From: a virus | Length of the DNA: 64,000 bases | Strand: one strand, 5' to 3' | IMG/VR virus record: IMGVR_UViG_3300027733_000033 | Part shown: piece by piece, positions 1-64,000 of the stretch | How positions within the stretch are numbered: the first letter of the stretch is position 1 | Layout: every line of letters starts with the position of its first letter | Made by a program: the position numbers and the translations under genes | The notes under the pieces: generated by a model | Databases searched by the model: none | Told to the model about the DNA's origin: nothing | Seen by the model: the letters and a program-made list of their open reading frames with translations, nothing else

Positions 1-1
1 A

Positions 2-1552
2 AAGGCTGAATCGGTTAAACCAGAATCTGCTGTTCCATCAACATCATTAGATGAAGCCGAGCATAAAGACAGTAACACTAAGTCTCAAGAAGAAATCGAC
101 AATTTTAAATTTCAAGAAAACCTACTTAATCAAAATAAACAGCAGTTAGACATATCCAGTAAACAATATAAAACCTCTGATAAACAATTAAAAATTCAAA
201 CCAAAATATATGAAATTTTACAAAGATTTGAAAGTAAAGGTTTTGGTGGAGGAAACAACAAAAATGATGATTCAGTATTTGATGATTTTTTAGGCGGTGA
301 AAAAAGAGACCGAACCCCTAAACGAAATCCTACAAGAACTTCTAGAAGAAACCCAAAAGGAAATATATTAAAACGTGGAGCAGCTAATGTTGCGCGTGTA
401 GTAGGAGGTATGGCGGTAGGTGCGGCAACAGCTGGTAAAGCTGTTCTAGAGTCCGGTAAAGCCGCTGTTGGTGCTATTGGGGCAGCTGCTAAAGGAATAC
501 CAACTAAAGCCGTAGAGCTTGCCGAGACTGCTAAGGGTTCTGTGTCAAAGGTAGCAGGTGCAGCTAAAACTGGTGTTGCTAAAGTAGTAAAATCTGAAGC
601 GTTAAAAGATACAGGTAAACTGATATCAGAATCTATAGCAAAACGCCTACCGAAAGCCGCATTGAAAGCCGCTGGAAAATCTATCCCAGGAATAGGTGCA
701 TTAATAGGATTAGGTGCTGCTGCTGTCTCATTAGCTGAAGGTGATAAGGTAGCCGCCGGATTAGAAGCTGTCAGTGGATTAGGTTCAGCGGCAACTGCTA
801 TTCCTGCTACAGCGGCATTAGTCGCTAAAGAAGTTTATGAAGATGTTTACGGAATTAAACCGGAAGAAGACCCAGAAGCTGGAACCAGATTAACTGAAGT
901 CAAAAACCAAGTTTGGGAAGAGATGAAAAAGTTAACTGGCACTGAAGAACCAAAAGCTGAGGAAACACCTAAAGAAGACACGGGTAAACTATTAGAAGGA
1001 ATTAAACCGGAAGATAAACCAAACGCTGATACTGCGCAAACAACAGAAGCTACGGTAAACGGTCAACCGGTAAAGGCTGAACCTGCAACAAAAGATTACA
1101 ATACTGAGTTTAAGAAGGTTGAGGAAGAACGAGTCAAAGCCGCAAAACAGTTATCTGAATCATCAAATACTGAAGAAGATATAAAAATCTTTAAAGAACA
1201 ATTAAGTAAGGTTGAAGATATGAAAGTTAACCTACTTGCTGAAAGGGATAATAAGCCTAAAGACCAAATTAGAAAAATGTTGGAAGATAATGAAGACCCA
1301 ACGACTGCTAGATTTTATCAATTAAAACCTACTGCCGAAAAAGTTGATTCATCAAGAGAATTAATTAAAGCAAGTACAGAGTCTGAAGATGCTAGAATGG
1401 CGGCGGGTAATAACGGTGATTCTGGTACGACTATTATATCACCAACAACGATAACAAACTCTAATCAAACTAATGTAGTAAGAAAGGATGTTAAAAATAA
1501 TGATGGTTCGTTAAACCGGTTGTTTGATAGCCGATACAAATTTAATTCATAA
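2..1552 (+). CDS. Partial (5'-truncated) baseplate hub/tape-measure-like protein (T4 gp29-like position and composition)
   Basis: Frame is open from base 2 to the stop at 1552, so the ORF-track start at 410 is internal. Ala/Gly-rich block KSIPGIGALIGLGAAAVSLAEGD and C-terminal TTIISPTTITNSN are typical of T4-like hub/tape-measure proteins. Confidence 0.55.
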   Translation, partial: KAESVKPESAVPSTSLDEAEHKDSNTKSQEEIDNFKFQENLLNQNKQQLDISSKQYKTSDKQLKIQTKIYEILQRFESKGFGGGNNKNDDSVFDDFLGGEKRDRTPKRNPTRTSRRNPKGNILKRGAANVARVVGGMAVGAATAGKAVLESGKAAVGAIGAAAKGIPTKAVELAETAKGSVSKVAGAAKTGVAKVVKSEALKDTGKLISESIAKRLPKAALKAAGKSIPGIGALIGLGAAAVSLAEGDKVAAGLEAVSGLGSAATAIPATAALVAKEVYEDVYGIKPEEDPEAGTRLTEVKNQVWEEMKKLTGTEEPKAEETPKEDTGKLLEGIKPEDKPNADTAQTTEATVNGQPVKAEPATKDYNTEFKKVEEERVKAAKQLSESSNTEEDIKIFKEQLSKVEDMKVNLLAERDNKPKDQIRKMLEDNEDPTTARFYQLKPTAEKVDSSRELIKASTESEDARMAAGNNGDSGTTIISPTTITNSNQTNVVRKDVKNNDGSLNRLFDSRYKFNS

Positions 1553-1554
1553 TG

Positions 1555-1591
1555 AAAGACCCGAAACCTTAGCCGGAATCGGGTCTTTTTT
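1555..1591. terminator. Intrinsic terminator between convergent genes
   Basis: AAAGACCCGA...TCGGGTCTTT stem followed by a T-run. Confidence 0.85.
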
Positions 1592-1803
1592 GTTATATCT
1601 CATCACCGTGAATCCATTCATAACGATGATTCAATTTTACGATTGATAATAAATTTATACATTGAAGCGCTACCGTAGTGACAAACCACCAATTATAATA
1701 TGAGTTGATTGCCATAAATACAATAATAGCATTTAGCACTACACTTAGAACAACCATTGAGCGAATTTTTAATTTTAATAAATTTTGTTTGTTTGAAACC
1801 ATA

Positions 1804-2508
1804 TTATTTCCGATGTCTAAAACTTTGTTTAAGGTCAAACCCATGAGCAAGAATTTTGTCTTTATTTTCAATTTCTACGGGCGGTTTAATATCAGGAGAT
1901 CCTCGCATAACATTACCGATAAAATATGAGATGTCCTGAAATAGTTTATCTGCTGGGTAAATAGAAGCAAATCCAAGTTCAGATAAAATTGGAGCTTTAT
2001 ATTTAGATTCGTTAGACTCACCAATAAATAACATTTCGCCAAACCCTGTGTGGTCAAACCAAAACACTGGAGTATTTAATTTGGCATGAATACTGGTTAA
2101 CTCTTTAACAAAGTTTGCATTACCTACTAAGTCTTCATACGAACGTTTTTTTCTAAAACCATGTATATCTTTAGGAAAGAAAACGTCATATTGTTCGCGG
2201 GTAAAAACTTTATATGGAGAATTGGCATACATCAACCTTTCTCTGTATACCAAATACAAAACACCATTGACTGAAAGCCATCTGTAATTTGAGCTTTTTT
2301 CGTTGCCAATACTAAAAAGTTTGTTATCTAATGCATATTTATATTCTCTGACCAATCCTAATGTTTCCTTTAGAATAGATTTAGTTTCATCATTGTTAGG
2401 AATAGGCTTTCTGTTAAAAACGATTTTCTCATCAACGCCATATTGGTGAGCAAGATAATCATAATAATCTTTAAAGTCGCTGATAATTTTCATTAATATT
2501 TTTCCCAT
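1804..2508 (-). CDS. Hypothetical phage protein
   Basis: 234-aa ORF; MKIISDFKDYYD start and KILAHGFDLKQSFR end resemble a recurring phage family. Confidence 0.7.
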   Translation of the reverse strand: MGKILMKIISDFKDYYDYLAHQYGVDEKIVFNRKPIPNNDETKSILKETLGLVREYKYALDNKLFSIGNEKSSNYRWLSVNGVLYLVYRERLMYANSPYKVFTREQYDVFFPKDIHGFRKKRSYEDLVGNANFVKELTSIHAKLNTPVFWFDHTGFGEMLFIGESNESKYKAPILSELGFASIYPADKLFQDISYFIGNVMRGSPDIKPPVEIENKDKILAHGFDLKQSFRHRK

Positions 2509-2726
2509 AATACTTTATTGTGGAAAGTCATCATATCGATAGCTAAATCTTCTGCGTTCAGATTATATAACTTGCCAAAGGCATAAGGCTTTAGATGGTC
2601 AAATTCTGCTAACAAATCTTTAATTTTATCAAGGCGTTCTTCGCTAGAATTAATTTCATCATCAAACTTCATCAACAATCTGCCTAATGTTGGTCCGATA
2701 TGATTATAAAACATTGTATCAGACAT
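2493..2726 (-). CDS. Hypothetical protein
   Basis: 77-aa ORF within a tightly packed minus-strand run. Confidence 0.6.
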   Translation of the reverse strand: MSDTMFYNHIGPTLGRLLMKFDDEINSSEERLDKIKDLLAEFDHLKPYAFGKLYNLNAEDLAIDMMTFHNKVLWEKY

Positions 2727-2927
2727 TAGTAGTTCTCACAATTTCTTGTTGAATCACAACCCATTCCATCAATTCTTTTTGGGTGTTGGTTTTAGCCTGC
2801 ATAGGTTCAGGTTTAGCGCCGGCGGTTTGTAAAGTTTTTTCTAACACAGATTTAAAATTCATTTAACACCTCAATTTTTAAGTTCAAGGAATTATACCTT
2901 AATTTTAATTTAAAGTAAAGCTTTATT

Positions 2928-3083
2928 TTAATTTATCTCTTCATATTGGTAAGTTGTTCCACACCCATTACATACGTGCCACTCATAACCGGCGGGTGGA
3001 TTAATATCATAATGGAACATATTTGAGCCACAATCACATATGAATGTTTCGCCGTTAATTTTTAGGAAGTGTGTTTCGTTCAT
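2928..3083 (-). CDS. Small zinc-ribbon protein (not in ORF track)
   Basis: Manual translation MNETHFLKINGETFICDCGSNMFHY...VCNGCGTTYQ; CxC and CxxC motifs. Confidence 0.6.
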   Translation of the reverse strand: MNETHFLKINGETFICDCGSNMFHYDINPPAGYEWHVCNGCGTTYQYEEIN

Positions 3084-3313
3084 TACTCGACCCATCCCAT
3101 GAGCACATCAAACTCTGAATATTTTTGATAGACCGGTTTAAGCGTTTCAGAAAAATATTGGACAGTTTTTACATAAAACTTATCAGAATCATTAATTCTT
3201 AGTTTCTCATTGAGTTCTTTAACCGTTTTAAACTCAAACGATGATTTAACTTTAACAACACCATTAACGGTATCTCTGTTACAAATAATATCTCTGTATC
3301 TAAATATTGACAT
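3083..3313 (-). CDS. Hypothetical protein (true start MSIFRY)
   Basis: AGGAG RBS upstream of ATG 3313; the longer start overlaps the neighbouring gene. Confidence 0.6.
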   Translation of the reverse strand: MSIFRYRDIICNRDTVNGVVKVKSSFEFKTVKELNEKLRINDSDKFYVKTVQYFSETLKPVYQKYSEFDVLMGWVE

Positions 3314-3326
3314 GGTATTCTCCTGA

Positions 3327-3989
3327 TTAAGCGTAGATAGTGTTGTCGATGTATTCGTAGTGAACCTGTTTGCCATCAAGATCCGAATAGACCTCGCGAA
3401 GTTTACCTTTAATTTTTCTGCCAGGCTCAACTTTCCATTTAACTCCAGGAGAGTAAAAGAATTCTGCGGTATCACTATCTATACCAGAATTAACGATTTT
3501 ATTCCACTGACGAGCATCGCTCCATTTCCATACAGAATTAGTAGGCGTTTCTCCTTCTTTAACTGCGACAACAATTTTACCACCTTCCGGAACCAATTTT
3601 GAAATAGCTGTATTTTGAGTTCTAGACAGCATGCAGTAAAGGTAAGCAACCTCAACGCCATTTTGAACCCAGCTTTTACCTATAGAGCAGTTGCCACCGA
3701 AAAGTTGGTTAAACTCTTCAAACAAAGAAGTTTCGATTTTGTATTTACCTTTGATAACAGACGAACGGTTATCGTCTTCATCATATGGTAGGTATTGACC
3801 GCCCATATAAACTTGTTCTCCCCATTGATACCCATCGCAAGGCGCATGAAAACGACCATCTTTACCGATGGTTGGCGCAACGCCGGCGCTTTCAACAAGA
3901 GATTTAAATGCGTTCTCACGACGAGTATCGTAAGCAGAAACAGCGGTTTCAACAGCAGCTTTGATAACAGAAAAAGTTAATTTAGACAT
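3327..3989 (-). CDS. Hypothetical early protein
   Basis: 220-aa ORF directly downstream of a promoter cassette with GGAG RBS. Confidence 0.75.
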   Translation of the reverse strand: MSKLTFSVIKAAVETAVSAYDTRRENAFKSLVESAGVAPTIGKDGRFHAPCDGYQWGEQVYMGGQYLPYDEDDNRSSVIKGKYKIETSLFEEFNQLFGGNCSIGKSWVQNGVEVAYLYCMLSRTQNTAISKLVPEGGKIVVAVKEGETPTNSVWKWSDARQWNKIVNSGIDSDTAEFFYSPGVKWKVEPGRKIKGKLREVYSDLDGKQVHYEYIDNTIYA

Positions 3990-4127
3990 AATATACGCTC
4001 CGAAAATTAGGATTTAAGTTCAATTTATAGATTCTATTATACTACTATTTTTGTAAAAGTAAAGCTTTTTTTAAAAATAATTTACATTGCGTCAAGGTGT
4101 AAATTCATGCTCATTATAAAGCTCCAA

Positions 4128-4304
4128 TTAAATTAATTCAACAAGGTCTTCATCTGCTTCTAACGTTAGTCCAGATTCCAGATAGGTATCGCCTACATTA
4201 TTAACATCACCAAAAATATAATTGGTTCCATTTTGAACGCGCTTAACTGTAATGATATTTTTACCATCTCTGGTTCGGTATGATTTATTTGTTTGCAGTT
4301 TCAT
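4128..4304 (-). CDS. Small hypothetical protein with YRTRDG motif (not in ORF track)
   Basis: Manual translation MKLQTNKSYRTRDGKNII...DEDLVELI; resembles the N-terminus of 57788..58252. Confidence 0.55.
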   Translation of the reverse strand: MKLQTNKSYRTRDGKNIITVKRVQNGTNYIFGDVNNVGDTYLESGLTLEADEDLVELI

Positions 4305-4665
4305 TATCTTTCAACCCGTAATGTTCTTTAATAGCAGCATCAACATTTTTTGCCACAGTTCTACCGGCTTCATAATTGACTTCATCTTCAACATAATATA
4401 GAACATCCTCTATAACCAGTTTTACAAGTTTAGCCATTTGTTCTTCAAATTCTTCATTTTCATCAACTAAGGATTCGTCCCATCTTTTAATCAATTTTTC
4501 AATTTCAGTTTTCATCATTTTCTCCGTTACAATTTTGTTTTTAAGTTTATATATCTGACATTCTAACTGTTTAATATAAACATATATTGAATGTGGTACT
4601 TTAAAATGCTCTGATAATTTAGTTTCTAAATTTGTACAACATATAAAATATGAGGATGCCATCAT
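4285..4665 (-). CDS. Hypothetical protein
   Basis: ORF overlapping its neighbours in an operon. Confidence 0.55.
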   Translation of the reverse strand: MMASSYFICCTNLETKLSEHFKVPHSIYVYIKQLECQIYKLKNKIVTEKMMKTEIEKLIKRWDESLVDENEEFEEQMAKLVKLVIEDVLYYVEDEVNYEAGRTVAKNVDAAIKEHYGLKDNETANK

Positions 4666-4889
4666 TCAACTCCAAAATGGTTTCTAATTCTTTTTGCGCA
4701 TTCATCCACAATAAATCCATCTATTGTACCATAGTGTTCAGTTTCTGTTGCAGACAAACATTGACTAACACATTCTTGAATAATCAACTCAGCAAACTTT
4801 TCAACGTCTCGAGTCAAGTTAGAAGTATTCCATCCGTCATCATCAAGTAATTTAACTTGGTATGCAATTTCTTTAATTTTATCTTTCAT
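4662..4889 (-). CDS. Hypothetical protein (KFAELIIxEC family)
   Basis: EKFAELIIQECV motif is shared with 38915..39343. Confidence 0.65.
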   Translation of the reverse strand: MKDKIKEIAYQVKLLDDDGWNTSNLTRDVEKFAELIIQECVSQCLSATETEHYGTIDGFIVDECAKRIRNHFGVE

Positions 4890-4901
4890 AATTCTTTCTC
4901 C

Positions 4902-5207
4902 CTATAGTTTAGCAAGAGCATTTAATACTCTTTTTGAACCACCAGATTTATTCATAACAAATAAACCTTTAGACATCGCAGATACGGCACCAATACCGCC
5001 GCCGTCAGTTCCCCAAATGCTACCAGGAGAGGTTTGTGGCAATAAACCAAGAATAGAGTAGTATTCCATATCAGCGGTTACAAATTCTTCTCTGCCGCTA
5101 ATAGGTTTTTTGATGGTCAAAATAGAACCGCGAACTTCAACAGTCCAGCCTAAACGAACAGCGGTTTCTTTAATAGAAAGGGCAACTTCTTTACTCATCT
5201 TACACAC
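4902..5207 (-). CDS. Hypothetical early protein
   Basis: ORF behind a promoter cassette; GSIWGTDGGG motif. Confidence 0.7.
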   Translation of the reverse strand: MCKMSKEVALSIKETAVRLGWTVEVRGSILTIKKPISGREEFVTADMEYYSILGLLPQTSPGSIWGTDGGGIGAVSAMSKGLFVMNKSGGSKRVLNALAKL

Positions 5208-5220
5208 TCCAAATAATTTA

Positions 5221-5281
5221 ATTACGGTTTAACTTCATTACGATCTATTATACTATGTTTTATAAAAAAGTAAAGCTTTTT
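5221..5281 (-). promoter_or_regulatory. Repeated early-promoter cassette, class 1 (representative copy; about 12 copies in window)
   Basis: Minus strand AAAGCTTTACTTT-N-AGTATAATAGATCGTAATGAAGTTAAACC: -35 TTTACT, -10 TATAAT, conserved leader. Copies near 4020, 5225, 26020, 26725, 41060, 42095, 53990, 55875, 57235, 59695, 61445 and 63210. Confidence 0.9.
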
Positions 5282-5310
5282 TTTAATTATTTTTAAATTT
5301 ATTTTAGGCA

Positions 5311-5352
5311 CAAAAAAGCCGCTCTACCAATTAAGATAGAGCGGCTTTTTTG
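5311..5352. terminator. Bidirectional terminator, duplicated at 5856-5891
   Basis: AAAAAAGCCGCTCTA-ccaattaaga-TAGAGCGGCTTTTTT. Confidence 0.9.
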
Positions 5353-5366
5353 TTGTATGATTTGTG

Positions 5367-5825
5367 TTATTTATTATTGAATTTATCAGCTAAATTTTTC
5401 AATCTAAGTTCACCATCTTCTTTGCTGATTTTGCCTGTATTTACGGCATTTTTTATGCCCCAAGATTTAACTATAGCGCCGGTTGCTGAATTTTGAAATT
5501 CTTTATGTGCTTTTTCTTTAGCCAATGTTTCTTTTTCTTTTCTTTGTTCATCTGCAGTTTTTCCAAATTTATCACCTACAGTTTCAACTCCAAGTTGTTT
5601 AGCCAACGTTTCCGTCATACCTACAACCATACCATTTTTGATGGTAATTTTATTAGCATCAACTCTTGATTCCTTAGGGAATTTTGGGTGGTCAATAGAA
5701 TAATCACCCCAATCTGGGTCTTTTGTTGCTTTTAACGGCGTTACTATTTGTACATTTCCCTGTTTCAATTTAACGGGGTTGACTTGTTCATTTAAATGTC
5801 CAGTAAATTCTTTATAACTTAACAT
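5367..5825 (-). CDS. Putative internal head protein with capsid-targeting-like N-terminus
   Basis: GGAGG RBS before ATG 5825; MLSYKEFTGHLNE; TAAATA late-promoter-like site upstream. Confidence 0.65.
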   Translation of the reverse strand: MLSYKEFTGHLNEQVNPVKLKQGNVQIVTPLKATKDPDWGDYSIDHPKFPKESRVDANKITIKNGMVVGMTETLAKQLGVETVGDKFGKTADEQRKEKETLAKEKAHKEFQNSATGAIVKSWGIKNAVNTGKISKEDGELRLKNLADKFNNK

Positions 5826-5909
5826 ATATTCCTCCATAAAATATTATTTAAAACAAAAAAAGCCGCTCTACCAATTAAGATAGAGCGGCTTAACTAATCC
5901 TTAAAAGGA

Positions 5910-6839
5910 TTATCCGGCGGCGGCAATTCTAGCAAAATATGCCATTACGTCTTCATCGTCATCGTCAGACTTTGAAGCCGCAACAGGCGCTGGAGCTGAC
6001 GCAGTCATATAAGATGAAGCAGATTCAACCTTAACCGGCGCTTCAGCGTAAGAATTAGTCATAGAGTTCGCGTTAGGTACAGCTGGCGAATCAGGATTAA
6101 TAACTGAATTTAATTTTCTAGATAATTCTTCATAAGTTTTAAAGTTAGAAGGCGCTAAAAAGTCATTCAGCTGATATTGTGCATTTACAGCAGCAACAAG
6201 TTTGGCTTCGTCACCACCGAATAATTCGGATGGTTCAGCAAAAACTGATTGGTCATAATTAGGATAACCTTCAACGGTACGGATACGCAATTTAAAATTA
6301 GCGCCTTCCCATAAATCAAACACATTCACTGGTTTATCATCAGCAAAGGTTGGTTTTGCTTTATCCATAATTTTGTCAAAAATCTTTTTACCAAATTTAA
6401 AGATAAACACTCTGCCGTTATTAGCAGGATTCGCTGGATCGTCAAGAACTACGATATTTGCAAAGTATTGTAGGCGGCGTTTTCTAGCACGCGCCAACTC
6501 TTTATCCTTTTCATTACCGGTATTCCATAATGCAGAATTAGCCATAGAAACGGGATCTTCCTGACCAATAGTGGTTAATGAATTTTCAATAAACCATTTA
6601 CCGGTTGGTCCTTGAAAACCATGATTATAGATTTTCACCCAAGGTAAATCATCACCCTCTTTTTTAGGTAAAAAACGAATAACAGCTGAACCGTTGCCAG
6701 CTTTATCACGAGTCAACTTCCAGTAACGTTCATCATCACTATTGTTAGTTTGTGGATTAACGATTTTTTCCATTTCAGCGGTAATAGCGCCGAAGTCAGC
6801 ATTACGCATTTTTCTTAAAGATTCGATATTGATTGTCAT
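5910..6839 (-). CDS. 32: Single-stranded DNA-binding protein (T4 gp32)
   Basis: DERYWKLTRDKAGNGSAVIRFLP, HGFQGPTGKWFIENS, KFGKKIFDKI, acidic C-terminal tail. Confidence 0.97.
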   Translation of the reverse strand: MTINIESLRKMRNADFGAITAEMEKIVNPQTNNSDDERYWKLTRDKAGNGSAVIRFLPKKEGDDLPWVKIYNHGFQGPTGKWFIENSLTTIGQEDPVSMANSALWNTGNEKDKELARARKRRLQYFANIVVLDDPANPANNGRVFIFKFGKKIFDKIMDKAKPTFADDKPVNVFDLWEGANFKLRIRTVEGYPNYDQSVFAEPSELFGGDEAKLVAAVNAQYQLNDFLAPSNFKTYEELSRKLNSVINPDSPAVPNANSMTNSYAEAPVKVESASSYMTASAPAPVAASKSDDDDEDVMAYFARIAAAG

Positions 6840-6920
6840 ATTATTTCCTTTATTTACGATAGATTACGATGTATTTACGATTAGTCAACTGCCCTAACTT
6901 TCATATTATACGTTAATACA

Positions 6921-7502
6921 CTATGAAAGTAAACTTGATTGTCGATAAACATTTTTCAGTTTATCTAAATCATATTCAACGAATCCGGACAGTTTTTTGA
7001 TTCGAAGAAATTCTTTTTGAAACATTGGATATTCGATATCCAAAAACCCAAACATTTTATTTAATATGTTCATGGTTTCAATAGTAATAAAGCCGCCCAT
7101 AAACATTCTGAACGTTAATGGTATTTCACCATCTTTAAATTCAAACAGGTTTGTTTCACCTTTATCTAGTTCCCATTCAATTTTAGCAAGATCGTCTTTA
7201 AAGACGTTAGTCAAGCTTTGTTTACGTTTTAGAAAAAGTAGGTAATTATCAACGCACCCATCATCAATGGCATAAATAAAATTAGGATACCCATAAGCAA
7301 TATTAGCCGCCGTGAACTGGATAACTTCCATGTCAGATTTAAAGTATTTGCTAACAGCTTCAAACAATTTATAATCCTTTCTGCTCAGATATGCCGAATA
7401 GCTTGTTTTTGTTTTACCCTTATTAGCAAACACATCATAATTATTTGACGTGAAATGTAGCTTTATAGAACTGTAATATTGATAAATCTGATACCCGTTC
7501 AT
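6921..7502 (-). CDS. 59: Helicase loader (T4 gp59)
   Basis: YxxIKLHFTxxNYD...RKD motif; position between gp33 and gp32. Confidence 0.85.
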   Translation of the reverse strand: MNGYQIYQYYSSIKLHFTSNNYDVFANKGKTKTSYSAYLSRKDYKLFEAVSKYFKSDMEVIQFTAANIAYGYPNFIYAIDDGCVDNYLLFLKRKQSLTNVFKDDLAKIEWELDKGETNLFEFKDGEIPLTFRMFMGGFITIETMNILNKMFGFLDIEYPMFQKEFLRIKKLSGFVEYDLDKLKNVYRQSSLLS

Positions 7503-7741
7503 TATACGTCCAGAGTAGCAACTTTAGGCAACATACCGTTTGCGACAAATTCGTTTTCTAGTTTACCCCGAATAGAGCGATTAAGCATAGGCACAACATC
7601 TACTACATCAAGATAATGCTCTTCGCAATATTCGAGGATAATATCTAGCACAGGTTTTTTAGTTACAGCTGATTCAGTTTCAATAAAAATTGAGAATTCA
7701 TTAGATGTTTTAAACATAAGTTCTCCATTACAAAAATACAA
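7502..7741 (-). CDS. 33: Late-transcription coactivator (T4 gp33)
   Basis: FSIFIE...LDIILEYCEE...KLENE; synteny. Confidence 0.8.
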   Translation of the reverse strand: MYFCNGELMFKTSNEFSIFIETESAVTKKPVLDIILEYCEEHYLDVVDVVPMLNRSIRGKLENEFVANGMLPKVATLDV

Positions 7742-7772
7742 TTATAACTTATTTTAGTCTAAAAGTAAAGCG

Positions 7773-8258
7773 TCACGCCCGTTCTCTATAAAACCCATGT
7801 TGCCCGACTTTAGTTACTAAGGCAATTCTCATTTGTTTGACGTATTTAAGTTCGTTATCTTTAAAGAAAAACAACGAGCCTTTTGATACATCTCTAAGTT
7901 CATGATTATAAATCATTCTGGCTAGGTAATAACTGTCAAATCTTTCTTTTCCCGTTTTAGGGATAGGCGGTAAATTCATACATGCCCATGAGAATTGACA
8001 AATTAGCCTTCCATGTTTATGTCCCTTTTGGTGAACCACTTCACATACAGTTTTTGGAAAGGATTTATGACGTAACCGGTTCATTACCACTTGACCGACT
8101 AGGACTTTACCTACCAATGGTTCGGAACGAGATTCTCTAAAGATCGCGTCCCCCAAGCAATTGATTTCTGATTCAAGAAATTTACTTTCTTCATGTTTAG
8201 CGTAGACTGCTGTAGTTGACGATAACACAATTGCTGCTGATAATATTAGTTTTAACAC
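7773..8258 (-). CDS. SleB-like cell wall hydrolase (Hydrolase_2)
   Basis: Signal peptide; CLxxAIFRESRSE, VVMNR, FPKTVCEVVHQ, CQFSW, GQHGFY. Confidence 0.9.
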   Translation of the reverse strand: MLKLILSAAIVLSSTTAVYAKHEESKFLESEINCLGDAIFRESRSEPLVGKVLVGQVVMNRLRHKSFPKTVCEVVHQKGHKHGRLICQFSWACMNLPPIPKTGKERFDSYYLARMIYNHELRDVSKGSLFFFKDNELKYVKQMRIALVTKVGQHGFYRERA

Positions 8259-8365
8259 AATTATTTTTCCTATTAGTTCAGAGTAAGCCGTACAACAATT
8301 AAGCTTACTCTTTACCCAAATCAGTATATAATGTTCTTACTGGTAATTTGGATTTGGTTATTTTC

Positions 8366-9019
8366 TCATTGACCAGTTGCTTTCCTAAAATCATCCCGAC
8401 ATTGTTTAGCGGATAACAACCAATTTTTAACAGGTTCCACGAATACTTGTGGATTCTCATCATCAACCGATATTAAAATAACAATTTGGTTTGCCGATAA
8501 GCCTGTTCTTTCTCTAAATGCTAAACTGTAAAAAGCCGCTTGTTGAAAATAGTTTGTGATCCATTCTTTACGTTTCAATTTCCCTGACGTTTTAAAATCA
8601 ATTACTGATAAGACGCCATTATAGTCTGCTATACAATCAGCAGTACCCGCTACCTCTAACAAATCAGAATATAATCTGAGTTCATTACCGTGAATATTAT
8701 CAATAGAATCTAGTAGAGGTTTCATAGATCTCCATGAATCTAAATCAAAATCTGACGGCGTTATCTCTTTATTGTTGAGATAGTCCTCGCATAAAGAATG
8801 GATTCGTGTGCCCCGATTAGAAGCACGTGCGGATATTTTATCAGCTTCAGCATGTCCTACCTTATTCCTCCATTCGTTGATAGCACCCTTGGAAGCATGA
8901 GATGTCACCGAAGTCACTGAAGGATAACGTTTACCCTCCGGTGTTTGGTACCATCTTGAGCCGTTAACGTTAACCCGTGTCAACTGCGTTATTTCAGGAT
9001 GTGCTATATGTGTTTTCAA
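8366..9019 (-). CDS. PD-(D/E)XK exonuclease (Cas4/RecB-like)
   Basis: YPSVTSV, RGTRIH, AGTADCI, IDFKTS, QxAFY. Confidence 0.88.
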   Translation of the reverse strand: MKTHIAHPEITQLTRVNVNGSRWYQTPEGKRYPSVTSVTSHASKGAINEWRNKVGHAEADKISARASNRGTRIHSLCEDYLNNKEITPSDFDLDSWRSMKPLLDSIDNIHGNELRLYSDLLEVAGTADCIADYNGVLSVIDFKTSGKLKRKEWITNYFQQAAFYSLAFRERTGLSANQIVILISVDDENPQVFVEPVKNWLLSAKQCRDDFRKATGQ

Positions 9020-9303
9020 TTTAACCTACTTTTGTCAAAAACTGCTTCAAAATTAACTGTCTTAATATCAATGACAGAATAAATAACGATTTCAGTTGCA
9101 ATATCTTTAATATGAGAAAATGTCAAATAAAGTTTTCGTAAGGCGTTAATCAATGCGTCTTCATCTTCAGATAAAAACTCTTCATTGCCTTGATACGTTA
9201 TCTTATCATTTTTCATAATTTCTTGAATAACAAAATCCTTATCACAACCAGGAATATCATTATTATAATATATTGACATGACAAAGTAAAGCGGTTTTTC
9301 CAT
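9016..9303 (-). CDS. Hypothetical protein
   Basis: ORF within operon. Confidence 0.55.
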   Translation of the reverse strand: MEKPLYFVMSIYYNNDIPGCDKDFVIQEIMKNDKITYQGNEEFLSEDEDALINALRKLYLTFSHIKDIATEIVIYSVIDIKTVNFEAVFDKSRLN

Positions 9304-9319
9304 AATATATAATCCCTTT

Positions 9320-9565
9320 TTATAGTTTAGCTGTTCTGTCTAAACATGAACCTGCGGTTCTGGAATGAATCTTATTCAATACTTCTTTGAATCCACCATC
9401 TACCTTTCGAGTAGCATCAAGTCGGGTTGGATCAATAACTTTTGGCGTTCCAATAACAACATCCAGTTCAGGGTGCTCAAGTTTGTATGCGTCTAATTTG
9501 CTGATAGACATAAACACTTCAATTGTTTCAGCAGTTTCTTTGTTCTTAAAAGTATAGAACGGCAT
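9320..9565 (-). CDS. FmdB-like small regulatory protein
   Basis: MPFYTF...GFKEVLNKI pattern common in T4-like phages. Confidence 0.65.
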   Translation of the reverse strand: MPFYTFKNKETAETIEVFMSISKLDAYKLEHPELDVVIGTPKVIDPTRLDATRKVDGGFKEVLNKIHSRTAGSCLDRTAKL

Positions 9566-9566
9566 A

Positions 9567-10091
9567 TTAAATCTCAGTTAAGTAAAAAGCAAACGCGCCG
9601 TCTTTAACACGTTTTGCCGACCGATTTTTCTTCACGAAATCAATGACCCATGCTTTATCATCATCTACTCTAGAAGCAGACCACCATTCACCAATACCGA
9701 ATGAATCTTTAGCCTGCATATAAACCTTTGAAATAATATCTTTATCAGGTAACACGTTACCGGTAGAATCTGCCCAGTCATAAGCCGTTTGCCAATTTAG
9801 TAAGCCGTTAGAAACGGTCACACCAAATAGTTTATCGTCTAATCTGATTTGAAATTTATGGCTTGGAATTTCAACGACTTCAGGCGTTTCAGATACAACT
9901 GGTTCTTCAATAACAACTTCTTCTACAACAATTTGTTCCGGTTCAATAGTTTCAACTTGAACCTCTTCAACAACAACTTCTTCAACCGGTGCTACCGTTT
10001 CTGTTGCTGGTGTTGTAATTTCAACTGCATCATCAACAGTAGTAATATCAACGATTGCGTTTTGTACACTTTTTTTAGATGGTCTTTTCAT
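9567..10091 (-). CDS. Acidic low-complexity N-terminus plus DUF1566/Lcl-type C-terminal domain
   Basis: LNWQTAYDWA...LPDKD...WWSAS...AWVIDF. Confidence 0.6.
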   Translation of the reverse strand: MKRPSKKSVQNAIVDITTVDDAVEITTPATETVAPVEEVVVEEVQVETIEPEQIVVEEVVIEEPVVSETPEVVEIPSHKFQIRLDDKLFGVTVSNGLLNWQTAYDWADSTGNVLPDKDIISKVYMQAKDSFGIGEWWSASRVDDDKAWVIDFVKKNRSAKRVKDGAFAFYLTEI

Positions 10092-10194
10092 TTTGTTTCC
10101 TTTTTAACGTAATTCAATTTTATATAGGCAATTATAAACTATAATATGTCAAAAGTAAAGTAAAAAAGCCAGCTTATTAGGCTGGCTTTATCAA

Positions 10195-10701
10195 TTAAAT
10201 GGATTTGTACACCCTGTAATTTATTTCATTAAGACTTGCCATATGCGAGAAGTTGAGTTTTAATTTTTCAGCCACCCTAACAGATGCTATATTTTTCTCA
10301 TCAACATGGTAAAATATTTTCGGATAAAGTTTAAGAAACTCTCTACAAGCTTTATAGCCTATTCCGTTATTTCGATATTTATCTAGTATAACAATAGAAC
10401 CTATCTTATACCAATTATCCCCGTCTAGTTTAAAGGTTTCTTTTTCAGAATCAATAAATGATTTTTTGGGAAAACTTAACCCTACAGGAATTCCATCTTG
10501 ATAAATAACCATCATTTTCATTTCATGCGAATTAATTCTTCTATTTAATAATGTAGATTGTAATTTGTATTCCAATACATTATCTGGAATATATCTTATT
10601 CTATCGAACCAATCCCTACCGGTAAACTCTGACTCAAACATACTTCTATAAATCGGTAAAAATCGTGAATCGTAATCATATGTAAACTCAATTGTTACCA
10701 T
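10195..10701 (-). CDS. GNAT-family acetyltransferase
   Basis: YRNNGIG acetyl-CoA motif A and NIASVRVAEKL; GAGG RBS before ATG 10701. Confidence 0.75.
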   Translation of the reverse strand: MVTIEFTYDYDSRFLPIYRSMFESEFTGRDWFDRIRYIPDNVLEYKLQSTLLNRRINSHEMKMMVIYQDGIPVGLSFPKKSFIDSEKETFKLDGDNWYKIGSIVILDKYRNNGIGYKACREFLKLYPKIFYHVDEKNIASVRVAEKLKLNFSHMASLNEINYRVYKSI

Positions 10702-10726
10702 ATACACCTCGTGTAGATTATGAATC

Positions 10727-11152
10727 CTACAATTTGATATGTGATTTAGATATTCGACATTGAATTTGCCCGTTATACCATAAATCAGGATGCTCAAGTA
10801 CCTCATGTTGAAATTGCAACTTTGCTTCAAGGTAACTCATCATTCCTTTTGTTTTAATCAAATGTAGGATTTCCCTTTTAAAATTATCTTTCCCTAACAG
10901 TTCAACATCATTTTTCAATTCTATAGAACTGGAATAATAATCTTTCCAATCTGATTCACTGGTTTTTTTGACTCTTTTCTTTTTCTTTTCGCCACTTTTT
11001 AGGGTGACAGTTTTCATAGATGAAGTAAAAGAGTAAAATTGTTTTTTCCCGATATAGCGCCGCCCGTTAGTCAAGTTCGTTATCAAATATACGAATCCAA
11101 TTGCATCGCCGATGTTTTCAGAAATGAATTCCTTTTCATTGTAATGCCACAT
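10727..11152 (-). CDS. GIY-YIG family nuclease
   Basis: GFVYLITN...RYIGKK...YYSS...REIL...E...WYN. Confidence 0.85.
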   Translation of the reverse strand: MWHYNEKEFISENIGDAIGFVYLITNLTNGRRYIGKKQFYSFTSSMKTVTLKSGEKKKKRVKKTSESDWKDYYSSSIELKNDVELLGKDNFKREILHLIKTKGMMSYLEAKLQFQHEVLEHPDLWYNGQIQCRISKSHIKL

Positions 11153-11257
11153 AATATATTATCTCCTCAAATAATATATTTAGTGGTGCTGAATTTTTGG
11201 TGTAAAAAAAGCCGGCTATTAAAACCGGCTACATTATCTAATTTTATTGATTATCTT

Positions 11258-11621
11258 TTAAAAGATTTGACCTGCAGTAAAAAAATTCCCGTTAAAACTT
11301 GAATTCAAATTTTTAACAAAAGATTTTTCGTCTTTAGATTTACTGCGAGCATCATTAATTTTTTAAGTATAAAATCATTTTCAACTTGTGTGCCGCCTCC
11401 TAACTTATGAACGGCAACCTTATCTTTGTCGTCAAGCATCCAACGCATATTACTTAAAGATTCAGCAGCACCTTTAGATCTTAAATTTGCTTTACCGCCC
11501 GTGTGCGATGTGATTTGCATAGGGTTTTCATTGTGTCTTTAAAATTAGCAAAAAATGCTTCTGTTGCTTCATTCAATACAGATTCCATAACTGCGTTTTT
11601 AAACTGTTCAAATCCTGACAT
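11258..11621 (-). pseudogene. Capsid-targeted protein broken by two single-base deletions (or assembly errors)
   Basis: MSGFEQFKNAVMESVLNEA continues into MQITSHTGG... after one missing A near 11531, and into INDARSKSKDEK... after another near 11360. The repaired product is about 121 aa. Confidence 0.6.
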
Positions 11622-11632
11622 TTGTGTATTTC

Positions 11633-12381
11633 CTATTGTTTAATTGCTCTAACTCTGTAATTGTTACCTTTATCCGATCTATCATTTTTATCGCCGTTTC
11701 CAAAATCTAAATAACAAGAACTGAAAGCGTCGCGACCTTTATCGCTTGCCCAATATTGATGTCCCGCAAAATCATTGTCAGACAAATAAATTTGATCTAA
11801 CTCATCCATTGTGGGTAATCTCCAACCCTTTCCTAATGATTCTGCGTATTGAACTGCATCATTCCAATTTAAAGATTTTTCTGTAGAAGCTGCAGCAATT
11901 TTAAATTTAGGTTTAAGCGCTTTTTTTGCGTCTGTAACAAATTTTTCAAGTAAACCTACTTCAGTTGGGAAAGTGTACCAGTTTCAATTTTTGAAACCAA
12001 ATTTTGAATATATTTTTCTGATGGGCGCGACAAAAACGCAGATTCATTTAATTGAAATTCTGTATTTAATGCTGATTCCATAACAGACATTTTAAAGTCT
12101 CCAAATCCTAATCTTTCGTAACCTTCTTCAAGAGCTTTTTTATCTTTTGAATTCATATCCCAATAATAGTCAACTTGTTTAGAATTAAATTTTGCGTATA
12201 TTAATCTAGTTATAATAGCTTCTTTTCCACCAGCTTCTGCCATAGTTTTTGCTGTGGCTTGTACTCTGCTCATAGAGTTATTATTACGCAATAAAGTTTC
12301 AGTATCAGCCTTTTTCCAAGACTTATATGCTTTATGGATTTGTTTCAATTCTATCATATCTGGTGTAAATTCTTTAACCAT
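11633..12381 (-). pseudogene. Protein with C-terminal DUF1566/Lcl domain, frameshifted near 11966
   Basis: The -1 frame after TLS reads (P)TEVGLLEKF...LNWNDAVQYAESLGKGWRLPTMDEL...YWASD...LDFGNG...YRVRAIKQ*. The span is 749 nt, one base short of a whole number of codons. Confidence 0.75.
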
Positions 12382-12490
12382 TTTGTGTTCCTTTTTAAAA
12401 TATAATAATACTTATTTAGTTAAAATCATTATACTATAAATTCTACCAAAAGTAAAGGGGCAAACTAATAAAAGTTCACCCCTTTTTTGA

Positions 12491-12664
12491 TTATGGCTTA
12501 GTCATATGCGCAACCCTATTTCGAATTTTATTCTTATCTTTAGGTCGTTGGCTCTTATCATATAGAGCGGCAAGTTGTGTTAGATTTAATAACTTAAGAC
12601 GAGGTTTCCCGTTTTTAGTTAATAATGGATTCGCTTTTCTGCTACCTTTGCTTACTGCTGCCAT
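12491..12664 (-). CDS. Small basic protein (not in ORF track)
   Basis: MAAVSKGSRKANPLLTKNGKPRL...; AGGAG RBS. Confidence 0.65.
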   Translation of the reverse strand: MAAVSKGSRKANPLLTKNGKPRLKLLNLTQLAALYDKSQRPKDKNKIRNRVAHMTKP

Positions 12665-12683
12665 AATGTACTCCTAATGTTAA

Positions 12684-12836
12684 TTAATCTTCAAATTCAA
12701 AATCATCATCGTCTTGTAATAACGGCGACCCGCATACGGGACAAATCGCTATGTCGTTTAACGTTATTTCTTTTGTTTTAATACTTATTTTTCCGCTTGA
12801 CTCGCAATGGTCACAGTCGAACTGTTTTGTTGTCAT
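12684..12836 (-). CDS. Small zinc-ribbon protein (not in ORF track)
   Basis: MTTKQFDCDHC...ICPVCGS with acidic tail; AGGA RBS. Confidence 0.7.
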   Translation of the reverse strand: MTTKQFDCDHCESSGKISIKTKEITLNDIAICPVCGSPLLQDDDDFEFED

Positions 12837-12862
12837 CTAAATTCCTTTTTGTTTATTTACTA

Positions 12863-14572
12863 TTAACCATGGCAAGCCAAACAAGCTTCTTTACTTGCAG
12901 AATTTACGCCGGTTTCACTTCTGATATAATATAAAGATTTAATGTATGGATCTTTGAATGCTAATTTGTGGACTTCACTAATATAACGTTCGTCTTCATC
13001 AGCCGAAAAGAATAAATTGATACTTTGGGCTTGGTCAATATACCGCTGACGCGCTGATGCCAATCTAATAATTTGTGTTTGATTAATCTCAAACGCCGTT
13101 TTAAACACTGCTTTCTCTTCATCGCTTAACCAATCAACTTGCTGAACTGAGCCGCTATGTGCGATAATATCTTTTACAGTTTCTTCAGAATACACATTGC
13201 GTTCTTTCATCACCCGTAATAATGAAGGATTAACTCTATCAATTTTACCCGCCGCCGTGTTTTGGACATAAGCGTTTTTGTATATAGGCTCGATGCCCTG
13301 AGATACAGCGCCGCAAATTAATGCCGAACTCAAATTAGGCGCTACCGCTAATCTATGAGTATTTCGCACACCATAACCTACGCACCATTCTGGTTCACCA
13401 AATACTTTAGCCATCCATTGTGTTGCGGCTAAGGATTCTTCGTCAAGATGTTTAAAGATTTCTATATTTTTATAATAAGCATCCATAGACTCAAAGGCAA
13501 TCATATTATCTTGTAGATAAGTATGGAACCCTAATAAGCCTAAACCAAGTGCCCGACTTTTTTCAGCAAAAGCCACTACCTTTTCCATTCCCTGTATGGT
13601 TTTACCGATTCGAATTAAATCTTGGTTAACGCAGTCAAGGAAAACAGTTGCGTCAAATACAGCCGATGTGTTTTTCCACTCATCGTATTTAGCCGCATTC
13701 ATCGATGATAAAACACAAGAATATGTAATATCTTTATCTGAGAATAATGTAATTTCAGTACAAAGTTGAGATGCCTTTACGGTTAACCCCTTATCTTTAT
13801 ACATTTGAGGATTTTGTCTATTTGTCTTATCAACAAAAAAGAAATAACCCTTACCAGAAATCATTTTAAGTTTAAGCGCCTTTTGGTAGCGGTCAAGCGC
13901 ATCTTTATCGCCAGCATCTAGTCTTTCAATAAAGGCATCAGAAACTATCCAACCAATATTTGCATCATCTGGGTTTTTGCTAATGTAGTTGACTAATTCG
14001 AAAAAATCATCATGATCAATCTCAATATATCCTGCCCACGCGCCACGGCGCTGGCTACCTTGGGATATATCTCGTGAAACTTGAACGAAATCTTTAAAAA
14101 CAGGCAATACACCAGATGCGCTCCCTTTCATTCCATTAATCTTTGACCCTCTCGGGCGAATATCACCAAGATAACTTGATGTACCAAACCCATTTTTGGA
14201 TAATATGGCAACTTCTTTTTGTGAATTGTAAAAGTCGTAAACAGAATCTTCTACATAGTTACCGCTACAACTCACAGGGCAACCAAAATCCATACCCATA
14301 TTAGATAAGACCGGCGTTGACGCTGCTAACCAACCTTTCCAAAATAAGTTAAAGAATTTTGTTTCCCACTCATCAGGAGATGAAGTATATTTAGCCGCGT
14401 GTTTTGCTATTCTGGTATAAACACTTTGTAAATCAGGGTAATCTTTAGAAAGATAATTTTCTTTAAGCATCTGCCAAGAAGCAGTTGTTACCCAATCTGG
14501 TAATTTACCTTGTTCCTGCAACAGTTTGCGTTCTTCGCCTAATTGTTCATAAATTGAAATATCTTTTACCAT
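12863..14572 (-). CDS. nrdA: Ribonucleotide reductase class Ia alpha subunit (short, no ATP cone)
   Basis: STPVLSN, PVSC, RRGA, SQLCTEI (NxCxE variant), IDQAQSINL, SLYYIR, C-terminal CxxC. Confidence 0.95.
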   Translation of the reverse strand: MVKDISIYEQLGEERKLLQEQGKLPDWVTTASWQMLKENYLSKDYPDLQSVYTRIAKHAAKYTSSPDEWETKFFNLFWKGWLAASTPVLSNMGMDFGCPVSCSGNYVEDSVYDFYNSQKEVAILSKNGFGTSSYLGDIRPRGSKINGMKGSASGVLPVFKDFVQVSRDISQGSQRRGAWAGYIEIDHDDFFELVNYISKNPDDANIGWIVSDAFIERLDAGDKDALDRYQKALKLKMISGKGYFFFVDKTNRQNPQMYKDKGLTVKASQLCTEITLFSDKDITYSCVLSSMNAAKYDEWKNTSAVFDATVFLDCVNQDLIRIGKTIQGMEKVVAFAEKSRALGLGLLGFHTYLQDNMIAFESMDAYYKNIEIFKHLDEESLAATQWMAKVFGEPEWCVGYGVRNTHRLAVAPNLSSALICGAVSQGIEPIYKNAYVQNTAAGKIDRVNPSLLRVMKERNVYSEETVKDIIAHSGSVQQVDWLSDEEKAVFKTAFEINQTQIIRLASARQRYIDQAQSINLFFSADEDERYISEVHKLAFKDPYIKSLYYIRSETGVNSASKEACLACHG

Positions 14573-15558
14573 TCAAATCTCCCTTCTACCCAATTTCTGT
14601 TATAGTCATTACCTTGTGACGAGAAAAAGTCATGTAACACAGATGACTTCAAATCTTTGTAAAACCATTTTTCGATTGGGTTATAACTTGGCTTGAAAAT
14701 AGCCTTATACCCTAAATTCACCAAACAAATATCTAGTCTTGACTCAACAAAATGTTTTAATTGATTATCAGTAATGCCTTTTATGTTACCCTTCTCAAAA
14801 ATCTTATCGATAATGATAGATTCATGCTCAAAAATAACTTTAGTTGTTTCTTCAAGTTCAGAATGTAAACGCTCTAATTCTGATTCAGACATTTGACCAT
14901 CATCAATAGCTTCTTTTAGTAGAGTTCTAAATAACCACGCGCCGGCTTCAGAATGCATCGTTTCATCATTTACTGAAAAATTAATACCGGCGTTAACATT
15001 CACCAACTTGTTTTTTCCTACACTATTAAAATGTTTTAGAAAGGCAAATGACGAATAAAGTATAGCGCCCTCTATCATAGAAAACACACCAATAGATTTT
15101 AGCACATTATAAACAGAATCTTTTTTCTCAGTTCTTGCACCAATCCAAGCCATTCTACTTGCTAGTGTAGGATCTTCTTTATATGAAGAATAAAATTCAT
15201 CAGTATCTAACCCTAATACGTCATTCAATTTTGAATAAAAGGGAGCATGTACGCCTATCTCAAAAAAGCTGAATGTTGTTGCCATTCTTTGAATATCTGG
15301 CCTAGGGAATAGCTTACACACATAATTTTGCCAATAATCATTTCCGACAGATAACTCATAAATTGTAAACAGTTTAAGCGTAGAAATAACACCATGATAT
15401 TCCGCTTCAGTAAATTCTGTTTTTAAACTGTGTAAATCTTTCTCTACTTCAACTTCGTCTGGTAACCAAAATATTTCAGCCTGTTGTTTAGCAAATTCAA
15501 TCGCAGTAGGATAATCCACTGTGTATGTTGATTTTGGTGTTAATAATCTTATTGCCAT
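14566..15558 (-). CDS. nrdB: Ribonucleotide reductase class Ia beta subunit
   Basis: FWLPDE, ExxH motifs (EIGVH, DETMH), EGAILYSSF, HDFF. Confidence 0.95.
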   Translation of the reverse strand: MAIRLLTPKSTYTVDYPTAIEFAKQQAEIFWLPDEVEVEKDLHSLKTEFTEAEYHGVISTLKLFTIYELSVGNDYWQNYVCKLFPRPDIQRMATTFSFFEIGVHAPFYSKLNDVLGLDTDEFYSSYKEDPTLASRMAWIGARTEKKDSVYNVLKSIGVFSMIEGAILYSSFAFLKHFNSVGKNKLVNVNAGINFSVNDETMHSEAGAWLFRTLLKEAIDDGQMSESELERLHSELEETTKVIFEHESIIIDKIFEKGNIKGITDNQLKHFVESRLDICLVNLGYKAIFKPSYNPIEKWFYKDLKSSVLHDFFSSQGNDYNRNWVEGRFEW

Positions 15559-15637
15559 ATCAATCCTATTGTGTTATAATTTCCATATTCATACGGTATA
15601 TTCACCGCATATGTCATTTATATATACCGCCATAATT

Positions 15638-16348
15638 TTACCAGAATTTTAATTTTGAGTAAAAAGAACGTTTCGGTTGCTCAACCGTTAAAACATTTTT
15701 AGATAATTCACGCCATGATACTGGAAATACCTTTTCACATTCAGCGCTAATTAACTCAGCAATTTCTTTACATTCTTGTTGAGCATGTTGGTCTACTCGA
15801 AAATACCTTACTCTATCAAAAAATAACAAACTGCCTGTCCAATAAAACTCTGTCATCATATTTTGAGGAAGAACCATTCTAGCTAATTCAGGAGCAACTC
15901 CATTTTCTAACGCATTTTCATATGTACTCAAAGCATATGCAACTGAAGTTTTAATATGTGAGTCGTCAAAAGGTATTACGCCGCCTGAACCCTGTTTAAT
16001 TGATTTTTTTGGTCTAGCACGCCATTCAGCAGGGATATAAAACTCTGGTGTTGAATCAACGTATCGGCGGCTAATTTCGTTTACAACACCGCCTACCTGA
16101 TGTTTCAAAAGTTGTCTGGCAACAAAAATTGGCACTTTTAATTTAAAAGTTATGGCAGTATGAGCGAAAGGTGTCCAATGTTTATGTGCCGCTAAGTATC
16201 TAATCAATCCTTCATCTTTTGAATCTATATTCGTTTTAAATCTATCATCCTTTGCAGTTGATACCCTAGCAGCATTAACAACAGAAGAATCTGTTCCCAT
16301 GCTAGTAATTAATTCAACCGCCATACCAACATATTTCACATCACTCAT
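15638..16348 (-). CDS. thyX: Flavin-dependent thymidylate synthase
   Basis: HWTPF, PIFVARQLLKH, NEISRRY, ARMVLPQ, HAQQE. Confidence 0.96.
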   Translation of the reverse strand: MSDVKYVGMAVELITSMGTDSSVVNAARVSTAKDDRFKTNIDSKDEGLIRYLAAHKHWTPFAHTAITFKLKVPIFVARQLLKHQVGGVVNEISRRYVDSTPEFYIPAEWRARPKKSIKQGSGGVIPFDDSHIKTSVAYALSTYENALENGVAPELARMVLPQNMMTEFYWTGSLLFFDRVRYFRVDQHAQQECKEIAELISAECEKVFPVSWRELSKNVLTVEQPKRSFYSKLKFW

Positions 16349-16386
16349 TACTTATCCTTTTCAAAATTGGTTCTAATTTAATTTAG

Positions 16387-17385
16387 TTAACATTTTTTCC
16401 ACGAAATAAACCGCATTAATGCTTCAGCGCCGGTAAACGTATTATCAGAAATGACTTGCTGGACATTCACCCCGTTTAACACCATCTCGTTAATATCTTT
16501 TCCAATCACCTTGTCGTCCCACAAACAAATATCAAAACCGGCTTTAATACTTTTCTCAATTAATTTAGTTATCTCAGGACTTCTAGGTTCGTTATCATAA
16601 ACCAACGTGATATTATCTTTATTATCACGGGTGAATTTAGTATCGAACGCAGAGCTACCCATCGCAACACAATTATCAATAAACAACGAATCAATTTGAC
16701 CTTCTACAGCAAATATACGTTTTGAAAAATCTAACCGCTCTATGCCAAAGGTTTTAGGCTCATCAACTAACGAAATATGAGCATATCTCATCTTATTATC
16801 GTCAATCGCCCTACCGGTTAACTGGACAAGTTGTTTATCACGATTGTAACACGGTATGACTAATCTAGGAGAATCACCCTTAGACATTTTGAACTTATTT
16901 GGGATAATTGTATTTATAAACTGGAAAAATGAATCGGAATAATATAGCAAAGGTATCTTATCATCTGGAATTTTGCGTTTCAAACAATAAGATAACGCCG
17001 CCCGTGATTCAGTTACAGGTAGCAGTTTATCCAATAGCGATACAGGTTTAGGTTCAAACTTTGGAGATTCATAAACGAACTCTGGTTTAGCATGTGCAGC
17101 AAATTTATTCGTGTTAGATTTGTATCGTTCAACAACATAATCATCATAATCTAATGGGGAAACCTGCTTTATTAGGTTTCCCAAAGTGGTAGAATGATTA
17201 CAGTTAAAACAGTTAAAAAATAGAGCATTTTCTTTTCTGTATATAAAGCCGCGCGATTTCAATTTATTTCGTTTAGAGTCGCCACAAAAAGGACATCTGA
17301 ATTGATATTTTGAATCAGCTAACTGTTTAAAATTCTCCAATCTAGATGAGATAAGATTGATGAATTTACCATCTATATGCAACAT
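16387..17385 (-). CDS. 61: DNA primase (T4 gp61)
   Basis: RCPFCGDS...CFNC zinc finger; TOPRIM motifs VEGQIDS, YDNEPR, KDINEM. Confidence 0.95.
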   Translation of the reverse strand: MLHIDGKFINLISSRLENFKQLADSKYQFRCPFCGDSKRNKLKSRGFIYRKENALFFNCFNCNHSTTLGNLIKQVSPLDYDDYVVERYKSNTNKFAAHAKPEFVYESPKFEPKPVSLLDKLLPVTESRAALSYCLKRKIPDDKIPLLYYSDSFFQFINTIIPNKFKMSKGDSPRLVIPCYNRDKQLVQLTGRAIDDNKMRYAHISLVDEPKTFGIERLDFSKRIFAVEGQIDSLFIDNCVAMGSSAFDTKFTRDNKDNITLVYDNEPRSPEITKLIEKSIKAGFDICLWDDKVIGKDINEMVLNGVNVQQVISDNTFTGAEALMRFISWKKC

Positions 17386-17390
17386 AGCAC

Positions 17391-17603
17391 CTACCCTTTA
17401 GATTTTGCGAATTCTCTGATTTTTGAAGCTGGTAAATCGTGAATATCATATACACACTTAGGATCTGCTTGGCAAGCTTCAAACCTTTGCATATAGTAAT
17501 TTCCTGGAACATCATCGGTTAATATTACGATAGACAAAATTACGCTAAAGAATAGCAAAATACTTGTGAAAATAAACCATGGACTAGCAAAATAATTATA
17601 CAT
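17391..17603 (-). CDS. Small membrane protein
   Basis: Hydrophobic N-terminal helix. Confidence 0.6.
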   Translation of the reverse strand: MYNYFASPWFIFTSILLFFSVILSIVILTDDVPGNYYMQRFEACQADPKCVYDIHDLPASKIREFAKSKG

Positions 17604-17684
17604 AATGTTTCCTTTTAAAGAGAGTTAATTATACGGCGAATTGAACCTAAAGTAAAGCTTTAATCAATATAGGAATATTTTTAA

Positions 17685-17757
17685 GCGCTTAACCTCAATT
17701 CACGCCCGACTAGGCTATTATACGTGTTTGAGGACATAAAGTAAAGTTTTATTTTTA
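17685..17757 (-). promoter_or_regulatory. Repeated promoter cassette, class 2 (also 42166-42238 and 61065-61135)
   Basis: Minus strand AAAACTTTACTTT-N-CGTATAATAGCCTAGTCGGGCGTGAATTGAGG(T/G)TAAGCG, near-identical in three places. Confidence 0.85.
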
Positions 17758-17824
17758 CGTCAAATTACGTTCTATATTTTTTTGACCCCTTACCTTTACC
17801 CGTTTTTCATCCCTTAATTTTGTT

Positions 17825-17906
17825 ATTTCGTAAGTCATTGATTTATAACGGGTTTATATTTTAAGCATTTTTAATAAAAGCTAATAAAATCAATGACTTA
17901 CGAAAT
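17825..17906. repeat. Perfect 20-bp inverted repeat; each arm matches the IHF consensus
   Basis: ATTTCGTAAGTCATTGATTT ...42 nt... AAATCAATGACTTACGAAAT; AATCAATGACTTA fits WATCAANNNNTTR. Confidence 0.85.
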
Positions 17907-17946
17907 TTTATGTTAAAAATTATATCTTTTATGGAGTATTAGGCAC

Positions 17947-17973
17947 AAAAAACCCAGCGGATTAGGCTGGGTT
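17947..17973 (-). terminator. Intrinsic terminator (same sequence at about 61142-61167)
   Basis: AAAAAACCCAGC-ggattag-GCTGGGT. Confidence 0.85.
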
Positions 17974-18012
17974 GGAGTGTAAACTGCCGTAGCGGTTTAG
18001 ATTATTTTATTT

Positions 18013-18288
18013 TTATTTAGTTTCGTTTGCGCGTCTTGCAGGGACAACATGTTTTTTGGCTTTTCCTACAGCTTTAGCTCTAGTATCTTCAATACCGCTA
18101 TGGATAACAGTTTCACCTTTGCCATATTTAAAACCATGGACTTGCCATTTATGCCCTTCTGGCGTTTTAGTTGTTCGCCAACCAACCGTATCATATTCAC
18201 CCTTTTCGCTTTCTTCAATTAATTCATATTCGATATCAGAAGAAAGGCTTTCTAATACAGTTTGTTTAAATTCTTGAAACCCTAACAT
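18013..18288 (-). CDS. Putative internal head protein (capsid-targeting-like N-terminus)
   Basis: MLGFQEFKQTVLE. Confidence 0.65.
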   Translation of the reverse strand: MLGFQEFKQTVLESLSSDIEYELIEESEKGEYDTVGWRTTKTPEGHKWQVHGFKYGKGETVIHSGIEDTRAKAVGKAKKHVVPARRANETK

Positions 18289-18737
18289 TATTTTTCCTTA
18301 TGGTTATTAATAAATTCTATTACAGCAAGTTCTTCAATGATTAGCTGTTCAGATTGTAAAACAGAGAAGAATTTATCTTCAAGTAAGGCTAAATCCATTT
18401 CTGGGTTATCGTAAGATTCTTTAACCAAAAATAGAGAGGTAGCAAGGTGTCGCATATACCAATCACCCATAGGCAGTTTAGCAATTAATTTTTTAATGTT
18501 AATCACAATTCTATAGAGGTAATTAGTAGCCGCCTTTTCTTCTGCTTTGTTCAATGTATTATAATGTTTCAGGACGTTGCCTTCGCCATCAATAATACCT
18601 AGTTTATATGCATCATATTCTGTAAAGGGTTGAATCAAAAGAGTCAAAACCTTTAGTGCCAGCAAGTTATCTACCAGCGGATTAAGCGTAATATGCTTTT
18701 TATTTATATTTACATCAGAATGTGTAATCGGTGTCAT
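18288..18737 (-). CDS. Conserved T4-like late hypothetical protein
   Basis: PFTEYDAYKLGIIDGEGNVLK motif recurrent in T4-like phages. Confidence 0.7.
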   Translation of the reverse strand: MTPITHSDVNINKKHITLNPLVDNLLALKVLTLLIQPFTEYDAYKLGIIDGEGNVLKHYNTLNKAEEKAATNYLYRIVINIKKLIAKLPMGDWYMRHLATSLFLVKESYDNPEMDLALLEDKFFSVLQSEQLIIEELAVIEFINNHKEK

Positions 18738-19084
18738 TATAATAATCCTTTAAGTTTTTCAACAGTCAGTTTATCCATATTGGATTCGTTATAATTAACT
18801 TTGCCAAGATACGCCAGAACTGTAAATACAATAGAATGATATTTTTTATCTAGTTTGAAAAGCAACAATTCCTGTGTTGCGTCACCAAATAAATTGTATA
18901 GAGTTGTTATGTTATTAACGATTAGCCGTATACAATCATCATCTTTGTATACGAATCTGAATAACAACTTTTTCAACATAACAAATAATGCCAAATCTTT
19001 TTTAAATTCATCAAAAGAATGACACTGCACATTATCGTAATGTGTTATACAAAACAACATAAAATTGTCGTTATTCAGACCCAT
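18737..19084 (-). CDS. Conserved T4-like hypothetical protein
   Basis: NFMLF...HYDN..C...EF..DL...RLIVNNI..LYNLFG. Confidence 0.7.
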   Translation of the reverse strand: MGLNNDNFMLFCITHYDNVQCHSFDEFKKDLALFVMLKKLLFRFVYKDDDCIRLIVNNITTLYNLFGDATQELLLFKLDKKYHSIVFTVLAYLGKVNYNESNMDKLTVEKLKGLL

Positions 19085-19095
19085 AAATTACCTTG

Positions 19096-19677
19096 TTATG
19101 CGACAGTTAATGTAGCAGAACTTGAAGTAACAGCTACAGCATTTGTAGCAGTAATAATAACACGATATTTTTTACCGGTTAAACCAGTTGTGTTAGAAAT
19201 ATTCAATGTTGCAGTTGTTGCCGTAGTATAAACTCCACCATTAGTGATTGAAGTAAACGATTTAGAACCTGCGTTAGCAACTTGCCATTGATAACTAATA
19301 GAGCCGCCGCCTGAAGAGATAGCAGCAGTGACACCAAACGTAGTAGCCGCTGGAGCTGTGACTGAACGGTTAACCGGTGCAGTTGTTACAGATAATACAT
19401 AAGTATCAGCAACTTCGATATTGGTATCGCCAATACGATCACCGGCGGCAACTGCTGTTGCTTTCATTGGGACTAATTGTTCAGCATAATGACGAAGAGT
19501 GCCAGATGAATCTTTACGACTTTCGTATAACCACCATCCTGGTCCGGTAATACCCTTTGCTTTAGTATCTGCGTCAGCTGCTTCAGTATCATCTACAAAA
19601 ATAGCTTTTTTACGATCTTCTTCTGACAAATAAGCTGGAACGCCAGCTTCAGTATCTTCTTTTTTCCATAAACTCAT
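19096..19677 (-). CDS. Virion structural protein with Ig-like domain
   Basis: GITGPGWW N-terminal domain; C-terminal SYQWQ...TATLNI...YRVII...SSSATLTV. Confidence 0.8.
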   Translation of the reverse strand: MSLWKKEDTEAGVPAYLSEEDRKKAIFVDDTEAADADTKAKGITGPGWWLYESRKDSSGTLRHYAEQLVPMKATAVAAGDRIGDTNIEVADTYVLSVTTAPVNRSVTAPAATTFGVTAAISSGGGSISYQWQVANAGSKSFTSITNGGVYTTATTATLNISNTTGLTGKKYRVIITATNAVAVTSSSATLTVA

Positions 19678-19689
19678 TGTTGTTTCCTT

Positions 19690-20589
19690 TTATTGTGGGC
19701 GATGCTTAAATCTAGAGATAGCAATTTGTTTCACTTTGCTAGTTAATTTTGCCGCCATTTTGGCTAGCAGAGGTCCTTTCTTGGCAATGATTCTTTCCAT
19801 TCTTTGCTTTTCAGGTAAAGTCAATTCCGCATCAGACTTACCATTAGAAAGTTTTCTTTTTAACAAACCGACCGCAGTTCTACGTGCGCGGTCTTCAATT
19901 CTTTGAGGAGAAGGCATAGTGTGTAAAGCCAATTTCATGCCGCGTTGACGTTTAACCGCGCTTCTAGCAAATACCTGTCTGCGTTTAATTCTATCTGCTA
20001 CGGTTAACCCTTTCCAAGCTTCATCAACAGTAGACAATTCTCCCTCTAATGGGTCTTGTTTTGATTTTTTAAGTTTACCCGCAGATTCGCCTGCTTCGTC
20101 ATCATCGTCATCAACAACATCAGCAACAGAATCGCCTGTATCACTCACAACATGCAATTCGTCTGAATCTACAGCACCTAAGTCAACTAGATCTTCAAGA
20201 TCGTTAACATCGCCTAGCATATTATCGATTTCTTCATCAGACATATGTTCCATGCCATCTTCAATATCCATATTCACGTCTGCGAATTTACCGGTTTCAT
20301 CGCCTTGTTTTCCTGCCGCTTTGCGGTCATTGTCTACCGGCTTAGTTATATCAGAAGATGTAGACATAGAAACAGAACCGTGTTCCATTAATTTTTTTCT
20401 AAAATCTTTAAAATTCATAACACTCTCAGATGTCGTTGGCATAAGAATATTCATAGCCGATTGTTTTAATTCTGCCGGCACATTAGCCGTTTTTAACTTC
20501 TTTAATATCTTAGCATTAGCGTCTTTATCTTTAAGGTCAACACCAAAGATATCTGCTAAAATTTTGATTACATCTTTATTCTGTTTCAT
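19690..20589 (-). CDS. Hypothetical virion/head-associated protein
   Basis: Acidic middle and very basic C-terminus; internal MNFKDFRKKLME motif. Confidence 0.65.
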   Translation of the reverse strand: MKQNKDVIKILADIFGVDLKDKDANAKILKKLKTANVPAELKQSAMNILMPTTSESVMNFKDFRKKLMEHGSVSMSTSSDITKPVDNDRKAAGKQGDETGKFADVNMDIEDGMEHMSDEEIDNMLGDVNDLEDLVDLGAVDSDELHVVSDTGDSVADVVDDDDDEAGESAGKLKKSKQDPLEGELSTVDEAWKGLTVADRIKRRQVFARSAVKRQRGMKLALHTMPSPQRIEDRARRTAVGLLKRKLSNGKSDAELTLPEKQRMERIIAKKGPLLAKMAAKLTSKVKQIAISRFKHRPQ

Positions 20590-21199
20590 TAAGCACCTTA
20601 AAGTCTTTATAAGATAATATTGATTCAGTCAAGCCTTTAACGCCTAACCCCTTTTGCGCTAACTTCCAAACGATTTTAGCTTCAGCATCAGTACAAGGAT
20701 CTGGTAAAGATTTTCTAAAAGAATCAAAATCGCCCTCAGTAACATATTTGCGCATAGCTGTGCCCGACATACTAGCAGCATCGCTTTCATCTGCATCTGG
20801 ATCGCGTTGAAGCGCCATTACCTTTACACTTTTGAATTTGAAATAATCTCGGCTTTCAGCAAAAGCCGGCAAAGATTTACTGTATTCAGGATATCTATCC
20901 GAACCACATACAATAATTATATTCTCATAATTATGTTCATTTGCATAATGTAATAAGTTACCTATGATTTTGACTTTAGTATCTGGGTCAAGTTTGACCG
21001 TACCACGAGTCCATTTGTTCATCAGTTTAGCTTTTACATCATATGGAAGTGGGTTCTTTTTATTTTCTGTATGAGATAAAAATACAGCTGGGTCTGCATC
21101 ATGTTGTTTGGCAATTCTTTCAATTTCAGTAACCAACGCCATATGACCTTTATGAAAAATGTTTGCTCTGCCGAACGCGCATACTAATGTCTTTTTCAT
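20576..21199 (-). CDS. HIGH-family nucleotidyltransferase (cytidylyltransferase/NMNAT-like)
   Basis: FGRxNxxHKGH, KKNPL, VCGSDR, MSGTAMR. Confidence 0.85.
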   Translation of the reverse strand: MKKTLVCAFGRANIFHKGHMALVTEIERIAKQHDADPAVFLSHTENKKNPLPYDVKAKLMNKWTRGTVKLDPDTKVKIIGNLLHYANEHNYENIIIVCGSDRYPEYSKSLPAFAESRDYFKFKSVKVMALQRDPDADESDAASMSGTAMRKYVTEGDFDSFRKSLPDPCTDAEAKIVWKLAQKGLGVKGLTESILSYKDFKVLNETE

Positions 21200-22101
21200 A
21201 ATTTAGCTCTGTTTTTAAATTCAGTTGTAGTAATTTTAACTAATTTATCAGATATCTTCATAACGATACCCTCTAAATTTTTACCAATCATATCTTTGCC
21301 TTGTATGTTTTGGTGAGATATAATGTACTCAGCCAACTCATCTTTAAGTTTTTGAAGCATAGCCTTTACCGCTAACTTTTCTTCTTTGTCTGCGGCTTTT
21401 CTGCTGTTGATAATTTCAATCGTTCTGTCTGTGATTGAATCAAGAGGACTAATAAATCCAGAAATATCAATCTCTTTCATTTTTAATGTTGGATCAAGAA
21501 CCTTAATTGAATCGCTTGAAGTAGCATAAAGCGCCTTGAGTATTTCTGCTTCATCAGGATGAGTTTCACCGGTTGATGATACTAAAACTTTCAAAGGAAA
21601 TAATGTCATTAAAGAACCCAGTTTAGATTTGTCATATTTGACAGACACAAACTGAATCCAATCGTTTTCTTGTTTACCCAATGGATTATATAGCGTTTCT
21701 ACGACAACCTTTGAATCGGTAGGTAAAACGGCGGCAAATTTACTTGATTTAAAATGCTCAAGAACGTCATCATAATGTGCCGAGCGTTCAAGCACAATAG
21801 GATCGGTAACGCCTTTAGATTTATTGAATGAAGTGAACGCGCCTGAATCAAAAATTGGACCAGAACGTGAAGACTCAACGTATATTTTACCGGCGTCATT
21901 TTTACCTACTCTGAAACCAAATCCATCCACTTTAAGCGCTACCGGTATGTTCTTAAGTTTACCTTTGAGTTCAGATTTAACTGAACGCATAAAATTGATA
22001 AACTCAACATCCTTCATTCCTTGAAGATGTATAATAGATTCGCGACTGGTAGCAACAACTGCTTCGTCTAATTTTGCTCTAAGTTGACTAAATGTTATCA
22101 T
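21196..22101 (-). CDS. Ligase-fold (KxDG) nucleotidyltransferase with capsid-targeting-like N-terminus
   Basis: MITFSQLRAKLDEA; LKVDG motif I; EGIV and VKI motifs IV/V. Confidence 0.6.
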   Translation of the reverse strand: MITFSQLRAKLDEAVVATSRESIIHLQGMKDVEFINFMRSVKSELKGKLKNIPVALKVDGFGFRVGKNDAGKIYVESSRSGPIFDSGAFTSFNKSKGVTDPIVLERSAHYDDVLEHFKSSKFAAVLPTDSKVVVETLYNPLGKQENDWIQFVSVKYDKSKLGSLMTLFPLKVLVSSTGETHPDEAEILKALYATSSDSIKVLDPTLKMKEIDISGFISPLDSITDRTIEIINSRKAADKEEKLAVKAMLQKLKDELAEYIISHQNIQGKDMIGKNLEGIVMKISDKLVKITTTEFKNRAKL

Positions 22102-22102
22102 A

Positions 22103-23248
22103 TCACACCTTGTAATTTTTATAGTAATCAGCAATCATCTGTTTGTATTTGTCCAGATTGATATTAGCTTGTTGAGAGAAATAATAAACTCCAGGGAACT
22201 TCTCATCATAATCGCCTAAAGGATTTCCTTTAACGATTCCTTGAGCGCCTTTGCCAAACAATCTTTCAACATAATCGTCAAAAATTTCAGCAATTTGTGC
22301 ATGTGATTTATATTGTTTAACCAGTTTCACTAAGCCTATAAACGATTTCATACTTTCGATATCGGCTTTAGTAGCCTTTTTTTCAAAATAGATATCAAAA
22401 ATTGTTTCAAGTTCGGTATGGATTACAGAATCTTTAGCATCAATTTCATCATACACAGGTTTACCGTTTTGCATAACGATATTCCCAGCATCATCTAAAT
22501 GCGGAACGTAACGGAGTCTCAAGCCTTTTTGAACAGAGAATGCTAACTTAGTCTTATCAGTTTCTTTAGGCTTTCTGGTTTTACCTGTAAGAATAATGAT
22601 TGGCTCTTTTTTATCTGCGGCTAAACTTTGCATCAAGAATTTATGATGTAAGCCTTTAATTCCTTCAACGATATCTGTCCAAGATGATGAATGAGAGAAA
22701 TTACTCCATTCTGTTGGTTTACCGTTTTTAAAGTCAACCAATTCAAAATCAATCTGAATATTAATATCAAACTGTTTAGAGTACCATAATGAAATAAATT
22801 GACCAGCAGAATTTTTATGACCGATTAAGGTAAGGTCGCCGTATGTTTGATTGACAGATTTGAGTAACCAATCTTCAATCATAGGCGTTAATAGAACGTC
22901 TGCTTGAGTATCAATATCACCGACAGATTTCTTTTTAGAAGAAAACAGGTTTGAATCGATATGTTTTAAATCGAAAAAGTGAAACGCTGAACCAGATAAA
23001 AATTCTTTTGATTTGAGTAACTTTGCGTCCCATAAAGGTAAGCCGTTCATTTTAGTGAATGCCGCAGACATTTTATGAAGTGCGTCATCAAGGACAGGCA
23101 CAATGTCGTCACGTTTTATTTTTGAGAGGTCGATACGTTCTGCGGAAATGTCACCAATAGATACATTTCCGCCACATAATAATAATTGTGGTTGCCCATA
23201 ACCACCATTTAAATTATCAACTTTTAAATATTCGTGTAATAAACTCAT
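22103..23248 (-). CDS. Pol-beta-fold nucleotidyltransferase-like protein
   Basis: SGS...GDID and QIDF acidic motifs; KGxxH. Confidence 0.6.
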   Translation of the reverse strand: MSLLHEYLKVDNLNGGYGQPQLLLCGGNVSIGDISAERIDLSKIKRDDIVPVLDDALHKMSAAFTKMNGLPLWDAKLLKSKEFLSGSAFHFFDLKHIDSNLFSSKKKSVGDIDTQADVLLTPMIEDWLLKSVNQTYGDLTLIGHKNSAGQFISLWYSKQFDINIQIDFELVDFKNGKPTEWSNFSHSSSWTDIVEGIKGLHHKFLMQSLAADKKEPIIILTGKTRKPKETDKTKLAFSVQKGLRLRYVPHLDDAGNIVMQNGKPVYDEIDAKDSVIHTELETIFDIYFEKKATKADIESMKSFIGLVKLVKQYKSHAQIAEIFDDYVERLFGKGAQGIVKGNPLGDYDEKFPGVYYFSQQANINLDKYKQMIADYYKNYKV

Positions 23249-23286
23249 GTTAAACCTTGTTAAATATAATAGAAAAATTTATAAAA

Positions 23287-23360
23287 GCCACTCGCGGAAC
23301 GTCAATTCCCAGTAGCGCTAATCATTCTAAAGATAATTTAAGGAAATTACTATGACCAGT
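23287..23360 (+). promoter_or_regulatory. Conserved two-hairpin leader RNA (copy 1 of 4)
   Basis: GCCACT-CGC-GGAA-cgtcaa-TTCC-C-AGTAGC, then CT-AA-TCAT...ATGA-CC-AG. Confidence 0.75.
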
Positions 23361-24044
23361 ACAAATATATGCGTAACAGAAAAACTTTTTGCGATAAGTG
23401 AAAATAAATTATACATGGATAGATACATAAAATTTATTAATCATTATGAGTCTATGCAATACACAATAAGTGGATATTTTGAATATCATCACATATTACC
23501 TAAATCATTATTTCCAGAATTCAAAATATCAAATTTTAATTTAATTAAACTTCCATACAGAGCACATTTTATTGCACATTATTTGTTGGCTAAAGCAACA
23601 AATAATTACAAAATGATTTCAGCATTTAACGGCATGTGCAATCAGAATAAACAAAAACATCAACGGTCATTATCTGTGCTATATGCTGCGGCTAAAAAGA
23701 TGTTTTCAGAAAGTCAACGCGGTTCTTCCAATATAGGTTATGGGATGGTATCTGCGTGGAATAAACAACTTAATGCACGAGTGCGTGTAACAAAAGAACA
23801 ATTTTATTCAAATAAAGAAATTTATGGTGGTGTAACTTGTAAAGAAGCTTTACAATGGAAAACTATACACGAAAATTATATACAGAAACCTCAATCAGAA
23901 TACCAAAGAATGCGTGCATCTGAAACAAGTTTAAACACAGCTTCAGCAAAATTAGTGTCAACCGGAGAATCTTTAGGTCGAATTTCTAAAAATGATATTA
24001 GATGGTCAACTGGAGAAATTGTAAGTGCCAATAAAAAATGTTAA
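23352..24044 (+). CDS. Free-standing HNH homing endonuclease
   Basis: EYHHILPKSLF...NLIKL..RAHFIAHYLL; antisense to the flanking operon. Confidence 0.85.
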   Translation: MTSTNICVTEKLFAISENKLYMDRYIKFINHYESMQYTISGYFEYHHILPKSLFPEFKISNFNLIKLPYRAHFIAHYLLAKATNNYKMISAFNGMCNQNKQKHQRSLSVLYAAAKKMFSESQRGSSNIGYGMVSAWNKQLNARVRVTKEQFYSNKEIYGGVTCKEALQWKTIHENYIQKPQSEYQRMRASETSLNTASAKLVSTGESLGRISKNDIRWSTGEIVSANKKC

Positions 24045-24076
24045 GTGTGTATGAAATATGTTATTATATTTAGGCT

Positions 24077-25417
24077 TTATTGTATAATAATATACAACGC
24101 GCTTGTAGATGTTATTTTTTTAGAAGAGAAATAGCAAAATTTCATATTTTCTTCAAAGTCTTGCTCTGTTTTTGGTAAAACCAAAAAGCTGTAAAGGAAA
24201 GAGATTAAATTGATGAATCTATTTTTGGTTAATGGTGTTCCAGAATCTATTATAGACAACGCATCAGCATAACTATGGATTGTATTTGACAGTCTAGGAT
24301 ACTTATTAAACAATTCCTGTAGTTCATGTTTAGCCGTTTCATAAGCCGCCGCGCTAACCTTACCATTTCTTAAGGAATAGTTAAATTTCTTTTTAATATG
24401 AGCTGGGTAATCTTTAGCATCAACAGCGCCTAACTGGAAACCTGCTCCATTAAATCTTGATTCTAATGAAACGTTTAACGTAGATGCTGATGCTTTAAAT
24501 CCACATCTAACAAGGAATCCAGAATTTGTATAAATTATGAAGTTGGCAAAGGTATCAGATAAATCAACTTTGCTAAATTTAAAGTCGTATTCCAATTTTG
24601 AGTTCAACAACTCATTTGGATCAGTAACACTTAACTTGGCAGAATCTTTTGTAATTTGTTTCAACGAAATAGGAATAACATTTCTTTCCTGAAACGCTAC
24701 CGCTAAATTGGTATTTAGTTCTTCAATACTATCCACGTTATAGACTGCGTGTAAATTAAAGCCGGCTTTAATCATCCATACGTCAGCTGGGTTCCAATTA
24801 TCGTTAGCTTTCTTAGATAATTTTCTGGCTGTAGCGTATAGATCTTTTGTGTATTTACCAGACTGTCTTTCGTAGGTGTAACCGCCCATGTGAAGGAATT
24901 TTTTCAATTCAAAAGTTTGCTTCAAAGCGCTTGAGTAATATAACGGGCTGTACAAATCTACAAACTTAGCATCTAATTTACCTACCACATCGTCTTCAGA
25001 TAAAATTTTATTATCTTCTATAGCAGACTCAAACATATACATACTGATTAATTCTTTCAATTCAGTCAATAAGTTTGTGTTACTTTTGGCATTTTTGCTG
25101 TAGTGATTGAATAGGGTATTTAGTGATGACGCGCTACCGGTAACGAGTAAAATTTTGTTTGTAGCATCTTGTAAGGCAATTTGGTCTGTACCAGAATTTA
25201 TCTGTAAAATGTTATCTGGTGTTTTATCTTTATCTGCTATTTTAAAAATACTTTTTCCTGGCACGTATCCAATGTTTGTGAATTGGCTTGCCATTTTCCC
25301 ACTTAGTTTATCTTTTAAAACTAATTCATGACCTGTACCGTATTTCGTTGCAGCACCTACTATGGTGGCTTCTAATAATGAATCTAGACCAGATCTAAAA
25401 TCTTTAAATGTTAACAT
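24077..25417 (-). CDS. PD-(D/E)XK restriction-like nuclease with capsid-targeting-like N-terminus
   Basis: MLTFKDFR...LLE; KE...WNPADVW...ISLKQ; ACTAAATA late-type promoter at about 25441-25448. Confidence 0.6.
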   Translation of the reverse strand: MLTFKDFRSGLDSLLEATIVGAATKYGTGHELVLKDKLSGKMASQFTNIGYVPGKSIFKIADKDKTPDNILQINSGTDQIALQDATNKILLVTGSASSLNTLFNHYSKNAKSNTNLLTELKELISMYMFESAIEDNKILSEDDVVGKLDAKFVDLYSPLYYSSALKQTFELKKFLHMGGYTYERQSGKYTKDLYATARKLSKKANDNWNPADVWMIKAGFNLHAVYNVDSIEELNTNLAVAFQERNVIPISLKQITKDSAKLSVTDPNELLNSKLEYDFKFSKVDLSDTFANFIIYTNSGFLVRCGFKASASTLNVSLESRFNGAGFQLGAVDAKDYPAHIKKKFNYSLRNGKVSAAAYETAKHELQELFNKYPRLSNTIHSYADALSIIDSGTPLTKNRFINLISFLYSFLVLPKTEQDFEENMKFCYFSSKKITSTSALYIIIQ

Positions 25418-25505
25418 AAAATCTCCTATTTTGATACTATTATTTAGTGAATTTCAGGCGTAAAAAAGCCGGCTTAATAGCCGGCAGACTTCGGAGAGTA
25501 ATGAA

Positions 25506-25994
25506 TTAAATCATAGCAACAACAGCGTTAAATTTAGCTACAGATTCAACGATAGCTTCTTGAACGGTTAATCTTAATTCTGGTTTCAATAAATCTAAAA
25601 ACGATAACACTTTTTCAGCGGTATCAACGTTAACATTAACGCGATCGTTGTTTAAAAACACAACTTGGTAATTACCTTCAGTGTCAATAGTTTTGTACAA
25701 TTGGGTACGGATATTTGATTCAAACTCAACATCGTTAGTTTCGATATCGTTATCAGCTAAGTCAACGACAGACACATTAGGAATAGCGTAGATACCAGTA
25801 GATATTCTATTATCACGTTGCCATTTCCATAAAAACGATGGAGCACCTTTAACGCCGAAATATGCGTTAGTCAATTCAAAGTCAGTTTTAGTTAAACCAG
25901 AAACGCCTTTTGGCGAACGGTTATAAAAGGCAACTGCAACGCCTAAGTATTCGTCAGGAGTAAATTTAGCTTTAGAAGAAGTTTGGTTAGTCAT
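25506..25994 (-). CDS. Hypothetical early protein (true start MTNQ)
   Basis: GGAG RBS; the upstream MKLNLN is part of the promoter repeat. Confidence 0.7.
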   Translation of the reverse strand: MTNQTSSKAKFTPDEYLGVAVAFYNRSPKGVSGLTKTDFELTNAYFGVKGAPSFLWKWQRDNRISTGIYAIPNVSVVDLADNDIETNDVEFESNIRTQLYKTIDTEGNYQVVFLNNDRVNVNVDTAEKVLSFLDLLKPELRLTVQEAIVESVAKFNAVVAMI

Positions 25995-26097
25995 TTTATA
26001 CGCTCCGGATAATTCATTAAGGTTTAACTTCATTACGATCTATTATACTATGTTTTTTGTAAAAGTAAAGCTTTTTTTATCTTTTTTAAAAATAATT

Positions 26098-26433
26098 TTA
26101 CTCAACATTGTGTTTTAAGAAGTGGTTGATATCAGAGTAATACTTAATATCTTCTCTATCCCATGAACCGGCTTGGTAACTATCGGCATACTGTAATCTT
26201 TGCTCAGCGTTTGCTTGGCGTTCAATATAATGTTCTTTACCATAAAAGCCGTATGCAACCTGTAATAAAGTGTAGGAAATATCTTCTGATACTGAATAGG
26301 TATATTCGACCAACTTTCTAATTGCTTTATGTTCAGGGTTGAATTGGTTTTTTATAACTTCTTCAGCAGGTGTTGCTTTAAACTCAGCTGCGATTAAAGC
26401 CACTACTTCAGTCAATTTAATTTTATTAGTCAT
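26098..26433 (-). CDS. Hypothetical protein
   Basis: ORF; its leader (TCCGGAGCGTATAAAATGACTAA) is identical to that of the 25994 gene. Confidence 0.65.
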   Translation of the reverse strand: MTNKIKLTEVVALIAAEFKATPAEEVIKNQFNPEHKAIRKLVEYTYSVSEDISYTLLQVAYGFYGKEHYIERQANAEQRLQYADSYQAGSWDREDIKYYSDINHFLKHNVE

Positions 26434-26489
26434 TTTATACGCTCCGGATAGTTTATTAAGTATGAGTTATTATAATTGATTGGTGCGAA

Positions 26490-26702
26490 TTAATCAAGCA
26501 CTTTTTTAACAACAGGAACTGTCATCCAACCCATAGGTTTTCCGCTGAACGTTTCGCCTACATAAATTTGTCCTACTCTTAAACCGTCTGAATCTAGCAA
26601 TTCCCAGCAAGGACCAGCTTTGCGCAACTTTAGAACTAATTCGTGGTTTTCGCCAGCAGCCATCCATTTGTCTAGATTTGTAAATTGTTTTAATTTATAC
26701 AT
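26490..26702 (-). CDS. Hypothetical early protein
   Basis: ORF behind a class-1 cassette. Confidence 0.6.
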   Translation of the reverse strand: MYKLKQFTNLDKWMAAGENHELVLKLRKAGPCWELLDSDGLRVGQIYVGETFSGKPMGWMTVPVVKKVLD

Positions 26703-26839
26703 TTTCAACTCCAATTTAATTACGGTTTAACTTCATTAGACTCTATTATACTAGAATTTTATCAAAAGTAAAGCTTTTTTTAATTATTTTTAAAATTATT
26801 TTTAGGCGCAAAATAGCCGGCACAAAGCCGGCTAATTCA

Positions 26840-27379
26840 TCACGCAAATTTACTATTAATGAAGTTTAAAATCTTTTCTTGGTCAGAGAAGTTTTCATTT
26901 TTGAATTCAGTAATTAAATCCATATAGTCAAAGTTGCCTAGGATATTGCTAATCTTAGTATCCTTAGACTTTAAAAACTGCTCGGGTTGGTTACTACCGC
27001 GTTCATCATATCGACTTTGCAAGGTAGCCTTATCAGCAGAAATAACCAAAATATCAAATTGAGTATTAGGTAAGCTAGAAAAGAAGTCGTACGACTTCTG
27101 ACCGGTAAGCCTATCACCCTCAAACATAATATTCACATCAGTTTGTTTTGCCCAATTGATAACCTCTGGCAGAGTAGCCATACTGAGGCGGTCTGTGCCG
27201 GCAAATACTTCACCTTCGTCATACTTTCCTAGGATATGTAAATTCAAATCTTTACAATATTCTGACGAAACAAGTTTAGCTTCTTCGCGCCGCTCCCAAG
27301 TATAGTTTTTCATAAACTCACGAAACAAAGTAGTTTTACCGGTTCCAGGGACACCACAAACAGCAATAATTTTTCTCAT
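26840..27379 (-). CDS. P-loop nucleotide kinase (base-modification-associated type)
   Basis: GVPGTGKTT; LGKY...FAGTDRLSM; FEGDRL. Confidence 0.8.
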   Translation of the reverse strand: MRKIIAVCGVPGTGKTTLFREFMKNYTWERREEAKLVSSEYCKDLNLHILGKYDEGEVFAGTDRLSMATLPEVINWAKQTDVNIMFEGDRLTGQKSYDFFSSLPNTQFDILVISADKATLQSRYDERGSNQPEQFLKSKDTKISNILGNFDYMDLITEFKNENFSDQEKILNFINSKFA

Positions 27380-27756
27380 AATTCAGCTCTCACGTTTTCT
27401 TTTTCAGTAGGGGAATCTATAGCAATAACATGTACTTTTTTACAGTAATTTTTTAAGGTTTCTATTTGAATAGGATCGTCCTCAAAATGAAACTGAATAT
27501 CATAACCAGACTCGATCAGCATTTCGATAGTTTTAGCCTTATGTAAACCAGAACTAACGCGAGTTTTTTCATGATATCGAATAGGATTAAAGAAGACTTG
27601 ATTATAAATACCGCGCTGATGTAACATAGTTAGCGTTGCCCGCGTTTCTTCTATAGATCTACCGGTTATAATAATATCATCTGGGTCAGGTCTAACACCG
27701 CGCAACCCTTTGCCCATATAAATAACGCCATCAATATCAAAAGTGTTAATTTGCAT
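27376..27756 (-). CDS. Capless HAD-family phosphatase
   Basis: FDIDGV, ITGRS, K, FEDD. Confidence 0.85.
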   Translation of the reverse strand: MQINTFDIDGVIYMGKGLRGVRPDPDDIIITGRSIEETRATLTMLHQRGIYNQVFFNPIRYHEKTRVSSGLHKAKTIEMLIESGYDIQFHFEDDPIQIETLKNYCKKVHVIAIDSPTEKENVRAEL

Positions 27757-27804
27757 TCATAATACCCTAAAGTTAATTTTACTATTCAATTATAACTTAA
27801 TTAT

Positions 27805-29067
27805 CTAACAAAGTAAAGAAAAATCTACAGGCTCAACGTCTAATTCTTTGAAGATAACTTTAGTTTGAATATCGACCCATTTAGATCTAACCATGTTATC
27901 TTGAAGTAATTCATACATAGCGGCTAACTCTGTAACATTATCGAAATAGAATTCTGGATTATTAGGGAACATAACCCTATCGACATCACATTTTGAATAC
28001 ACAACTATTGGTGTTCTTGCGACAAGGGAATCATAGCAGGTTTTACCAACATAAGAAATATTCTCTCTGCCTTTACCTACAAACAAATATGCAAGGTGAT
28101 TATTAATAAATTCAAAATATTCTGGGGAGTTGCCCAATATGCTACCTTGTTCTATATCAACAACAGGAATATCAGAAGATAACTTGTCAACATCACCAAA
28201 GAAATGTATCGGTGGCAAATTAGCAGGATTTTCCTTTAGTAAATTCTTAAAGACTTTCAACCGCGTTTTGTTAATTCCACTCAAAAAGCCTATAAAACAA
28301 AACGAATTATTTTTAGGAACAGTTTTATCCAGATAACCATATTTGCTATGGTTTTCTTTAACAAGGAAAAAAATATCATCGGAAAGGTATATTGTGTTGC
28401 GTTTTACCACATCTTCTGAAACCAAGCCGGCTAATGGACCAGCTGATTTTTTATTGAGCACAGTATCATATAACCAGTTTATTTTAGGCGAACCATTAGC
28501 TAACCAATAGACATTATTGTAATCTATAAATTGTTGAGTTTCGACAAATGTTTTAGCCTGCTCATATGCTTCTGGGTTTTTATCTTTAATATTTTTTTCC
28601 ATGCCGTCTATATTTAACATAGCAAGTTTTAAGTAATCACATGCGACATCTTCAGAATCAGTAACCCGTATCATAACAGGCTTATTTTTTCTGCTAAACA
28701 TATTAGAAAGTTTATATTGTAAGATAGATCTACCGCTTAACATACCACCGAAAATAACACCATAATTTCTGGTTGTTATCAATATATCATATTCGTCGGA
28801 AACACGTTCGATACCAATATCATCAGTCACCAAAATTGTTTTATGAGGAAAATCAAAACAACTATCACCCTCTAATGATGCGACATCGTACCGTTCAACC
28901 AGACGCAAACTGTTTTTTGATAAGGTTATCAAATCAACAATAAGGTCTGGTGTGTACTGTTTCTGTTTTTCGTACACAGCATTGAAGTACAGAAACTCCG
29001 ACATGATTTTACCGCCCATTGTCACATCGTTTGTAATCAAAATTCCAATTTTTAATTTTTTAGTCAT
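27805..29067 (-). CDS. DNA glycosyltransferase, T4 beta-glucosyltransferase-like (GT-B)
   Basis: SEFLYF / VDLITLSKN / EYDILI...IFGG / VTD parallel the T4 BGT motifs SETIYL / VDIISLKN / DYDRLI...FFGG / FTD. Confidence 0.65.
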   Translation of the reverse strand: MTKKLKIGILITNDVTMGGKIMSEFLYFNAVYEKQKQYTPDLIVDLITLSKNSLRLVERYDVASLEGDSCFDFPHKTILVTDDIGIERVSDEYDILITTRNYGVIFGGMLSGRSILQYKLSNMFSRKNKPVMIRVTDSEDVACDYLKLAMLNIDGMEKNIKDKNPEAYEQAKTFVETQQFIDYNNVYWLANGSPKINWLYDTVLNKKSAGPLAGLVSEDVVKRNTIYLSDDIFFLVKENHSKYGYLDKTVPKNNSFCFIGFLSGINKTRLKVFKNLLKENPANLPPIHFFGDVDKLSSDIPVVDIEQGSILGNSPEYFEFINNHLAYLFVGKGRENISYVGKTCYDSLVARTPIVVYSKCDVDRVMFPNNPEFYFDNVTELAAMYELLQDNMVRSKWVDIQTKVIFKELDVEPVDFSLLC

Positions 29068-29070
29068 AGT

Positions 29071-30363
29071 TTATCGTGGAGAATTAGTTGCATAGTCGTT
29101 TACCGCTTTTTGGAATGTATAAGGTAAATTTTTAGCAATTGGGTTATTTTCTTTCAATTGAGATTCAGTCATAGGCGTAATAATACGTCTGGCTAATGCG
29201 TCACACTCAAATTTAGCATCTTCAATTTTCATTTGAACCGGCGGCGTTTTTTGAGTAATATGAGAAGCGCCGCGTAAGAACCCAACGATACCTAACTCAG
29301 CAGCCACTTTACAAAATCTAATAGCAGATACAACAACCGCACCGGAATTAGGAGAATCTTGAACTGATAATCTAGCAGTTAATTCATATCTAGCACCGGC
29401 AAACCCGTAAGCTACAATATCAATATTGGCAATTTTATTATCAGAACCGACATAAGTTCCTCCTGGTTTTTGAATAACTGTTAGCGATGGACCAGCATAT
29501 AAAGTCATTCCATCAATAGAAGTATTTCGAACACTATTTTGACCTTTCAATACATTTTCTTTAGAAATATGTTTAGATTCTAATCGGTCAGTTTTAGCCA
29601 TATTTAAAAAATCGGTGTTGGCTGTTCTACCGGTACGGATATTTTCTTGACCTTGCGTAGTGCCAGCCGCCATATTCATTTGAATATGTTGAGTAACTAA
29701 TAATCCCGCGTCAAGCATACCGCCCTGTAAAATTTCAGATAAACGTGAGGCACCAAACCCAGAACGCATATCAGAACCAACAATAGTCAACCCTGCGTCA
29801 ATAAACTTTTGTTCAACAAGTTGAGCTTCTTCAGTAGAAATAAATGTAGGGATACAGTTAACAAAATGACAGCCAGCTTTAACCGCCGCATCGATATAGA
29901 ATTTGCTTGCTTCGTGAGAGCCTACTGGAAGATAGTTAACGACGACATCAACTTTATGGTATTTTAACAACTCAACAACACGTTGAAAAGATTCAGCCGG
30001 AATAGCGCCGGTTCTAAACGAAACGTTTTCTGGATAGTCTAACATATGAGGAGCCACACCATCTAACTCCGGACCAGAATAAACGATAGCGCCTTTTGGT
30101 ACACATGCGTCTGAAATTTCATTAACATGATCCATAGAGCAATTTGGATTTGCTCTTAATGCTTCTTTTAGTGGTAGGTTAACTTTACGAATATCAACAT
30201 CAAACCCACACACGAATTCGATATTGTTAACGGTATAGCCACCGATATCTGGATACATTAAACCGACTGTATCATTTTGATTTTCTATGTAGTATTGAAC
30301 GCCTTCCACCAAAGATTTAGCGCAAGAACCAACACCCACTAATGCTACTCGTATTTTTGACAT
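29071..30363 (-). CDS. ino1: Inositol-3-phosphate (myo-inositol-1-phosphate) synthase homologue
   Basis: RVALVGVGSCA, YLPVGS, FVNCIP, NTDFLNM, SKHISK, DNK, DSPNSG. Confidence 0.9.
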   Translation of the reverse strand: MSKIRVALVGVGSCAKSLVEGVQYYIENQNDTVGLMYPDIGGYTVNNIEFVCGFDVDIRKVNLPLKEALRANPNCSMDHVNEISDACVPKGAIVYSGPELDGVAPHMLDYPENVSFRTGAIPAESFQRVVELLKYHKVDVVVNYLPVGSHEASKFYIDAAVKAGCHFVNCIPTFISTEEAQLVEQKFIDAGLTIVGSDMRSGFGASRLSEILQGGMLDAGLLVTQHIQMNMAAGTTQGQENIRTGRTANTDFLNMAKTDRLESKHISKENVLKGQNSVRNTSIDGMTLYAGPSLTVIQKPGGTYVGSDNKIANIDIVAYGFAGARYELTARLSVQDSPNSGAVVVSAIRFCKVAAELGIVGFLRGASHITQKTPPVQMKIEDAKFECDALARRIITPMTESQLKENNPIAKNLPYTFQKAVNDYATNSPR

Positions 30364-30404
30364 TTGTTTTTCCTAAATAAAAATAATATTATAAATGATT
30401 TTCT

Positions 30405-31604
30405 TTATAAAGTAAAGCATGTATCAACAATATTTTGTTTTCTTAAAAATAGCGTTGGGTCAAACTTAACCTTTAACATATCTCTTTCTGTTTCACTGAA
30501 CAACTCAACCCAATCCGAATCCAGTTTTTTCATGCTATTTGTTTTAAATTTTTCCAGTGACAATAATTTATGTACATCAGGTTCATCGTTGTAGTACAGA
30601 TGAATATTCAAATTTAGTCCATAATTTTTCATCACAGTGAAATATTCTTCATTTAAAGAAAAATCAGTGAAGTTTTTGCCTTTAGTCATCAACCCAGCAA
30701 TATAAGGTTTCCAGTCAATTTCTTTCCACGCAGAAGATAACGCATCATATTGATCAGCAAGTTCGTTAGTTGTCCATCCTGTAAATTCTTTAGGCTTTCT
30801 TCCACCAGCACCTGCGGTTTTTCTGAACTCACATAAACATGATTCAATATTATAGACATCTAATTTTATGTTAGAGTTGCTGTTGATGTATTCCATCAAA
30901 TACTGGAAATTCGTTTCCATCAAATTTATTTCTGACTTAGCAGGTTTAACCTTCACTCCATTTCTCTTAGTCGCTATATCTTCTCTATTGAATAAGTAAC
31001 ACAAAGAATCATATTGACTCCATGTATCAGAATACAACTGTAGATCCCAGTGGTCGACGTCAAAATCGAAAAATTCATATACAGTCTGTTGTGCTAACCA
31101 CGCAGTCATTCTTCCTATAGAATACATACTTTGTAAAGATTTATTCAAGGAGTAAAAGTTTTCTGCCGTATTACCGACAGTGGATACCCGCTCAAGGTAA
31201 TCATATGGGGAGTCGTTTCCTATTGTCGCTTTAATCGACTTCACATAATCAGGAAATTTTCTTAAATTCCATTTTGCGTCTTTAGCATAAAATGCTCGTT
31301 TCCAGTTAACATCGTGCCACTCAACTATATGTTCATGTTTTGTATTCAGTAAGTCAGGAAACTGCTGGAGTACAATCATTGCCCAGTGGTTACGGTATGA
31401 TTGTCCAAATACCAAACAATACAAAGCTTTTTGGTCTTTAGTTAACCCCATCATATCGGAAATAACTAAACCAGAATGCCAATGGTCTAAATCTCCTTCA
31501 TACATTCTAGTGACAGCAACTCGTCTAAAAGCTTCAAGTCTATTTTGTGGTAATCGTACATCCTTGTACGATGATAAATCTAAGTCTAATTCATATAAAT
31601 TCAT
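30405..31604 (-). CDS. aGPT-PPlase / amino-acid:DNA transferase family (HhH-glycosylase-like fold)
   Basis: SIGRMTAW and IESCLCEFRK motifs; context next to kinase and dioxygenase. Confidence 0.7.
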   Translation of the reverse strand: MNLYELDLDLSSYKDVRLPQNRLEAFRRVAVTRMYEGDLDHWHSGLVISDMMGLTKDQKALYCLVFGQSYRNHWAMIVLQQFPDLLNTKHEHIVEWHDVNWKRAFYAKDAKWNLRKFPDYVKSIKATIGNDSPYDYLERVSTVGNTAENFYSLNKSLQSMYSIGRMTAWLAQQTVYEFFDFDVDHWDLQLYSDTWSQYDSLCYLFNREDIATKRNGVKVKPAKSEINLMETNFQYLMEYINSNSNIKLDVYNIESCLCEFRKTAGAGGRKPKEFTGWTTNELADQYDALSSAWKEIDWKPYIAGLMTKGKNFTDFSLNEEYFTVMKNYGLNLNIHLYYNDEPDVHKLLSLEKFKTNSMKKLDSDWVELFSETERDMLKVKFDPTLFLRKQNIVDTCFTL

Positions 31605-33010
31605 TAAAAGAATTCCTCTAATGACACACTTTCATAGGCGTTTTTAAGCCAAGGGTGATACTTATCTAACCATTCATTTCCATTAGGCTGAGCCTTTAGA
31701 TAATCGTACCATTCTTTAGCTTTAGAATAATCACCATCTTTAGATTCATGGTCAGCCCACATTCCTGGAGTAATACCGTTCCATCTAAACCGTTGGTCTT
31801 TATGGTCTGGGTCATTTTTTCTAGATTCAACGAAATTGAATCGGCATTCTTCATAATCGTAAGAACCTAAGTTTAACATATTTTCTCTGAAGTAACAAAT
31901 AATAGAAACCCTCTCAGCTAAGTCGTCATTTTTAACGATAGGCGTGTTACCATGCATAACTTCATGATTATTAACAAGTAACAAATCTAAAGGTCTAACG
32001 CTAACCGCGATTCTGTATTCTGGAAATACTAGATAGCCGCCAGAATAGTTATCATTAACAGATAACACTAGCAAATTAGATAAGCCTTCATTCAAATCGC
32101 CGGCGTCATAATGAGCCGCCGTTCTAAAGGTGTTATTCACTGTTAATGTAGTGAATACCGTGCCTGGAACCAAAAACTTTTCATCAATTTTATCAGCCGC
32201 CGCTTTTTGATTACCCCAGCGCCATGGTAATAAGGTGTTAAACCCTTTGTTCAAAGACTGGATAAAAGGGAAACATTTTTTGAATTTATCAAACTGATAA
32301 TTTGTATATGATGTTGGTCTACCATATGGAATTCTAGGGTATCTATCAAACCAACCTGCTACACCAGAATTACATGGAACAGCATAGTTTGTACTAGAAA
32401 TGAATTCTTTAGCAACCATTTCAGCTTCAGCTTTAGCCGCTTCACGCGGTAACTTAGAAGTCGCTTCAGCCCACTCATCAAAATTAAATCCTTCAGGCAA
32501 TTTAGAAGGCAACCAAACTTGACAACGAATTTCATTATCAACATAATGAGCATTTTTGATTTTATCAAACTCATCACCTTCATTATACAAATCGTCAATA
32601 GGATTAATGAAGTAATCTAAAATAGCATGTTCTTTAGGTTTAACCCTAATACGACCAGAGTTATCGCTAAATGTACCATCAATATTACCTGTATCTTGAA
32701 ACGTACCGGCGGCAAGACCTCTATTATTAGATACAGTAGCAGCATCTTTTAAACCCTCATACGCCCAGTCGTGCTCTTCTTTACTGAAGAAGTTTTTTCT
32801 AAATTTGAACGCAATACGCAGTTCGTCTTGACCTTTATCGCATGAGCTACAATCTGATTCACAATCTACCTGTGTAGATAAATCACACATAGCAGGCATA
32901 TAACAGTCGGTATCTTCTTCAACCAAAATATCGTAATGAGATTCACCAAGAAATCTACCCAATAGGTGCTCACAATCTAGTTTAGATTTGGCAACAATAA
33001 CATTAACCAT
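31604..33010 (-). CDS. TET/JBP-family 2OG-Fe(II) dioxygenase
   Basis: FTTLTVN..FRTAAHYDAGD (HxD), MHGNTP (H), ERVSIICYFRENM (RxS). Confidence 0.88.
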   Translation of the reverse strand: MVNVIVAKSKLDCEHLLGRFLGESHYDILVEEDTDCYMPAMCDLSTQVDCESDCSSCDKGQDELRIAFKFRKNFFSKEEHDWAYEGLKDAATVSNNRGLAAGTFQDTGNIDGTFSDNSGRIRVKPKEHAILDYFINPIDDLYNEGDEFDKIKNAHYVDNEIRCQVWLPSKLPEGFNFDEWAEATSKLPREAAKAEAEMVAKEFISSTNYAVPCNSGVAGWFDRYPRIPYGRPTSYTNYQFDKFKKCFPFIQSLNKGFNTLLPWRWGNQKAAADKIDEKFLVPGTVFTTLTVNNTFRTAAHYDAGDLNEGLSNLLVLSVNDNYSGGYLVFPEYRIAVSVRPLDLLLVNNHEVMHGNTPIVKNDDLAERVSIICYFRENMLNLGSYDYEECRFNFVESRKNDPDHKDQRFRWNGITPGMWADHESKDGDYSKAKEWYDYLKAQPNGNEWLDKYHPWLKNAYESVSLEEFF

Positions 33011-33077
33011 AATTCAAATTCCTCTTATAAAAATAATAATTATACTTTAAACCCGTTTCAAAGTAAAGGTATTTAGA

Positions 33078-34871
33078 CTAAAATTTGAATCCATTCGTTT
33101 CAATTCGTTTAGTTTTAGCTTGAAACCCGTTATTTGTATCAACAGTACCCGCGCCGGATATATTATGCTGAGCAGAGCTTTCAACATCAAACAATCTCAT
33201 CTTACTTCTATCTATACCGATAGTGAAACGCTTATAATAGGAAATGTCATTATATCTATTTTTCAACTGCTTAACCATAATCTGACCCATTTCTTCTAAC
33301 TCTTCAGTAGACATTAAGCCTATGAATAAATCTAACGTATGGGCGATACCTATAGATTCACTGACATTAGTTAAATCCATATCGGTAGAAGTCTGTCCTT
33401 CACGATTAGGCTGAGTCGCGGTGACAACCGGAACATTATACTCTACCGCCAACCCGCGCAACTCTTCAGCAATAGATTTAATCAACATATAAGAATTAAC
33501 ACCGCTACCGTATTTCATTCTTTGAGACGCACAAATATTCAAATAATCTATACAGATGAGGTCAGGCTTGAAGTTCTTTTTACCCTTTAACTCCTCAAGC
33601 AAAACTCTAAAATGACCAGCATGAGCTGATGACGTCGGATATTCTTTGATGATTAATTTACCAGTCGTCTTTTCCATCAACCTTTGAATCCTAGTTTCAA
33701 ATACAGGTCGTTCAACAGTTTTCAACTCTGTAATAGGAATATTCAAAAGATTAGCATCGATACGTTCAGCAATACGTTCTTCAGACATTTCCATTGTAAT
33801 ATATAGAACATTTTTACCCTGTGCCATAGTAGCCGCCGCAATATGACACATCGCTAAAGATTTACCAACGCCCGTGTTATGAGAAGAAACCCCATTTGTA
33901 TAGTACCTATGGTTATCATGGTCAACCGTAATATCAACGATAGGAATCAACTCACCAGTTTCAACAATATAGCCGCTGACTAAACCTTTATCTGTATGAA
34001 AGTTTACTGTTTGGTCTACAAGGTCTTTAGCATAATACCAACCTGCCTGAGTTTCAAACAAATGAATCTCATTACATCTAACAGTATCGCCGTTAGATAA
34101 CGTAAGGACATACTCATCCCAAAAACCTTTATTCACAAAATTCGATACGTTAACCCAACCATCTGGAGATGTTACCTCTATTTTATAATCTAATAACAAA
34201 TCTTTAACATCACCAATCGCAATATGCTTTTCAGCTACCCAACCCTGTTTACTGGTAATCCTAACTGAAATAGACGTATCAGGATGAACGCAACCTGCTA
34301 AGAAACAATTTAACGTTTTAAGGCTTAACCCGCCGCCCGTAATTTTATTCATCAACTCTAAGTCAAACGGAATTTTAGTTTCAACGTTATGATAATGGTC
34401 GTATCGTTCAGAGTAATCTAAAATGTAATCATGACCAACATTTGTATCAAAAGATACCGCTAATGCGTCAGATAATATAGACGGAATAGCATCTTCACGG
34501 AACTGTTTATCCTTACCCTCAATAATCTTAATAGAATGTAATATGGCACCATAAACTGCTTTATCTTTACAGAATTTTTCAGTTTCAAGTAATAACCATT
34601 CATCATTAATATCTTTTTGTTCAATTTTAGAAGCAAGCGCCGTTAACTCAGTTAATTCTTTATCATTGATGTCAGTTCTGTTTCTGATTTCAATATCAAG
34701 AATCTGTGGCGTTATAATCTTATTGAACTTGGTAAAGTATTCACCAATCTCGCTAACAAGAATAGATTCCATCCTATCGGTAAAATATTCTTTTTTAATG
34801 AAAGGTAAGGTTTTTCTAGTAAACTCTTCATTGTAAATCAGATTAGAAATAATAATATCTTCAATTCGCAT
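33078..34871 (-). CDS. 41: Replicative helicase (T4 gp41, DnaB-like) with intein
   Basis: LAG/TGVGKS Walker A, YITMEMSEE, IKEYPT, IDYLNI, TATQ, KQLKNRY; likely start MRIED. Confidence 0.95.
   Translation of the reverse strand: MRIEDIIISNLIYNEEFTRKTLPFIKKEYFTDRMESILVSEIGEYFTKFNKIITPQILDIEIRNRTDINDKELTELTALASKIEQKDINDEWLLLETEKFCKDKAVYGAILHSIKIIEGKDKQFREDAIPSILSDALAVSFDTNVGHDYILDYSERYDHYHNVETKIPFDLELMNKITGGGLSLKTLNCFLAGCVHPDTSISVRITSKQGWVAEKHIAIGDVKDLLLDYKIEVTSPDGWVNVSNFVNKGFWDEYVLTLSNGDTVRCNEIHLFETQAGWYYAKDLVDQTVNFHTDKGLVSGYIVETGELIPIVDITVDHDNHRYYTNGVSSHNTGVGKSLAMCHIAAATMAQGKNVLYITMEMSEERIAERIDANLLNIPITELKTVERPVFETRIQRLMEKTTGKLIIKEYPTSSAHAGHFRVLLEELKGKKNFKPDLICIDYLNICASQRMKYGSGVNSYMLIKSIAEELRGLAVEYNVPVVTATQPNREGQTSTDMDLTNVSESIGIAHTLDLFIGLMSTEELEEMGQIMVKQLKNRYNDISYYKRFTIGIDRSKMRLFDVESSAQHNISGAGTVDTNNGFQAKTKRIETNGFKF
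33876..34292 (-). mobile_element. Mini-intein (139 aa) in the helicase Walker A motif
   Basis: Begins CVHPDT, block B CNEIHLF, ends VDITV...YYTNGVSSHN followed by T; no LAGLIDADG domain. Confidence 0.93.
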
Positions 34872-34881
34872 ATCAGTCCTG

Positions 34882-35163
34882 TTAAGCTTTAATGTTTTCA
34901 ATTCCTGTAGTAATAATATCAACCAAAATATCACCAATCATTTTCTTAAATGTCATCAAATCATCTTCAGGGATATGTCCTTCCTGTAAAATGTAATTAA
35001 ATTCTAGCATACCACCATCCTCATCTGGTATCTCAACAAATTTTACATCATCATATGTAAGTACACAATAGATAGATTCATTTTCTGTTAAAAAGTCAAA
35101 CTCGATTGCGGTAACTTCAGCACCGGTTTTATCGATATAATTTATTGCTTGGTAATTTATCAT
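34882..35163 (-). CDS. Hypothetical protein at the T4 gp40 position
   Basis: Acidic protein between uvsX and gp41. Confidence 0.5.
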   Translation of the reverse strand: MINYQAINYIDKTGAEVTAIEFDFLTENESIYCVLTYDDVKFVEIPDEDGGMLEFNYILQEGHIPEDDLMTFKKMIGDILVDIITTGIENIKA

Positions 35164-35235
35164 AATGTTCCCATAAAATGAAAATAGCGTATAACGAATT
35201 AACATTATACGCCTTTGTTTCTAAAAAGTAAAGTT

Positions 35236-36315
35236 TTAGATTTCAGTATCGATATCTTCTAATTCATCAATAATTTCTTCATCTGTAGCAGTATTATATG
35301 CAGCACCAAGCTGGAACCTTTCTTTAATGAAAGTTTTAAACTTACCATTGCTCAATATATCATTCCAAAATGCATCAGTTTGAGTTTCTTTTGCGCGGTA
35401 TTTCTTTTCAGCCAATTCGCCAGTATCTAAATTGACCTTTTGGTACCAACCATTAGATGGTTTAATGATAGCGCCGGATTCTAACCCTAACTCAAGTAAA
35501 CCTGAAAACTTTTGTATACCACCAGCATAAGTTACTGTGAACACAAGTTTAGATTTTTCTCTCACATATCTAGACTTTTCAACGTTCAACGTAAAATTAT
35601 AACCCACTAAATCTGTTCCATCTTTTTCTTGAGATTTTCCGATAATAAATGCAGTGTTAGCAGAATATATCAAACCAGACCCACCACTGATAATTTGCTT
35701 AGGGTATAACGACATTTCAGAATATGTATGACAGATAGTTATGCACGGAATGTCTTTAGCAACTAAAGAAGGAGTAACCATACGGAACAACCCTTTAATA
35801 GATTTTGCTCTTTGCATTTCAGCAACACTTTTTTCACTCAAAGCATCATCTAATTCTTTTAAACTAGCAGTATTTCCTATAGAATCAATCATTATAATTA
35901 CTTTATCGCCACGCTCTAATTCTTTTAACTGTTTAACCATATCAAACTTTAACATCTCAATATGTTCAATTGGAATATGGACGACCCTGTCAGGGTCTAC
36001 GTCCATAGAACGCAGGTAATCTGGAGTAACACCGCCCTCTGAATCATAAAATATACATACTGCGTCTTTATACTTTCTAAAATACGCGCTAATACAAACT
36101 AATGCAGTTGCTGATTTAAAAGATTTACTTGGACCAGCTAACAAGGTTAAACCGCTGCTTAACCCACCATCAACATCACCTGAAAATGCTATATTAACGA
36201 TAGGAATATCTGTAGGGATAACATCTTTGTCTTTAAACATTACTGAATCAGTCAAAACAGCAGTGTGTTTAGTTGTACTATTTTTAAGAATTTTACTCAT
36301 CAACGGCGATTTCAT
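35236..36315 (-). CDS. uvsX: RecA-like recombinase
   Basis: AGPSKSFKS, FYDSE, IDSIGN, MQRAK, SGGSG, KSRYVREK. Confidence 0.95.
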   Translation of the reverse strand: MKSPLMSKILKNSTTKHTAVLTDSVMFKDKDVIPTDIPIVNIAFSGDVDGGLSSGLTLLAGPSKSFKSATALVCISAYFRKYKDAVCIFYDSEGGVTPDYLRSMDVDPDRVVHIPIEHIEMLKFDMVKQLKELERGDKVIIMIDSIGNTASLKELDDALSEKSVAEMQRAKSIKGLFRMVTPSLVAKDIPCITICHTYSEMSLYPKQIISGGSGLIYSANTAFIIGKSQEKDGTDLVGYNFTLNVEKSRYVREKSKLVFTVTYAGGIQKFSGLLELGLESGAIIKPSNGWYQKVNLDTGELAEKKYRAKETQTDAFWNDILSNGKFKTFIKERFQLGAAYNTATDEEIIDELEDIDTEI

Positions 36316-37082
36316 TTTGTTTCCTTTTTATGGTTTCCAGCAAAACTTTGCATTACTTGATTTAACTTCTTTTCACTCATTAACATACCACGAACCCACC
36401 CGTCTCCTGGAGAAATGTTAGCTTTAGTGTTAATTGTGCCATTATTCCACCAAAACATTTTACCAGTAACCTTCCCACCTTGTTTCCCACCTTTAGAAGC
36501 ATTGATCAATGCTTCTTCTGGATTAGCTTCTCGCCATTCTTTAGTGACACATCCACCAAAATTGCCAGATTCAATTAACGCATTAGCGCCTATAATTGCC
36601 CATTCATTTCTTAAATGCTGTAAATTTGGGTTATGTATGCCTTTTTGTTTATCTCTACACGCAGAACCAGCAATTTTTCCAATTTCTGAAAAATCAATAT
36701 GATCCATTGAGCCGTTAGACCAATTAAACTTAGTTTGAGCAGATCTATCATAATCAGCAGCAAATATACCAAGATTATTATCCTTTGTAATTCTTCCGCC
36801 TATTTTACCAGCATTAGAATATAATAATAAAATATCTTTATCTGTTAATTTTACAGCAATTCCACGCATAAAACAATACGCAAGTTTATTTCCGATAGGT
36901 TTACCCATTTTGTATCTTAATAAATGGACAATCCTGTGTTCTTTAAATGTTAAAACTGCGCACAAATAAGAATTTGGGTCTTCATGTTTAGGTGTAATAT
37001 GATGATTGTGGTGAATTGAAGAATCATAAATTCTTCCTATTGAACGCGATATAATATCGTCTTGAAGTTTTTCGTAATTCAT
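36312..37082 (-). CDS. Free-standing HNH homing endonuclease
   Basis: HNHHITPKH...LTFKEHRIVHLL; GKxGG repeats; C-terminal WWNNG...GWVRG. Confidence 0.8.
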   Translation of the reverse strand: MNYEKLQDDIISRSIGRIYDSSIHHNHHITPKHEDPNSYLCAVLTFKEHRIVHLLRYKMGKPIGNKLAYCFMRGIAVKLTDKDILLLYSNAGKIGGRITKDNNLGIFAADYDRSAQTKFNWSNGSMDHIDFSEIGKIAGSACRDKQKGIHNPNLQHLRNEWAIIGANALIESGNFGGCVTKEWREANPEEALINASKGGKQGGKVTGKMFWWNNGTINTKANISPGDGWVRGMLMSEKKLNQVMQSFAGNHKKETK

Positions 37083-37195
37083 AAGTTCCTTTGATTATAG
37101 GTTTCTCGTATTTTACGTCAGAGCCTAATCTGACACCCAGTTTAATCATAATATGTTCTCATCAATTCATATCAAAAATACAATTATAAATGATT

Positions 37196-37408
37196 TCAAT
37201 TGAAAAGTAAAGGTCTTGTTTCTAGTATCAAAGTAGGAACTGTTGTGTCAATAGCCTTTTGGTATCTTCCATGTTTAACATCATACCCCGTATCTGTTCT
37301 AAATGGTTCTTCTTCAAACCACCACCATTCTACTGTTGCACCATAAATATCATTGCCTAAATAATTCGCCCAATCAGGAGCATCTTTCCAGTGTGGTTTA
37401 TTTGTCAT
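37196..37408 (-). CDS. Hypothetical protein (WKDAPDWA family)
   Basis: MTNKPHWKDAPDWANYL...WWWFE..P...LETRP. Confidence 0.65.
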   Translation of the reverse strand: MTNKPHWKDAPDWANYLGNDIYGATVEWWWFEEEPFRTDTGYDVKHGRYQKAIDTTVPTLILETRPLLFN

Positions 37409-37458
37409 ATTGCCTTGTGTGATTAAAATGGCTGGACTTTTACACCCAGCCACAAACA

Positions 37459-37789
37459 TTAATTGATATAGTGATTCAATTCGTAAGGATTTGTATTTGT
37501 ACCGCGATTATAAACTTGGATATGCAAAGCTTTTTTGCTTGGTTTACCATCTTTTTCAAGCGCTAAACTGTGACGAGTAGTTTCACCGTCTTTAGGCTTA
37601 CCTGGACCAACAGTAATTTTGTCGTGCCATTCGTCATCTGGAATGGTGTAACCTTTAGCGTTAGCTTGCGCTTGAGCATGTTGAACTGCTGAAGTATATG
37701 TTGAGTGATGAAGAATGCTCGTATCTTTTTTTCGCTTCGTTCAAAGCTTCTTCTAATACTGATTCTCTAAATTCTTGGAATGCTGACAT
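37459..37789 (-). pseudogene. Capsid-targeted protein with a +1 frameshift in an A7 run
   Basis: MSAFQEFRESVLEEALNEAKK | DTSILHHSTYTSAVQHA...HIQVYNRG...YELNHYIN; 331 nt, one extra base. Confidence 0.75.
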
Positions 37790-37798
37790 TTTGTTTCC

Positions 37799-38281
37799 TT
37801 ACAGTTTGGTGTATCCAGAGGACGTTTTAAAATAAAAGGCGTTTCTTGTAGTTGACACTTGTTTAAGAACATTATCAGTAAACGGTGCCAATACAACTTC
37901 TACCATTTTTAACATTGAAATATAAATCTCATCGGGATCGATGAAATCTAAATGGTATTCATGCTCTGCTTCAATGTATTGGTATATATCCCAGAAAGAG
38001 TCATTTAAGCCGTACTGTTCAAATTCTTTATACAAGTTTTCAAACCAAATTTCGTGTACTCTCCCAGCATATTCTTTATATAGCTCTTTATATTTTTCGA
38101 GTTCCTTCTCATTAATAACAACTTCTTGAATAACCCCGCCGTGAACTTCAGCCGCATCTTGTGAATCAAAATAAGTTAGTGTGCCATTTCTAGAACAAAC
38201 CCAGTTTAATATAGGCTCAACCTCAGCCGGCTCTTCACCGGCTAACTCTATACATTGTTCAAATGGTAAGTGTTTATGCAT
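37799..38281 (-). CDS. Hypothetical protein
   Basis: 160-aa ORF in operon. Confidence 0.6.
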   Translation of the reverse strand: MHKHLPFEQCIELAGEEPAEVEPILNWVCSRNGTLTYFDSQDAAEVHGGVIQEVVINEKELEKYKELYKEYAGRVHEIWFENLYKEFEQYGLNDSFWDIYQYIEAEHEYHLDFIDPDEIYISMLKMVEVVLAPFTDNVLKQVSTTRNAFYFKTSSGYTKL

Positions 38282-38284
38282 GAA

Positions 38285-38527
38285 TTACTCGCTACTTGCC
38301 CATTGATTATGGATTGACCAAAGTATAGAATTTTCCAAATATTCATCATCTCTGTTATTTTGGTCGCTATGAAAACGCATCGTACCAGCAGTAAAGCAAA
38401 TTTCAAGCATATGATAGCTACCCTTTTCAGATTCATGTTTTTCAATAACCATACATATAATATGCTGTTTATTGATTACAATATCAGATAAGCTGTTGTT
38501 AGCAAAAATTCTTATTTTGTTTGTCAT
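38285..38527 (-). CDS. Hypothetical protein
   Basis: GGAG RBS, 80 aa. Confidence 0.55.
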   Translation of the reverse strand: MTNKIRIFANNSLSDIVINKQHIICMVIEKHESEKGSYHMLEICFTAGTMRFHSDQNNRDDEYLENSILWSIHNQWASSE

Positions 38528-38914
38528 ATTTTTTCTCCATAGTATTTTAAAACCAGTTAAACCAAACTAAATTTGGTGTATTTTACCATAAATTGAATTT
38601 TTCTGGATATTTTGATTCCAAAAATTTGAGCAATAAGCCAACTACAAACGCAGCGTAAATTGGTGTAAATACTAACCACCATGACCAGTCTATATAGTTT
38701 GTTACTTTTAAAGTTATAAAAATAACTAATAACATGTGATATACATTCATAATAAAAATTTATTCTCTAGATAATTTAAACATAGTATTCTTTCAGAAAT
38801 AATAAAATACATCAATCGTTTCACCATCTTTTGATGCTTTACCGTATCTAAATGTTTTACTGGTTTCGCCCAATAAAAATATATTATATTATGGCGACAT
38901 ATAAAAGTAAAGCT

Positions 38915-39343
38915 TTAATTTTCCATAACAAATTTACCCTTGAATGGAACCCAGTCTGGTGTATAATTAGAATTTGTAACGCCTATAGCTAGGGTTGAGT
39001 CGTTACCTCCACGCAGTAATGTTCCTTTCGTTAAAGAAGTGAACAACACAACAGCACCAGAAGGATAACAACCTAAACATGGATATGTTATATTAGTGAG
39101 TTCTTTTTTCACGTCAATCCCGTATCTTGTAAATAATGCTTCATGGAAATATCTAGTTCCGGAAATTTCATTACCGTTATCGATTGCATTCCATACACTA
39201 ACACAATCTCTAATAATTAACTCGGCAAACTTAGTTGTGTGGTCTCTGTCCCATTGAAAGCTCCAATCTTCGTCATTGTCGTCTACCTTTAAGGTGGCGT
39301 AGTCACAAGCTTCATCGTCAAGTTTTTGAAGGTTTTCGTTCAT
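38915..39343 (-). CDS. Hypothetical protein
   Basis: KFAELIIRDC motif. Confidence 0.6.
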   Translation of the reverse strand: MNENLQKLDDEACDYATLKVDDNDEDWSFQWDRDHTTKFAELIIRDCVSVWNAIDNGNEISGTRYFHEALFTRYGIDVKKELTNITYPCLGCYPSGAVVLFTSLTKGTLLRGGNDSTLAIGVTNSNYTPDWVPFKGKFVMEN

Positions 39344-39363
39344 TTTTAGCCTATTATTAAAAG

Positions 39364-39672
39364 TTATGTTCCAGGAAACACTTCAACATACATATTCACA
39401 TCATCCGGAATATTTCGTAGCATACTATCATAAACGCCTGATGTAAATAAGCTCATACCAAAATTGTCTTTATAGCAGTTATAGATACTGCCAGATTCAT
39501 TATGAATTTCGTAGTAGCTACCTTTGTCAATAGTTTCAGTAATACCACTGCTCAATCTGTAACTATCTCCGCTATAAAACCCGCCGCACCAAGAACCTAA
39601 TACTTTTCTGATTTTGTATTCTGGAGTAGCAATATTAACGATAACCCATTTATCAGGATAATATTCACTCAT
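39364..39672 (-). CDS. Conserved phage hypothetical protein
   Basis: YPDKWV...WCGGF..GDSYRLSSGI...SGSIY.C. Confidence 0.7.
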   Translation of the reverse strand: MSEYYPDKWVIVNIATPEYKIRKVLGSWCGGFYSGDSYRLSSGITETIDKGSYYEIHNESGSIYNCYKDNFGMSLFTSGVYDSMLRNIPDDVNMYVEVFPGT

Positions 39673-39801
39673 TTTGATTCCTTGCTTTTGTAATAGCGGT
39701 AAAGCCTAACGTAATGCGCAAACCGTAAAGGCTCTTGTTTATGGTTAGGTAAAGTGCCAAACATATCTAGCATTTCGTTGTAAATTACCTTCATTTCATC
39801 A

Positions 39802-40041
39802 TCACTCATCTTCATTTATTTCGCAAATTTTCTGTTGGTCAAACAACCAAGTTATATATCCGTTATCCATCCAGTCTCCAATATCAAGAAACTCACAATA
39901 TCCGTTTTGTTCGTAATCTTTATCTGTATGCCAAGTCCAGTAAGGACAAACATTTATAGCCAGAAATCCATCTGGTGTTTTCTCGCCGGTGAATTTATAA
40001 CAATAGTCACCCGCCGGTATTAATGATTCGTCTTTTTCCAT
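39802..40041 (-). CDS. Small Cys-rich hypothetical protein
   Basis: IPAGDYCY...CPYW...C...C. Confidence 0.6.
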   Translation of the reverse strand: MEKDESLIPAGDYCYKFTGEKTPDGFLAINVCPYWTWHTDKDYEQNGYCEFLDIGDWMDNGYITWLFDQQKICEINEDE

Positions 40042-40337
40042 TTCTTATCTACATTAGATGGTTTATTGACACAGCTCTCATTTAGTTTAACATATTTCCA
40101 TTTTGAACACTGTTTATGTGTATTAAAGAAAATCTTTTGTTTGACTTCAGCTTCAACCAATCGTTTAGATTTACAAGTTTCAACTAGGTTCATAGGATCT
40201 TTACATTTACCAGATGAATAAAACTTAGGCGCTTTTTCCCATTTAGATTTTGGAATATCATACTGAATCTCAGGGTAAACCGTATCATCTGCAAATACGT
40301 TTCCAGTCAGCAATAGCAATAATAATACTTTTTTCAT
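40020..40337 (-). CDS. Secreted hypothetical protein
   Basis: Signal peptide MKKVLLLLLLTGNVFA. Confidence 0.6.
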   Translation of the reverse strand: MKKVLLLLLLTGNVFADDTVYPEIQYDIPKSKWEKAPKFYSSGKCKDPMNLVETCKSKRLVEAEVKQKIFFNTHKQCSKWKYVKLNESCVNKPSNVDKKWKKTNH

Positions 40338-40350
40338 TGAAAGTAAAGCC

Positions 40351-40659
40351 TTAAAGTCGTTTGGTATAAATTTGATTTTCTTGGTGCCAAGATATTGTAA
40401 TACTTTCTTGAACAGGACAAACTGAAACGACATAACCGTGTTGTCTCAACATATCGCATAATGCGTGCATCACATCTAAAGATAACGCAATAGGAAATTT
40501 ATAGTGCTCAATATCTAAAGAAATTAAGCCATTTTCAGTGGCGGTATTAATAGCCGCTTCAATAGTAGGGATACATTGGTCAACCAATTGTTGCATTTCC
40601 GCTTCACGTTGCTTAATAGCATTATTTGATTTTTTTCCTGCTTCTTTAGCCGTAATCAT
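40351..40659 (-). CDS. Hypothetical protein
   Basis: MITAKEA...LRQHGY...ITISW. Confidence 0.6.
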   Translation of the reverse strand: MITAKEAGKKSNNAIKQREAEMQQLVDQCIPTIEAAINTATENGLISLDIEHYKFPIALSLDVMHALCDMLRQHGYVVSVCPVQESITISWHQENQIYTKRL

Positions 40660-41036
40660 TAAAGTTCCTCATCAGTAATTAATTCCCATTCTAACCACAT
40701 AAAGTTTCGTTCGCCTTTAGTTCTGACGTTCCAGATACCATGTTCATCGAAGTAGTAATTAAATTCATCATCAAAATCTTCTTCCAAAAAAGTTTTATAA
40801 TAAGAATCATAATCTTTAAAAGAATTGTAATGAACAAACTCATGTCTACATTCTTCTAACGTAGCGCCTAATGATAATAAATTACCAGCAAGAACAAGCG
40901 CTTCTGCCTTTTCTTGGTTATTATAGTTCTCAAACAACACTTTACCGTTATGTTCAATAGAACCGTCCCAATGACAAAATATTTGAATAACTGAACCATC
41001 TTTACGAATAACAGCGATAGAAGAATTTGTAGACAT
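40659..41036 (-). CDS. Conserved phage early protein (true start MSTNSS)
   Basis: MSTxSxI...CHWDG...G.VL..NY motif. Confidence 0.7.
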   Translation of the reverse strand: MSTNSSIAVIRKDGSVIQIFCHWDGSIEHNGKVLFENYNNQEKAEALVLAGNLLSLGATLEECRHEFVHYNSFKDYDSYYKTFLEEDFDDEFNYYFDEHGIWNVRTKGERNFMWLEWELITDEEL

Positions 41037-41116
41037 AATATACACTCCAAATAATTTAAGGTTTAACTTCATTACGGTCTATTATACTATGTTTTATAAA
41101 AAAGTAAAGCTTTATT

Positions 41117-41662
41117 TTAAATTATTTTAATAAAATTAGGAACAGGTCGTTGTTTCCAGCTGTGTAATTTAGTTTTACTGCCATTGTAATAGTTACGATA
41201 TGACTGAAGAGAGTCACCTTTGATGATATAGTCAACTGGCATAGCCGGCGTTGGCTCGGTAAACAATTTAGTCGAAATATTAAATGGAGCATACTGTAAT
41301 TTATCAACTAAGCCTGTACGCTCACATTTATGAGTTTTACCATATCGATAGGTATATTCTTTACACAACTCTACAAGTAAAGAATGCAACCACTGATAAT
41401 TTTCAAACCCATGACGAGCCCAAATAGCAGATGGGTGATTTATATGAGTCGCAGCATACAAAATATCTTCATATGAATTGTTAAGTTTCCAAACTTTTTT
41501 ATTACGACCTGAAGCTGAAACAGCCGCAGTTTCAACGCCGTCTAAAACACGATGCGCAGTTGATAATAACTGCGAATATTCAAGAATCATTTTGACGACA
41601 TGTTTGTCAACATGATATCTGGCACAAATAGATTGGTCGTAATCAAGATAAAATATGTTCAT
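41117..41662 (-). CDS. Pyrimidine-dimer DNA glycosylase / DenV-superfamily protein
   Basis: MNIFYLD...HVDKHVVKMILE..QLLSTAH...THINHP...EYTYRYGKTH...YRNYY. Confidence 0.8.
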   Translation of the reverse strand: MNIFYLDYDQSICARYHVDKHVVKMILEYSQLLSTAHRVLDGVETAAVSASGRNKKVWKLNNSYEDILYAATHINHPSAIWARHGFENYQWLHSLLVELCKEYTYRYGKTHKCERTGLVDKLQYAPFNISTKLFTEPTPAMPVDYIIKGDSLQSYRNYYNGSKTKLHSWKQRPVPNFIKII

Positions 41663-41667
41663 AGTGT

Positions 41668-42063
41668 TTAGCCTAATAAAGATAAAAATTCGTATTCAGT
41701 AATTTTACTGTTCAATAAGGTGTCTAAAGCGCCTAACCTAGCCAAAGCAGAAAATGTACGTTTTAATTCATAAATATCGGTAGGAGAAGGCTCATCACCT
41801 AACGTTAGGATTTTAACGTGAAGAATTGTATATGACGAATGAAAGAAATTACTGACATACATTATATCTTTTTCACGTTGAGTTAATTCTACAATCTCAA
41901 ACAATTTTGTAAACTGGATATCGTTATCAGCAAAAGGCTGATCCCATAAATTAGGATTGGTTTGTTTGTAATACTTATTAGTTAATTCCATTGTTTGAGA
42001 ATTACTATTTGGTTTCTCTAACGCTTCAACTAGTCCTAACGCTACTTCGTATGCTGATTTCAT
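41668..42063 (-). CDS. Hypothetical early protein
   Basis: ORF behind tandem class-2 and class-1 cassettes. Confidence 0.6.
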   Translation of the reverse strand: MKSAYEVALGLVEALEKPNSNSQTMELTNKYYKQTNPNLWDQPFADNDIQFTKLFEIVELTQREKDIMYVSNFFHSSYTILHVKILTLGDEPSPTDIYELKRTFSALARLGALDTLLNSKITEYEFLSLLG

Positions 42064-42260
42064 AATTTACACTCCAATTTAACTAAAGATAACTTCATTA
42101 CGATCTATTATACCTTAAATGACTCAAAAGTAAAGCTTTATTTTAAGGCTTAATGATATTTTTAAGCGCTTAACCTCAATTCACGCCCGACTAGGCTATT
42201 ATACGTGTTTGGGTGTATAAAGTAAAGTTTTATTTTTACTAAATATTTTGTACAAAAAAA

Positions 42261-42333
42261 GCCACTCGCGGGATTGCAGTCCCCAGTGGCACTAATCATC
42301 CTAACATTAATTACGAGAACTAACATGACCAGC
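42261..42333 (+). promoter_or_regulatory. Conserved two-hairpin leader RNA (copy 2)
   Basis: GCCACT-CGC-GGGA-ttgcag-TCCC-C-AGTGGC; CT-AA-TCAT...ATGA-CC-AG; CTAAATA upstream. Confidence 0.78.
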
Positions 42334-43022
42334 ACAAGTATTTATACTCCCATCACACCCACCTATCTGTACATCAAACAACACTCCATCACAAAAAAGA
42401 AATACTTCGGTAAGACCACTAGAGACCCATACACATACAACGGCTCAGGGGTTTATTGGACCAATCACATCAAGAAACACAGCAAAGAACACATCGTAAC
42501 TTTATGGGTTTCTGAGTTGTATTATGACACGTCAATTGTAGAAGTAGCCTTAAAGTTTTCTTCAGATAACGACATAGTCAAATCTAAAGAATGGGCAAAT
42601 ACGGAACCAGAAAACGGGTTAAATGGATGCCCTCCTGGCACAAAACGTTCAGAAGAAGCTAAGATTAATATGCGTAAGCCTAGATCAGAAGAAGCTAAGG
42701 TTAATATGCGTAAATCAGAAGAAACTAAAGCCAAAATGCGTAGACCTCGTTCAGAAAAAGCTAAGGCTAATATGAAAGGCAGAGCTCCAAATAAAGGTAA
42801 ATCCACATCACAAGAAACTAAAGACAAAATGTCTGCTAATATGACAGGCAAAAAACGTGGTCCATATAAAAAATCAAGTAAACCTAGAAACCCACGCTCA
42901 GATAAAGGTAAACCTAGAAAACAAGTCACATGTCCACATTGCGGTAAACTGGAGGTGAAAATGGAATGAAAAGATGGCATTTTGATAAATGTAAAGCAGA
43001 AACATCAGTCTCTTTATTTTAA
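42325..43022 (+). CDS. GIY-YIG homing endonuclease with NUMOD3-like repeats; frameshift in the C-terminal zinc finger
   Basis: YLYIK...KKYFGKT...YNGSG; SEEAK repeats. One added A near 42948 restores CPHCGKTGGENGMKRWHFDKCK (the track stops at 42969). Confidence 0.85.
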
Positions 43023-43061
43023 CATTAAATAATTTACAGTGAATAAAATACTGAGGATATA

Positions 43062-44648
43062 ATGGATTTAAATAATACTGGATACAACGGCAACCGAAAT
43101 TTAAAGCAGGTTGGGTTACCAATTGAGTTCACCGCAGAGCGACTCGAAGAATACATTAAATGTAAAAACGATCCTGTCTACTTCATAATAACATACTGTA
43201 AGGTTGTTTCGTTAGACAGAGGATTTGTTAATTTTGATTTGTATGAATACCAAGAAAGATTCATTAACGCTATTCATACAAATAGAAAGGTCGCTGGAAT
43301 GTTTAGTCGCCAGCAGGGTAAAACAACAACATCTGCTGCTTACATATTACATTACGTTACATTTAACGACCATAAAACGGTTGCGATTTTGGCTAATAAA
43401 AGCGCCGCCGCCCGTGAAGTTATGAGCAGAATACAGCTCATGTTTGAAGCCTTACCTATATGGCTTCAACAGGGAATTAAGACTTGGAATAAAGGTGACA
43501 TTGAATTAGAAAACGGATCTAAGATTTTCACATCTGCTACGACAGGATCTGGTATTCGTGGTAAATCTGTTAACATGTTATACATTGATGAGATTTCATC
43601 AATTGCTAATACGATTGCTGAAGAGTTTTTCACGTCAACTTACCCCGTTATTTCTTCTGGTAAAGATACTAAAATTTTGATGACGTCAACCCCAATTGGT
43701 TATAACTATTGGTGGAAAGTATGGAACGAAGCTGAAAATGGAATAAATGGCTTTTTACCCTTTAAGGCAGAATGGCACGAACATCCTGAACGTGATGAAA
43801 AGTGGGCAGCTGAACAAAAGGCGTTTCTTGGTGAAGTTAAATTTAATCAAGAAGTATTATGCCATTTCCTCGGTTCTGCGAACACATTAATTGATGCAAC
43901 GACACTAGGATCATTATCTCCTAAGCCGTTTGTGTACTCAACGCAAGACGGCTTAGACATCCTAGAAAAGCCTACACCAAACCATTTTTACGCTTTAGTC
44001 GCAGACACCTCTGAGGGAGTCGGTGGGGACTTCTCAGCGTTTGTTCTAATTGATATTACCGTTTATCCGTTTAAATTGGTAGCTAAGTATAAAAACAATA
44101 AGATTAGTCCTATGTTATATCCTAACGTAATACACAAAGTTGCTTTAGAATATAACAACGCCTATGTTTTGATTGAGATTAATAAATCTCAAGAAGTCGC
44201 TATGATATTGTATGATGAATACGAATACGAGAATATGATATCAGTTAAACGAGGAACAAAGGGACAAGTGCCAGTTGATGGTGGATACAGCAAAGGTTTA
44301 TTAGGCGTTACCACTGATAAAAAAGTTAAACGTCAGGGATGTCAAGCCTTAAAATCTTTGATGGAAGAAAAGAAACTACTGGTTTTTGATACAGACGTTA
44401 TCGGTGAATTCACTACCTTTATCGAGAAAAATGGCTCGTTTGCCGGCGATTCTGGTGCTCATGATGATTTGGTGATGTGTTTAGTATTATTTGGATGGTT
44501 AACATCAAGTGAATATTTTAAAGATATGACTAATATGGATACAAGAAAAGAATTATATTCTGCGCATATGGATATGATTGAATCATCTATGCTACCTGTT
44601 GGATGGTTAGTTGATGGCACAGAACAACCGCAATATGTAAATTTTTAG
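43062..44648 (+). CDS. 17: Terminase large subunit (T4 gp17)
   Basis: LYEYQ, SRQQGKTT, ILANK, RGKS...YIDE, TSTP.G, VADTSEG...DFS, HDDLVM. Confidence 0.97.
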   Translation: MDLNNTGYNGNRNLKQVGLPIEFTAERLEEYIKCKNDPVYFIITYCKVVSLDRGFVNFDLYEYQERFINAIHTNRKVAGMFSRQQGKTTTSAAYILHYVTFNDHKTVAILANKSAAAREVMSRIQLMFEALPIWLQQGIKTWNKGDIELENGSKIFTSATTGSGIRGKSVNMLYIDEISSIANTIAEEFFTSTYPVISSGKDTKILMTSTPIGYNYWWKVWNEAENGINGFLPFKAEWHEHPERDEKWAAEQKAFLGEVKFNQEVLCHFLGSANTLIDATTLGSLSPKPFVYSTQDGLDILEKPTPNHFYALVADTSEGVGGDFSAFVLIDITVYPFKLVAKYKNNKISPMLYPNVIHKVALEYNNAYVLIEINKSQEVAMILYDEYEYENMISVKRGTKGQVPVDGGYSKGLLGVTTDKKVKRQGCQALKSLMEEKKLLVFDTDVIGEFTTFIEKNGSFAGDSGAHDDLVMCLVLFGWLTSSEYFKDMTNMDTRKELYSAHMDMIESSMLPVGWLVDGTEQPQYVNF

Positions 44649-44655
44649 GAAAAAT

Positions 44656-45492
44656 ATGATTAACTTTAAACAGTTTAGAGAACAGCTCGACGAAACAATG
44701 CTAGTTGAATCTTCACAAAAAGAACAATTTATCTATAACTCTCATGGTAGCCATGCCTTATTAAAAAGAAAATCTATAAATTTTTCATTAAAAGAAAATG
44801 TTGTTAATCCAAGTTTTGAAAAACATTTTCTAGGGCATAAAACTGATAAGTCATACAGTGAAAATCACAGAGATGAAATATCGAAAAGTAGGGAAATCGT
44901 AGGGAAATTAATAAAAAATAATCCTATATCAAAAGATGCTAGAGAATACATAAGCTCTTATATGCTGAATGATTCTTCAGGACTGACAAAAAGATTATTG
45001 GATACACATAAGCATGTTATGAAACATAATAATCTGGATAATTTTAGAAAAGATAAAAAGCCAGATAAAAAAGATAAAATTATCCAAGGATTGGATAATT
45101 ATGCATTCTCTCCAGCATCTGAAGATTTTGATTCTTATTCTGGCGTAAAATTTGATATTAGTAAAGTAAAGCCGGCTGGAAAAAGTAAAAATGGAAATCC
45201 TATTTATCATCAACCAACATTTATGTCTTCATCTACAAGTAAACATATAGCAAATGAATTTACTGATGATGAATCACCAATTAGACATATATTCCATTGG
45301 AAAAATAAAAAAGGCGATTCTATTTCAGCAGTAGCAGGCGTTCATCATGATGAGCACGAAATTTTATTAAATAGAGGAAATAAAAATACTTATATTGAAC
45401 ATTTAGGTCATAAGGATTATACTGATAAAAATGGAAAAATTGTTAGGGTTCATGAAGTAAGAAAAGTTTCAGATTTAGAAATTAACAACTAA
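44656..45492 (+). CDS. ADP-ribosyltransferase (Alt/VIP2-like) with capsid-targeting-like N-terminus
   Basis: SYSG (usual YRG position), FMSSSTS, DEHEILL (ExE); MINFKQFREQLDE. Confidence 0.75.
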   Translation: MINFKQFREQLDETMLVESSQKEQFIYNSHGSHALLKRKSINFSLKENVVNPSFEKHFLGHKTDKSYSENHRDEISKSREIVGKLIKNNPISKDAREYISSYMLNDSSGLTKRLLDTHKHVMKHNNLDNFRKDKKPDKKDKIIQGLDNYAFSPASEDFDSYSGVKFDISKVKPAGKSKNGNPIYHQPTFMSSSTSKHIANEFTDDESPIRHIFHWKNKKGDSISAVAGVHHDEHEILLNRGNKNTYIEHLGHKDYTDKNGKIVRVHEVRKVSDLEINN

Positions 45493-45514
45493 GAAACCGA
45501 ATTTTAGGAAAAAT

Positions 45515-46975
45515 ATGATTAACTTTAAACAGTTTAGAGAACAGCTCGACGAAGCCAGAAAAAACCCTGAGATGAACCCTAGAATCTCAGCATACGAAGC
45601 ATTGTTACCGTATAAAGATGACGATAACGCATTTATACATTTTACCAATTTGAACAAACTTGGTATTAACCCTTTATCTGGATTTGAAACCCCAGTCGGT
45701 GTTTACGCTTACCCGCTAAAACAAGTTTGGAATCTTTATAAAGTAGATAAAGCAAAATCTTTATCTGTGTTACCATTTGGTTCTGATAGAGCCTATATTC
45801 AATTATTCAAATGGAACGGCAAAGGCAAATTAGTCAGCGATTTAAAAAAGGATTATACAAGCACAGATTATGATTCTGATATGCGTAAGTTGAGAACAAT
45901 CTATAAGGATATTCAGTCTAAAACTGATACATCAAAAGCATGGAATGCTTTAGTTAAAGGCATTTTTAAACACAAATTAGAAATTCCAGATGATTTTGAA
46001 GAAGGCAATGTCGTCAATATAACTCACCTTTTGGATACTGTGTTTGGTTCAGATAAAGTTCGTCGCGGCATAACAATCAAAGATAGTCCTAGAACAAAGC
46101 CTATTTTTGATGATATACTGAAAGCCGGTAAAGTGTATATGAAAGATAAAAAATCTGATTCAAATTGGGATAAGTTTAGTAAGAAATTTGAACTTTACCA
46201 TATTGAACCACCTCCCCGTATGGCAATTCTTTTTGTGAGTGCAGATGAACTTGAATATGAAATTGAAGATGCTATAAGAAACTCAGACAAATATCGTACA
46301 TGGGAAATTAACGTAAACAAGCCGGCTATTTATAGGGAACTAAAACCGCTTCAAGACGCATACAATAATTCTCTATTTAATGTTGATGATATAATTAATG
46401 CCGCTACAGAAAAAACTCGCAACCCATCACCAGCAACTTGTTTCTGGAATGTAACCCGTTGGTTGTCTAATTATGGGATAGATCCTAATGTCAGAAGATT
46501 TACCAGTGATGTTATGTTTGCTAAAGACGGGCATCATAGACAAATTCAAGCGCCTACGTTAGATACAGCAGAAATTAAAGCCGGCTCTAGACAATGGGGA
46601 AATCTGTTACGAAAACTAGGTTACGCGGGATTTGTTGATAGAAGAGCAGATGGCATTATACACCCTGCTGAACCTTGTCAGGCTGTATTTACCGGTATGG
46701 ATTACATTGAGTTGATTGACACTGTGCTTAATAAGGATTATGCCAAACTTAAACACGATGATGAAGTAACATTAGAAAATTTAAAAAATGCTTCTCATAA
46801 AGACTTGATGGATTATATTATGAATTGGAACGCTAATGCTATTGACAAAATTGATATGAAATATTTGAAATGGATAAATGATTCAACAGATTTAGCCAAA
46901 ATGGTTGTTGGTATGATGATTAAAGGTTCTACAACGACAAAAATAACCCAAGAAATTGATTATATCAAAAGCTGA
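45515..46975 (+). CDS. Capsid-targeted protein, possibly a divergent split ART-like domain
   Basis: Same first 13 aa as 44656; IHF...TPVGVYAY...LGYAGFVD...IIHPAEPCQAVF. Confidence 0.5.
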   Translation: MINFKQFREQLDEARKNPEMNPRISAYEALLPYKDDDNAFIHFTNLNKLGINPLSGFETPVGVYAYPLKQVWNLYKVDKAKSLSVLPFGSDRAYIQLFKWNGKGKLVSDLKKDYTSTDYDSDMRKLRTIYKDIQSKTDTSKAWNALVKGIFKHKLEIPDDFEEGNVVNITHLLDTVFGSDKVRRGITIKDSPRTKPIFDDILKAGKVYMKDKKSDSNWDKFSKKFELYHIEPPPRMAILFVSADELEYEIEDAIRNSDKYRTWEINVNKPAIYRELKPLQDAYNNSLFNVDDIINAATEKTRNPSPATCFWNVTRWLSNYGIDPNVRRFTSDVMFAKDGHHRQIQAPTLDTAEIKAGSRQWGNLLRKLGYAGFVDRRADGIIHPAEPCQAVFTGMDYIELIDTVLNKDYAKLKHDDEVTLENLKNASHKDLMDYIMNWNANAIDKIDMKYLKWINDSTDLAKMVVGMMIKGSTTTKITQEIDYIKS

Positions 46976-46980
46976 TAATA

Positions 46981-47013
46981 TGACGCCCAGTTCCTATTTG
47001 GTTCTGGGCGTCA
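46981..47013. terminator. GC-rich hairpin after the 45515 gene
   Basis: TGACGCCCAG...CTGGGCGTCA; no strong U-tract. Confidence 0.55.
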
Positions 47014-47078
47014 AAATATTAATCGTTCAATATCAATACAACCGTCTAAAATTAAAATTTACTAAATAATTATATAGT

Positions 47079-47148
47079 AAGATTCGCGATATTACCAGTA
47101 TCCAATCTTTCTAATACTTTGATTTTAATGGAGGAAGTACCAGCTATG
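47079..47148 (+). promoter_or_regulatory. Conserved two-hairpin leader RNA (copy 3, most divergent)
   Basis: AAGATT-CGC-GATA-ttaccag-TATC-C-AATCTT; CT-AA-TACTT...AAGTA-CC-AG; ACTAAATA upstream. Confidence 0.72.
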
Positions 47149-48618
47149 AATATTTATACGATTTTAAGTTCAATGAAACATAATAAACTTCAATTAAACA
47201 GATATTTAAAGTTTATTGATTGGTGTTCAAAAACAAATATTAACGGCGTTGAATTTGCACATTTGCACCATATATGTCCTAAATCTATGTTTCCTATGTA
47301 TTCAAATTTAACTACAAATAAATGGAATGGAATAAAGTTAACACATAGACAACATTACATTGCTCATTTAATGTTAACTAAAGTTTACCCAAAATCTATA
47401 AAAATGACAAGGGCATTTATATGTATGAACGCTAGTAGTCCACAATTCATAAAAATACATTCAAAATGTTATGCTAGTAATGTAGCAAAATTAAATGGGA
47501 AAGTTATAGCAAAAAATAAAATCACCGGAAAATATGAACACATCACATCTGAAGAATACGCTAAAGGTAATCATACGCATAATAGCGTAGGTATGGTAAC
47601 TGCAATTGATGCTGCTGGAAATATTATAAAGGTGACATCAGAAAAATTCAATTCTACAGAAAATTTAAAGGGTGTAAAAGCCAATACCGTTTCTGTTATA
47701 TTTAAAGATAACAGCACTGGGCATGTAACAAAAGAACAATTTGATTCTAATGATGAATTAGTTGGTGTGTTAAATGGAAAAGTATATGCAAAAAATAATG
47801 AATCAGGAAATTATGAATGGATAACTCCAGAAATATATTCTAAAGGCGATTATACACATTTTAATAAAGGTTTGATCACTGGTAAAAATAAAATCACCGG
47901 TGATGTCGAAAGAATAACTTCTGAAGAATACGCTAAAGGCAATCATACGCATAATAGCGTAGGTATGGTAGCTATATCATTAAATGATGGAACATACGCT
48001 AAAGTTACAAAGGAAGAATTTAATAAAGGCGGCTATAAAGGAGTAAATAGTGGTTATGTTATAGCAAAAAATAAAATCACCGGTGAATCTAAAAGGATAA
48101 CTTCTGAAGAATATTTTTTGAATTGTGACTATACCACACACCATTCAGGAACAGTTATAGCAAAAAATAAAATCACCGGTGATGTCGAAAGAATAACTTC
48201 TGAAGAATACGCTAAAGGCAATCATACACACAGCACAACAGGAACAGTTACAGCAAAAAATAAAATCACCGGTGATGTCGAAAGAATAACTTCTGAAGAA
48301 TACGCTAAAGGCAATCATACACATGATAATAAAAATATGGTCACTGTAGTATTAAATGATGGAACATACGCTAAAGTTACAAAGGAAGAATTTAATAAAG
48401 GCGGCTATAAAGGAGTAAATAGTGGAAAATGTTCTGTTCGTTCTATACACAAAATAGGCTCATATAGAATACCCTGTGGGACACTAAAAGATTACGAAGT
48501 GACCGTATATAAAAAAATTGTTTATGTTCATAATAGTTCAACTAATGAAGAAAAAATTTTATCTAAAAATGAATTCGTTGATGAAAAATGGAAACTGGGA
48601 AAACTAGAAAAAAATTAA
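47146..48618 (+). CDS. HNH endonuclease with about 10 tandem repeats of about 31 aa
   Basis: HLHHICPKSMF...LTHRQHYIAHLML; repeats such as GxVxAKNKITGDVERITSEEYAKGNHTH. Confidence 0.85.
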   Translation: MNIYTILSSMKHNKLQLNRYLKFIDWCSKTNINGVEFAHLHHICPKSMFPMYSNLTTNKWNGIKLTHRQHYIAHLMLTKVYPKSIKMTRAFICMNASSPQFIKIHSKCYASNVAKLNGKVIAKNKITGKYEHITSEEYAKGNHTHNSVGMVTAIDAAGNIIKVTSEKFNSTENLKGVKANTVSVIFKDNSTGHVTKEQFDSNDELVGVLNGKVYAKNNESGNYEWITPEIYSKGDYTHFNKGLITGKNKITGDVERITSEEYAKGNHTHNSVGMVAISLNDGTYAKVTKEEFNKGGYKGVNSGYVIAKNKITGESKRITSEEYFLNCDYTTHHSGTVIAKNKITGDVERITSEEYAKGNHTHSTTGTVTAKNKITGDVERITSEEYAKGNHTHDNKNMVTVVLNDGTYAKVTKEEFNKGGYKGVNSGKCSVRSIHKIGSYRIPCGTLKDYEVTVYKKIVYVHNSSTNEEKILSKNEFVDEKWKLGKLEKN

Positions 48619-48682
48619 AATTTATGATTGTTTGAATTTTATAAATTGGGTGCATGCCTTAATAAACATTGCACCCAATTTT

Positions 48683-50398
48683 TTATTTATTGTGGATAAT
48701 CACAGAAAAATCATTTTGTTTTTCTACTTGTATAACATCGTCAAACATATCTTTGACGTGTTCATCGTGAGATATAATAAATACACTAATCCCTATTTGC
48801 GATTTCAACACACCTATTAATGAAGTAGAACCTTCTCCATCTAAAGAACCAGAAAATATCTCATCTAATATTAAAAGATTCGTATTAGCAGAATTCTTAA
48901 GTTTAGCAATTTCTCTCCAAGCAAATAAAAGCGCTAAATCAATTCTAGATTTTTCACCCTCAGAAAAATTATCATATGTCATTGTATCTCTATATCTTGA
49001 TTTGATAACCTCGTTAAATTGCTCATCTAAGTTAAAGTCACAATAGAAATCCATAACAGCAAGATATTTGTTAATTAAGGTATTCATCAGTGGTAAATAC
49101 TCACGAATGATAGCCGTTTTAATACCGCCGTCTTTCAGCAATAATACCCCTACATCTTCAACACCCTTTTGCTCAACCAATATCTTTTTGCGGTTTATTA
49201 GCCTAATAGCTTCTTCAACCAAATCTTTAAGTGTATTTTTCTCAGCTTCGATATTTTGAGTCGAGTTAACAGATTCCAATAAAGATTGGTTGAGTTTTGT
49301 TATCCTGGACTCAATCACATTTATTTCAGATTGTAAACCTCTAACATCATTTCTAGCTGTAACAATATCTTTCTCAGTTTCGATTATCCCAGCTAACCTT
49401 TTTTCCTGTTCTTGGTATTCCGTTCCAGACTGAATAAACAAATCATTCATATCCTTTTTACTAGATTCTAAATCGCTTAATACGCCGCCGGAATGTGTAT
49501 GTGGAATATTTTGCTGACAGGAAGGACAGCTTGCGTTTTCATTAAAGAACACAATCGATTTATCTAAGGTATCAATCTCATGCTTAACCTTTCTCATTGT
49601 ATTGTTAAGACTTTTAAGTTTAGCATTAACCGCATCTTTTTCTAAAACTGAAGGAGTTAACCCATCAATTATAGCTTGAGCCGCCGCTATTTTTGCCTGC
49701 CGATTTTCTACTGTAGTTGTATCTTCTTTGATATTCGCTTTAATAGCATCAATTTCAGACTGCTTATTGACTTCTAAATGTGCTATAATTCTTTGCTGCG
49801 ATTCAACCTTATTTTTAGCAATTTTTAATGCCGATTCAATATAGGTCAGTTCTTCTTTAGTTTTAGATAGCCGCTCTTTTAATAGTTGATTCATTATAGA
49901 AAAGATACGAATATCCAGAATATCTTCAATAATCTCTCTACGCTGACTTGAACCCATTTTCATAAACGGTGTAAACGTGGCTGAACCAAGAATAACGACC
50001 TGTGTAAACGTTTTCATATTCATCTTAAGAATCTGTTGCTCTAAAACAACCTGATAATCCTTAACAGCAGAATCTTGATTGATTAGTTCATCATTACGAT
50101 AAATCTCAAAGGTGTTAGGCTTAATGCCACGAACAACTTTATAGTAAGCGCCGCCCTCCTCAAATTCAATCTCAACGACACAATTTTTCTTATTAATACT
50201 ATTAACCAAACCGCCCTTACTGATGTTTCTAAATGGTTTACCGAATAGAGCAAAGGTTAAAGCACAAAGTACAGAACTCTTGCCATTTCCATTACCGCCT
50301 ACGATTAATGTTTGCTTGCCGGTATCTAATCTAATTTCATTAAATTGGTTGCCGGTTGATAAGAAGTTTCTCCATCTTATTGTCTTAAAATTAAGCAT
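48683..50398 (-). CDS. 46: Recombination endonuclease ATPase subunit (T4 gp46, SbcC/Rad50-like)
   Basis: GGNGNGKS, CPSCQQ hook, FSEGEK, ILDE, ISH. Confidence 0.97.
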   Translation of the reverse strand: MLNFKTIRWRNFLSTGNQFNEIRLDTGKQTLIVGGNGNGKSSVLCALTFALFGKPFRNISKGGLVNSINKKNCVVEIEFEEGGAYYKVVRGIKPNTFEIYRNDELINQDSAVKDYQVVLEQQILKMNMKTFTQVVILGSATFTPFMKMGSSQRREIIEDILDIRIFSIMNQLLKERLSKTKEELTYIESALKIAKNKVESQQRIIAHLEVNKQSEIDAIKANIKEDTTTVENRQAKIAAAQAIIDGLTPSVLEKDAVNAKLKSLNNTMRKVKHEIDTLDKSIVFFNENASCPSCQQNIPHTHSGGVLSDLESSKKDMNDLFIQSGTEYQEQEKRLAGIIETEKDIVTARNDVRGLQSEINVIESRITKLNQSLLESVNSTQNIEAEKNTLKDLVEEAIRLINRKKILVEQKGVEDVGVLLLKDGGIKTAIIREYLPLMNTLINKYLAVMDFYCDFNLDEQFNEVIKSRYRDTMTYDNFSEGEKSRIDLALLFAWREIAKLKNSANTNLLILDEIFSGSLDGEGSTSLIGVLKSQIGISVFIISHDEHVKDMFDDVIQVEKQNDFSVIIHNK

Positions 50399-50406
50399 CT
50401 TATCCC

Positions 50407-51462
50407 CTATGTCAACGAAACATTAACAGCTTCTAAAAACAAACTATTCATCAAATTCTTCACGCTTTCTTTATCCATATCTGTATCAACATTATCGATG
50501 TAATCTGATAGTATTTGTTTAGTGTCAGCTAGGTCAATCTTTTCGTCGATATTACCGTTAGAAAACTCAGACATATCCTCGATAATTTTAATGTCATAAC
50601 AGCCGGCGCTATATAGCCGTTTCAAAAAATTATCATATCCAAATAAATCGTTTTTGTTCACGATAATCAATTTGACATATTTCTCGGTTAGAGTTGACAC
50701 GTCAAATTTAGAGTAATCTGTAACCGTATCATCATATTCAAGTTTCTCAAATATGGTATAAGGATTTTGAATAAACTGAGTTTCACCGGTATCAGTATCG
50801 AATATCCAAAAACCTTTAGGGTCATTGAAGTCAGACCATGTAGTATCATATGGAGTTCCGGTATAAAGGATATTCCCTTTTACTGATTTTGTATGATAGT
50901 GCCCTGATACAACCAATTTATACCTACCATACATATCAACAGGATACCCGTCGTGAGCATCAACTCCTTTATACATTTGAAAGCCGGTAAACCCAAAATG
51001 TCCTACGCAATAATCAGATTTTGAGTTAGATACAAAGGAAGCAACTTCAGCCTTATTATCGTTACACACCCATGGGATAAAATCAATTTTTAAGCCGGCA
51101 AATTCTACTGCTGTTGGTTCATCAAAAATATACACATTTGAATACTCATTAAGCAATAGTGCTGTTGAGTTAACCTGAAGAGATTCTCTATAATAAATAT
51201 CATGATTTCCTAATAAGGTATAGAAAGTCATATTGTTAGCTTTCATTGGGTCAAATATAACCCGTTTGGCTTCATATAAAGATAACAGGTTTATTGCTTT
51301 TCTGCTATCAAATAAGTCACCAAGTTGGATAATCGTGGTTATATTATGTTCTTTAAGGTAAGGGAAAAACACATTTGAAAAGAATTTTTCAGAATGTTTA
51401 TGGAAGTTTGTAGAGTTATTTCTAACGCCTACGTGAACGTCACCAAGCCAGCATATTTTCAT
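50407..51462 (-). CDS. 47: Recombination endonuclease nuclease subunit (T4 gp47, SbcD/Mre11-like)
   Basis: GDVH, GDLFD, GNHD, GH, SGHYH. Confidence 0.96.
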   Translation of the reverse strand: MKICWLGDVHVGVRNNSTNFHKHSEKFFSNVFFPYLKEHNITTIIQLGDLFDSRKAINLLSLYEAKRVIFDPMKANNMTFYTLLGNHDIYYRESLQVNSTALLLNEYSNVYIFDEPTAVEFAGLKIDFIPWVCNDNKAEVASFVSNSKSDYCVGHFGFTGFQMYKGVDAHDGYPVDMYGRYKLVVSGHYHTKSVKGNILYTGTPYDTTWSDFNDPKGFWIFDTDTGETQFIQNPYTIFEKLEYDDTVTDYSKFDVSTLTEKYVKLIIVNKNDLFGYDNFLKRLYSAGCYDIKIIEDMSEFSNGNIDEKIDLADTKQILSDYIDNVDTDMDKESVKNLMNSLFLEAVNVSLT

Positions 51463-51471
51463 AATATCCTT

Positions 51472-52065
51472 TTAGCCAATTAAATTTTCTGGTTCATTAA
51501 TGTCATCGACAACATCAAATAAGTCAATATCTGATTCCATAAATTTAGATAATTCATTAATGTGTTCACGTTTTAATTTTGGTTTTTTCTCATAATATTT
51601 TGAATAATCTGATTTTTGTAAGGAATTCAAATATTCAAGATATTCGTTTACAACTTCTTTATTATCGTGTTCTTGGCTGGAATATTTTTCCACATTAATA
51701 TTTTTTGCCATTTCGCTTCTAGTATAGGCTTGGTCGCGTTCTTTTACGATTGTGGCAAGAAAAGAATAGTAGCAACACTGTGAAAAATACGAAAATGGGT
51801 TTTGTGTTCTTTCAGGGTCAAACGTATCAAAATATCTTATACAGTTTACTATGGCGTCTTGTATCATTTCATCTTTATACGAACGCCCGTAATATAGCGG
51901 TCTTTTAGCAAAATTGGTGGCAATATCAGTTATACATTTTCCAAGGTAATCATTAATCTTTGGTTTAGGTAAACCCTTTTCTTCGGCTTCTTTTAATGCG
52001 GCTTTCCTTTTGACAATTTCTTCATAAAATTTTACATTGTCTACATAATTATTTCTTGCTGTCAT
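51472..52065 (-). CDS. 55: Late-transcription sigma factor (T4 gp55)
   Basis: NYVDN, YLGKCI..IA, DEMIQDA, FDPE...NPFSYF. Confidence 0.93.
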   Translation of the reverse strand: MTARNNYVDNVKFYEEIVKRKAALKEAEEKGLPKPKINDYLGKCITDIATNFAKRPLYYGRSYKDEMIQDAIVNCIRYFDTFDPERTQNPFSYFSQCCYYSFLATIVKERDQAYTRSEMAKNINVEKYSSQEHDNKEVVNEYLEYLNSLQKSDYSKYYEKKPKLKREHINELSKFMESDIDLFDVVDDINEPENLIG

Positions 52066-52568
52066 AATGTTCCTTCACAAATTGTTAAAATATCAGTCAT
52101 AATTCTAGCTTGCGTCGCGTTAATTTTTCTATTTTCAAATATGAATTTCATCATATCTATGGTATCTTCAACATAAGAAGGTTTAGGCGCATCGCTAATA
52201 TTGGATAATCTATCCAACAATTTTAAGGTCAAACCGTAGCTTGACATTCCCACCATTTTATTTTTCAAATAAACAACTTTTCCAACCCGCTTAATTTCTT
52301 TATTGTCAGAAGTCAATTCCTCGACAAGACTGGCAACGAAAGAACCAAACAACGAAGTTATTTCAGATAACGTGGTATCAGTATCTTCAATTGTATCATG
52401 TAGCAAACAAGCTACCTTTAGTTCGTCCATACGTTTTGAAGTTTTATATTTTGGTAATAACCCCGCAACATAAATAGGGTGAGATATATAAGGATTTCCG
52501 GTCACCTTTCTAACTTGCCCAAAATGTTTAGTAGTAGCAAATTCTAAAGCCATTTCAACGATACACAT
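52062..52568 (-). CDS. HD-domain (p)ppGpp hydrolase-like protein (SpoT/Mesh1 type)
   Basis: H.GQ.RK...PYISHP, LLHDTIEDT, LVEELT, KLLDRLSN. Confidence 0.85.
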   Translation of the reverse strand: MCIVEMALEFATTKHFGQVRKVTGNPYISHPIYVAGLLPKYKTSKRMDELKVACLLHDTIEDTDTTLSEITSLFGSFVASLVEELTSDNKEIKRVGKVVYLKNKMVGMSSYGLTLKLLDRLSNISDAPKPSYVEDTIDMMKFIFENRKINATQARIMTDILTICEGTL

Positions 52569-52828
52569 TTTAACCTCCAAATTTTAATTTCACCTAATTA
52601 TACCGTATGCAAATGTAAAAGTAAAGCTTTTTTTAAAATTATTTTTAATAAAAAAGCCAGCTTGTTAGGCTGGCTTTGGTGAGTTAAAACGGCTCGACTA
52701 ATGTTAAACGACAAACATCAATAGTATCTATTGTCAAATCCTCATAAACAATGACAACTTTTACTGATCCTGAACACAATAACGGCTCATCTGAGGATTT
52801 GGCATACGCCTTTTTCCCAATTAAGGTG

Positions 52829-53248
52829 TTAGCCATCGATAGTTTTACCGGCTTGAAGATCTTTTAAAGTTAACCCGTTTGTGAACTGAATATGCGCTAG
52901 TTCTTTAAACTTAACCCAATCACCCGCCCATTCAAATCCTACTTCTTTAGCAATATGACCGGCTTTAGTAAACGCCGCCGTGTCTGCCCATTGAGCCTTA
53001 CCATTAACAATAGGAACAAAGTCCAGCGCTAATCTATAATTATGCCAAGATTGACCAGCTTTAGCATTAGTGACTTTTTTACCCGCTGTGGTTCTACCTT
53101 GTGCATATAAGGCGTTTTGGCTTTCATTATCACGATATGTTGATGTAACCAAAATATCTAATCCATGTTCTTTACACTTTGCTAAAAACTTTTCAGCCAT
53201 TGCTTTAACTTTTGGATGTAAGTCATTAAGGTCTCTGCTATTAATCAT
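52829..53248 (-). CDS. Endolysin, M15 L-Ala-D-Glu peptidase
   Basis: YR...QNALYAQGRT, SWHNYRLALD, WAGDW...ELAHIQ. Confidence 0.9.
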   Translation of the reverse strand: MINSRDLNDLHPKVKAMAEKFLAKCKEHGLDILVTSTYRDNESQNALYAQGRTTAGKKVTNAKAGQSWHNYRLALDFVPIVNGKAQWADTAAFTKAGHIAKEVGFEWAGDWVKFKELAHIQFTNGLTLKDLQAGKTIDG

Positions 53249-53258
53249 AATTTATTTC

Positions 53259-53720
53259 CTATTTTCTAATGTATTTATTATACCCAGCTACCCAATCAGT
53301 AGCAAACATATCTTGGGCGACTTTCAAGTTAAGTGTACCTTTACAAACCGCACTATGTGCCCATGCTTCTAACACATCTTTTTTAGCCGCGTGATTCACA
53401 CCATATCTAGGCTCTGGCCAAAGGTTAGCTGGGTCAGAAGTCGCGCCACCTACCGATAATGGAATAAGATGGTCTTCCTCGTAATGCTTAGGGTCTTTAT
53501 CAACATACCCATATTCTTTAATTTGTTTCAACTTCAGATTATTAGTATAATAAGAAGAAGGTCGAATTGTAGCAGTATAATTAGGAACACAAATAGTTGA
53601 CTTAATATTACCCGTTGTGACGTTTGGATTTAACGCGCCGGCGGTTAATTTAGCGTTTGGTAAACCATCAGCCCAGGCAAGTGACGGCAGCAATAATGCA
53701 ACTAATAATAGTTTTTTCAT
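53259..53720 (-). CDS. Secreted HNH-like protein
   Basis: Signal peptide MKKLLLVALLLPSLAWA; YEEDHLIPLSVGG...NLWPE...KD.LE. Confidence 0.7.
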   Translation of the reverse strand: MKKLLLVALLLPSLAWADGLPNAKLTAGALNPNVTTGNIKSTICVPNYTATIRPSSYYTNNLKLKQIKEYGYVDKDPKHYEEDHLIPLSVGGATSDPANLWPEPRYGVNHAAKKDVLEAWAHSAVCKGTLNLKVAQDMFATDWVAGYNKYIRK

Positions 53721-53971
53721 TTATTTGCGCCTGCTAATAATGTATAAGTTTTGTGCTGAACTGGGATAGTTTTAGCGTTTGACCACGTACTAATACGTTC
53801 TGGTGTTTCTTTTATATCTGCCAATTCTTTAATGATAGTTTGGAGCACTTCAATTTGACGCTCGAGGATTATATTTTGACGTTTTGCATTATCAAATTTA
53901 ACATGCAAATTAGCGACATCATTTTCTAAATCTCTAATTCTTTCGCTTTTATTTTTACCAAACATTCCCAT
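53717..53971 (-). CDS. Hypothetical coiled-coil protein
   Basis: ORF behind a class-1 cassette. Confidence 0.6.
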   Translation of the reverse strand: MGMFGKNKSERIRDLENDVANLHVKFDNAKRQNIILERQIEVLQTIIKELADIKETPERISTWSNAKTIPVQHKTYTLLAGANK

Positions 53972-54068
53972 TATAATTCTCCCAATAATTTAACTTCATT
54001 AAACTCTATTATATCTATTTTTATAAAAAGTAAAGCTTTATTTTTACTAAATATTTTGTACAAAAAAA

Positions 54069-54145
54069 GCCACTCGCGATGTTACCAGCATCCAGTAGCA
54101 CTAATCATTCCAATGACAATTTAAGGTAAAACTATCATGACCAGC
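54069..54145 (+). promoter_or_regulatory. Conserved two-hairpin leader RNA (copy 4)
   Basis: GCCACT-CGC-GATG-ttaccag-CATC-C-AGTAGC; CT-AA-TCAT...ATGA-CC-AG; CTAAATA upstream. Confidence 0.78.
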
Positions 54146-54802
54146 ACAACTATATATACTCCTATCACACCCACCTATCTGTACATCAAACAGCATTCCA
54201 TAACCAAAAAGAAATATTTTGGTAAGACCACTCGAGATCCATACAAATACAATGGTTCTGGTAAGCACTGGTCTAGACACATCAATAAACATGGTAAAGA
54301 ACACATCGTTACTCTTTGGGTTTCTGACTTGTATCACGACACATCAATTGTCGAGGTTGCCTTAAAATTTTCTGCTGATAACGATATCGTCAAATCTAAA
54401 GAATGGGCGAACCAAAAACCAGAAAATGGATTAGATGGCGGAAGTGTGAAACATACAGAAGAAACTAAACTCAAAATGTCTGTTGCACATGAAGGTAAAA
54501 AACACACAGAAAAAACTAAAGCTAAAATGCGTAAGCCTAGATCAGATGAAACCAAAGCCAAAATATCTGCTACTCTAACAGGCAAAAAACGTGGGCCTCA
54601 ATCAGAAGAAACTAAAGACAAAATATCTGCAGCTAACAAAGGTAAACCTAGAAAACCTCAATTAGAAGAATCTAATGCTAAACGATCTGCTACTATGACG
54701 GGTGTCTCTAAACCAGAATTTTTTTCAATAATTGAAAATAGAAAGACTTATGGTAAATCACATCTTTCTAGATATTATCCTGAATTTAAGCAGTACTATT
54801 AG
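54137..54802 (+). CDS. GIY-YIG homing endonuclease with NUMOD3 repeats (paralog of 42325)
   Basis: N-terminal ~100 aa nearly identical to the 42325 protein; HTEETKLKMS repeats. Confidence 0.88.
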   Translation: MTSTTIYTPITPTYLYIKQHSITKKKYFGKTTRDPYKYNGSGKHWSRHINKHGKEHIVTLWVSDLYHDTSIVEVALKFSADNDIVKSKEWANQKPENGLDGGSVKHTEETKLKMSVAHEGKKHTEKTKAKMRKPRSDETKAKISATLTGKKRGPQSEETKDKISAANKGKPRKPQLEESNAKRSATMTGVSKPEFFSIIENRKTYGKSHLSRYYPEFKQYY

Positions 54803-54900
54803 AACGTGATACATTTAATGCACAGAAAATAACTGTTCATGAGTTGTTAACCAAATCCAACTTCCAATCAAAATACCGCTAATTACAGCAATTAAAATAA

Positions 54901-55512
54901 TCATCTTAAATCCTCTTTTATTTGTTCAAGTAATCCAATTAAATGTGGAATATCATTAACAGTATCCGTTGCAATATAAATACCATCTTCTAACCCATAC
55001 AATTTCCAATAATTAGTTTCTTTATAGGTTTGAACAATAGCATATTTTGAAGTCCATGGCATACCATGTTTACACACTACGGTATCTAAACTTTCGTCTC
55101 GTTTCATCACGCTAAGTTTACCGCTGTATGTTTCATCAGACGGCAGTAACACTTCATTAATATGTAGCTTTAACATCGATAAAAATAAATCTAAATGTTT
55201 ATGCTTGACCTTGATAGTTACATCGCTTCTGCGAATAAGAATCTTTTTATTATCTTCAGAAAAACTAATATCAAATGGCTCAAGAATTGCTGTATTTCTA
55301 CGCAATTGCTCTTCTTTGATAAGAACCTTAGTCACTTTAGATATATGATTTATAGCAGGATAAACTGATCGTCTAAGAGTTGACTCATCAACATCAGCAA
55401 GGTTTAATTCAACCGTGAACCCCTCTTGCTCTAAATAATCAGAAATAAAAACAGCAAGACTAGATTTACCCGCGCCTGCTAATCCAGAAACCGCAACATG
55501 TAATTCATTCAT
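54901..55512 (-). CDS. Hypothetical protein with P-loop-like motif
   Basis: VSGLAGAGKSS. Confidence 0.55.
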   Translation of the reverse strand: MNELHVAVSGLAGAGKSSLAVFISDYLEQEGFTVELNLADVDESTLRRSVYPAINHISKVTKVLIKEEQLRRNTAILEPFDISFSEDNKKILIRRSDVTIKVKHKHLDLFLSMLKLHINEVLLPSDETYSGKLSVMKRDESLDTVVCKHGMPWTSKYAIVQTYKETNYWKLYGLEDGIYIATDTVNDIPHLIGLLEQIKEDLR

Positions 55513-55524
55513 AATATACCTATT

Positions 55525-55848
55525 TTAATCACTACTTGAAGATGAACTGCTAGAATCGCATGAACCGCTATCATACGAACTAGATGAACTTGAACTACTG
55601 TCAGAACTATCGTTATAGATAGCAGTGATAGCAGCTACCGCTGAAGGAAAATAATCGTCTTCAGATGAAATTGTAACCGGACGATTTTTTGGGCGTCTAT
55701 AACTATAGACAGGTTCTTCCATTTTAGGCTTACCCTCTAATTTATCAATTTTATCCCGTAACATTTTAATCGTAGAGTTTTGTTCTGATATTAGAGCATG
55801 TAATTCTTCAATTTTTTCTTTATCTTTACTGTTACTGAACCATTTCAT
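55525..55848 (-). CDS. Hypothetical protein with Ser-rich tail
   Basis: Poly-Ser C-terminus; behind a class-1 cassette. Confidence 0.65.
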   Translation of the reverse strand: MKWFSNSKDKEKIEELHALISEQNSTIKMLRDKIDKLEGKPKMEEPVYSYRRPKNRPVTISSEDDYFPSAVAAITAIYNDSSDSSSSSSSSYDSGSCDSSSSSSSSD

Positions 55849-55940
55849 TTCAAACTCCGAATAATTTAATTAAGGTTTAACTTCATTAGACTCTATTATA
55901 CTATGTTTTTAACAAAAGTAAAGCTTTTTTTAAATAAATT

Positions 55941-57215
55941 TTATTTAATGTGGTCAAACATATCAGCTTCGTCACGGTCAATTCGTACTTCAAGGTATCT
56001 AGGTAAGAATAATGAATATGTATCAGAACCCTTAGATTTAATTTTGGTGTTATACTTAACCTCGATAATTTTACCTAAGAAATCACCATTTTTTCTATCG
56101 TCATCATTTAAACCTGAACCAACCGATACCTTTACTTTACCGTCTTCAGACTCACATAATAACGCACCAATTTGACCTTCATATTTAGAACCTACCGAGC
56201 CACCTTGGATAGCAACTACTCTTAATGAAGTAGTTTCTTCACCTTTAAATTTAATTTGAGATTGCGAACGTTTTGGTTCCCAAATAGCTTCCATTGATTT
56301 AAGGATAATGCCCTCAAAACCTTGAGCATAATAATCTTCATAAATTGCTCTGGCTTCATCTAATGAATCAACAACAAAACTAGGGACAACTGATAATTTA
56401 CCAGTTAACCCTAATGTGGTCAAATAGTCAAATCTTTCAACATAAGGCGTTGGGTCTTTTTGTTCAACCCAGTTATTATAAGGAATAATATCCCAAATAG
56501 TCATAGTAATTTTAGCCGCTTCAGCTTCGCCTTTGTTAGCCTTATTTAAAATCCCGTTACCAGTTTGGCGGTCAAGCTCAACACCGTTTTCTGATACTAA
56601 TAACTCACCATCAAATACTACATCAGCGCCTTTAGCCGCTTCAATAAATTCTTTTTCAAGATTACCTAATAGGTCAAAAGTTTTACCATTACGAGAATAA
56701 AAAGTAACCGCGCCGGCGTTAACTACAACATTACATCTAAGACCATCAAGCTTTTTTTGTACGATAGCAGGATAAACCATCTTAGCTAACACTTTATCGT
56801 TCATAGGAGTGCACAACATAGTGTCAAAGGTAGGAATTAAATCTTTCCAGATTTTGTTTACCGTAGGAGTAGAAACGCCACAGTCTAAATCTTTTTTAAT
56901 GATTAGTTCGATAACTTTAGCATCATCAGCTGAAACGTCAGAAAGGATATTAGATAAAAATTCGATAGCTTTGTTGCCGGTAACTTTACGGTCAGCCAAA
57001 TCGTTCATACGTTCTAAGGCTTCAATCAACTCAACGTTTTTACCGTTTGTAGAGTATGCGGGAATTTTGCGTTGGTAATACTGGATATGTGACGCTAACG
57101 CACGAATCATAACAGATTTCAATAATGAGTTATCAACATGCTTTTTAAGGATAGCTTCTTTTTCAAGTCTAGAATTAGTAGATCTTAACTCAGTGATAAC
57201 AGATAATATAGACAT
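55941..57215 (-). CDS. 30: ATP-dependent DNA ligase (T4 gp30)
   Basis: KKLDGLR, SRNGK, FDGEL, EGIILK, KFK, VGSG, SLFLPR. Confidence 0.95.
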   Translation of the reverse strand: MSILSVITELRSTNSRLEKEAILKKHVDNSLLKSVMIRALASHIQYYQRKIPAYSTNGKNVELIEALERMNDLADRKVTGNKAIEFLSNILSDVSADDAKVIELIIKKDLDCGVSTPTVNKIWKDLIPTFDTMLCTPMNDKVLAKMVYPAIVQKKLDGLRCNVVVNAGAVTFYSRNGKTFDLLGNLEKEFIEAAKGADVVFDGELLVSENGVELDRQTGNGILNKANKGEAEAAKITMTIWDIIPYNNWVEQKDPTPYVERFDYLTTLGLTGKLSVVPSFVVDSLDEARAIYEDYYAQGFEGIILKSMEAIWEPKRSQSQIKFKGEETTSLRVVAIQGGSVGSKYEGQIGALLCESEDGKVKVSVGSGLNDDDRKNGDFLGKIIEVKYNTKIKSKGSDTYSLFLPRYLEVRIDRDEADMFDHIK

Positions 57216-57293
57216 TTTTAACTCCAATTTAATTACGGTTTAACTTCATTAAGATCTATTATACTATGATTTTTGTAAAAGTAAAGCTTTATT

Positions 57294-57794
57294 TTAAATT
57301 ATTTTTGCTAATTTTAAAATAGTTTCAGCATTATTTTTAAAGAGAATACCAGTACCGCCGGCGGCTTCCCATGCTGAGATGTTTCTAGGTAAGTCATCAA
57401 TCAATATATCGCTAGGATCCTTAACATATTTTGCCTTTTTAGAACCACCAATTACTGTATTCACTTTGATGTCGTTATCTAGGTTACTTTTAACCCACGC
57501 AATTTTATCAGCCTTTGCTGTTGCTAATTTACCATGCGGCAAAGGTAAGCTTGTTAAAATTTCTAAATTGATTGAACCAGAATTATGTAATCGCAATAGG
57601 TGTGAAAATAGCGTTTTGTAATTAGGCAAAGGCTCTAAATGTAAAAACAAATGGTCAACTTCAGCTAACCTTGCCCATGCATTTTTCATACCTAACTCAG
57701 CGAAAAATTCTTTTGTTGGCATATTAACTAATGATTCAACCGCACCGTCAAAATTAGTCATAACCCCATCTAAATCTAAATATACATTTAGCAT
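57294..57794 (-). CDS. 5'(3')-deoxyribonucleotidase, HAD family
   Basis: YLDLDGV, ILTS, K..W, LIDD...W...GG. Confidence 0.85.
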   Translation of the reverse strand: MLNVYLDLDGVMTNFDGAVESLVNMPTKEFFAELGMKNAWARLAEVDHLFLHLEPLPNYKTLFSHLLRLHNSGSINLEILTSLPLPHGKLATAKADKIAWVKSNLDNDIKVNTVIGGSKKAKYVKDPSDILIDDLPRNISAWEAAGGTGILFKNNAETILKLAKII

Positions 57795-58252
57795 CTAACC
57801 TCCATCAAAGAATCTTTAAAATCACCGGAATAGGTGGCTGAAGCAATTAAAACACATGGCGGAGCAGACACAATATTTTTCCATCTTTTATCTCCGTCCA
57901 ATATAGGCTTACCAAAATAACCGTAAACAAACCCGTTATCATCTGTCGCTATCCAATTAATTGCGCTATGAATTTTAATGGTATGTCCAAAATAATGAAT
58001 TGTTTTAGTAGCAGCAGAAACAAATTCAATAATTTTGAATTTAGGAACTTCTACTAAGTCATTAGCATGATACCCATTATCTATACAATATTCTTTGCCT
58101 TCTATAGTCCAACAACAACTATACCATATTTCAGTTTTTGAATCTTGATACGCGCCTATAACCGGAAAGTACCCGCGAACATCAATTTTATAGATTTCGA
58201 CAGGATCGCCACTTAAAGTTTTGTATTCTTTATCTTTTTGAATTATCATCAC
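57788..58252 (-). CDS. Hypothetical protein
   Basis: YKT..G...PVIGA...W..G...DLVE plus WIATDDNG domain. Confidence 0.6.
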   Translation of the reverse strand: MMIIQKDKEYKTLSGDPVEIYKIDVRGYFPVIGAYQDSKTEIWYSCCWTIEGKEYCIDNGYHANDLVEVPKFKIIEFVSAATKTIHYFGHTIKIHSAINWIATDDNGFVYGYFGKPILDGDKRWKNIVSAPPCVLIASATYSGDFKDSLMEVRC

Positions 58253-58742
58253 TTTCCTTCATTATGTTTTTGATAACATCTGCTAGAGACTCACCATTTT
58301 TAAAGTTATCCCAGTATTTTAAAAACGAAAAAATAGAATCGGAATCAGGGTCTTTAATATAGGCTTCATAAGTAGCGGTTGCTTGCTGGATTTTATGTAG
58401 TTTTTTCTCGGCGGTATATAGCCTTGGATTGATATTATCTTTAATCAAATTAGCAAACATTCTTACTGTAGAATTGCTATGTTTTGTATGATAGTTAAAT
58501 CCCCATTCTGTTATATATCTACAACTTTCCTCAGTTGAATTTACCACATAGTGAACAAATACCCCGTTAACGATAATCAATCCAACATAACCAATTTCAT
58601 CGTCTTGCTCAATTAAATAAAAGCTGCTCGATTCATCATCAGTAATGACCGTATCGCCTAACCTATAAGTGTTCATATTACAGGTTAGCTGTTTTGTTTG
58701 AATTTCTATGTCATAAATATAAAATGAATCAAAACAGCTCAT
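58230..58742 (-). CDS. Hypothetical protein
   Basis: ORF in operon. Confidence 0.6.
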   Translation of the reverse strand: MSCFDSFYIYDIEIQTKQLTCNMNTYRLGDTVITDDESSSFYLIEQDDEIGYVGLIIVNGVFVHYVVNSTEESCRYITEWGFNYHTKHSNSTVRMFANLIKDNINPRLYTAEKKLHKIQQATATYEAYIKDPDSDSIFSFLKYWDNFKNGESLADVIKNIMKESDDNSKR

Positions 58743-58746
58743 ACCC

Positions 58747-59070
58747 TTATTCCTCGTTGTATTTGTTAAAAAGAAACTCTCTAAACTCAGCGGCTAACCT
58801 TTGATGAGTTTCAAATGAACAGTGTAGAAACCATTCTCTAGTTTCGCCGGAAGAAAAATAACCTAACGATGTTCTGTTGTCAATTAATCGTTCAATAGAA
58901 AATGGGTTTAATTGATCCCAGTCAATTTCAAAATCAGGATCTGTTATAGTTATCTTTTTACTTAATTCAGCAATTTCTTCATCTTTAAGTTCAAGCAATT
59001 TTTCATAGCATTCAATTGATGTATCTTTTTCACTTTCGCTTTTGAATAAATCGAACATAATTTTCCTCAT
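58747..59070 (-). CDS. Hypothetical protein
   Basis: ORF in operon. Confidence 0.6.
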   Translation of the reverse strand: MRKIMFDLFKSESEKDTSIECYEKLLELKDEEIAELSKKITITDPDFEIDWDQLNPFSIERLIDNRTSLGYFSSGETREWFLHCSFETHQRLAAEFREFLFNKYNEE

Positions 59071-59072
59071 GG

Positions 59073-59669
59073 TTAGTATTTGTTTGCAACAAATTTTACT
59101 AATTTATCTAATAATGCTTCAGTTTGACTATCTAAAATATTTGCATAATCTTTGTAAATCATAGTTTTATATTTATGGCAGCATGAGCATAGGGTGTGTA
59201 GGTTTTCTGGCGAATTGTATTCTTCTTTAGAATACCCATTTAATTTTGCTCTATTTTTAGGGTAAACATGGTCGACTTCAAGTTGACCTGTTAACATAAT
59301 AGTAGTAGTGCAACGAAAGCCTAATCTACCGTCAACATTTTCGCAATAGGGTTTTACTGCCCAACGGTATTCGTGTTTAGAATTTCTATAATCGTTTACA
59401 GTATCAAATCCTTCTTTTTCAGCTAATTCTTCTTCTTTAGCATATTTGCGTTCCAGAGCATTAGCGTATCCTTCTTTTTCAGCTAATTCTTCTTCTTTAG
59501 CATATTTGCGTTCCAGAGCATTAGCGTATCCTTCTCTTTCAGCTAATTCTTCTTGTCTTTCATAATGATGTTTTGTACAAACTCTACGATAAATTGTATT
59601 TCCGTTTTTTTGTTTACCGGCAGTTGCTCTTTTGTTTTTACATCCACGAACTTCACAAATATGACTCAT
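59073..59669 (-). CDS. HNH endonuclease-like protein with internal 20-aa repeats
   Basis: CEVRGC...CTKHH; LEVDH...NLHTLCSCCHKYKT. Confidence 0.8.
   Translation of the reverse strand: MSHICEVRGCKNKRATAGKQKNGNTIYRRVCTKHHYERQEELAEREGYANALERKYAKEEELAEKEGYANALERKYAKEEELAEKEGFDTVNDYRNSKHEYRWAVKPYCENVDGRLGFRCTTTIMLTGQLEVDHVYPKNRAKLNGYSKEEYNSPENLHTLCSCCHKYKTMIYKDYANILDSQTEALLDKLVKFVANKY
59408..59553. repeat. 60-bp tandem repeat (about 2.4 copies)
   Basis: Encodes EELAE(R/K)EGYANALERKYAKE twice plus a partial copy. Confidence 0.9.
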
Positions 59670-59966
59670 AATATACGCTCCAAATTATCATTACGGTTTA
59701 ACTTCATTACGATCTATTATACTACTATTTTATGAAAAGTAAAGCTTTATTTTTACCAGCGGCGCTTACCAAACCCTATAGAAATGCTGAAGCATAAAAC
59801 GATAATGTGTAGCTCAATGGGATAAACGTCATTATCCCATCTAACGCCTACCCCAATGTGTTTTTCAATCATGAAATAGATTCTGCCAGAACCAAACATC
59901 TATATGTACAAAAAAACAAATGGAACCAAAATTACAAATACAACTGAGAAAAACAAAAGTAAAATA

Positions 59967-60152
59967 TTATCCATTAATCTGTTTCTCCGCATCTTTCCAG
60001 TTAGATTCAGCATCAGTAGAACCGTTGAGCCAAAGGTAATAAGCCGCTTCTTCTACCTGTTTGGTTTTATCTTCCACGTAATTCATATAGACTTCTGCTG
60101 CTTCCTCAGATGAATTAACTGACCTGAATAGATTTCTAAATTTTGTTAACAT
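59967..60152 (-). CDS. Small protein, DUF2934-like
   Basis: EEAAYYLW...AESNWKDAE. Confidence 0.55.
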   Translation of the reverse strand: MLTKFRNLFRSVNSSEEAAEVYMNYVEDKTKQVEEAAYYLWLNGSTDAESNWKDAEKQING

Positions 60153-60381
60153 ATTTTCTCCAATAATCAATCAAATTATACCGTTTAAGCATTTTGCTAA
60201 TGTTAGGCAAATGTAGCATATTAACTACAAACCTATCGACTGCTTGGTTAGAAATCTGCTCATATCTTGTTTCCCTATATCTAGTGATAACCCCTAACTC
60301 ATCATATCGCTTATCCATAAATCTAGATTTGCGCCGTGAGTAAAACAATTTTAAATTTCGTTTTCGTAGTTCTTTTAGCAT
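60136..60381 (-). CDS. Hypothetical basic protein
   Basis: ORF in operon. Confidence 0.5.
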   Translation of the reverse strand: MLKELRKRNLKLFYSRRKSRFMDKRYDELGVITRYRETRYEQISNQAVDRFVVNMLHLPNISKMLKRYNLIDYWRKYVNKI

Positions 60382-60794
60382 TAATTATCCCGAATAAAAT
60401 GCTTAAAATTATTCACTAAACTTTGTTGAAACTCTTCATAACCAGAATTGTCAGACGGTAATAAGTTAGCAGGAATTCCTGGAGTTCTTTTATATTCCCA
60501 ACATTCAGAACCATCATATTCATCCCGTTCTATCCATGAACCATCATCAAACCACACCTCACCATATAGTTCTTGACTGCCAAATCCATTATCGTATTTG
60601 AAATCTAAATTTTTCAAAAAGGACTCTAACTCATATTGGTCAAACCCTACTGGTAGATAAGCATCTTTTGGAAGTTCTCCTTGCCTTTTAAACTCATATC
60701 CTTGTTTTGTTACCCAAGCGCACTTTACAGATACCGAATGCTTTTTGGCAATTCCATCAAGCACATTTACAAGTTCTTCTTTTGCATTTATCAT
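60381..60794 (-). CDS. Conserved phage hypothetical protein
   Basis: YDNGFGSQEL...WFDDGSWIERDEYDGSECW. Confidence 0.75.
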   Translation of the reverse strand: MINAKEELVNVLDGIAKKHSVSVKCAWVTKQGYEFKRQGELPKDAYLPVGFDQYELESFLKNLDFKYDNGFGSQELYGEVWFDDGSWIERDEYDGSECWEYKRTPGIPANLLPSDNSGYEEFQQSLVNNFKHFIRDN

Positions 60795-61054
60795 AATTCA
60801 TCACCTTGTTTAGTAAGTTTTAACCAGAAATTGTGTACATAAATTGAACTAGCGATACCAAAAGAACCGCCCATAACATAAGCAATCGATTCATATAAGC
60901 CGGCGTTCGGCGTTGCTTTATATAAAAAGATTTGAAGTGAGCCTACCATTAACGAAGTAACAAATGACGGTATCACTTCTTTGTTCTTAACCAATTGACT
61001 TTGAAAGCCTAATAACATAATAATAAGAAAACTAGAACCAAATAACATTAACAT
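60791..61054 (-). CDS. Small membrane protein
   Basis: Three hydrophobic segments. Confidence 0.65.
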   Translation of the reverse strand: MLMLFGSSFLIIMLLGFQSQLVKNKEVIPSFVTSLMVGSLQIFLYKATPNAGLYESIAYVMGGSFGIASSIYVHNFWLKLTKQGDEL

Positions 61055-61175
61055 ATTTTTAACCCGCTTACCCTCAATTCACGCCCGACTAGGCTATTAT
61101 ACGCTTCTAGGAGTAAAAAGTAAAGTTTTATTTTCACGCATAAAAAACCCAGCGGATTAGGCTGGGTCGTAAAAT

Positions 61176-61421
61176 CTATTTCCATTCTAGCATCGCTTTA
61201 GTGTAGTTCAATTGTCTGTTATACCAAAACTCAACAGACCCACCAAACCGCGCTACGATATTGTCGGAGATAAAAGTGATAGGGTATATCCCATCAATAA
61301 TGTTGGTAAGGTAATCGTCAGAAATATTAAGCGCTTCAGCTAACTGTATTCTGTTCATATTATTTTCGTCAGCAAGGTCTAATAGGGTATCGACTGGCTT
61401 TGACGGTTGGAAATTGCTCAT
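61176..61421 (-). CDS. HigA-like HTH protein
   Basis: MNRIQLAEALNIS...IIDG..PIT...FGGSVEFWYNRQ. Confidence 0.7.
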   Translation of the reverse strand: MSNFQPSKPVDTLLDLADENNMNRIQLAEALNISDDYLTNIIDGIYPITFISDNIVARFGGSVEFWYNRQLNYTKAMLEWK

Positions 61422-61549
61422 TTTACTCTCCGGTTTATCATTAAGGTTTAACTTCATTAAGATCTATTATACTCCCTTTTTTCCAAAAGTAAAGCTTTTT
61501 TATGCGTGAAAAAGCCGGCTTCGCGCCGGCTTGGTATCAAAAACGAGTA

Positions 61550-62467
61550 TTATTTTGATGCTTTCCATTTGGATAATACTTGATCCAAATGTTTCAATTC
61601 ATCTGTTATAGCTTTAATTTCAGACTCAAGATTAATTTTATTTGTTTTAAAAGCCTTTTCCCAATTAGGATCTTCTCTTCCTATAGAGATAATATCACGA
61701 CTTCCAATTTTACGAATATTCAAAATGATAGCATTAGGAAGTTGTTTTAGACGTGATTCTAAATTTTCTTTTTCTTGTTCAGTTGCTTTAATTCTAGCAT
61801 TTAACCCATCAAGAGATACTTCTAAATTCTTAAAGTTTACGCCGGCGCAAGATTGAGTTTGGTATCCAGTTCCTGGTCTAGTGAACCCATGATGGGACAT
61901 CAATCCAGTTTTATCAATAGAAATATCACGTAAACACCAACCACAAGTTCCTCTAACTTGATTAGGATTAACCGGCTTTGGTGTCAATGATGGAGCTCTG
62001 CCTTTAACTGTATTTGTTTTCAGATGGTCCATTATATCTTTTAATGGAGCATACTCAGACGCAATCGCTATCGCATTTCCTATCAGTTTAGATTTATCGG
62101 CTAACTTAGAATATTTTTTAACGATACCGTCCATATTTCTAAATCCTTTATCTTTATAATAAAGGTCTTCCTCTTCTTTAGCGTATGGAGCCGCATCTCT
62201 TTCTTCACGAGATTGATTCAGGTAAAGGTTTGTATAATGTTTTTCCCAAGACGATTCACAAGAATTGTTGAAAACTGATTTTAAAGTATCTAAATCAGCT
62301 TTACGAATACTGCCTTCTTCCATAGCAGTTTTAAGAATTAACAAGGCATCATCAAATTTATCTTTATTTTTTGGACTCAAAGCGCCTAACGTTAGATTAA
62401 AATTAGAAAGAATTTGTTTAGAAGTGATTTGAACAGATTCTGCTCTAAATTCACGAAATGTTTTCAT
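61550..62467 (-). CDS. Putative internal head protein with Zn-binding motif
   Basis: MKTFREFRAE (close to T4 MKTYQEFIAE); GTCGWC...HHGF..PG...C. Confidence 0.7.
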   Translation of the reverse strand: MKTFREFRAESVQITSKQILSNFNLTLGALSPKNKDKFDDALLILKTAMEEGSIRKADLDTLKSVFNNSCESSWEKHYTNLYLNQSREERDAAPYAKEEEDLYYKDKGFRNMDGIVKKYSKLADKSKLIGNAIAIASEYAPLKDIMDHLKTNTVKGRAPSLTPKPVNPNQVRGTCGWCLRDISIDKTGLMSHHGFTRPGTGYQTQSCAGVNFKNLEVSLDGLNARIKATEQEKENLESRLKQLPNAIILNIRKIGSRDIISIGREDPNWEKAFKTNKINLESEIKAITDELKHLDQVLSKWKASK

Positions 62468-62471
62468 TTGA

Positions 62472-62684
62472 TTATCCTTTGAATAGTATAACGTTGAAGT
62501 CCGTTCCGACATAACCGGTTAACTTCTCTTTTGGTGATAATTTTAGATAATAGTCCCACCGGTTTAAGTGAGGATTATACGCCGCGCTATCGAAATACAA
62601 CACGATAGGATATTTAACATCTTTTCCACAATAGATTACTTTATCGCCCTTTTTAAAACTATTTGACTGCGATTGAAGTTTCAT
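62472..62684 (-). CDS. Hypothetical protein
   Basis: FKKGDKV motif; start position uncertain. Confidence 0.45.
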   Translation of the reverse strand: MKLQSQSNSFKKGDKVIYCGKDVKYPIVLYFDSAAYNPHLNRWDYYLKLSPKEKLTGYVGTDFNVILFKG

Positions 62685-62841
62685 CATCATTAATCCGTTT
62701 CTCAATTTCTGTCTTAGTGGTCTTTTTACGTTTAGCGCCTACTGGGAGTTCTGTGTTAGCAACGCCGGCGGTTGTATTAGTGGCAACACCAGCCGCTACA
62801 ACATCTTCTAAAACTGCTTTTCTAAATTCAGCAAAACTCAT
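62659..62841 (-). CDS. Small capsid-targeted peptide
   Basis: MSFAEFRKAVLE; TATAAATA on the minus strand at about 62864-62871. Confidence 0.65.
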   Translation of the reverse strand: MSFAEFRKAVLEDVVAAGVATNTTAGVANTELPVGAKRKKTTKTEIEKRINDDETSIAVK

Positions 62842-62867
62842 TTTATATTCCTTTGTAAATAGAATAT

Positions 62868-63188
62868 TTATAGTTCAAATTTTGCGATAAGAATTTCCAT
62901 TTGAGCTTTAGATAAATCCAAACGCTTCAGGAGGTCTAACATACCTGATTCGTAATAGCCTACGACAAAGGGATAGCATATGTCCCCATCGCCTGCGAAC
63001 GCCCTTTTAGATCGTTCCTTAGCTGAATTTGTAAACTTTGCGAACATATTATCAAGCATCGTATCTTTACCATCAACTTGCATCATTTTGTCAAACTCCT
63101 CAAAGGTCTCAACTGGGTTTAATTCTACTCGTTTAGAGTTAACCGCTATTTTCATTTGTTCTAAATCAAAATTAAATTCGGTTTCCAT
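62868..63188 (-). CDS. Hypothetical early protein
   Basis: Behind a class-1 cassette; GGAG RBS before METEF. Confidence 0.6.
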   Translation of the reverse strand: METEFNFDLEQMKIAVNSKRVELNPVETFEEFDKMMQVDGKDTMLDNMFAKFTNSAKERSKRAFAGDGDICYPFVVGYYESGMLDLLKRLDLSKAQMEILIAKFEL

Positions 63189-63300
63189 TTTTATCTCCGG
63201 CTTATTCATTACGATCTATTATACTTGGTTTTTTCCAAAAGTAAAGCTTTATTTTAAATTATTTTCAAACGTGAAAAAGCCGGCACTAAGCCGGCTAAAT

Positions 63301-63516
63301 TTACTTCCATACTGTATCAATATATTCTGTCAGATTAGCAGTCAGTTTTGACAAAAACATATTAATCTTGACCAACTTATCCTCAGTAGATTGAGTGAAC
63401 GCCTTTGGTTTAAAAATTAATGAAAATGGCATTATCACAAACACGCTGGTAAATCCGACCATCATAATAAATGCATAAAACCAAAGAAACAAAAAATTAT
63501 TTATTGCTCTAAACAT
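63301..63516 (-). CDS. Small membrane protein
   Basis: Hydrophobic segment. Confidence 0.5.
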   Translation of the reverse strand: MFRAINNFLFLWFYAFIMMVGFTSVFVIMPFSLIFKPKAFTQSTEDKLVKINMFLSKLTANLTEYIDTVWK

Positions 63517-63517
63517 T

Positions 63518-63700
63518 TTAATCCCCAATCCAACGGTAATCAAAAGCTTCAACAAACGCAATATTGTTGTTGAAATTTATCCATATACCATCTTTGCTTA
63601 AAATCTGAAACTCAATCCAAGGGTCGTTACGGTAAGCCGCTACTTCAGCATATTTTTTCAACATATCAGCATGTCTGTGCGGTGTAAATTTATTTGTCAT
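63518..63700 (-). CDS. Hypothetical protein
   Basis: PHRHAD...YA motif. Confidence 0.55.
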   Translation of the reverse strand: MTNKFTPHRHADMLKKYAEVAAYRNDPWIEFQILSKDGIWINFNNNIAFVEAFDYRWIGD

Positions 63701-63878
63701 TATTCCCCCTTTCAAACCACATTAAAATTCCAAACACTAAGCCTATCGGTAAAACAATCTCGCTAATCAATCTGACGATAAAAATTCCGATACCGCCTAA
63801 AACAAATGGCAGGCTGGCGATAAAACCTAAAACGCAACAAGCCGCTAAACCTTTATTAGATTTTGCCCATTCAATCAT
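63690..63878 (-). CDS. Small membrane protein
   Basis: Two hydrophobic segments. Confidence 0.55.
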   Translation of the reverse strand: MIEWAKSNKGLAACCVLGFIASLPFVLGGIGIFIVRLISEIVLPIGLVFGILMWFERGNNDK

Positions 63879-64000
63879 TTGATTTTCTCGTAAATATGGT
63901 AACAGTAAACCAGTTCAATTTCTGGCTCATCATAAATGTATTCAGTAGTAGGCGTTTGGGTACCGATATAATCGCCCCATTTGTGCCATCTCCAACCTTC

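Follow-up and report, generated by a model that had tools for sequence, protein, structure and literature searches.

Ten open reading frames of the 64-kb window (the whole stretch of DNA analyzed here, 64,000 nucleotides) start with the motif M-x-x-(F/Y)-x-(E/Q/D)-(F/L)-(K/R/T)...(L/V)-x-E, and three further copies lie inside ORFs or at their C-terminal ends (Table 1, where, as below, genes are called by the position of the start codon). All ten N-terminal peptides named in a preliminary description of this DNA were found at their start codons, and the three copies it placed elsewhere, in 12381, 20589, and 21199, are likewise present. Each of the ten start codons follows an in-frame stop by 3–17 codons and is preceded at 6–10 nt by an AGGA/GGAG-type ribosome-binding site (RBS). 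The phage itself is an uncultured, freshwater, T4-like virus known solely from lake metagenomes, and its TerL is only ~47% identical to that of any cultured phage.

Table 1. Carriers of the peptide and the large terminase gene in the window (↓, predicted cleavage position)
Coordinates	Strand	Peptide	Remainder of product or remarks
5367..5825	-	leader MLSYKEFTGHLNE↓Q	139-aa basic body, no known family
11481..11621	-	leader MSGFEQFKNAVME↓SVLNE↓A	46-aa ORF
11956..12381	-	internal copy ALE↓EGYERLGFGDFKMSVME↓SALNTE, ~12076-12111	141-aa protein
18013..18288	-	leader MLGFQEFKQTVLE↓S	78-aa body; orthologue in L024
19690..20589	-	internal tag MNFKDFRKKLME↓H, residues 58-69, 20383-20418	299-aa protein
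20576..21199	-	C-terminal tag GLTE↓SILSYKDFKVLNE↓TE-stop, 20588-20626	cytidylyltransferase-like
21196..22101	-	leader MITFSQLRAKLDE↓A	RNA-ligase-like nucleotidyltransferase (KxDG, EG, K motifs)
22103..23248	-	decayed leader MSLLHEYLKVDN, no Glu (a fourteenth copy)	381-aa protein
24077..25417	-	leader MLTFKDFRSGLDSLLE↓A	430-aa body (phrog_1462)
37460..37789	-	leader MSAFQEFRESVLE↓EALNE↓A	frameshifted gene
43062..44648	+		large terminase (gp17); TTAAATA 37 nt upstream
44656..45492	+	leader MINFKQFREQLDE↓T	265-aa basic orphan body
45515..46975	+	leader and RBS DNA-identical to those of 44656	unrelated 473-aa body
61550..62467	-	10-residue T4-type leader MKTFREFRAE↓S	295-aa Cys/His-containing body (phrog_28271)
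62659..62841	-	leader MSFAEFRKAVLE↓D	48-aa body

The leader is a short amphipathic N-terminal peptide in which position 4 is aromatic and position 7 is F/L/Y and which ends in hydrophobic-x-Glu. It occurs in a 10-residue T4-like form and in a 13-residue form that is longer by one helical turn ahead of the cleavage site. The terminal Glu is present in all ten leaders, and the residue at P3 is Leu in five, Val in four to five, and Arg in one (Leu and Val in the internal copies at 20418 and 12105, respectively). The L/V-x-E ending proposed earlier does not fit the leader of 62467, which ends R-A-E.

Six-frame matches to the pattern number 10–11, against a chance mean of 0.05–0.2 (maximum 1–2) in 100 second-order Markov simulations; residue-shuffled proteins gave 0.1, and the enrichment at true N-termini is at least 50-fold. 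These figures bear on the possibility that the peptide has an unrelated function, for example as an amphipathic helix that binds a membrane or a partner or as a translation-initiation preference, and that its likeness to the T4 capsid-targeting sequence (CTS) arose by convergence or by chance. The motif is short, and similar strings can occur in other contexts, because an unrelated, abundant internal motif, MKPFGEFKEVVxE, swamped a pattern scan of IMG/VR. Against such a function stand the N-terminal enrichment, the occurrence of the motif in T4-like genomes that encode the cognate protease, and the coincidence of the peptide's end with the cleavage motif of that protease. Moreover, none of the replication and nucleotide-metabolism proteins of the window carries it. 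We regard an unrelated function as very improbable.

Several carriers are incomplete or variable. The 42-aa ORF of 37789 is a +1-frameshifted reading, in which this assembly has one A too many in the A-run at 37726; relatives have a gene of ~109 aa, and three other lake metagenomes contain it intact. The 11621 ORF may likewise be truncated, as judged from an open frame that goes on in another phase (11305–11520). The homologue of 23248 in L058/G008 has an intact leader, MLNFKQFLQVLTE, and the orthologue of 62841 in L013/L014 begins MSFAEFKKAVLE.

Promoters and gene context

The preliminary description assigned several of these genes a late promoter of their own, which holds for 5825, 25417, and 62841 only and not for the other seven. 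Gene 5825 has a terminator hairpin and TTAAATA 26 nt before its ATG, 25417 has a terminator hairpin and CTAAATA 30 nt upstream, and 62841 has the canonical TATAAATA upstream, with ATAAATA beginning 30 nt before the ATG. Scanned for enrichment, a late-type HTAAATA 26–30 nt upstream was found for 3 of the 10 tagged genes and for 4 of the 97 others (p = 0.017, Fisher's test), and five tagged genes lack a recognizable late promoter. The terminase gene heads a plus strand late unit in which 44656 and 45515 follow directly. In the tightly packed 23248–18013 operon, of which 18288 is the final gene and which includes a phrog_613 “head protein” gene, only a near-consensus late promoter, TATAAATT, lies upstream of 23248. 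A gene for the gp55 late sigma factor is within the window. The 12381 ORF has a terminator, a sigma-70-like promoter, and CTAAATA upstream. The 62467 orthologues follow sigma-70-like promoters, as does a HAD-like gene of G007 that bears the tag. Because T4's own ip genes are likewise behind sigma-70-like promoters (NC_000866), a position amid early genes is nothing unusual in genes of this class.

The tag and its cargo

On sequence grounds, the peptide behaves as a separable tag on unrelated genes. Homologues of 25417 (~50% identity) begin MA(S/T)I(V/T)G, exactly at the predicted cleavage site. Orthologues of 62467 carry the leaders MKTFYEFLTE, MLQFKEFITE, and MIKFKEFIAE, and phiCbK-like siphovirus homologues of its body have none. 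Among the 106 clusters of the 22101 family, 62 have a near-T4 10-residue leader, 2 the 13-residue form, 27 a degenerate one, and 10 no leader; the columns of the family's leader are F4 (62/62), F/Y7 (59/62), L/I/V8 (62/62), and E10 (62/62). Leaders are retained in orthologues down to 31–52% identity, and distant T4-like contigs have the same tag at the same genomic slots. Selection acts on the peptide rather than on the DNA, since the leaders share only 49–79% of their nucleotides, save the one identical pair (44656/45515), and the C-terminal copy of 21199 changes conservatively in its L024 counterpart (SILSYKDFKVLNE to SILSYREFRVINE). As the preliminary description proposed, the peptide is T4-CTS-like, in that its conserved columns are the residues functional in T4 mutagenesis (PMC9026906).

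An alternative is that the peptide is mainly a recombination or regulatory cassette (RBS plus leader) for gene swapping, so that only some of the carriers, or none, are packaged and the others keep it as a scar of shuffling. RBS and leader of 44656 and 45515 are identical over ~52 bp, an identity that ends at the Glu codon, and assemblies break there; other strains lack 44656, and runs X2 and X5 do not cover it, X2 covering its two flanks. Leaders have decayed in 23248, in the L004 relative of 45515 (MRICEIIQLDE↓K), and in the 27 degenerate 22101-family members. Terminator-promoter units flank several carriers, much as in the shuffling elements (PeSLs) described for T4-like phages (PMC4122927). 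But, that pair excepted, the same four or five residues, those that matter in T4, are retained in leaders that differ at 21–51% of their nucleotides, and the distant orthologues still have the leader. We consider it unlikely that the peptide is mainly such a cassette; as both roles can coexist, a cassette would add to a targeting signal more than it would replace one.

The cargo bodies share no relationship with one another, as had been claimed. All eight intact ones have a pI of at least 8 (median 8.9 versus 5.9 for other ORFs, p = 0.017), and the bodies of T4 internal proteins (IPs) span pI 7.9–9.7. The earlier claim that enzymes are among the carriers is borne out by the RNA-ligase-like fold predicted for 22101 and the Pfam match of 21199. 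In the 22101 family, K57, D59, E277, G278, and K289 are invariant and G60 is conserved in at least 90% (56 sequences), which gives the ligase superfamily motifs I (KxDG with the catalytic Lys), IV (EG), and V (Lys). Sequence searches of 22101 against Pfam and the PDB gave no match. Its AF2 model (pLDDT 95.2) has 31 Foldseek matches in the PDB at E ≤ 0.001, among the matches listed mostly RNA ligases and otherwise DNA ligases; the best is T4 Rnl2 (2hvr; E 2.4e-5, probability 1.0), with a TM of only ~0.4. By modeled fold and motifs, 22101 is placed in the ATP-dependent RNA/DNA ligase nucleotidyltransferase superfamily and is RNA-ligase-like. The sequence of 21199 identifies a cytidylyltransferase-like enzyme (PF01467, 24.3 bits versus a cut-off of 21; phrog_3041 “cytidyltransferase,” 1e-39), with its HxGH motif as FHKGH at residues 15–19. 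For 44656, a likeness to ADP-ribosyltransferases is a lead only, from one language-model and structure look-up (Atlas; feature score 0.95, TM 0.52–0.65 to ADPrib_exo_Tox clusters). SSSTS and EHE strings are visible in this protein, a clear Arg of the R-S-E triad is not seen, searches of Pfam, the PDB, and phage proteins gave no match, and an AF2 model made without an alignment has pLDDT 38.

The copies that are not N-terminal lie inside their proteins or at the C-terminus. In 12381 the internal copy reads ...LGFGDFKMSVME↓S.... In 20589 a conserved 57-aa N-domain is followed by the tag, an acidic stretch, and a basic tail, and the copy is truly internal, since no good RBS precedes the tag. In fused relatives, the tag sits behind the same domain as in 21199. 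Extra (L/I)-x-E sites flank the internal and terminal tags. Most likely, such tags would be shared by two modules that are then separated within the head, although we know of no tested precedent for internal or C-terminal tags as targeting signals. The RNA-ligase-like and cytidylyltransferase-like enzymes are themselves fused in relatives.

A proposed capsid-targeting reading

We propose that the peptide common to these proteins is the lineage's own counterpart of the T4 CTS, a reading to which we assign a probability of roughly 0.72. By analogy with T4, the leader would dock the protein on the scaffolding core as the prohead assembles, a gp21-type prohead protease would remove the leader after Glu, and the mature, mainly basic cargo would stay amid the DNA and enter the cell upon infection. 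Neither a gp21-type protease nor a scaffold gene lies within the 64-kb window, which is part of the genome. T4-related phages have gp21 and gp22 among their core genes (PMC9026906), and three of five leader-bearing relative records encode Peptidase_S77 (gp21) and gp23, with scaffold-like genes as well. Capsid propeptides of these relatives end ISE↓A or LNE↓T, that is, (I/L)-x-E, and their scaffold proteins contain ~24 (L/I/V)-x-E sites.

The leader could instead bring the proteins to the prohead core only for them to aid assembly or assist the scaffold there, or to be degraded and expelled like T4 gp22, gp67, and gp68, so that they are not injected. Most T4 core proteins are cut to fragments that exit the head (PMC9026906), the middle of 20589 is acidic, of low complexity, and scaffold-like, and the several (L/I)-x-E sites around the internal tags suggest multiple cuts. 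This seems quite unlikely, however, as neither folded enzyme domains (RNA-ligase-like, pLDDT 95; cytidylyltransferase-like) nor basic bodies resemble a scaffold, and in T4 whatever is joined to the CTS is kept and injected (PMC8442874, PMC9026906).

Under the capsid-targeting reading, the phage probably delivers a large kit of preformed proteins along with its DNA, because at least ten unrelated proteins bear a T4-style tag. A further-reaching version, tentative and in our judgment rather doubtful, is that the lineage uses the T4 tag as a general means of enzyme delivery (RNA-ligase-like, cytidylyltransferase-like, and possible ADP-ribosyltransferase here; kinase- and phosphatase-like in relatives), that tags at either end or between modules allow polyproteins to be loaded and afterwards cleaved apart in the head, and that the kit acts before phage gene expression. 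If so, it could, for instance, repair RNA cut by host anticodon nucleases or restore depleted nucleotide cofactors.

Comparison with known systems

The T4 leaders read from NC_000866 are MKTYQEFIAE↓A (ipII/ipIII) and MKTFKEFTSTTTPVSTITE↓A (ipI, of the type MKTFKEF...ITE). Mutagenesis has shown that residues 4 and 7 of the T4 leader drive targeting and that residue 8 (P3) and Glu drive processing, with L/I-x-E as the gp21 cleavage rule (PMC9026906). MKTFREFRAE↓S of the window and MIKFKEFIAE↓S of relatives resemble the ipII/ipIII leader. In both systems, an MKT(Y/F)xEF-type leader with a hydrophobic-x-Glu end precedes basic, unrelated cargo, the genes are scattered in variable regions amid early genes, and one phage has several leader lengths (10 and 19 in T4, 10 and 13 here). 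Unlike T4, which has three carriers in its whole genome, the window has at least ten in 64 kb. Its cargoes include enzyme folds and reach 486 aa, far above the T4 IPs and below Alt. It also has the 13-residue form, in which position 8 is K/R and P3 often Val (both Val and Arg there depart from the T4 L/I rule), and internal and C-terminal copies.

T4 Alt is a packaged, injected ADP-ribosyltransferase that gp21 processes at both ends (PMC9026906). It too is a large head-carried enzyme trimmed after Glu, as is predicted here from sequence; its processing at the C-terminus sets a precedent for the tag at the end of 21199, and the lead for 44656 points to the same activity. In contrast to the proteins here, Alt has its own 7-residue propeptide instead of an IP-type CTS. 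In the giant phages phiKZ and SPN3US, which are of a different lineage and for which a common CTS-like leader is not described, a gp21-related protease cleaves after Glu, and, as predicted here, the ejection and inner-body proteins are many and are cut at short x-x-E motifs, with redundant propeptide sites (PMC5694885, PMC9026906).

Finally, T-even Ip genes, recognized by their N-terminal signal, comprise at least ten types (Repoila et al. 1994, cited in PMC12373910), and several Ip proteins inhibit GmrSD type IV restriction. The Ips of Tequatrovirus are small inhibitors, whereas nucleotidyltransferase-type enzymes are found here, in a deep-branching freshwater lineage. Nevertheless, in both cases one conserved tag is attached to a hypervariable cargo set that differs between strains, and by analogy with the T-even Ips a counter-defense role is likely for the tagged cargo of this phage.

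The leader and its likeness to the T4 capsid-targeting sequence

The peptide shared by ten ORFs of the window is very likely a capsid-targeting leader that would be removed by a protease, and its carriers would probably be packaged and injected. The ten begin with M-x-x-(F/Y)-x-(E/Q/D)-(F/L)-(K/R/T)-x-x-(L/V)-x-E or with a shorter form of 10 residues, and each has an in-frame stop a few codons before its start and an AGGA-type ribosome-binding site upstream. After the predicted cut, the mature proteins would start at Q14 (5825), S14 (18288), A14 (22101), A17 (25417), T14 (44656), A14 (45515), S11 (62467) and D13 (62841). Chance or base composition could in principle generate such matches, but both are ruled out by simulations and shuffled proteins: a six-frame regular expression finds 10-11 matches in the window, against 0.05-0.2 in Markov simulations and 0.1 in residue-shuffled proteins. 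The motif is absent from all recognisable replication, recombination and nucleotide-metabolism proteins in the window. Behind the leader, the bodies do not resemble one another (best E 0.06), and the preliminary description was right in assigning a common N-terminal tag to unrelated proteins. Figures from a pattern scan of IMG/VR (at least 112 matches) are unfit for counting tags; the motif was N-terminal in 27 of 112 among the matches listed, and an unrelated internal motif, MKPFGEFKEVVxE, was dominant.

Coordinates of tagged ORFs and of other features in the window
Feature	Start codon	Extent	Strand	Tag
ORF 5825	5825			N-terminal
ORF 11621	11621			N-terminal
ORF 18288	18288			N-terminal
ORF 22101	22101	21196-22101		N-terminal
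ORF 25417	25417			N-terminal
ORF 37789	37789	37460-37789	-	N-terminal
ORF 44656	44656	44656-45492		N-terminal
ORF 45515	45515			N-terminal
ORF 62467	62467	61550-62467		N-terminal
ORF 62841	62841			N-terminal
ORF 12381	12381			internal
ORF 20589	20589			internal
ORF 21199	21199	20576-21199		C-terminal
ORF with decayed leader		22103-23248		
Repeat at 44656		44640-44672		
Repeat at 45515		45500-45531		
Cassette before 5825		5826-5895	-	
Cassette before 25417		25418-25487	-	
Cassette before 12381		12382-12500	-	
193-aa protein		19096-19677	-	
Homing-endonuclease-like gene 23352		23352-24044	+	
Homing-endonuclease-like gene 42274		42274-42969	+	
Homing-endonuclease-like gene 47119		47119-48618	+	
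Homing-endonuclease-like gene 54137		54137-54802	+	
516-aa ORF (5' end open)		2-1552	+	

The suggested resemblance to T4 is borne out by the T4 leaders themselves, which match at the functional positions. As read from NC_000866, ipII and ipIII begin MKTYQEFIAE↓A and ipI begins MKTFKEFTSTTTPVSTITE↓A (arrows mark predicted cuts); ORF 62467 begins MKTFREFRAE↓S, and its orthologues MKTFYEFLTE↓S, MLQFKEFITE↓S and MIKFKEFIAE↓S. In T4, the first 10 residues of IPIII are enough for packaging, residues 4 and 7 are chief for targeting, residue 8 and the Glu serve processing, and the prohead protease gp21 cleaves after L/I-x-E (PMC9026906). The same targeting sequence is given elsewhere, and whatever is fused to it stays in the head (PMC8442874). 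In the 22101 family, F4, L/I/V8 and E10 are each found in 62/62 T4-type leaders and F/Y7 in 59/62, with the other positions variable; the conserved columns are the positions important in T4. The 13-residue form differs from the 10-residue T4 form in carrying K/R at position 8 and in having (L/V)-x-E three residues further on. T4 likewise has two leader lengths.

Modularity of the leader and the bodies that carry it

Several families indicate how the leader relates to the protein behind it. Homologues of 25417 in related contigs (L005-L012, ~50% identity) begin MA(S/T)I(V/T)G..., and these starts coincide exactly with the predicted cut of the window protein (...SLLE↓ATIVG), which argues that the tag is a separable module. 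In the 62467 family, the leader is kept in T4-like relatives; the homologues from phiCbK-type siphoviruses lack it at their start, their alignment beginning only at residue 20. The 22101 family (106 clusters, 31-92% identity) comprises 62 clusters with T4-type 10-residue leaders, 2 with 13-residue and 27 with degenerate leaders, 10 that begin at the body and 5 that are not placeable.

ORFs 44656 and 45515 share an identical ribosome-binding site plus leader of ~52 bp, with identity ending at the Glu codon, and Logan contigs break at both copies. Gene 44656 is uncovered in two lake metagenome runs (X2 and X5), both flanks being covered in X2, and looks like a strain-variable cassette. A repeated DNA element of this sort is nevertheless ruled out as the sole cause of the tag: the leaders other than this pair have only 49-79% of nucleotides in common, and it is therefore the peptide that is conserved, not a DNA element.

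Some carriers are damaged. In 37789, the A-run at 37726 is one A too long, which shifts the frame and leaves a 42-aa ORF. The insertion is confined to this assembly and to X1, the run from which it probably derives; contigs of three other lake metagenomes lack it, and in two relatives (L001, L003) the same leader heads an intact protein of 109 aa. The leader proposed for this ORF stands and its reading frame does not. For the 46-aa ORF 11621, the leader also holds, but a similar truncation may have shortened the gene. A further ORF begins with a decayed leader, MSLLHEYLKVDN, where its G008/L058 homologue begins MLNFKQFLQVLTE.

All eight intact bodies (8/8) have a pI of at least 8 (median 8.9 versus 5.9 for other ORFs, p=0.017); T4 IP bodies have a pI of 7.9-9.7. 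That the set includes enzymes, as had been claimed, agrees with predictions for 22101 and 21199. In ORF 22101, K57, D59, E277, G278 and K289 are invariant and G60 nearly so. In a Foldseek search of the PDB with its AF2 model (pLDDT 95), RNA ligases made up most of the listed significant matches and DNA ligases the rest, the top match being T4 Rnl2 (E 2.4e-5, TM only ~0.4). A PDB sequence search with 25417 and 22101 gave no matches; by motifs and modelled fold, 22101 is RNA-ligase-like. ORF 21199, with PF01467 above cut-off and phrog_3041 at 1e-39, is predicted to be cytidylyltransferase-like. The two are separate abutting genes in the window (ATGA overlap) and a single polypeptide in P0036, P0050, P0055, P0065, P0069 and P0076 of relatives, a fusion that points to joint function. 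Two leads come from a protein atlas. ORF 44656 is a candidate ADP-ribosyltransferase-like protein, with no Pfam, PDB or phage tblastn match, no homologue other than itself among 5.8 billion proteins, and an AF2 pLDDT of 38 without alignment; ORF 45515 is a weak ART-PolyVal candidate (Atlas 0.89-0.90), for which other searches, including PDB sequence search, added no support. The remaining cargoes belong to no known family. In the 62467 body, CGWC...HH...C may form a zinc site, and the family of this protein (phrog_28271/11549) also occurs in phiCbK-like, Brevundimonas and Serratia phages. In distant T4-like contigs, similar leaders precede an adenylate-kinase-like protein (L072) and cytidylyltransferase-like and HAD-like proteins (G007).

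The three non-N-terminal copies already proposed were also recovered. The copy in 20589 has no ribosome-binding site before it and is truly internal, because the 57 residues upstream are conserved as coding sequence; that in 12381 comes after an A-L-E site. At the extreme C-terminus of 21199, the copy has a protease-type site on either side (GLTE↓SILSYKDFKVLNE↓TE-stop), and its L024 counterpart is SILSYREFRVINE, every change being conservative. Fused relatives carry a copy after the cytidylyltransferase-like domain (...ILSFKAWLNEE..., ...SILSFKEWLYE... and ...FLSFRNWLNFLE-stop). Such copies could be tags common to two modules that the protease would later separate. T4 Alt is processed at its C-terminus too (PMC9026906). 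A 1034-aa ORF of L072 (3443, minus strand) has nucleotidyltransferase-like and cytidylyltransferase-like (FGRFNPPTIGH) regions, Cys-rich modules and an internal MKNFTEYLAEVSE, and from its sequence looks like a polyprotein.

Promoters, lineage and the protease of relatives

Three tagged genes, 5825, 25417 and 62841, have a late-type HTAAATA 26-30 nt before them, in the canonical form TATAAATA at 62841; such sites precede 3/10 tagged genes versus 4/97 other genes (Fisher p=0.017). The claim that several tagged genes have late promoters of their own holds for these three only. Before 5825 and 25417, a G+C-rich terminator hairpin is directly followed by (C/T)TAAATA, which suggests insulated late units among early genes; before 12381, a terminator, TTTACT-N17-TATAAT and CTAAATA follow one another. 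These composite cassettes are similar to the promoter-terminator shuffling elements known from T4-like phages. Genes 44656 and 45515 lie directly downstream of the terminase gene, which has TTAAATA upstream, and genes 23248 to 18013 are closely packed with TATAAATT upstream. The middle of this operon encodes a 193-aa product with a match to phrog_613 'head protein' (5e-35) and a weak one to Hoc-like decoration proteins. Tagged genes outside these units have no recognisable late promoter. Orthologues of 62467 have sigma-70-like promoters upstream. These are not strong evidence against packaging, because T4 ipI, ipII and ipIII, located among early genes, have early-type GTTTAC...TATAxT upstream too.

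The window comes from the genome of a T4-like phage (34% G+C) and encodes gp32 SSB, late sigma gp55, large terminase gp17 and a gp41-type helicase, together with UvsX, gp46/47, NrdAB, primase and DNA ligase, identified from N-terminal sequences. The best TerL matches, ~47% identical, are from cyanophages and Caulobacter phage Cr30. The lineage has no close cultured phage, megablast of the window against cultured phages giving no match; lake-water metagenomes from 2017 to 2025 contain near-identical DNA. Four homing-endonuclease-like genes (23352 and 47119 HNH by PHROG, 42274 and 54137 GIY-YIG-like by N-terminal sequence only) are oriented opposite to most window genes, and 3/4 adjoin tagged-gene clusters. 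The Ala/Gly/Lys-rich 516-aa ORF has AVLE↓S-type sites inside and no PHROG match.

A prohead protease gene is absent from the 64-kb window, and a search of six short related fragments (G001-G006), too fragmentary to be informative, gave no Peptidase_S77. Distant T4-like contigs have leader-bearing genes in the same slots, beside terL, gp47/gp55 and homologues of 18288-19084, and 3/5 such records encode Peptidase_S77 and gp23. In G007 and G008, the protease (G007 13697, plus strand; G008 56802, minus strand) begins MKL(I/L)xE, and a scaffold-like protein has ~24 (L/I/V)-x-E sites. The propeptide of the capsid protein has ISE↓A or LNE↓T at its end, some 23 residues ahead of the conserved VRRAxPNLIAYDIAGVQPM, so that this clade, too, seems to follow the (L/I)-x-E rule. 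T4-related phages have gp21 among their core genes (PMC9026906), from which we infer that the window phage has its own protease.

Candidate injected proteins and the T-even precedent

To our knowledge, little is known of the non-DNA material injected by phages other than T-even coliphages. The tag supplies a ready list of candidate injected proteins for an entire clade of uncultured phages that are abundant in lakes, a list that is large and rich in predicted enzymes, including an RNA-ligase-like protein; the T4 literature cited describes no packaged RNA ligase. The tag rules are also widened, to a 13-residue form, Val at P3 (the hydrophobic residue of the (L/V)-x-E site), and internal and C-terminal positions. 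This is relevant to the reading of phage genomes and to T4-based protein-delivery vectors, which already employ the capsid-targeting sequence, and the tag offers a simple handle for mining metagenomes for counter-defence candidates. In T-even phages, at least ten Ip types are recognised by their N-terminal signal (PMC12373910). This kind of tag is hence already known from T-even Ip proteins; the novelty lies in how large the set is, in its predicted enzyme cargoes, in the leader of 13 residues, in tags placed away from the N-terminus and in the lineage.

Follow-up and report, generated by a model that had tools for sequence, protein, structure and literature searches.

In 2009, Dassa et al. 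reported hairpins bearing TATAAATA together with two complementary motifs ahead of endonuclease genes in T4-like loci from marine metagenomes (PMC2677866). A late-only translation switch is established for T4 I-TevI, e and soc (PMC2988022), the T4-like cyanophage S-PM2 has an antisense RNA, CfrI, that overlaps a homing-endonuclease gene (reviewed in PMC2984593), and PeSLs are tested terminator-plus-promoter cassettes of T4-like phages (PMC2839356). Here, we describe a two-hairpin element that occurs four times (c1 to c4) in a 64,000-nt stretch of DNA, the whole of which we call the window. All four copies lie on the plus strand where an initial annotation had placed them, at 23287-23359 (c1), 42261-42332 (c2), 47079-47143 (c3) and 54069-54144 (c4). 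A covariance model (R1) run on the 64-kb window found exactly these copies at 54.8-70.8 bits, with the next best match at 13.9 bits. In our best reading, a family of free-standing homing-endonuclease cassettes of T4-like phages shares this element as its conserved 5′ boundary module, which has signals on both strands.

The complete module runs from a TAAATA late-promoter box through hairpin 1, one base and hairpin 2 to an inverted TATTTA, with the start codon following the Shine-Dalgarno (SD) loop. It is larger than first described: opposed late-promoter boxes bracket the hairpin pair. Hairpin 1 has a 6-bp outer stem, a G-C pair between two bulged C (one on either side, and not the CGC/C internal loop previously supposed) and a 4-6-bp inner stem. 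The fold claimed for it is otherwise present in c1 (23287-23316; GCCACT CGC GGAA CGTCAA TTCC C AGTAGC, where the outer stem contains a single C.A mismatch and, on the minus strand, UUUUAUAAAUUUUU comes next), c2 (42261-42290; GCCACT CGC GGGA TTGCAG TCCC C AGTGGC), c3 (from 47079; AAGATT CGC GATA TTACCAG TATC C AATCTT, then T) and c4 (from 54069; GCCACT CGC GATG TTACCAG CATC C AGTAGC, again with a single C.A mismatch, and followed by A), all given on the plus strand. The inner stem covaries as described (GGAA/TTCC, GGGA/TCCC, GATA/TATC and GATG/CATC). In the outer stem, GCCACT/AGTGGC and AAGATT/AATCTT do covary, but c1 and c4 carry GCCACT/AGTAGC with its single C.A mismatch.

Hairpin 2 consists of CUA..CAG with the SD in its loop. 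On the plus strand it reads CTAATCAT .. ATGACCAG in c1 (23318-23359, with the start codon at 23352-23354 within the 3′ arm), c2 (42292-42332, ATG 42325-42327) and c4 (ending at 54144, ATG 54137-54139), and CTAATACTT .. AAGTACCAG in c3 (ending at 47143, GGAGG in the loop). In type A copies it covers the SD spacer, and in type B copies, including c1, c2 and c4, the AUG lies in its 3′ arm. The expected CTAAT..A[C/T]CAG is found in all four, but the hairpin is weak on the nuclease strand and missing from the minimum-energy folds of c2 and c4. On the opposite strand it forms a solid 8-9 bp helix and appears in all four antisense folds.

The forward box takes the T4-type late-promoter form (N)ATAAATA. 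Its TAAATA core lies on the plus strand at 23261-23266 in c1, 42240-42245 in c2, 47063-47068 in c3 and 54048-54053 in c4, which is 20, 15, 10 and 15 nt upstream of hairpin 1, respectively, and thus 10-20 nt and not the 15-25 nt initially estimated. In c2 and c4 it sits within a conserved 43-nt block directly 5′ of hairpin 1 (42218-42260 and 54026-54068, plus strand), which contains ACTAAATA in the forward direction and an A7 run, and which is shared with five IMG/VR relatives.

The initial annotation overlooked the inverted TAAATA box, which is located inside the first codons. TATTTA occurs 6-8 nt past hairpin 2 in 42 of the 56 copies we collected, compared with 6% of ordinary gene starts, and is degenerate or absent in 14/56, c1 and c4 among them (c4: TATATATA, 54151-54158). 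In c2 the plus strand has TATTTATA at 42339-42346, which on the minus strand is a perfect TATAAATA located 6 nt ahead of hairpin 2′, and c3 has the same pair of readings at 47151-47158 (minus strand), within codons 2-5. The box extends to (T/A)ATAAATA, like the forward one, and the flanks lack complementarity. Because the box persists in three or more codon registers, and because the second codon varies in meaning yet ends in T, the signal is at the nucleotide and not the protein level. Its conservation across reading frames accounts for the shared MxIY and MTSTxIY N-termini, including the MTST(N/S/T)I that had correctly been noted in the proteins of c1, c2 and c4.

The 56 distinct copies come from uncultured T4-like and jumbo phage contigs, with up to 10 per genome. 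In this set 93.5% of cells were paired compared with 74.5% in shuffles, double changes occurred in 13 of 18 pairs and covariation was strong in both stems, although not all copies are phylogenetically independent. A stem-agnostic pattern gave 101 distinct matches in IMG/VR, and 14 of these were chosen by context only, with the stems ignored. All 14 had 4/4 free outer pairs and 13 had at least three further inner pairs; the remaining 87 averaged 1.78 of 4 free outer pairs. The structure is beyond chance, and stem-blind selection gives the same outcome. Rfam 15 returned no match on either strand, and no copy was found in the genomes of T4, Aeh1, S-PM2, Cr30 and S-CREM1.

A nuclease gene is the next gene downstream of all four strong window matches. 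The genes following c1 (23352-24044, plus strand; N-terminus MTSTNI) and c3 (47146-48618, plus strand; MNIY) encode Mob-like HNH proteins matching PHROG 655 and 12434, in line with the two HNH enzymes reported earlier. The C-terminus of the c3 nuclease is a long array of repeated KNKITG..ERITSEEYAKGNHTH units. The genes following c2 (42325-42969, plus strand; MTSTSIY) and c4 (54137-54802, plus strand; MTSTTIY) encode Seg-like proteins matching PHROG 314, both with a YLY..YFGKT motif. Their designation as GIY-YIG nucleases draws on the PHROG annotation and this motif, as the Pfam GIY-YIG model gave no significant match to either; NUMOD3 was above the Pfam threshold in c4 and below it in c2 (16.0 bits, E 0.012). 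Among further copies on three jumbo-phage contigs, each of the 16 listed is followed by an MxIY-type open reading frame, one being MIFS. The downstream proteins match several PHROG endonuclease families, among them homing, HNH and endonuclease VII. Nearly all copies precede a nuclease gene, and these genes represent five or six families at the least. The proposal of a structured, covarying and portable module common to unrelated nucleases was borne out. Autoregulation by the nucleases, by contrast, is unlikely because the same invariant bases stand in front of unrelated enzymes.

In every copy the module lies between the late-promoter box and the SD or AUG, and in 34/56 the forward box is 3-5 nt ahead of the stem, so that a late transcript would start at the hairpin. 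Such positions would suit a leader whose hairpins act solely in the nuclease late mRNA, a serious rival that we regard as possible but rather doubtful. Here, a 5′-terminal hairpin 1 would stabilise the transcript or, by way of the invariant bulged CGC, bind a common phage or host protein, and hairpin 2 would throttle initiation through the SD spacer or, as its place in the 3′ arm of type B copies would allow, the AUG. TATTTA would pair with the forward TAAATA (helix P0) in read-through transcripts only, closing the start site as in the late-only switch of T4 I-TevI, e and soc. When read-through sense RNA is folded, P0 does form part of the minimum-energy structure in 27/40 copies; T4 nucleases are an established case of this logic (PMC2988022), and similar TATAAATA hairpins precede metagenomic endonuclease genes (PMC2677866). 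However, hairpin 2 is too weak for the c2 and c4 sense folds, and the classical switch is inapplicable to hairpins 1 and 2 because both arms of both lie downstream of the late start. Sense read-through should also be rare, given that most upstream genes lie on the opposite strand; the P0 flanks lack covariation, and P0 amounts to only 6-7 A-U pairs in many copies.

The mismatches argue further against a sense-only role. Nuclease-strand stems of the 56 copies contain 101 A.C or C.A cells vs 10 G.U, 8 of the latter at the loop-closing pair, and these non-Watson-Crick A.C cells are G.U wobbles on the opposite strand. In hairpin 2 the A.C pair is almost invariant (53/56), and the two A.C mismatches of c2 are two G.U pairs when read on the minus strand; sporadic cells in hairpin 1 number 8 A.C vs 1 G.U, a small count. 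The opposite-strand fold is more stable in 55/56 copies (mean -19.3 vs -13.2 kcal/mol), with base composition accounting for 3.35, or more than half, of the 6.13 kcal/mol gap. At least five U occur within 8 nt after hairpin 1′ in 50/56 copies, even where the forward TAAATA is missing, and c2 and c4 have U7. On the minus strand, c2 hairpin 1 with the U7 directly after it reads as resembling an intrinsic terminator. The U-rich tract of many type A copies begins 2-4 nt past the stem and is interrupted, and termination there may be weak. The element had been read as a plus-strand RNA, but wobble asymmetry, folding energy, U-rich tail and gene context favour the opposite strand at least equally, and it may serve as antisense RNA or as terminator no less than as mRNA leader.

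Gene context was also overlooked initially, as the cassettes mostly stand antisense to their neighbours. Of the upstream neighbours, 36/48 are on the opposite strand, as are 26/35 of the downstream ones, or about three quarters of flanking genes; the roughly one quarter of copies co-oriented with their neighbours retain all features. The c1 gene is antisense between two minus-strand genes (22103-23248 and 24077-25417), as is the c4 gene with minus-strand genes on both sides, and the c2 gene lies just 5′ of the terminase large subunit gene (43062-44648). In L185, the empty site consists of a native terminator and then a late promoter, at the point where the c1 cassette is inserted antisense in the window, and L183 has a different nuclease inserted antisense at the equivalent site. 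In the c2/c4 subfamily, the minus strand of the 43-nt block reads U7, an AT-rich stretch and TTTACT, followed after 15-17 nt by TATAAT in 5/7 copies (TTTACT-17-TATAAT at 42226-42198 in c2). At some loci the neighbouring gene begins only ~25 nt past the module, leaving no space for a promoter of its own.

This arrangement raises the prospect of a PeSL-like promoter-terminator junction that benefits the host phage and doubles as a recombination handle, which we judge improbable. The module would mainly serve the oppositely oriented flanking genes, ending transcripts that had crossed the antisense nuclease gene and supplying or preceding the next gene's promoter; any effect on the nuclease would be secondary, and the repeated conserved sequence would permit exchange of nuclease bodies by homologous recombination. 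Replacement of the native terminator by hairpin 1′ and its U-tract at the c1 locus is consistent with such a junction, as are the sigma-70-type boxes after U7, the mostly opposite orientation of flanking genes, the sharing of module and first four codons by unrelated nucleases and the PeSL precedent itself (PMC2839356). Yet covariation points to selection on structure and not on the sequence identity that recombination requires, most of the family has late-type boxes, and the module occurs with nuclease genes only and not at other gene junctions. Hairpin 2′ would moreover lack a role despite being conserved as much as hairpin 1, and a terminator would block a neighbour starting ~25 nt away.

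We tentatively prefer a bidirectional version of the boundary module, which would hold the nuclease in check and shield its neighbours by means of an antisense transcript or terminator. The observations behind this preference are the structure and its covariation, the positions of the boxes, the strand asymmetry, the orientation of the genes and the one empty-site comparison. On the nuclease strand, late mRNA would start at or just ahead of hairpin 1, and hairpin 2 would hold the SD spacer (type A) or AUG (type B), weakly because of the conserved A.C mismatches in its helix. On the opposite strand, where the hairpins are more stable because A.C becomes G.U, they would begin 6-8 nt past the inverted box, and the antisense transcript would stop at hairpin 1′ and its U-rich tract. 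Its source would be the inverted late promoter (giving an RNA of about 60-85 nt) or read-through from an oppositely oriented flanking phage gene; in c2 the inverted box is the predicted start of a candidate ~80-nt antisense RNA ending at the U7 run (about 42254). The antisense stem-loops would pair with those of the nuclease leader, in the manner of classical cis-antisense systems, and so limit translation of an enzyme that could be harmful. A terminator would be restored ahead of the neighbouring gene displaced by the cassette, with an outward-facing early-type promoter after it in the c2/c4 subfamily. That both boxes are active promoters, that transcription ends at hairpin 1′ and that the sense and antisense RNAs pair are inferences from sequence.

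Some considerations run counter to the bidirectional module. An efficient terminator would be harmful where the neighbour starts ~25 nt beyond it, selection for a weak sense hairpin could account for the conserved A.C mismatch, and the invariant bulged CGC is not obviously needed by a terminator or antisense RNA. An invariant CGCG-containing core within otherwise free stems could instead mark hairpins acting in single-stranded DNA or as a protein-recognition site, for example through extrusion at opposed promoters or through a recombination, replication or modification protein recognising TCGCG..CC, and DNA hairpins, too, tolerate G.T better than any other mismatch. We consider this very unlikely, as no candidate enzyme is linked to the module, homing does not need a structured site, and RNA-level signals explain the positions of the SD, AUG, promoter boxes and U-tract relative to the hairpins.

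The claim of novelty is weakened in part because Dassa et al. (2009) had already reported similar upstream hairpins (PMC2677866). The proposed antisense RNA would have a precedent in CfrI of S-PM2. Whereas T4 nucleases use simple RBS-sequestering hairpins, the module described here is, as first suggested, more complex.

The two-hairpin element occurs four times in the window, at 23287-23359, 42261-42332, 47079-47143 and 54069-54144 (copies c1 to c4, all on the plus strand). These positions, first reported in the initial annotation, were confirmed by inspection and with a covariance model of the element built from 34 copies. A search of the window with this model returned exactly c1 to c4 at 55-71 bits, and the next best hit scored 14 bits. 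In hairpin 1, an outer stem of 6 bp, which carries a C.A mismatch in c1 and c4, is followed by a G-C pair with two flanking bulged C residues and by an inner stem of 4-6 bp. The feature that had been described as a CGC/C internal loop is therefore present, but it consists of this G-C pair between two bulged C. Hairpin 2 (CTAAT..A[C/T]CAG) follows one base after hairpin 1 and surrounds the ribosome-binding region. A TAAATA box (the forward box) stands upstream of all four copies as claimed, but at a spacing of 10-20 nt rather than 15-25 nt.

The element had not been placed in any named RNA family, and it matches no Rfam 15 family on either strand. At gathering score, Rfam 15 gave zero matches across the whole window, and in E-value mode c4 and copy L158, in which the start codon follows hairpin 2, returned chance-level hits only (no more than 16 bits, with cut-offs of 36-63). 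Likeness to a ribozyme, a tRNA-like structure or an anticodon loop was rejected by eye, as neither the length nor the sequence of the loops is constant and none of the Rfam ribozyme models fits. The window derives from a T4-like phage whose terminase is ~47% identical to the terminases of cyanophages and phage Cr30. BLAST searches of GenBank phages found no match to a 5-kb query or to a query of the c4 module, and the sole match to a 3.8-kb stretch elsewhere in the window was the myo-inositol-1-phosphate synthase gene of Ralstonia phage RP13 (65.6%).

Scanning IMG/VR by pattern three times and then searching with the model yielded 56 distinct copies in uncultured phage contigs. Three contigs with copies are near-complete jumbo genomes of 327-360 kb, and the jumbo-phage contig G002 (359,890 bp) carries ten copies (loci L158, L162, L164, L166 and L168-L173), each before a nuclease ORF of the MxIY type. 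Some copies, such as L158 and L162 in G002, have an identical hairpin 1 and a different hairpin 2, which suggests exchange within the module. The model found no copy in T4, Aeh1, S-PM2, Cr30 or S-CREM1 (best E 0.38). Two decayed copies were also seen: at L077:11197-11280, hairpin 1 is intact and hairpin 2 and the Shine-Dalgarno (SD) sequence are deleted relative to the related L148, and at L021:2887-2955, hairpin 1 is intact and the nuclease start is lost.

The covariation first proposed from four copies held in the larger alignment, with 93.5% of cells paired in the model alignment vs. 74.5% in shuffles. Two-sided changes were found at 8 of the 11 pairs of hairpin 1 and at five of the seven pairs of hairpin 2. 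This pairing is no artefact of selection, because copies picked by context alone also pair and the remaining hits do not. Specifically, a stem-agnostic pattern gave 101 hits, from which 14 were picked by context alone. All 14 had four of four free outer pairs and 13 had at least three further inner pairs, while the remaining 87 hits averaged 1.78 of four free outer pairs.

Copies were located only before nuclease genes, and the module accompanies at least five to six unrelated nuclease families. The claim that two HNH and two GIY-YIG nucleases lie downstream of the window copies was supported by PHROG hits and motifs, which identify Mob-like HNH proteins behind c1 and c3 (PHROG 655 and 12434) and Seg-like proteins behind c2 and c4 (PHROG 314), but not by Pfam, whose GIY-YIG and HNH models were not significant for any of the four. 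NUMOD3 scored above the Pfam threshold in c4 only and below it in c2, and a PDB sequence search with the c1 and c4 proteins found no match. Nucleases behind the copies of relatives match PHROG 3339, 559, 1035, 15137 and 1271. The downstream kinds comprise Seg-like and classical GIY-YIG, Mob-like and I-HmuI-like HNH, endonuclease VII-like, resolvase-like and zinc-finger proteins, as well as a few unknowns.

The c3 HNH protein (47146-48618, plus strand; 490 aa) has near-identical units, KNKITG[D/E]VERITSEEYAKGNHTH.., repeated in a long array, presumably a repeated DNA-binding module, which is unusual in a Mob-like nuclease. The idea of a split Rad50-like gene beside c3 was discarded, as the upstream ORF is the SbcD/gp47 partner. 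A fifth nuclease-like gene (36312-37082, minus strand) encodes a MobE-like HNH protein that starts MNYEKLQDDIISR and weakly matches PHROG 655. Neither the two-hairpin element nor a TAAATA box was found upstream of it, and it is co-oriented with its neighbours; the module is not used by every nuclease of this phage.

The position of the start codon divides the copies into two types. In type A, the AUG lies one base past CAGC, after hairpin 2, and the proteins start M-x-I-Y. In type B, which includes c1, c2 and c4, the AUG lies within the 3' arm AUGACCAGC and the proteins start M-T-S-x-x-I-Y. Type B copies have an ACA codon at the site of the type A AUG, and therefore the MTST extension is the translated 3' arm of hairpin 2. 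A protein-level cause of the shared xIY N-terminus was rejected, as the underlying TATTTA occurs in different codon registers (NNT ATT TAY, TAT TTA and ATA TTT A) and the second codon encodes different residues while ending in T. The shared "IY" is instead a nucleotide signal.

This TATTTA, the inverted box, lies 6-8 nt past hairpin 2 in 42 of the 56 copies, compared with 6% of ordinary gene starts, and is absent or degenerate in the other 14, including c1 and c4. Its other strand reads TAAATA, commonly (T/A)ATAAATA, and the forward box carries the same extension. This extended form is the T4 late-promoter consensus, which makes the inverted box a candidate promoter on the opposite strand, held at a fixed distance from the hairpins in these 42 copies as a match in sequence only. 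On either strand, a read-through RNA could bring the forward and inverted boxes together in a helix of 6-7 bp, and the flanks of the boxes are not mutually complementary. A long helix between the boxes was rejected, as pairing is confined to the 6-7 bp core, with no covariation in the flanks.

A number of observations point to the strand opposite the nuclease. Stems on the nuclease strand contain 101 A.C or C.A cells vs. 10 G.U cells, eight of the latter at the loop-closing pair. One A.C pair of hairpin 2 is almost invariant and a second occurs in type B copies, and sporadic A.C cells in hairpin 1 number eight vs. a single G.U. All of these A.C cells are G.U wobbles on the opposite strand. That strand also folds more stably in 55 of the 56 copies (mean -19.3 vs. 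-13.2 kcal/mol), with base composition alone accounting for 3.35 of the 6.13 kcal/mol difference between strands. Hairpin 2 is absent from the sense minimum-energy fold of c2 and c4 and forms a clean helix of 8-9 bp in all four antisense folds. Hairpin 1 as read on the opposite strand (hairpin 1') has a tail with at least five U in 8 nt in 50 of the 56 copies (U7 in c2 and c4), and this U-richness is kept where the forward TAAATA has decayed. Many of the U-tracts are imperfect, and the bulges in the stem of hairpin 1' keep a simple terminator scan from calling it.

From these patterns, we tentatively propose that the element is a bidirectional boundary module of nuclease cassettes, in which an antisense/terminator function would restrain the nuclease and insulate its neighbours. 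On the nuclease strand, it would supply a late promoter and a leader with weak structure. The antisense product, either a short RNA or the 3'-terminal part of a read-through transcript, would begin after the inverted box and stop at hairpin 1'. This product could pair with the leader, restraining the nuclease, and could re-create a terminator for the neighbouring genes. Our confidence in this reading stays somewhat below even because a quarter of the copies (c1 and c4 among them) lack the inverted box, because so many U-tracts are imperfect, and because the invariant bulged CGC has no explanation in it. A site that acts at the DNA level or by binding protein seems very improbable.

The bidirectional boundary module could also take a more specialized form, which we hold as possible and with greater reserve. 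Two face-to-face T4-type late promoters, 80-95 bp apart, would read the same bulged hairpins in opposite directions as a dedicated, portable antisense-RNA cassette, giving each nuclease its own short repressor. This repressor might also terminate transcription and insulate the phage genes around a backward cassette, and it would be analogous to type I antitoxins or plasmid copy-control RNAs.

Gene order around the copies is predominantly of this backward kind. Upstream neighbours run opposite to the nuclease in 36 of 48 copies (c1, c2 and c4 among them) and downstream neighbours do so in 26 of 35, often with overlapping 3' ends. The c1 site is empty in locus L185 (860-955), where a native terminator, which ends in a U6 tail, and a ACTAAATA late promoter stand between the flanking genes. 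The same site in the window (23200-24140) holds an HNH cassette inserted backwards, and in locus L183 (20-1010) it holds another nuclease (PHROG 3339) with a diverged element, also backwards. The initial residues of the neighbouring protein differ among L185, L183 and the window, as co-conversion would predict. At c2, the nuclease gene adjoins, just upstream, the gene for the gp17-like terminase large subunit (43062-44648; together 42325-44648), and this junction lies between divergently oriented gene blocks.

In the subfamily of c2 and c4, the copies are homologous from 43 nt before hairpin 1 onward. The minus-strand reading of this 43-nt block is U7, then an AT-rich stretch, then TTTACT, and by eye TATAAT lies 15-17 nt beyond TTTACT in five of the seven members. 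At c2, the result is a predicted early-type promoter (TTTACT-N17-TATAAT, AT-rich upstream; 42226-42198, minus strand) that comes directly after hairpin 1' and its U7 and faces the minus-strand neighbour. An equivalent minus-strand arrangement was seen in the region left of 54069. The -35 lies inside the block conserved between cassettes, and the spacer is different in every copy. The minus strand of c2 and c4 thus reads as a putative terminator followed by a predicted early-type promoter toward the neighbouring gene. Other members of the family have late-type boxes and did not show this sigma-70-type arrangement.

Such a layout recalls the PeSLs of T4-like phages, which are small, repeated, portable cassettes of a promoter and a stem-loop terminator, proposed to permit insertion without disturbing neighbours and to mediate module shuffling (PMC2839356, PMC4122927). 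Their promoters are early ones of the sigma-70 type and their stems read GGGG..CCCC; they sit beside ORFans and keep a conserved sequence (Arbiol et al. 2010; Comeau et al. 2014; PMC2839356, PMC4122927). The c2/c4 minus strand shares the order of stem-loop, U7, AT-rich stretch, TTTACT and TATAAT. However, unlike PeSLs, the module has late-promoter boxes in most copies, two covarying hairpins and invariant bulges, and accompanies nuclease genes only. Instead of a conserved sequence at many intergenic sites beside ORFans, we found stems that diverge with compensation. A PeSL-like promoter-terminator and recombination module is, in our judgement, a distinctly unlikely description of the family.

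Homing endonucleases are the chief selfish elements of large lytic phages. To our knowledge, the ways in which they avoid harming the genome are known from only a few T4 cases, each with an ad hoc hairpin. Regulatory hairpins beside the late promoters of phage nucleases are already known. New here are a defined, covarying two-hairpin family and its spread over nuclease families and jumbo phages, along with the inverted box, a bias of folding and mismatches toward the antisense strand, and the backward orientation of the cassettes. Unlike the ad hoc T4 hairpins, the module is a shared, evolvable control unit with strong covariation and up to ten copies per genome. It may also represent a compact natural case of overlapping two-strand signals, in which the promoter on one strand would be the terminator tail on the other. 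If the antisense/terminator reading is true, it would explain low-cost backward nuclease cassettes inside essential phage operons, add a new RNA family to phage biology, and offer a sequence signature with which to locate free-standing nuclease cassettes and their boundaries in metagenomes. If real, a dedicated antisense cassette would give free-standing homing endonucleases, irrespective of nuclease family, their first associated conserved RNA family.

The closest characterized counterparts on the nuclease strand are the hairpins of the T4 family (I-TevI, I-TevII, I-TevIII, segB and Aeh1 mobE), which involve the SD or AUG beside a TATAAATA late promoter and keep the nuclease low or late (PMC2988022). 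They are single, idiosyncratic and stable, and late RNA escapes them because the late start lies inside (PMC2988022). The module likewise sets a hairpin at the nuclease SD/AUG next to a TATAAATA late promoter, and a leader that works on the sense strand only would be consistent with the known T4 switches. By contrast, the module has two hairpins with invariant bulges, a single motif common to unrelated nucleases, and a second, inverted promoter-like box after its hairpins. Its SD hairpin also pairs weakly in the sense RNA; in c1, c2 and c4 the AUG falls within the 3' arm of hairpin 2, in type A the SD spacer falls within the arm, and the sense helix has one or two A.C mismatches. Nor does the late promoter lie within an inhibitory structure as in the T4 switches. 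The arms of both hairpins are downstream of the forward TAAATA, and only the 6-7 bp TAAATA::TATTTA helix, whose flanks lack covariation, would fit such an arrangement. The upstream early or middle transcription unit of a T4-type switch lies on the same strand, whereas the upstream neighbour here is usually opposite (36/48). A sense-only leader is a serious rival to the bidirectional module, and we consider it somewhat less likely.

Dassa et al. 2009 reported that 15 of 16 endonuclease 5' UTRs in marine-metagenome T4-like loci have hairpins, of which ten contain TATAAATA; two complementary conserved motifs, common to different endonuclease families, pair in the stem, and the endonucleases lie between split-intein gene halves, or "fractured genes" (PMC2677866). 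That article does not describe a covariance model, a two-hairpin architecture, an inverted box or a strand asymmetry. Compared by description only, those hairpins may be the same or a related element (PMC2677866).

A precedent for antisense RNA at a phage homing-endonuclease gene is CfrI of cyanophage S-PM2 (Millard et al. 2010, via PMC2984593). According to that account, CfrI is ~225 nt long, overlaps the homing-endonuclease gene, is co-expressed, and links psbA to the endonuclease gene (PMC2984593). By comparison, the antisense RNA predicted here would span 60-85 nt and lie wholly within the leader. Our covariance model detected no sequence related to the module in S-PM2 (E 0.94).

Classical antisense control regions typically have bulged stem-loops that mirror each other on the two strands. 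In R1 CopA/CopT, ColE1 RNAI/RNAII and hok/sok, opposed promoters yield a short antisense RNA of bulged stem-loops ending in a terminator hairpin, and the target leader folds as mirror-image stem-loops that include the ribosome-binding site. These classical systems have been shown experimentally, whereas the module is deduced from sequence; it also differs from them in that both promoters would be of the T4 late type and the target would be the nuclease gene of a lytic phage.

Follow-up and report, generated by a model that had tools for sequence, protein, structure and literature searches.

An Ino1-like synthase gene within a predicted thymidine-hypermodification cluster of a phage

Why should an uncultured T4-like phage place a gene for an Ino1-like cyclitol-phosphate synthase among genes whose products are predicted to modify DNA? 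The question is raised by a stretch of 64,000 nucleotides from the virus record IMGVR_UViG_3300027733_000033 (hereafter the window, a fragment of a genome that may measure 150 kb), in which six co-oriented minus-strand ORFs occupy positions 26840-33010, downstream of a gp41-like helicase. The reading favoured here, with a confidence somewhat better than even, is that the cluster hypermodifies thymidine after replication by attaching a cyclitol that the phage itself makes, most probably myo-inositol. The original prediction, that T is oxidised, activated and joined to an inositol-type group, finds support in comparative genomics and protein folds alone; the chemistry has not been shown, and the absence of chemical evidence of any kind counts against this reading. 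No description of inositol on DNA was found in the literature searched, and an inositol-type DNA base, if true, would be one that has not been found described.

The cluster begins 67 nt downstream of a gp41/DnaB-like replicative helicase gene (33078..34937, minus strand; PF03796 (DnaB_C), 1.7e-15; phrog_19, 4.8e-116). On the same strand there follow a TET/JBP-family 2OG/Fe(II) dioxygenase (31604..33010, 468 aa), an AADT/aGPT-Pplase2 family protein (30405..31604, 399 aa), an Ino1-like NAD-dependent cyclitol-phosphate (myo-inositol-3-phosphate) synthase (INO1; 29071..30363, 430 aa), a GT-B glycosyltransferase (27805..29067, 420 aa), a capless minimal HAD-superfamily phosphatase (27376..27756, 126 aa) and a P-loop kinase (26840..27379, 179 aa). 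Successive genes are joined or separated by a 1-base overlap, 41 nt, 3 nt, 48 nt and a 4-base overlap. The predicted arrangement, six nearly abutting genes right after the helicase, is exact in its coordinates, with the DnaB_C helicase directly upstream, and all six families named in that prediction are upheld, each through HMM matches or through its fold. What has been observed is, for each protein, its family, its fold and its intact motifs and, for the genes, the tight and repeated linkage described below.

The dioxygenase is predicted to hydroxylate thymine (5-methylpyrimidine) in DNA. It matches Tet_JBP (PF12851) at 1.6e-22 (79.9 bits, cut-off 34.9) and phrog_24024 at 5.8e-138, and its iron and 2-oxoglutarate motifs are intact, with H300-x-D302, H353 and R367-x-S369 invariant in 11 homologues. 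The thyX gene that had been reported is indeed present (15638..16348, minus strand; PF02511, 7.7e-45), and with it the phage makes ordinary dTMP. Neither a C5-methyltransferase (PF00145) nor a thymidylate-synthase-like hydroxymethylase was found among the window ORFs scanned (all those of at least 190 aa, and 23 shorter ones of 74-181 aa), in agreement with the earlier remark that no C5 methyltransferase is visible; PF00145 was also missing from five relatives, one of them a 131-kb contig with 73% completeness. Three observations agree with T, rather than 5mC, being the substrate: ThyX is present, a C5-methyltransferase was found neither in the scanned window ORFs nor in the 131-kb relative, and T-dioxygenases of phages, associated with P-loop kinases and AADTs, were described in 2026 (PMC13229309). 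Like 5mYOX clade C1 of that study, the cluster places TET/JBP, P-loop kinase and AADT together without a C5-methyltransferase, although the clade of the window enzyme is undetermined and, unlike in C1, the window ORFs scanned yielded no ParB-like gene; inositol genes are nowhere mentioned in the paper (0 occurrences). The phage TET/5mYOX pathways that decorate 5hmC (10.1101/2023.12.21.572611; Cell Rep 2024) also couple post-replicative oxidation to sugar decoration, using T4-BGT-like GT-B enzymes. They begin, however, with a C5-methyltransferase, and their glycans, derived from nucleotide sugars, are attached directly, whereas the window cluster has an additional kinase/transferase route and a cyclitol synthase.

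The transferase matches ADDT (PF18724) at 4.8e-10 (40 bits, cut-off 26.2); its subfamily is a divergent one, with no link to M6 or ViI by BLAST. Its residues E254, L257, C258 and K262 are invariant and correspond in the alignment to ETVLC of M6 gp51, a motif that holds the essential Cys and Glu (PMC8989533), and it is predicted to displace the phosphate from 5-phosphomethyl-dU with a nucleophile. The predicted 5-hydroxymethyl-dU DNA kinase matches AAA_18 (34.1 bits, cut-off 29.4) and has a Walker A motif. By sequence its family appears distantly related to M6 gp54, a proven 5-hmdU DNA kinase, but the similarity is weak (hhalign probability 67.6%, E 5e-5, 125 columns). In the thymidine hypermodification of M6, ViI, PaMx11 and PhiW-14 (PMC8989533, PMC5889632), a P-loop kinase likewise stands beside a PF18724 transferase with a Glu/Cys motif, and 5-hmdU in DNA is activated by phosphorylation before the phosphate is substituted. 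There, however, 5-hmdU comes from a dUMP hydroxymethylase, host amino acids are used, and tailoring is done by PLP, radical-SAM or FAD enzymes; here it would come from post-replicative TET/JBP oxidation of T, the cluster encodes its own donor pair (the Ino1-like synthase and HAD), and a glycosyltransferase is present instead. An oxygen nucleophile has a precedent in ViI gp247, which links serine through its hydroxyl to the C5 methylene, giving an O-linked (ether) product, and M6 gp51 accepts other nucleophiles (PMC8989533).

The synthase itself matches Inos-1-P_synth (PF01658) at 2.8e-8 (34.4 bits, cut-off 27) and, among solved structures, Mycobacterium tuberculosis Ino1 (1gr0) at 1.4e-55. Its MIPS motifs, which we take to be the Lys/Asp active-site set, are invariant in 68 sequences. 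Its product need not be myo-inositol, because its score against TIGR03450 (1.1e-64, 219 bits) is far under the equivalog cut-off of 638, and because the family includes a synthase of five-membered cyclitol phosphates (6k96). The HAD phosphatase has no Pfam match, but is related to polynucleotide kinase phrog_415 (6.8e-10), and its AF2 model (pLDDT 90.3) resembles Pnkp1 (VIA Z 12.5) and the 3′-phosphatase of T4 Pnkp (12.1). HAD motifs I to IV are invariant (D7, D9, G32, R33, K73, E92, D93 and D94), and T31 is nearly so.

How firmly, then, are these two genes tied to DNA modification? INO1 relatives are encoded on 211 viral contigs, and 83 loci were analysed, namely the best 80 of these contigs and three loci of cultured phages. 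Eighty loci extend far enough past INO1 to show what follows it; in about 79 of them HAD is encoded downstream, and directly so unless a glycosyltransferase is inserted. Where at least 2.5 kb flanks both sides (37 loci), a kinase and a candidate transferase occur within five genes of INO1-HAD in 35; the pair is either P-loop KIN with ADDT or a PF18723 HMUDK-like kinase with a candidate transferase of another family (c48), and the two kinases never occur together within that distance in the 37 loci. Starting from the transferase, INO1 is found just downstream in 62 of 64 informative contigs, 45 contigs being new relative to the INO1-first set. The two kinase/transferase sets, which are not homologous, are intermingled in the INO1 tree, where well-supported branches force at least four to five switches. 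The check that had been proposed, co-occurrence of ino1 and HAD with aGPT-PPlase across phages, is strongly positive in both directions, with repeated module swaps in addition, and the link between the inositol genes and DNA modification can be called strong. The position of the module varies: it can follow the helicase, precede uvsX or lie between primase and RNR. The gene set is also carried by the cultured phages Cr30 (of Caulobacter) and RP13. Tailoring genes in the relatives are of hydroxyl-acting types (GT-B, GT4, FkbM-type methyltransferase, epimerase), the PLP, radical-SAM and FAD enzymes of amino-acid pathways being absent among them. In the Stenotrophomonas Menderaviruses INO1-HAD lies inside a 7-deazaguanine cluster, and neither a kinase nor a transferase was detected in the 15 kb of the locus that were examined; two contigs (L136, L149) have ADDT-HAD-KIN without INO1. 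The transferase therefore does not strictly need INO1, nor is INO1 bound to the transferase alone. Moreover, every INO1 carrier is a T4-like phage, and the DNA-modification genes of these phages cluster in one and the same plastic region, so part of the linkage could be inherited synteny.

The glycosyltransferase has no Pfam match and no family assignment at the sequence level. The best Foldseek match of its AF2 model (pLDDT 82.5) is 1qkj (1.3e-9), and by VIA it is closest to T4 BGT (1j39, Z 21.9), and no other fold comes within 3 Z units of that score. T4 AGT gives a Z of 18.2. Only 13 homologues were found, and it occurs in just 6 of 84 INO1 loci and 4 of 66 transferase loci, those of the window's nearest relatives. 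It is a lineage-specific accessory: the conserved core is TET-ADDT-INO1-HAD-KIN, and the enzyme is for that reason taken as an add-on to the main pathway. A parallel with kinetoplastid base J (JBP and JGT) is that a GT-B enzyme here adjoins a thymine/5-methylpyrimidine hydroxylase, and the two alone would reproduce base-J chemistry; yet it shares only 16% identity with T4 BGT, is embedded between INO1 and HAD, and has no identified acceptor or sugar donor. Mycothiol biosynthesis begins with Ino1, MshA (a GT-B enzyme acting on inositol-3-phosphate) and the phosphatase MshA2, a reaction order mirrored by the gene order in the window. MshA is among the Foldseek matches of the glycosyltransferase, but well below T4 BGT and AGT (TM 0.32) and outside the VIA top 50; most INO1-HAD modules, unlike that pathway, lack the glycosyltransferase.

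In the proposed pathway every substrate and product is inferred. Ordinary dTTP would be made by the phage through ThyX and RNR, and T in DNA converted to 5-hmdU by the dioxygenase and then to 5-phosphomethyl-dU by the kinase. Cys258 of the transferase would attack C6, expelling the phosphate and presenting an exocyclic methylene, to be captured by a hydroxyl of inositol-3-phosphate or inositol. This nucleophile would be supplied from glucose-6-phosphate by the Ino1-like synthase, and the product would be the ether-linked 5-(inosityl-O-methyl)-dU. The Pnkp-like HAD may remove the phosphate from free inositol phosphate or from the DNA-borne adduct, the order of capture and dephosphorylation also being an inference. 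In this lineage the T4-BGT-like enzyme could finally add a sugar to the cyclitol, or to leftover 5-hmdU in a base-J-like product, the two roles that the original prediction had allowed it.

Other explanations must be weighed against this cyclitol pathway. The transferase could instead attach an amino acid or polyamine from the host pool, as in M6, ViI and PhiW-14, while INO1-HAD makes inositol for another purpose (host physiology, an osmolyte, a lipid head group) and stands here only since the T4-like region collects accessory genes. This is unlikely, though it has points in its favour: characterised AADTs use glycine, serine or putrescine without donor-synthesis genes (PMC8989533), the carriers are all T4-like with the module in the plastic uvsX-helicase region in many, and Moby has INO1-HAD without a nearby kinase or transferase. 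Yet the Moby pair is still within a DNA-modification cluster and not among metabolic genes, and elsewhere INO1-HAD lies between, or abuts, transferase and kinase in three gene orders and at least three genome positions, an adjacency kept through at least four swaps to non-homologous partners and matched by INO1 standing beside nearly all informative members of the transferase subfamily (62/64). Rather unlikely, too, is that DNA is decorated with an Ino1-like product other than myo-inositol, such as another cyclitol or carbasugar phosphate derived from a different sugar phosphate. The sub-equivalog score (219 versus 638 bits), two phage-specific insertions absent from M. tuberculosis Ino1, and the place of 6k96 (5e-30) as second-best solved relative all speak for it, but the genuine Ino1 is by far the best match and the presumed Lys/Asp motifs are all invariant.

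That the main product is glucosyl-5-hmdU, made base-J-like by TET and the BGT-like enzyme, with kinase and transferase using leftover 5-hmdU and inositol never reaching DNA, is very unlikely. The closest structural relatives of the glycosyltransferase, T4 BGT and AGT, do act on hydroxymethyl bases in DNA, and the two distant homologues whose context was read (P0013 and P0016, 34-35% identical) lie on T4-like contigs some 4-5 kb upstream of a thymidylate-synthase-like gene and without INO1, which also sets them apart from the mycothiol pathway; the rarity of the glycosyltransferase at INO1 and transferase loci, and its exclusion from the core, tell against this. Least credible, indeed scarcely so, is 5-methylcytosine as substrate with a cytosine derivative as final base. 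Many phage TETs oxidise 5mC (10.1101/2023.12.21.572611), a methyltransferase could be encoded beyond the window, and type B INO1 modules have C5-methyltransferase-like and thymidylate-synthase-like genes. Against it stand the lack of PF00145 matches in the scanned ORFs and the five relatives, and the P-loop kinase and AADT, which are known thymidine machinery; a C5-methyltransferase accompanies only about 6% of 5mYOX pathways (PMC13229309).

A further point counted for the cyclitol pathway is that the same early-type phage promoter motif (TTTACTTT, spacer, TATAAT) precedes all three sub-units of the cluster, on the minus strand: 29 nt upstream of the TET start (33039..33067), 25 nt upstream of the INO1 start (30388..30416) and 33 nt upstream of the HAD start (27789..27817). 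The original prediction called the cluster an operon, but the three motif copies inside it mean that it is not one simple operon. Across the window there are 28 exact copies, all on the minus strand, where 0.14 would be expected.

The window, with a GC content of ~34%, comes from an uncultured T4-like phage whose large terminase is at best only ~47% identical to those of cultured phages. Its replication and metabolism genes include gp32, a gp59-like loader, class I RNR, ThyX, primase, UvsX and a gp41-like helicase, and it also encodes gp46/47-like nuclease subunits and a DNA ligase. Starting 67 nt past the helicase are six minus-strand genes (26840-33010), which run in the order TET/JBP dioxygenase (TET), amino-acid:DNA transferase (ADDT or AADT), Ino1-like synthase (INO1), glycosyltransferase, HAD phosphatase (HAD) and P-loop kinase, separated in turn by a 1-base overlap, 41 nt, 3 nt, 48 nt and a 4-base overlap. 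No match to the cluster was found among GenBank phages by megablast. The six genes have exactly the coordinates given to them in the original prediction, which had also described them as an operon; this part must be amended, since three internal promoter-type motifs mean that they do not form a single plain operon. The promoter-like motif, TTTACTTT followed by a 14-15 nt spacer and TATAAT, occurs 28 times in the window against 0.14 expected, always on the minus strand (for example at 2891-2919, 26042-26069, 35204-35232 and 61466-61493), and the start codons of TET, INO1 and HAD each have a copy 25-33 nt ahead of them. With motif copies in these places the cluster would comprise three two-gene units (TET-transferase, INO1-glycosyltransferase and HAD-kinase), sharing one putative class of early-type promoter. 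The motif is found ahead of most early and replication genes, and it resembles T4 early promoters. Dispersed in the replication module are four homing-endonuclease-like ORFs (phrog_655, NUMOD3, HNH), at 23352-24044 and 54137-54802 on the plus strand and at 36312-37082 and 59073-59669 on the minus strand, two of them opposite in strand to their neighbours.

The families to which the original prediction had assigned the six products (TET/JBP dioxygenase, aGPT-PPlase/amino-acid:DNA transferase, Ino1-like synthase, T4-BGT-like glycosyltransferase, HAD phosphatase and P-loop kinase) were all recovered, on evidence ranging from profile scores to the folds of predicted models. The TET/JBP 2OG-Fe(II) dioxygenase (31604-33010) scores 79.9 bits against PF12851 over residues 243-376, for a gathering score of 34.9. 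Its iron triad (H300-x-D302 and H353) and its 2-oxoglutarate arginine motif (R367-x-S369), mapped by motif and not by structure, are intact and invariant in 11 homologues. Which base would such an enzyme oxidise? ThyX is present in the window, and neither a C5-cytosine methyltransferase nor a thymidylate-synthase-like hydroxymethylase was found among the window ORFs scanned (all those of at least 190 aa, plus 23 shorter ones); PF00145 had no match in five contigs of the same module type, one of them 131 kb long and 73% complete. Phage 5mYOX enzymes are able to oxidise T after replication, and the clade predicted to hold the T-dioxygenases is associated with P-loop kinases and AADTs (PMC13229309, 2026). 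Thymine is therefore the likely substrate, its hydroxylation being inferred, and this is not proven because the rest of the genome lies outside the window.

The transferase (30405-31604) matches PF18724 over residues 64-262 at 40 bits, above the gathering score of 26.2. In a subfamily whose members diverge to ~23% identity, residues E254, L257, C258 and K262 do not vary, and the E254/L257/C258 stretch aligns with ETVLC of M6 gp51, within an overall profile alignment that is statistically weak. M6 gp51 is a glycine:DNA transferase in which the conserved Cys and a nearby Glu are essential (PMC8989533). For the window enzyme, whose transfer activity is inferred, the nucleophile that we propose is a cyclitol hydroxyl, not an amino acid or amine. 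The 179-aa P-loop kinase (26840-27379) carries the Walker A motif GVPGTGKT and reaches 34.1 bits against AAA_18 (cut-off 29.4). Its possible kinship with M6 gp54, a proven 5-hmdU DNA kinase, has moderate support: hhalign of the kinase family against gp54 gives a probability of 67.6% and an E-value of 5e-5 over 125 columns, the two have GxY..AGxDR and FEG motifs in common, and by BLASTP only the P-loop aligns. The helical domain of PF18723 has no match in the window kinase, whose 179 aa leave no room for it; M6 gp54, at 187 aa, is likewise too short.

The Ino1-like inositol-phosphate synthase (29071-30363) exceeds the PF01658 threshold (34.4 bits against 27), and its best solved relative is Ino1 of M. 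tuberculosis (1gr0, 1.4e-55). Against the equivalog TIGR03450 it scores 218.8 bits, around a third of the cut-off of 638, and its second-best solved relative, 6k96, makes a five-membered cyclitol. In common with 1gr0 it has the GxGxxA N-terminus and the motifs GsDxrS, NtDF, SK..SK, DnK, DSPNS and qKxPP, which are invariant or nearly so across 68 distinct sequences from phages, Cr30, RP13 and Moby among them. These correspond to the NAD-binding and Lys/Asp active-site motifs of MIPS, the roles of the residues in the window protein being inferred. On such sequence evidence the protein clearly belongs to the inositol-phosphate synthase superfamily; that it converts glucose-6-phosphate to inositol-3-phosphate is inferred.

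The glycosyltransferase and the HAD protein had no match in PDB sequence and profile searches, and were resolved only by folding and fold search. For the glycosyltransferase (27805-29067), there is no Pfam, NCBIfam, PHROG or PDB sequence match, and only 13 homologues were found in 5.8 billion proteins. Its model (pLDDT 82.5) has a GT-B two-Rossmann fold, and the four top fold matches are all T4 beta-glucosyltransferase (BGT; VIA Z 20.9-21.9). With 1j39 the Z is 21.9 and the rmsd 4.7 over 328 aligned residues, at 16% identity to BGT; the next non-BGT match stands at Z 18.3 and T4 alpha-glucosyltransferase (AGT) at Z 18.2. An MshA-like enzyme acting on inositol-3-phosphate was dropped as the primary reading, without being excluded, because T4 BGT and AGT rank clearly higher and because the two 34-35% homologues of the glycosyltransferase whose gene contexts were read (P0013 and P0016) lie on T4-like contigs with a thymidylate-synthase-like gene ~4-5 kb downstream and no INO1. 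Among the INO1-derived and transferase-derived loci, the BGT-like enzyme is present only in the nearest relatives of the window. Together with these INO1-less homologues, this restricted distribution marks the BGT-like enzyme as a lineage add-on, which would glycosylate either leftover 5-hmdU or the cyclitol, the acceptor being inferred.

The HAD phosphatase (27376-27756) is a capless protein of 126 residues, for which phrog_415 is the only sequence-profile match (6.8e-10) and Pfam gives no hit. Its model (pLDDT 90.3) has the Rossmannoid HAD fold, nearest to the capless 3'-phosphatase domains of Pnkp1 (4xrp, Z 12.5) and T4 Pnkp (5uj0, Z 12.1), with many other HADs following. The residues of HAD motifs I to IV (D7-x-D9, G32-R33, K73 and E92-D93-D94) are invariant, and T31 is nearly so. 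In two viral contigs, L136 and L149 (~5959-8600), the order is transferase-HAD-kinase with no INO1 between, so the phosphatase remains beside the transferase also where the synthase is missing. As it is capless, Pnkp-like and kept in this company, we lean slightly, and hold loosely, to the inference that it dephosphorylates the adduct on DNA.

Whether ino1 and HAD co-occur with aGPT-PPlase across phage genomes had been raised in the original prediction, and the association is seen from both sides. At least 211 IMG/VR contigs carry INO1 relatives. In the best 80 of these 211 and in the cultured phages, HAD lies after INO1 in practically all loci with enough sequence on that side, its detection in six loci, Moby included, being by tblastn. 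A kinase and a candidate transferase lie within five genes of INO1 in 35 of the 37 loci that have 2.5 kb or more of sequence to either side. In the reverse direction, searching with a profile built from the transferase subfamily gave 66 contigs, 45 of them absent from the INO1-derived set; two end at the transferase, and INO1 is just downstream of it in 62 of the 64 that are informative. The INO1-less contigs L136 and L149 are two of the 66. Two pairings occur around INO1: ADDT is accompanied by the P-loop kinase, or an uncharacterised protein family, c48, by a PF18723 HMUDK-like kinase. They are never mixed in the 37 loci. In a quick maximum-likelihood tree of INO1, whose three longest branches (Cr30, Moby and RP13) are unreliable, the two module types interleave, and well-supported branches force at least 4-5 switches between them. 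The modules are found after the helicase, before uvsX, or between primase and RNR. Inherited synteny alone can hardly account for non-homologous partners having been taken up again and again, and at different sites.

The c48 proteins (~335-356 aa) replace ADDT in the HMUDK-type modules (L063:12762-13769, L023:8866-9936 and 46 further loci) and belong to no named family in Pfam or the ESM Atlas. That c48 might be a divergent AADT finds no support by hhalign; it remains a candidate for an analogous transferase, solely on the strength of mutual exclusivity. Further genes of the modules encode GT4 glycosyltransferases, FkbM-type methyltransferases and epimerases, which would suit a hydroxyl-rich adduct, and none of the PLP, radical-SAM or FAD enzymes of amino-acid-derived adducts was found among them. 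Type B modules also have thymidylate-synthase-like and C5-methyltransferase-like genes. In a sub-lineage represented by L034 (7990-8721) and seven other loci, TET and the transferase are separated by a gene for an FkbM-type SAM methyltransferase (PF05050), which might add an O-methyl group to the adduct. At L007:6847-12567 (the same contig as L130), INO1 is 99% identical to that of the window, a 25%-identical paralogue stands in place of the transferase, there is an additional, inserted GT4 glycosyltransferase of 379 aa, and the BGT-like enzyme shares no more than 55% identity with its window counterpart. Judging from this locus, the decorating enzymes appear to have been turned over rapidly around a fixed INO1.

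Among cultured phages in GenBank, an Ino1-like gene is found in Ralstonia phage RP13, Caulobacter phage Cr30 and the Menderaviruses of Stenotrophomonas. Cr30, the phage used as standard for transduction in Caulobacter crescentus, has TET, transferase, INO1, HAD and kinase all within 9 kb. RP13 encodes a homologue of the transferase, a 5-hmdU kinase of the PF18723 family, INO1 and HAD, thus combining ADDT with HMUDK, and its genes are further apart. In Moby (L002, 6207-11621), INO1 and HAD have FolE on one side and QueC-DpdA-QueE on the other, which places them in a 7-deazaguanine DNA-modification cluster, with no kinase or AADT near them. The Moby HAD, gp040, is annotated as hypothetical and is 52% identical to the HAD of viral contig L017. 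This context is a hint of a role for the cyclitol kit in purine modification as well.

How might these enzymes act together? In the pathway that we propose, all of whose substrates and products are inferred, TET would convert T in DNA to 5-hmdU and the kinase would convert this to 5-phosphomethyl-dU. Cys258 of the transferase would then form an exocyclic methylene, as described for M6 gp51, to be captured as an ether by a hydroxyl of inositol-3-phosphate or inositol, and HAD would take off the phosphate. A hydroxyl is already known in this role, as ViI gp247 captures the methylene with that of serine (PMC8989533). In its most far-reaching form, our reading is that aquatic T4-like phages (at least 211 viral contigs), Cr30 and RP13 carry an undescribed class of base, with a cyclitol (myo-inositol) ether-linked to the thymidine C5-methyl; that in the window's lineage the T4-BGT-like enzyme extends it to a pseudo-disaccharide; that INO1-HAD is a portable donor kit for different hydroxymethyl-pyrimidine, and perhaps 7-deazaguanine, pathways; and that the capless Pnkp-like HAD acts on the DNA-bound phospho-adduct. 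We put this forward tentatively, giving it a little less than an even chance of being right in full.

The logic of oxidation, kinase and transferase is already published. A literature search found no paper linking inositol or inositol-phosphate synthase to phage DNA modification, and an inositol link is absent from both of the recent surveys of 5mYOX pathways (PMC13229309; 10.1101/2023.12.21.572611). There is a real chance that this is a new chemical class of DNA base. If so, the cyclitol-bearing base would constitute that class, the nucleophile range of the amino-acid:DNA transferase family would be widened, and phages would carry a movable "donor-synthesis" pair, INO1-HAD. To our knowledge, what is added in every thymidine hypermodification described so far is an amino acid, an amine or, in kinetoplastids, glucose. 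Hypermodified phage DNA withstands restriction enzymes and CRISPR nucleases, and such modifications are a source of epigenetic sequencing tools. The cyclitol prediction is directly testable in cultured Cr30, which carries the five-gene set.

A few observations lie to the side of this reading. At 20576-21199 the window has a cytidylyltransferase-like gene (PF01467; phrog_3041, 1.1e-39), homologues of which occur a few genes downstream of TET-type modules in L014, L034, L035 and L068; its link to the cluster is not shown. A CDP-inositol route through this gene has no supporting evidence, the gene being 6 kb off and beyond a homing endonuclease. In RP13 (L001), a predicted anti-CBASS Acb1 phosphodiesterase (10631-11221; PF23474, 8.7e-15) is encoded 2 kb downstream of INO1-HAD. 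Cr30 gp122 (L003, 5943-6869), between transferase and INO1, has a weak, sub-threshold match (8.5e-4, 19.7 against 27.5 bits) to PF20691, the TET-associated glycosyltransferase family. Some existing labels are likely misannotations: the TET/JBP homologue of Cr30 (L003, 1706-3034) is called an "SNF2 DNA repair protein," and the P-loop kinases of Cr30 (L003, 9961-10599) and M6 (L150, 11686-12249) are each called "terminase small subunit," the name also borne by phrog_800, which the window kinase matches as well.
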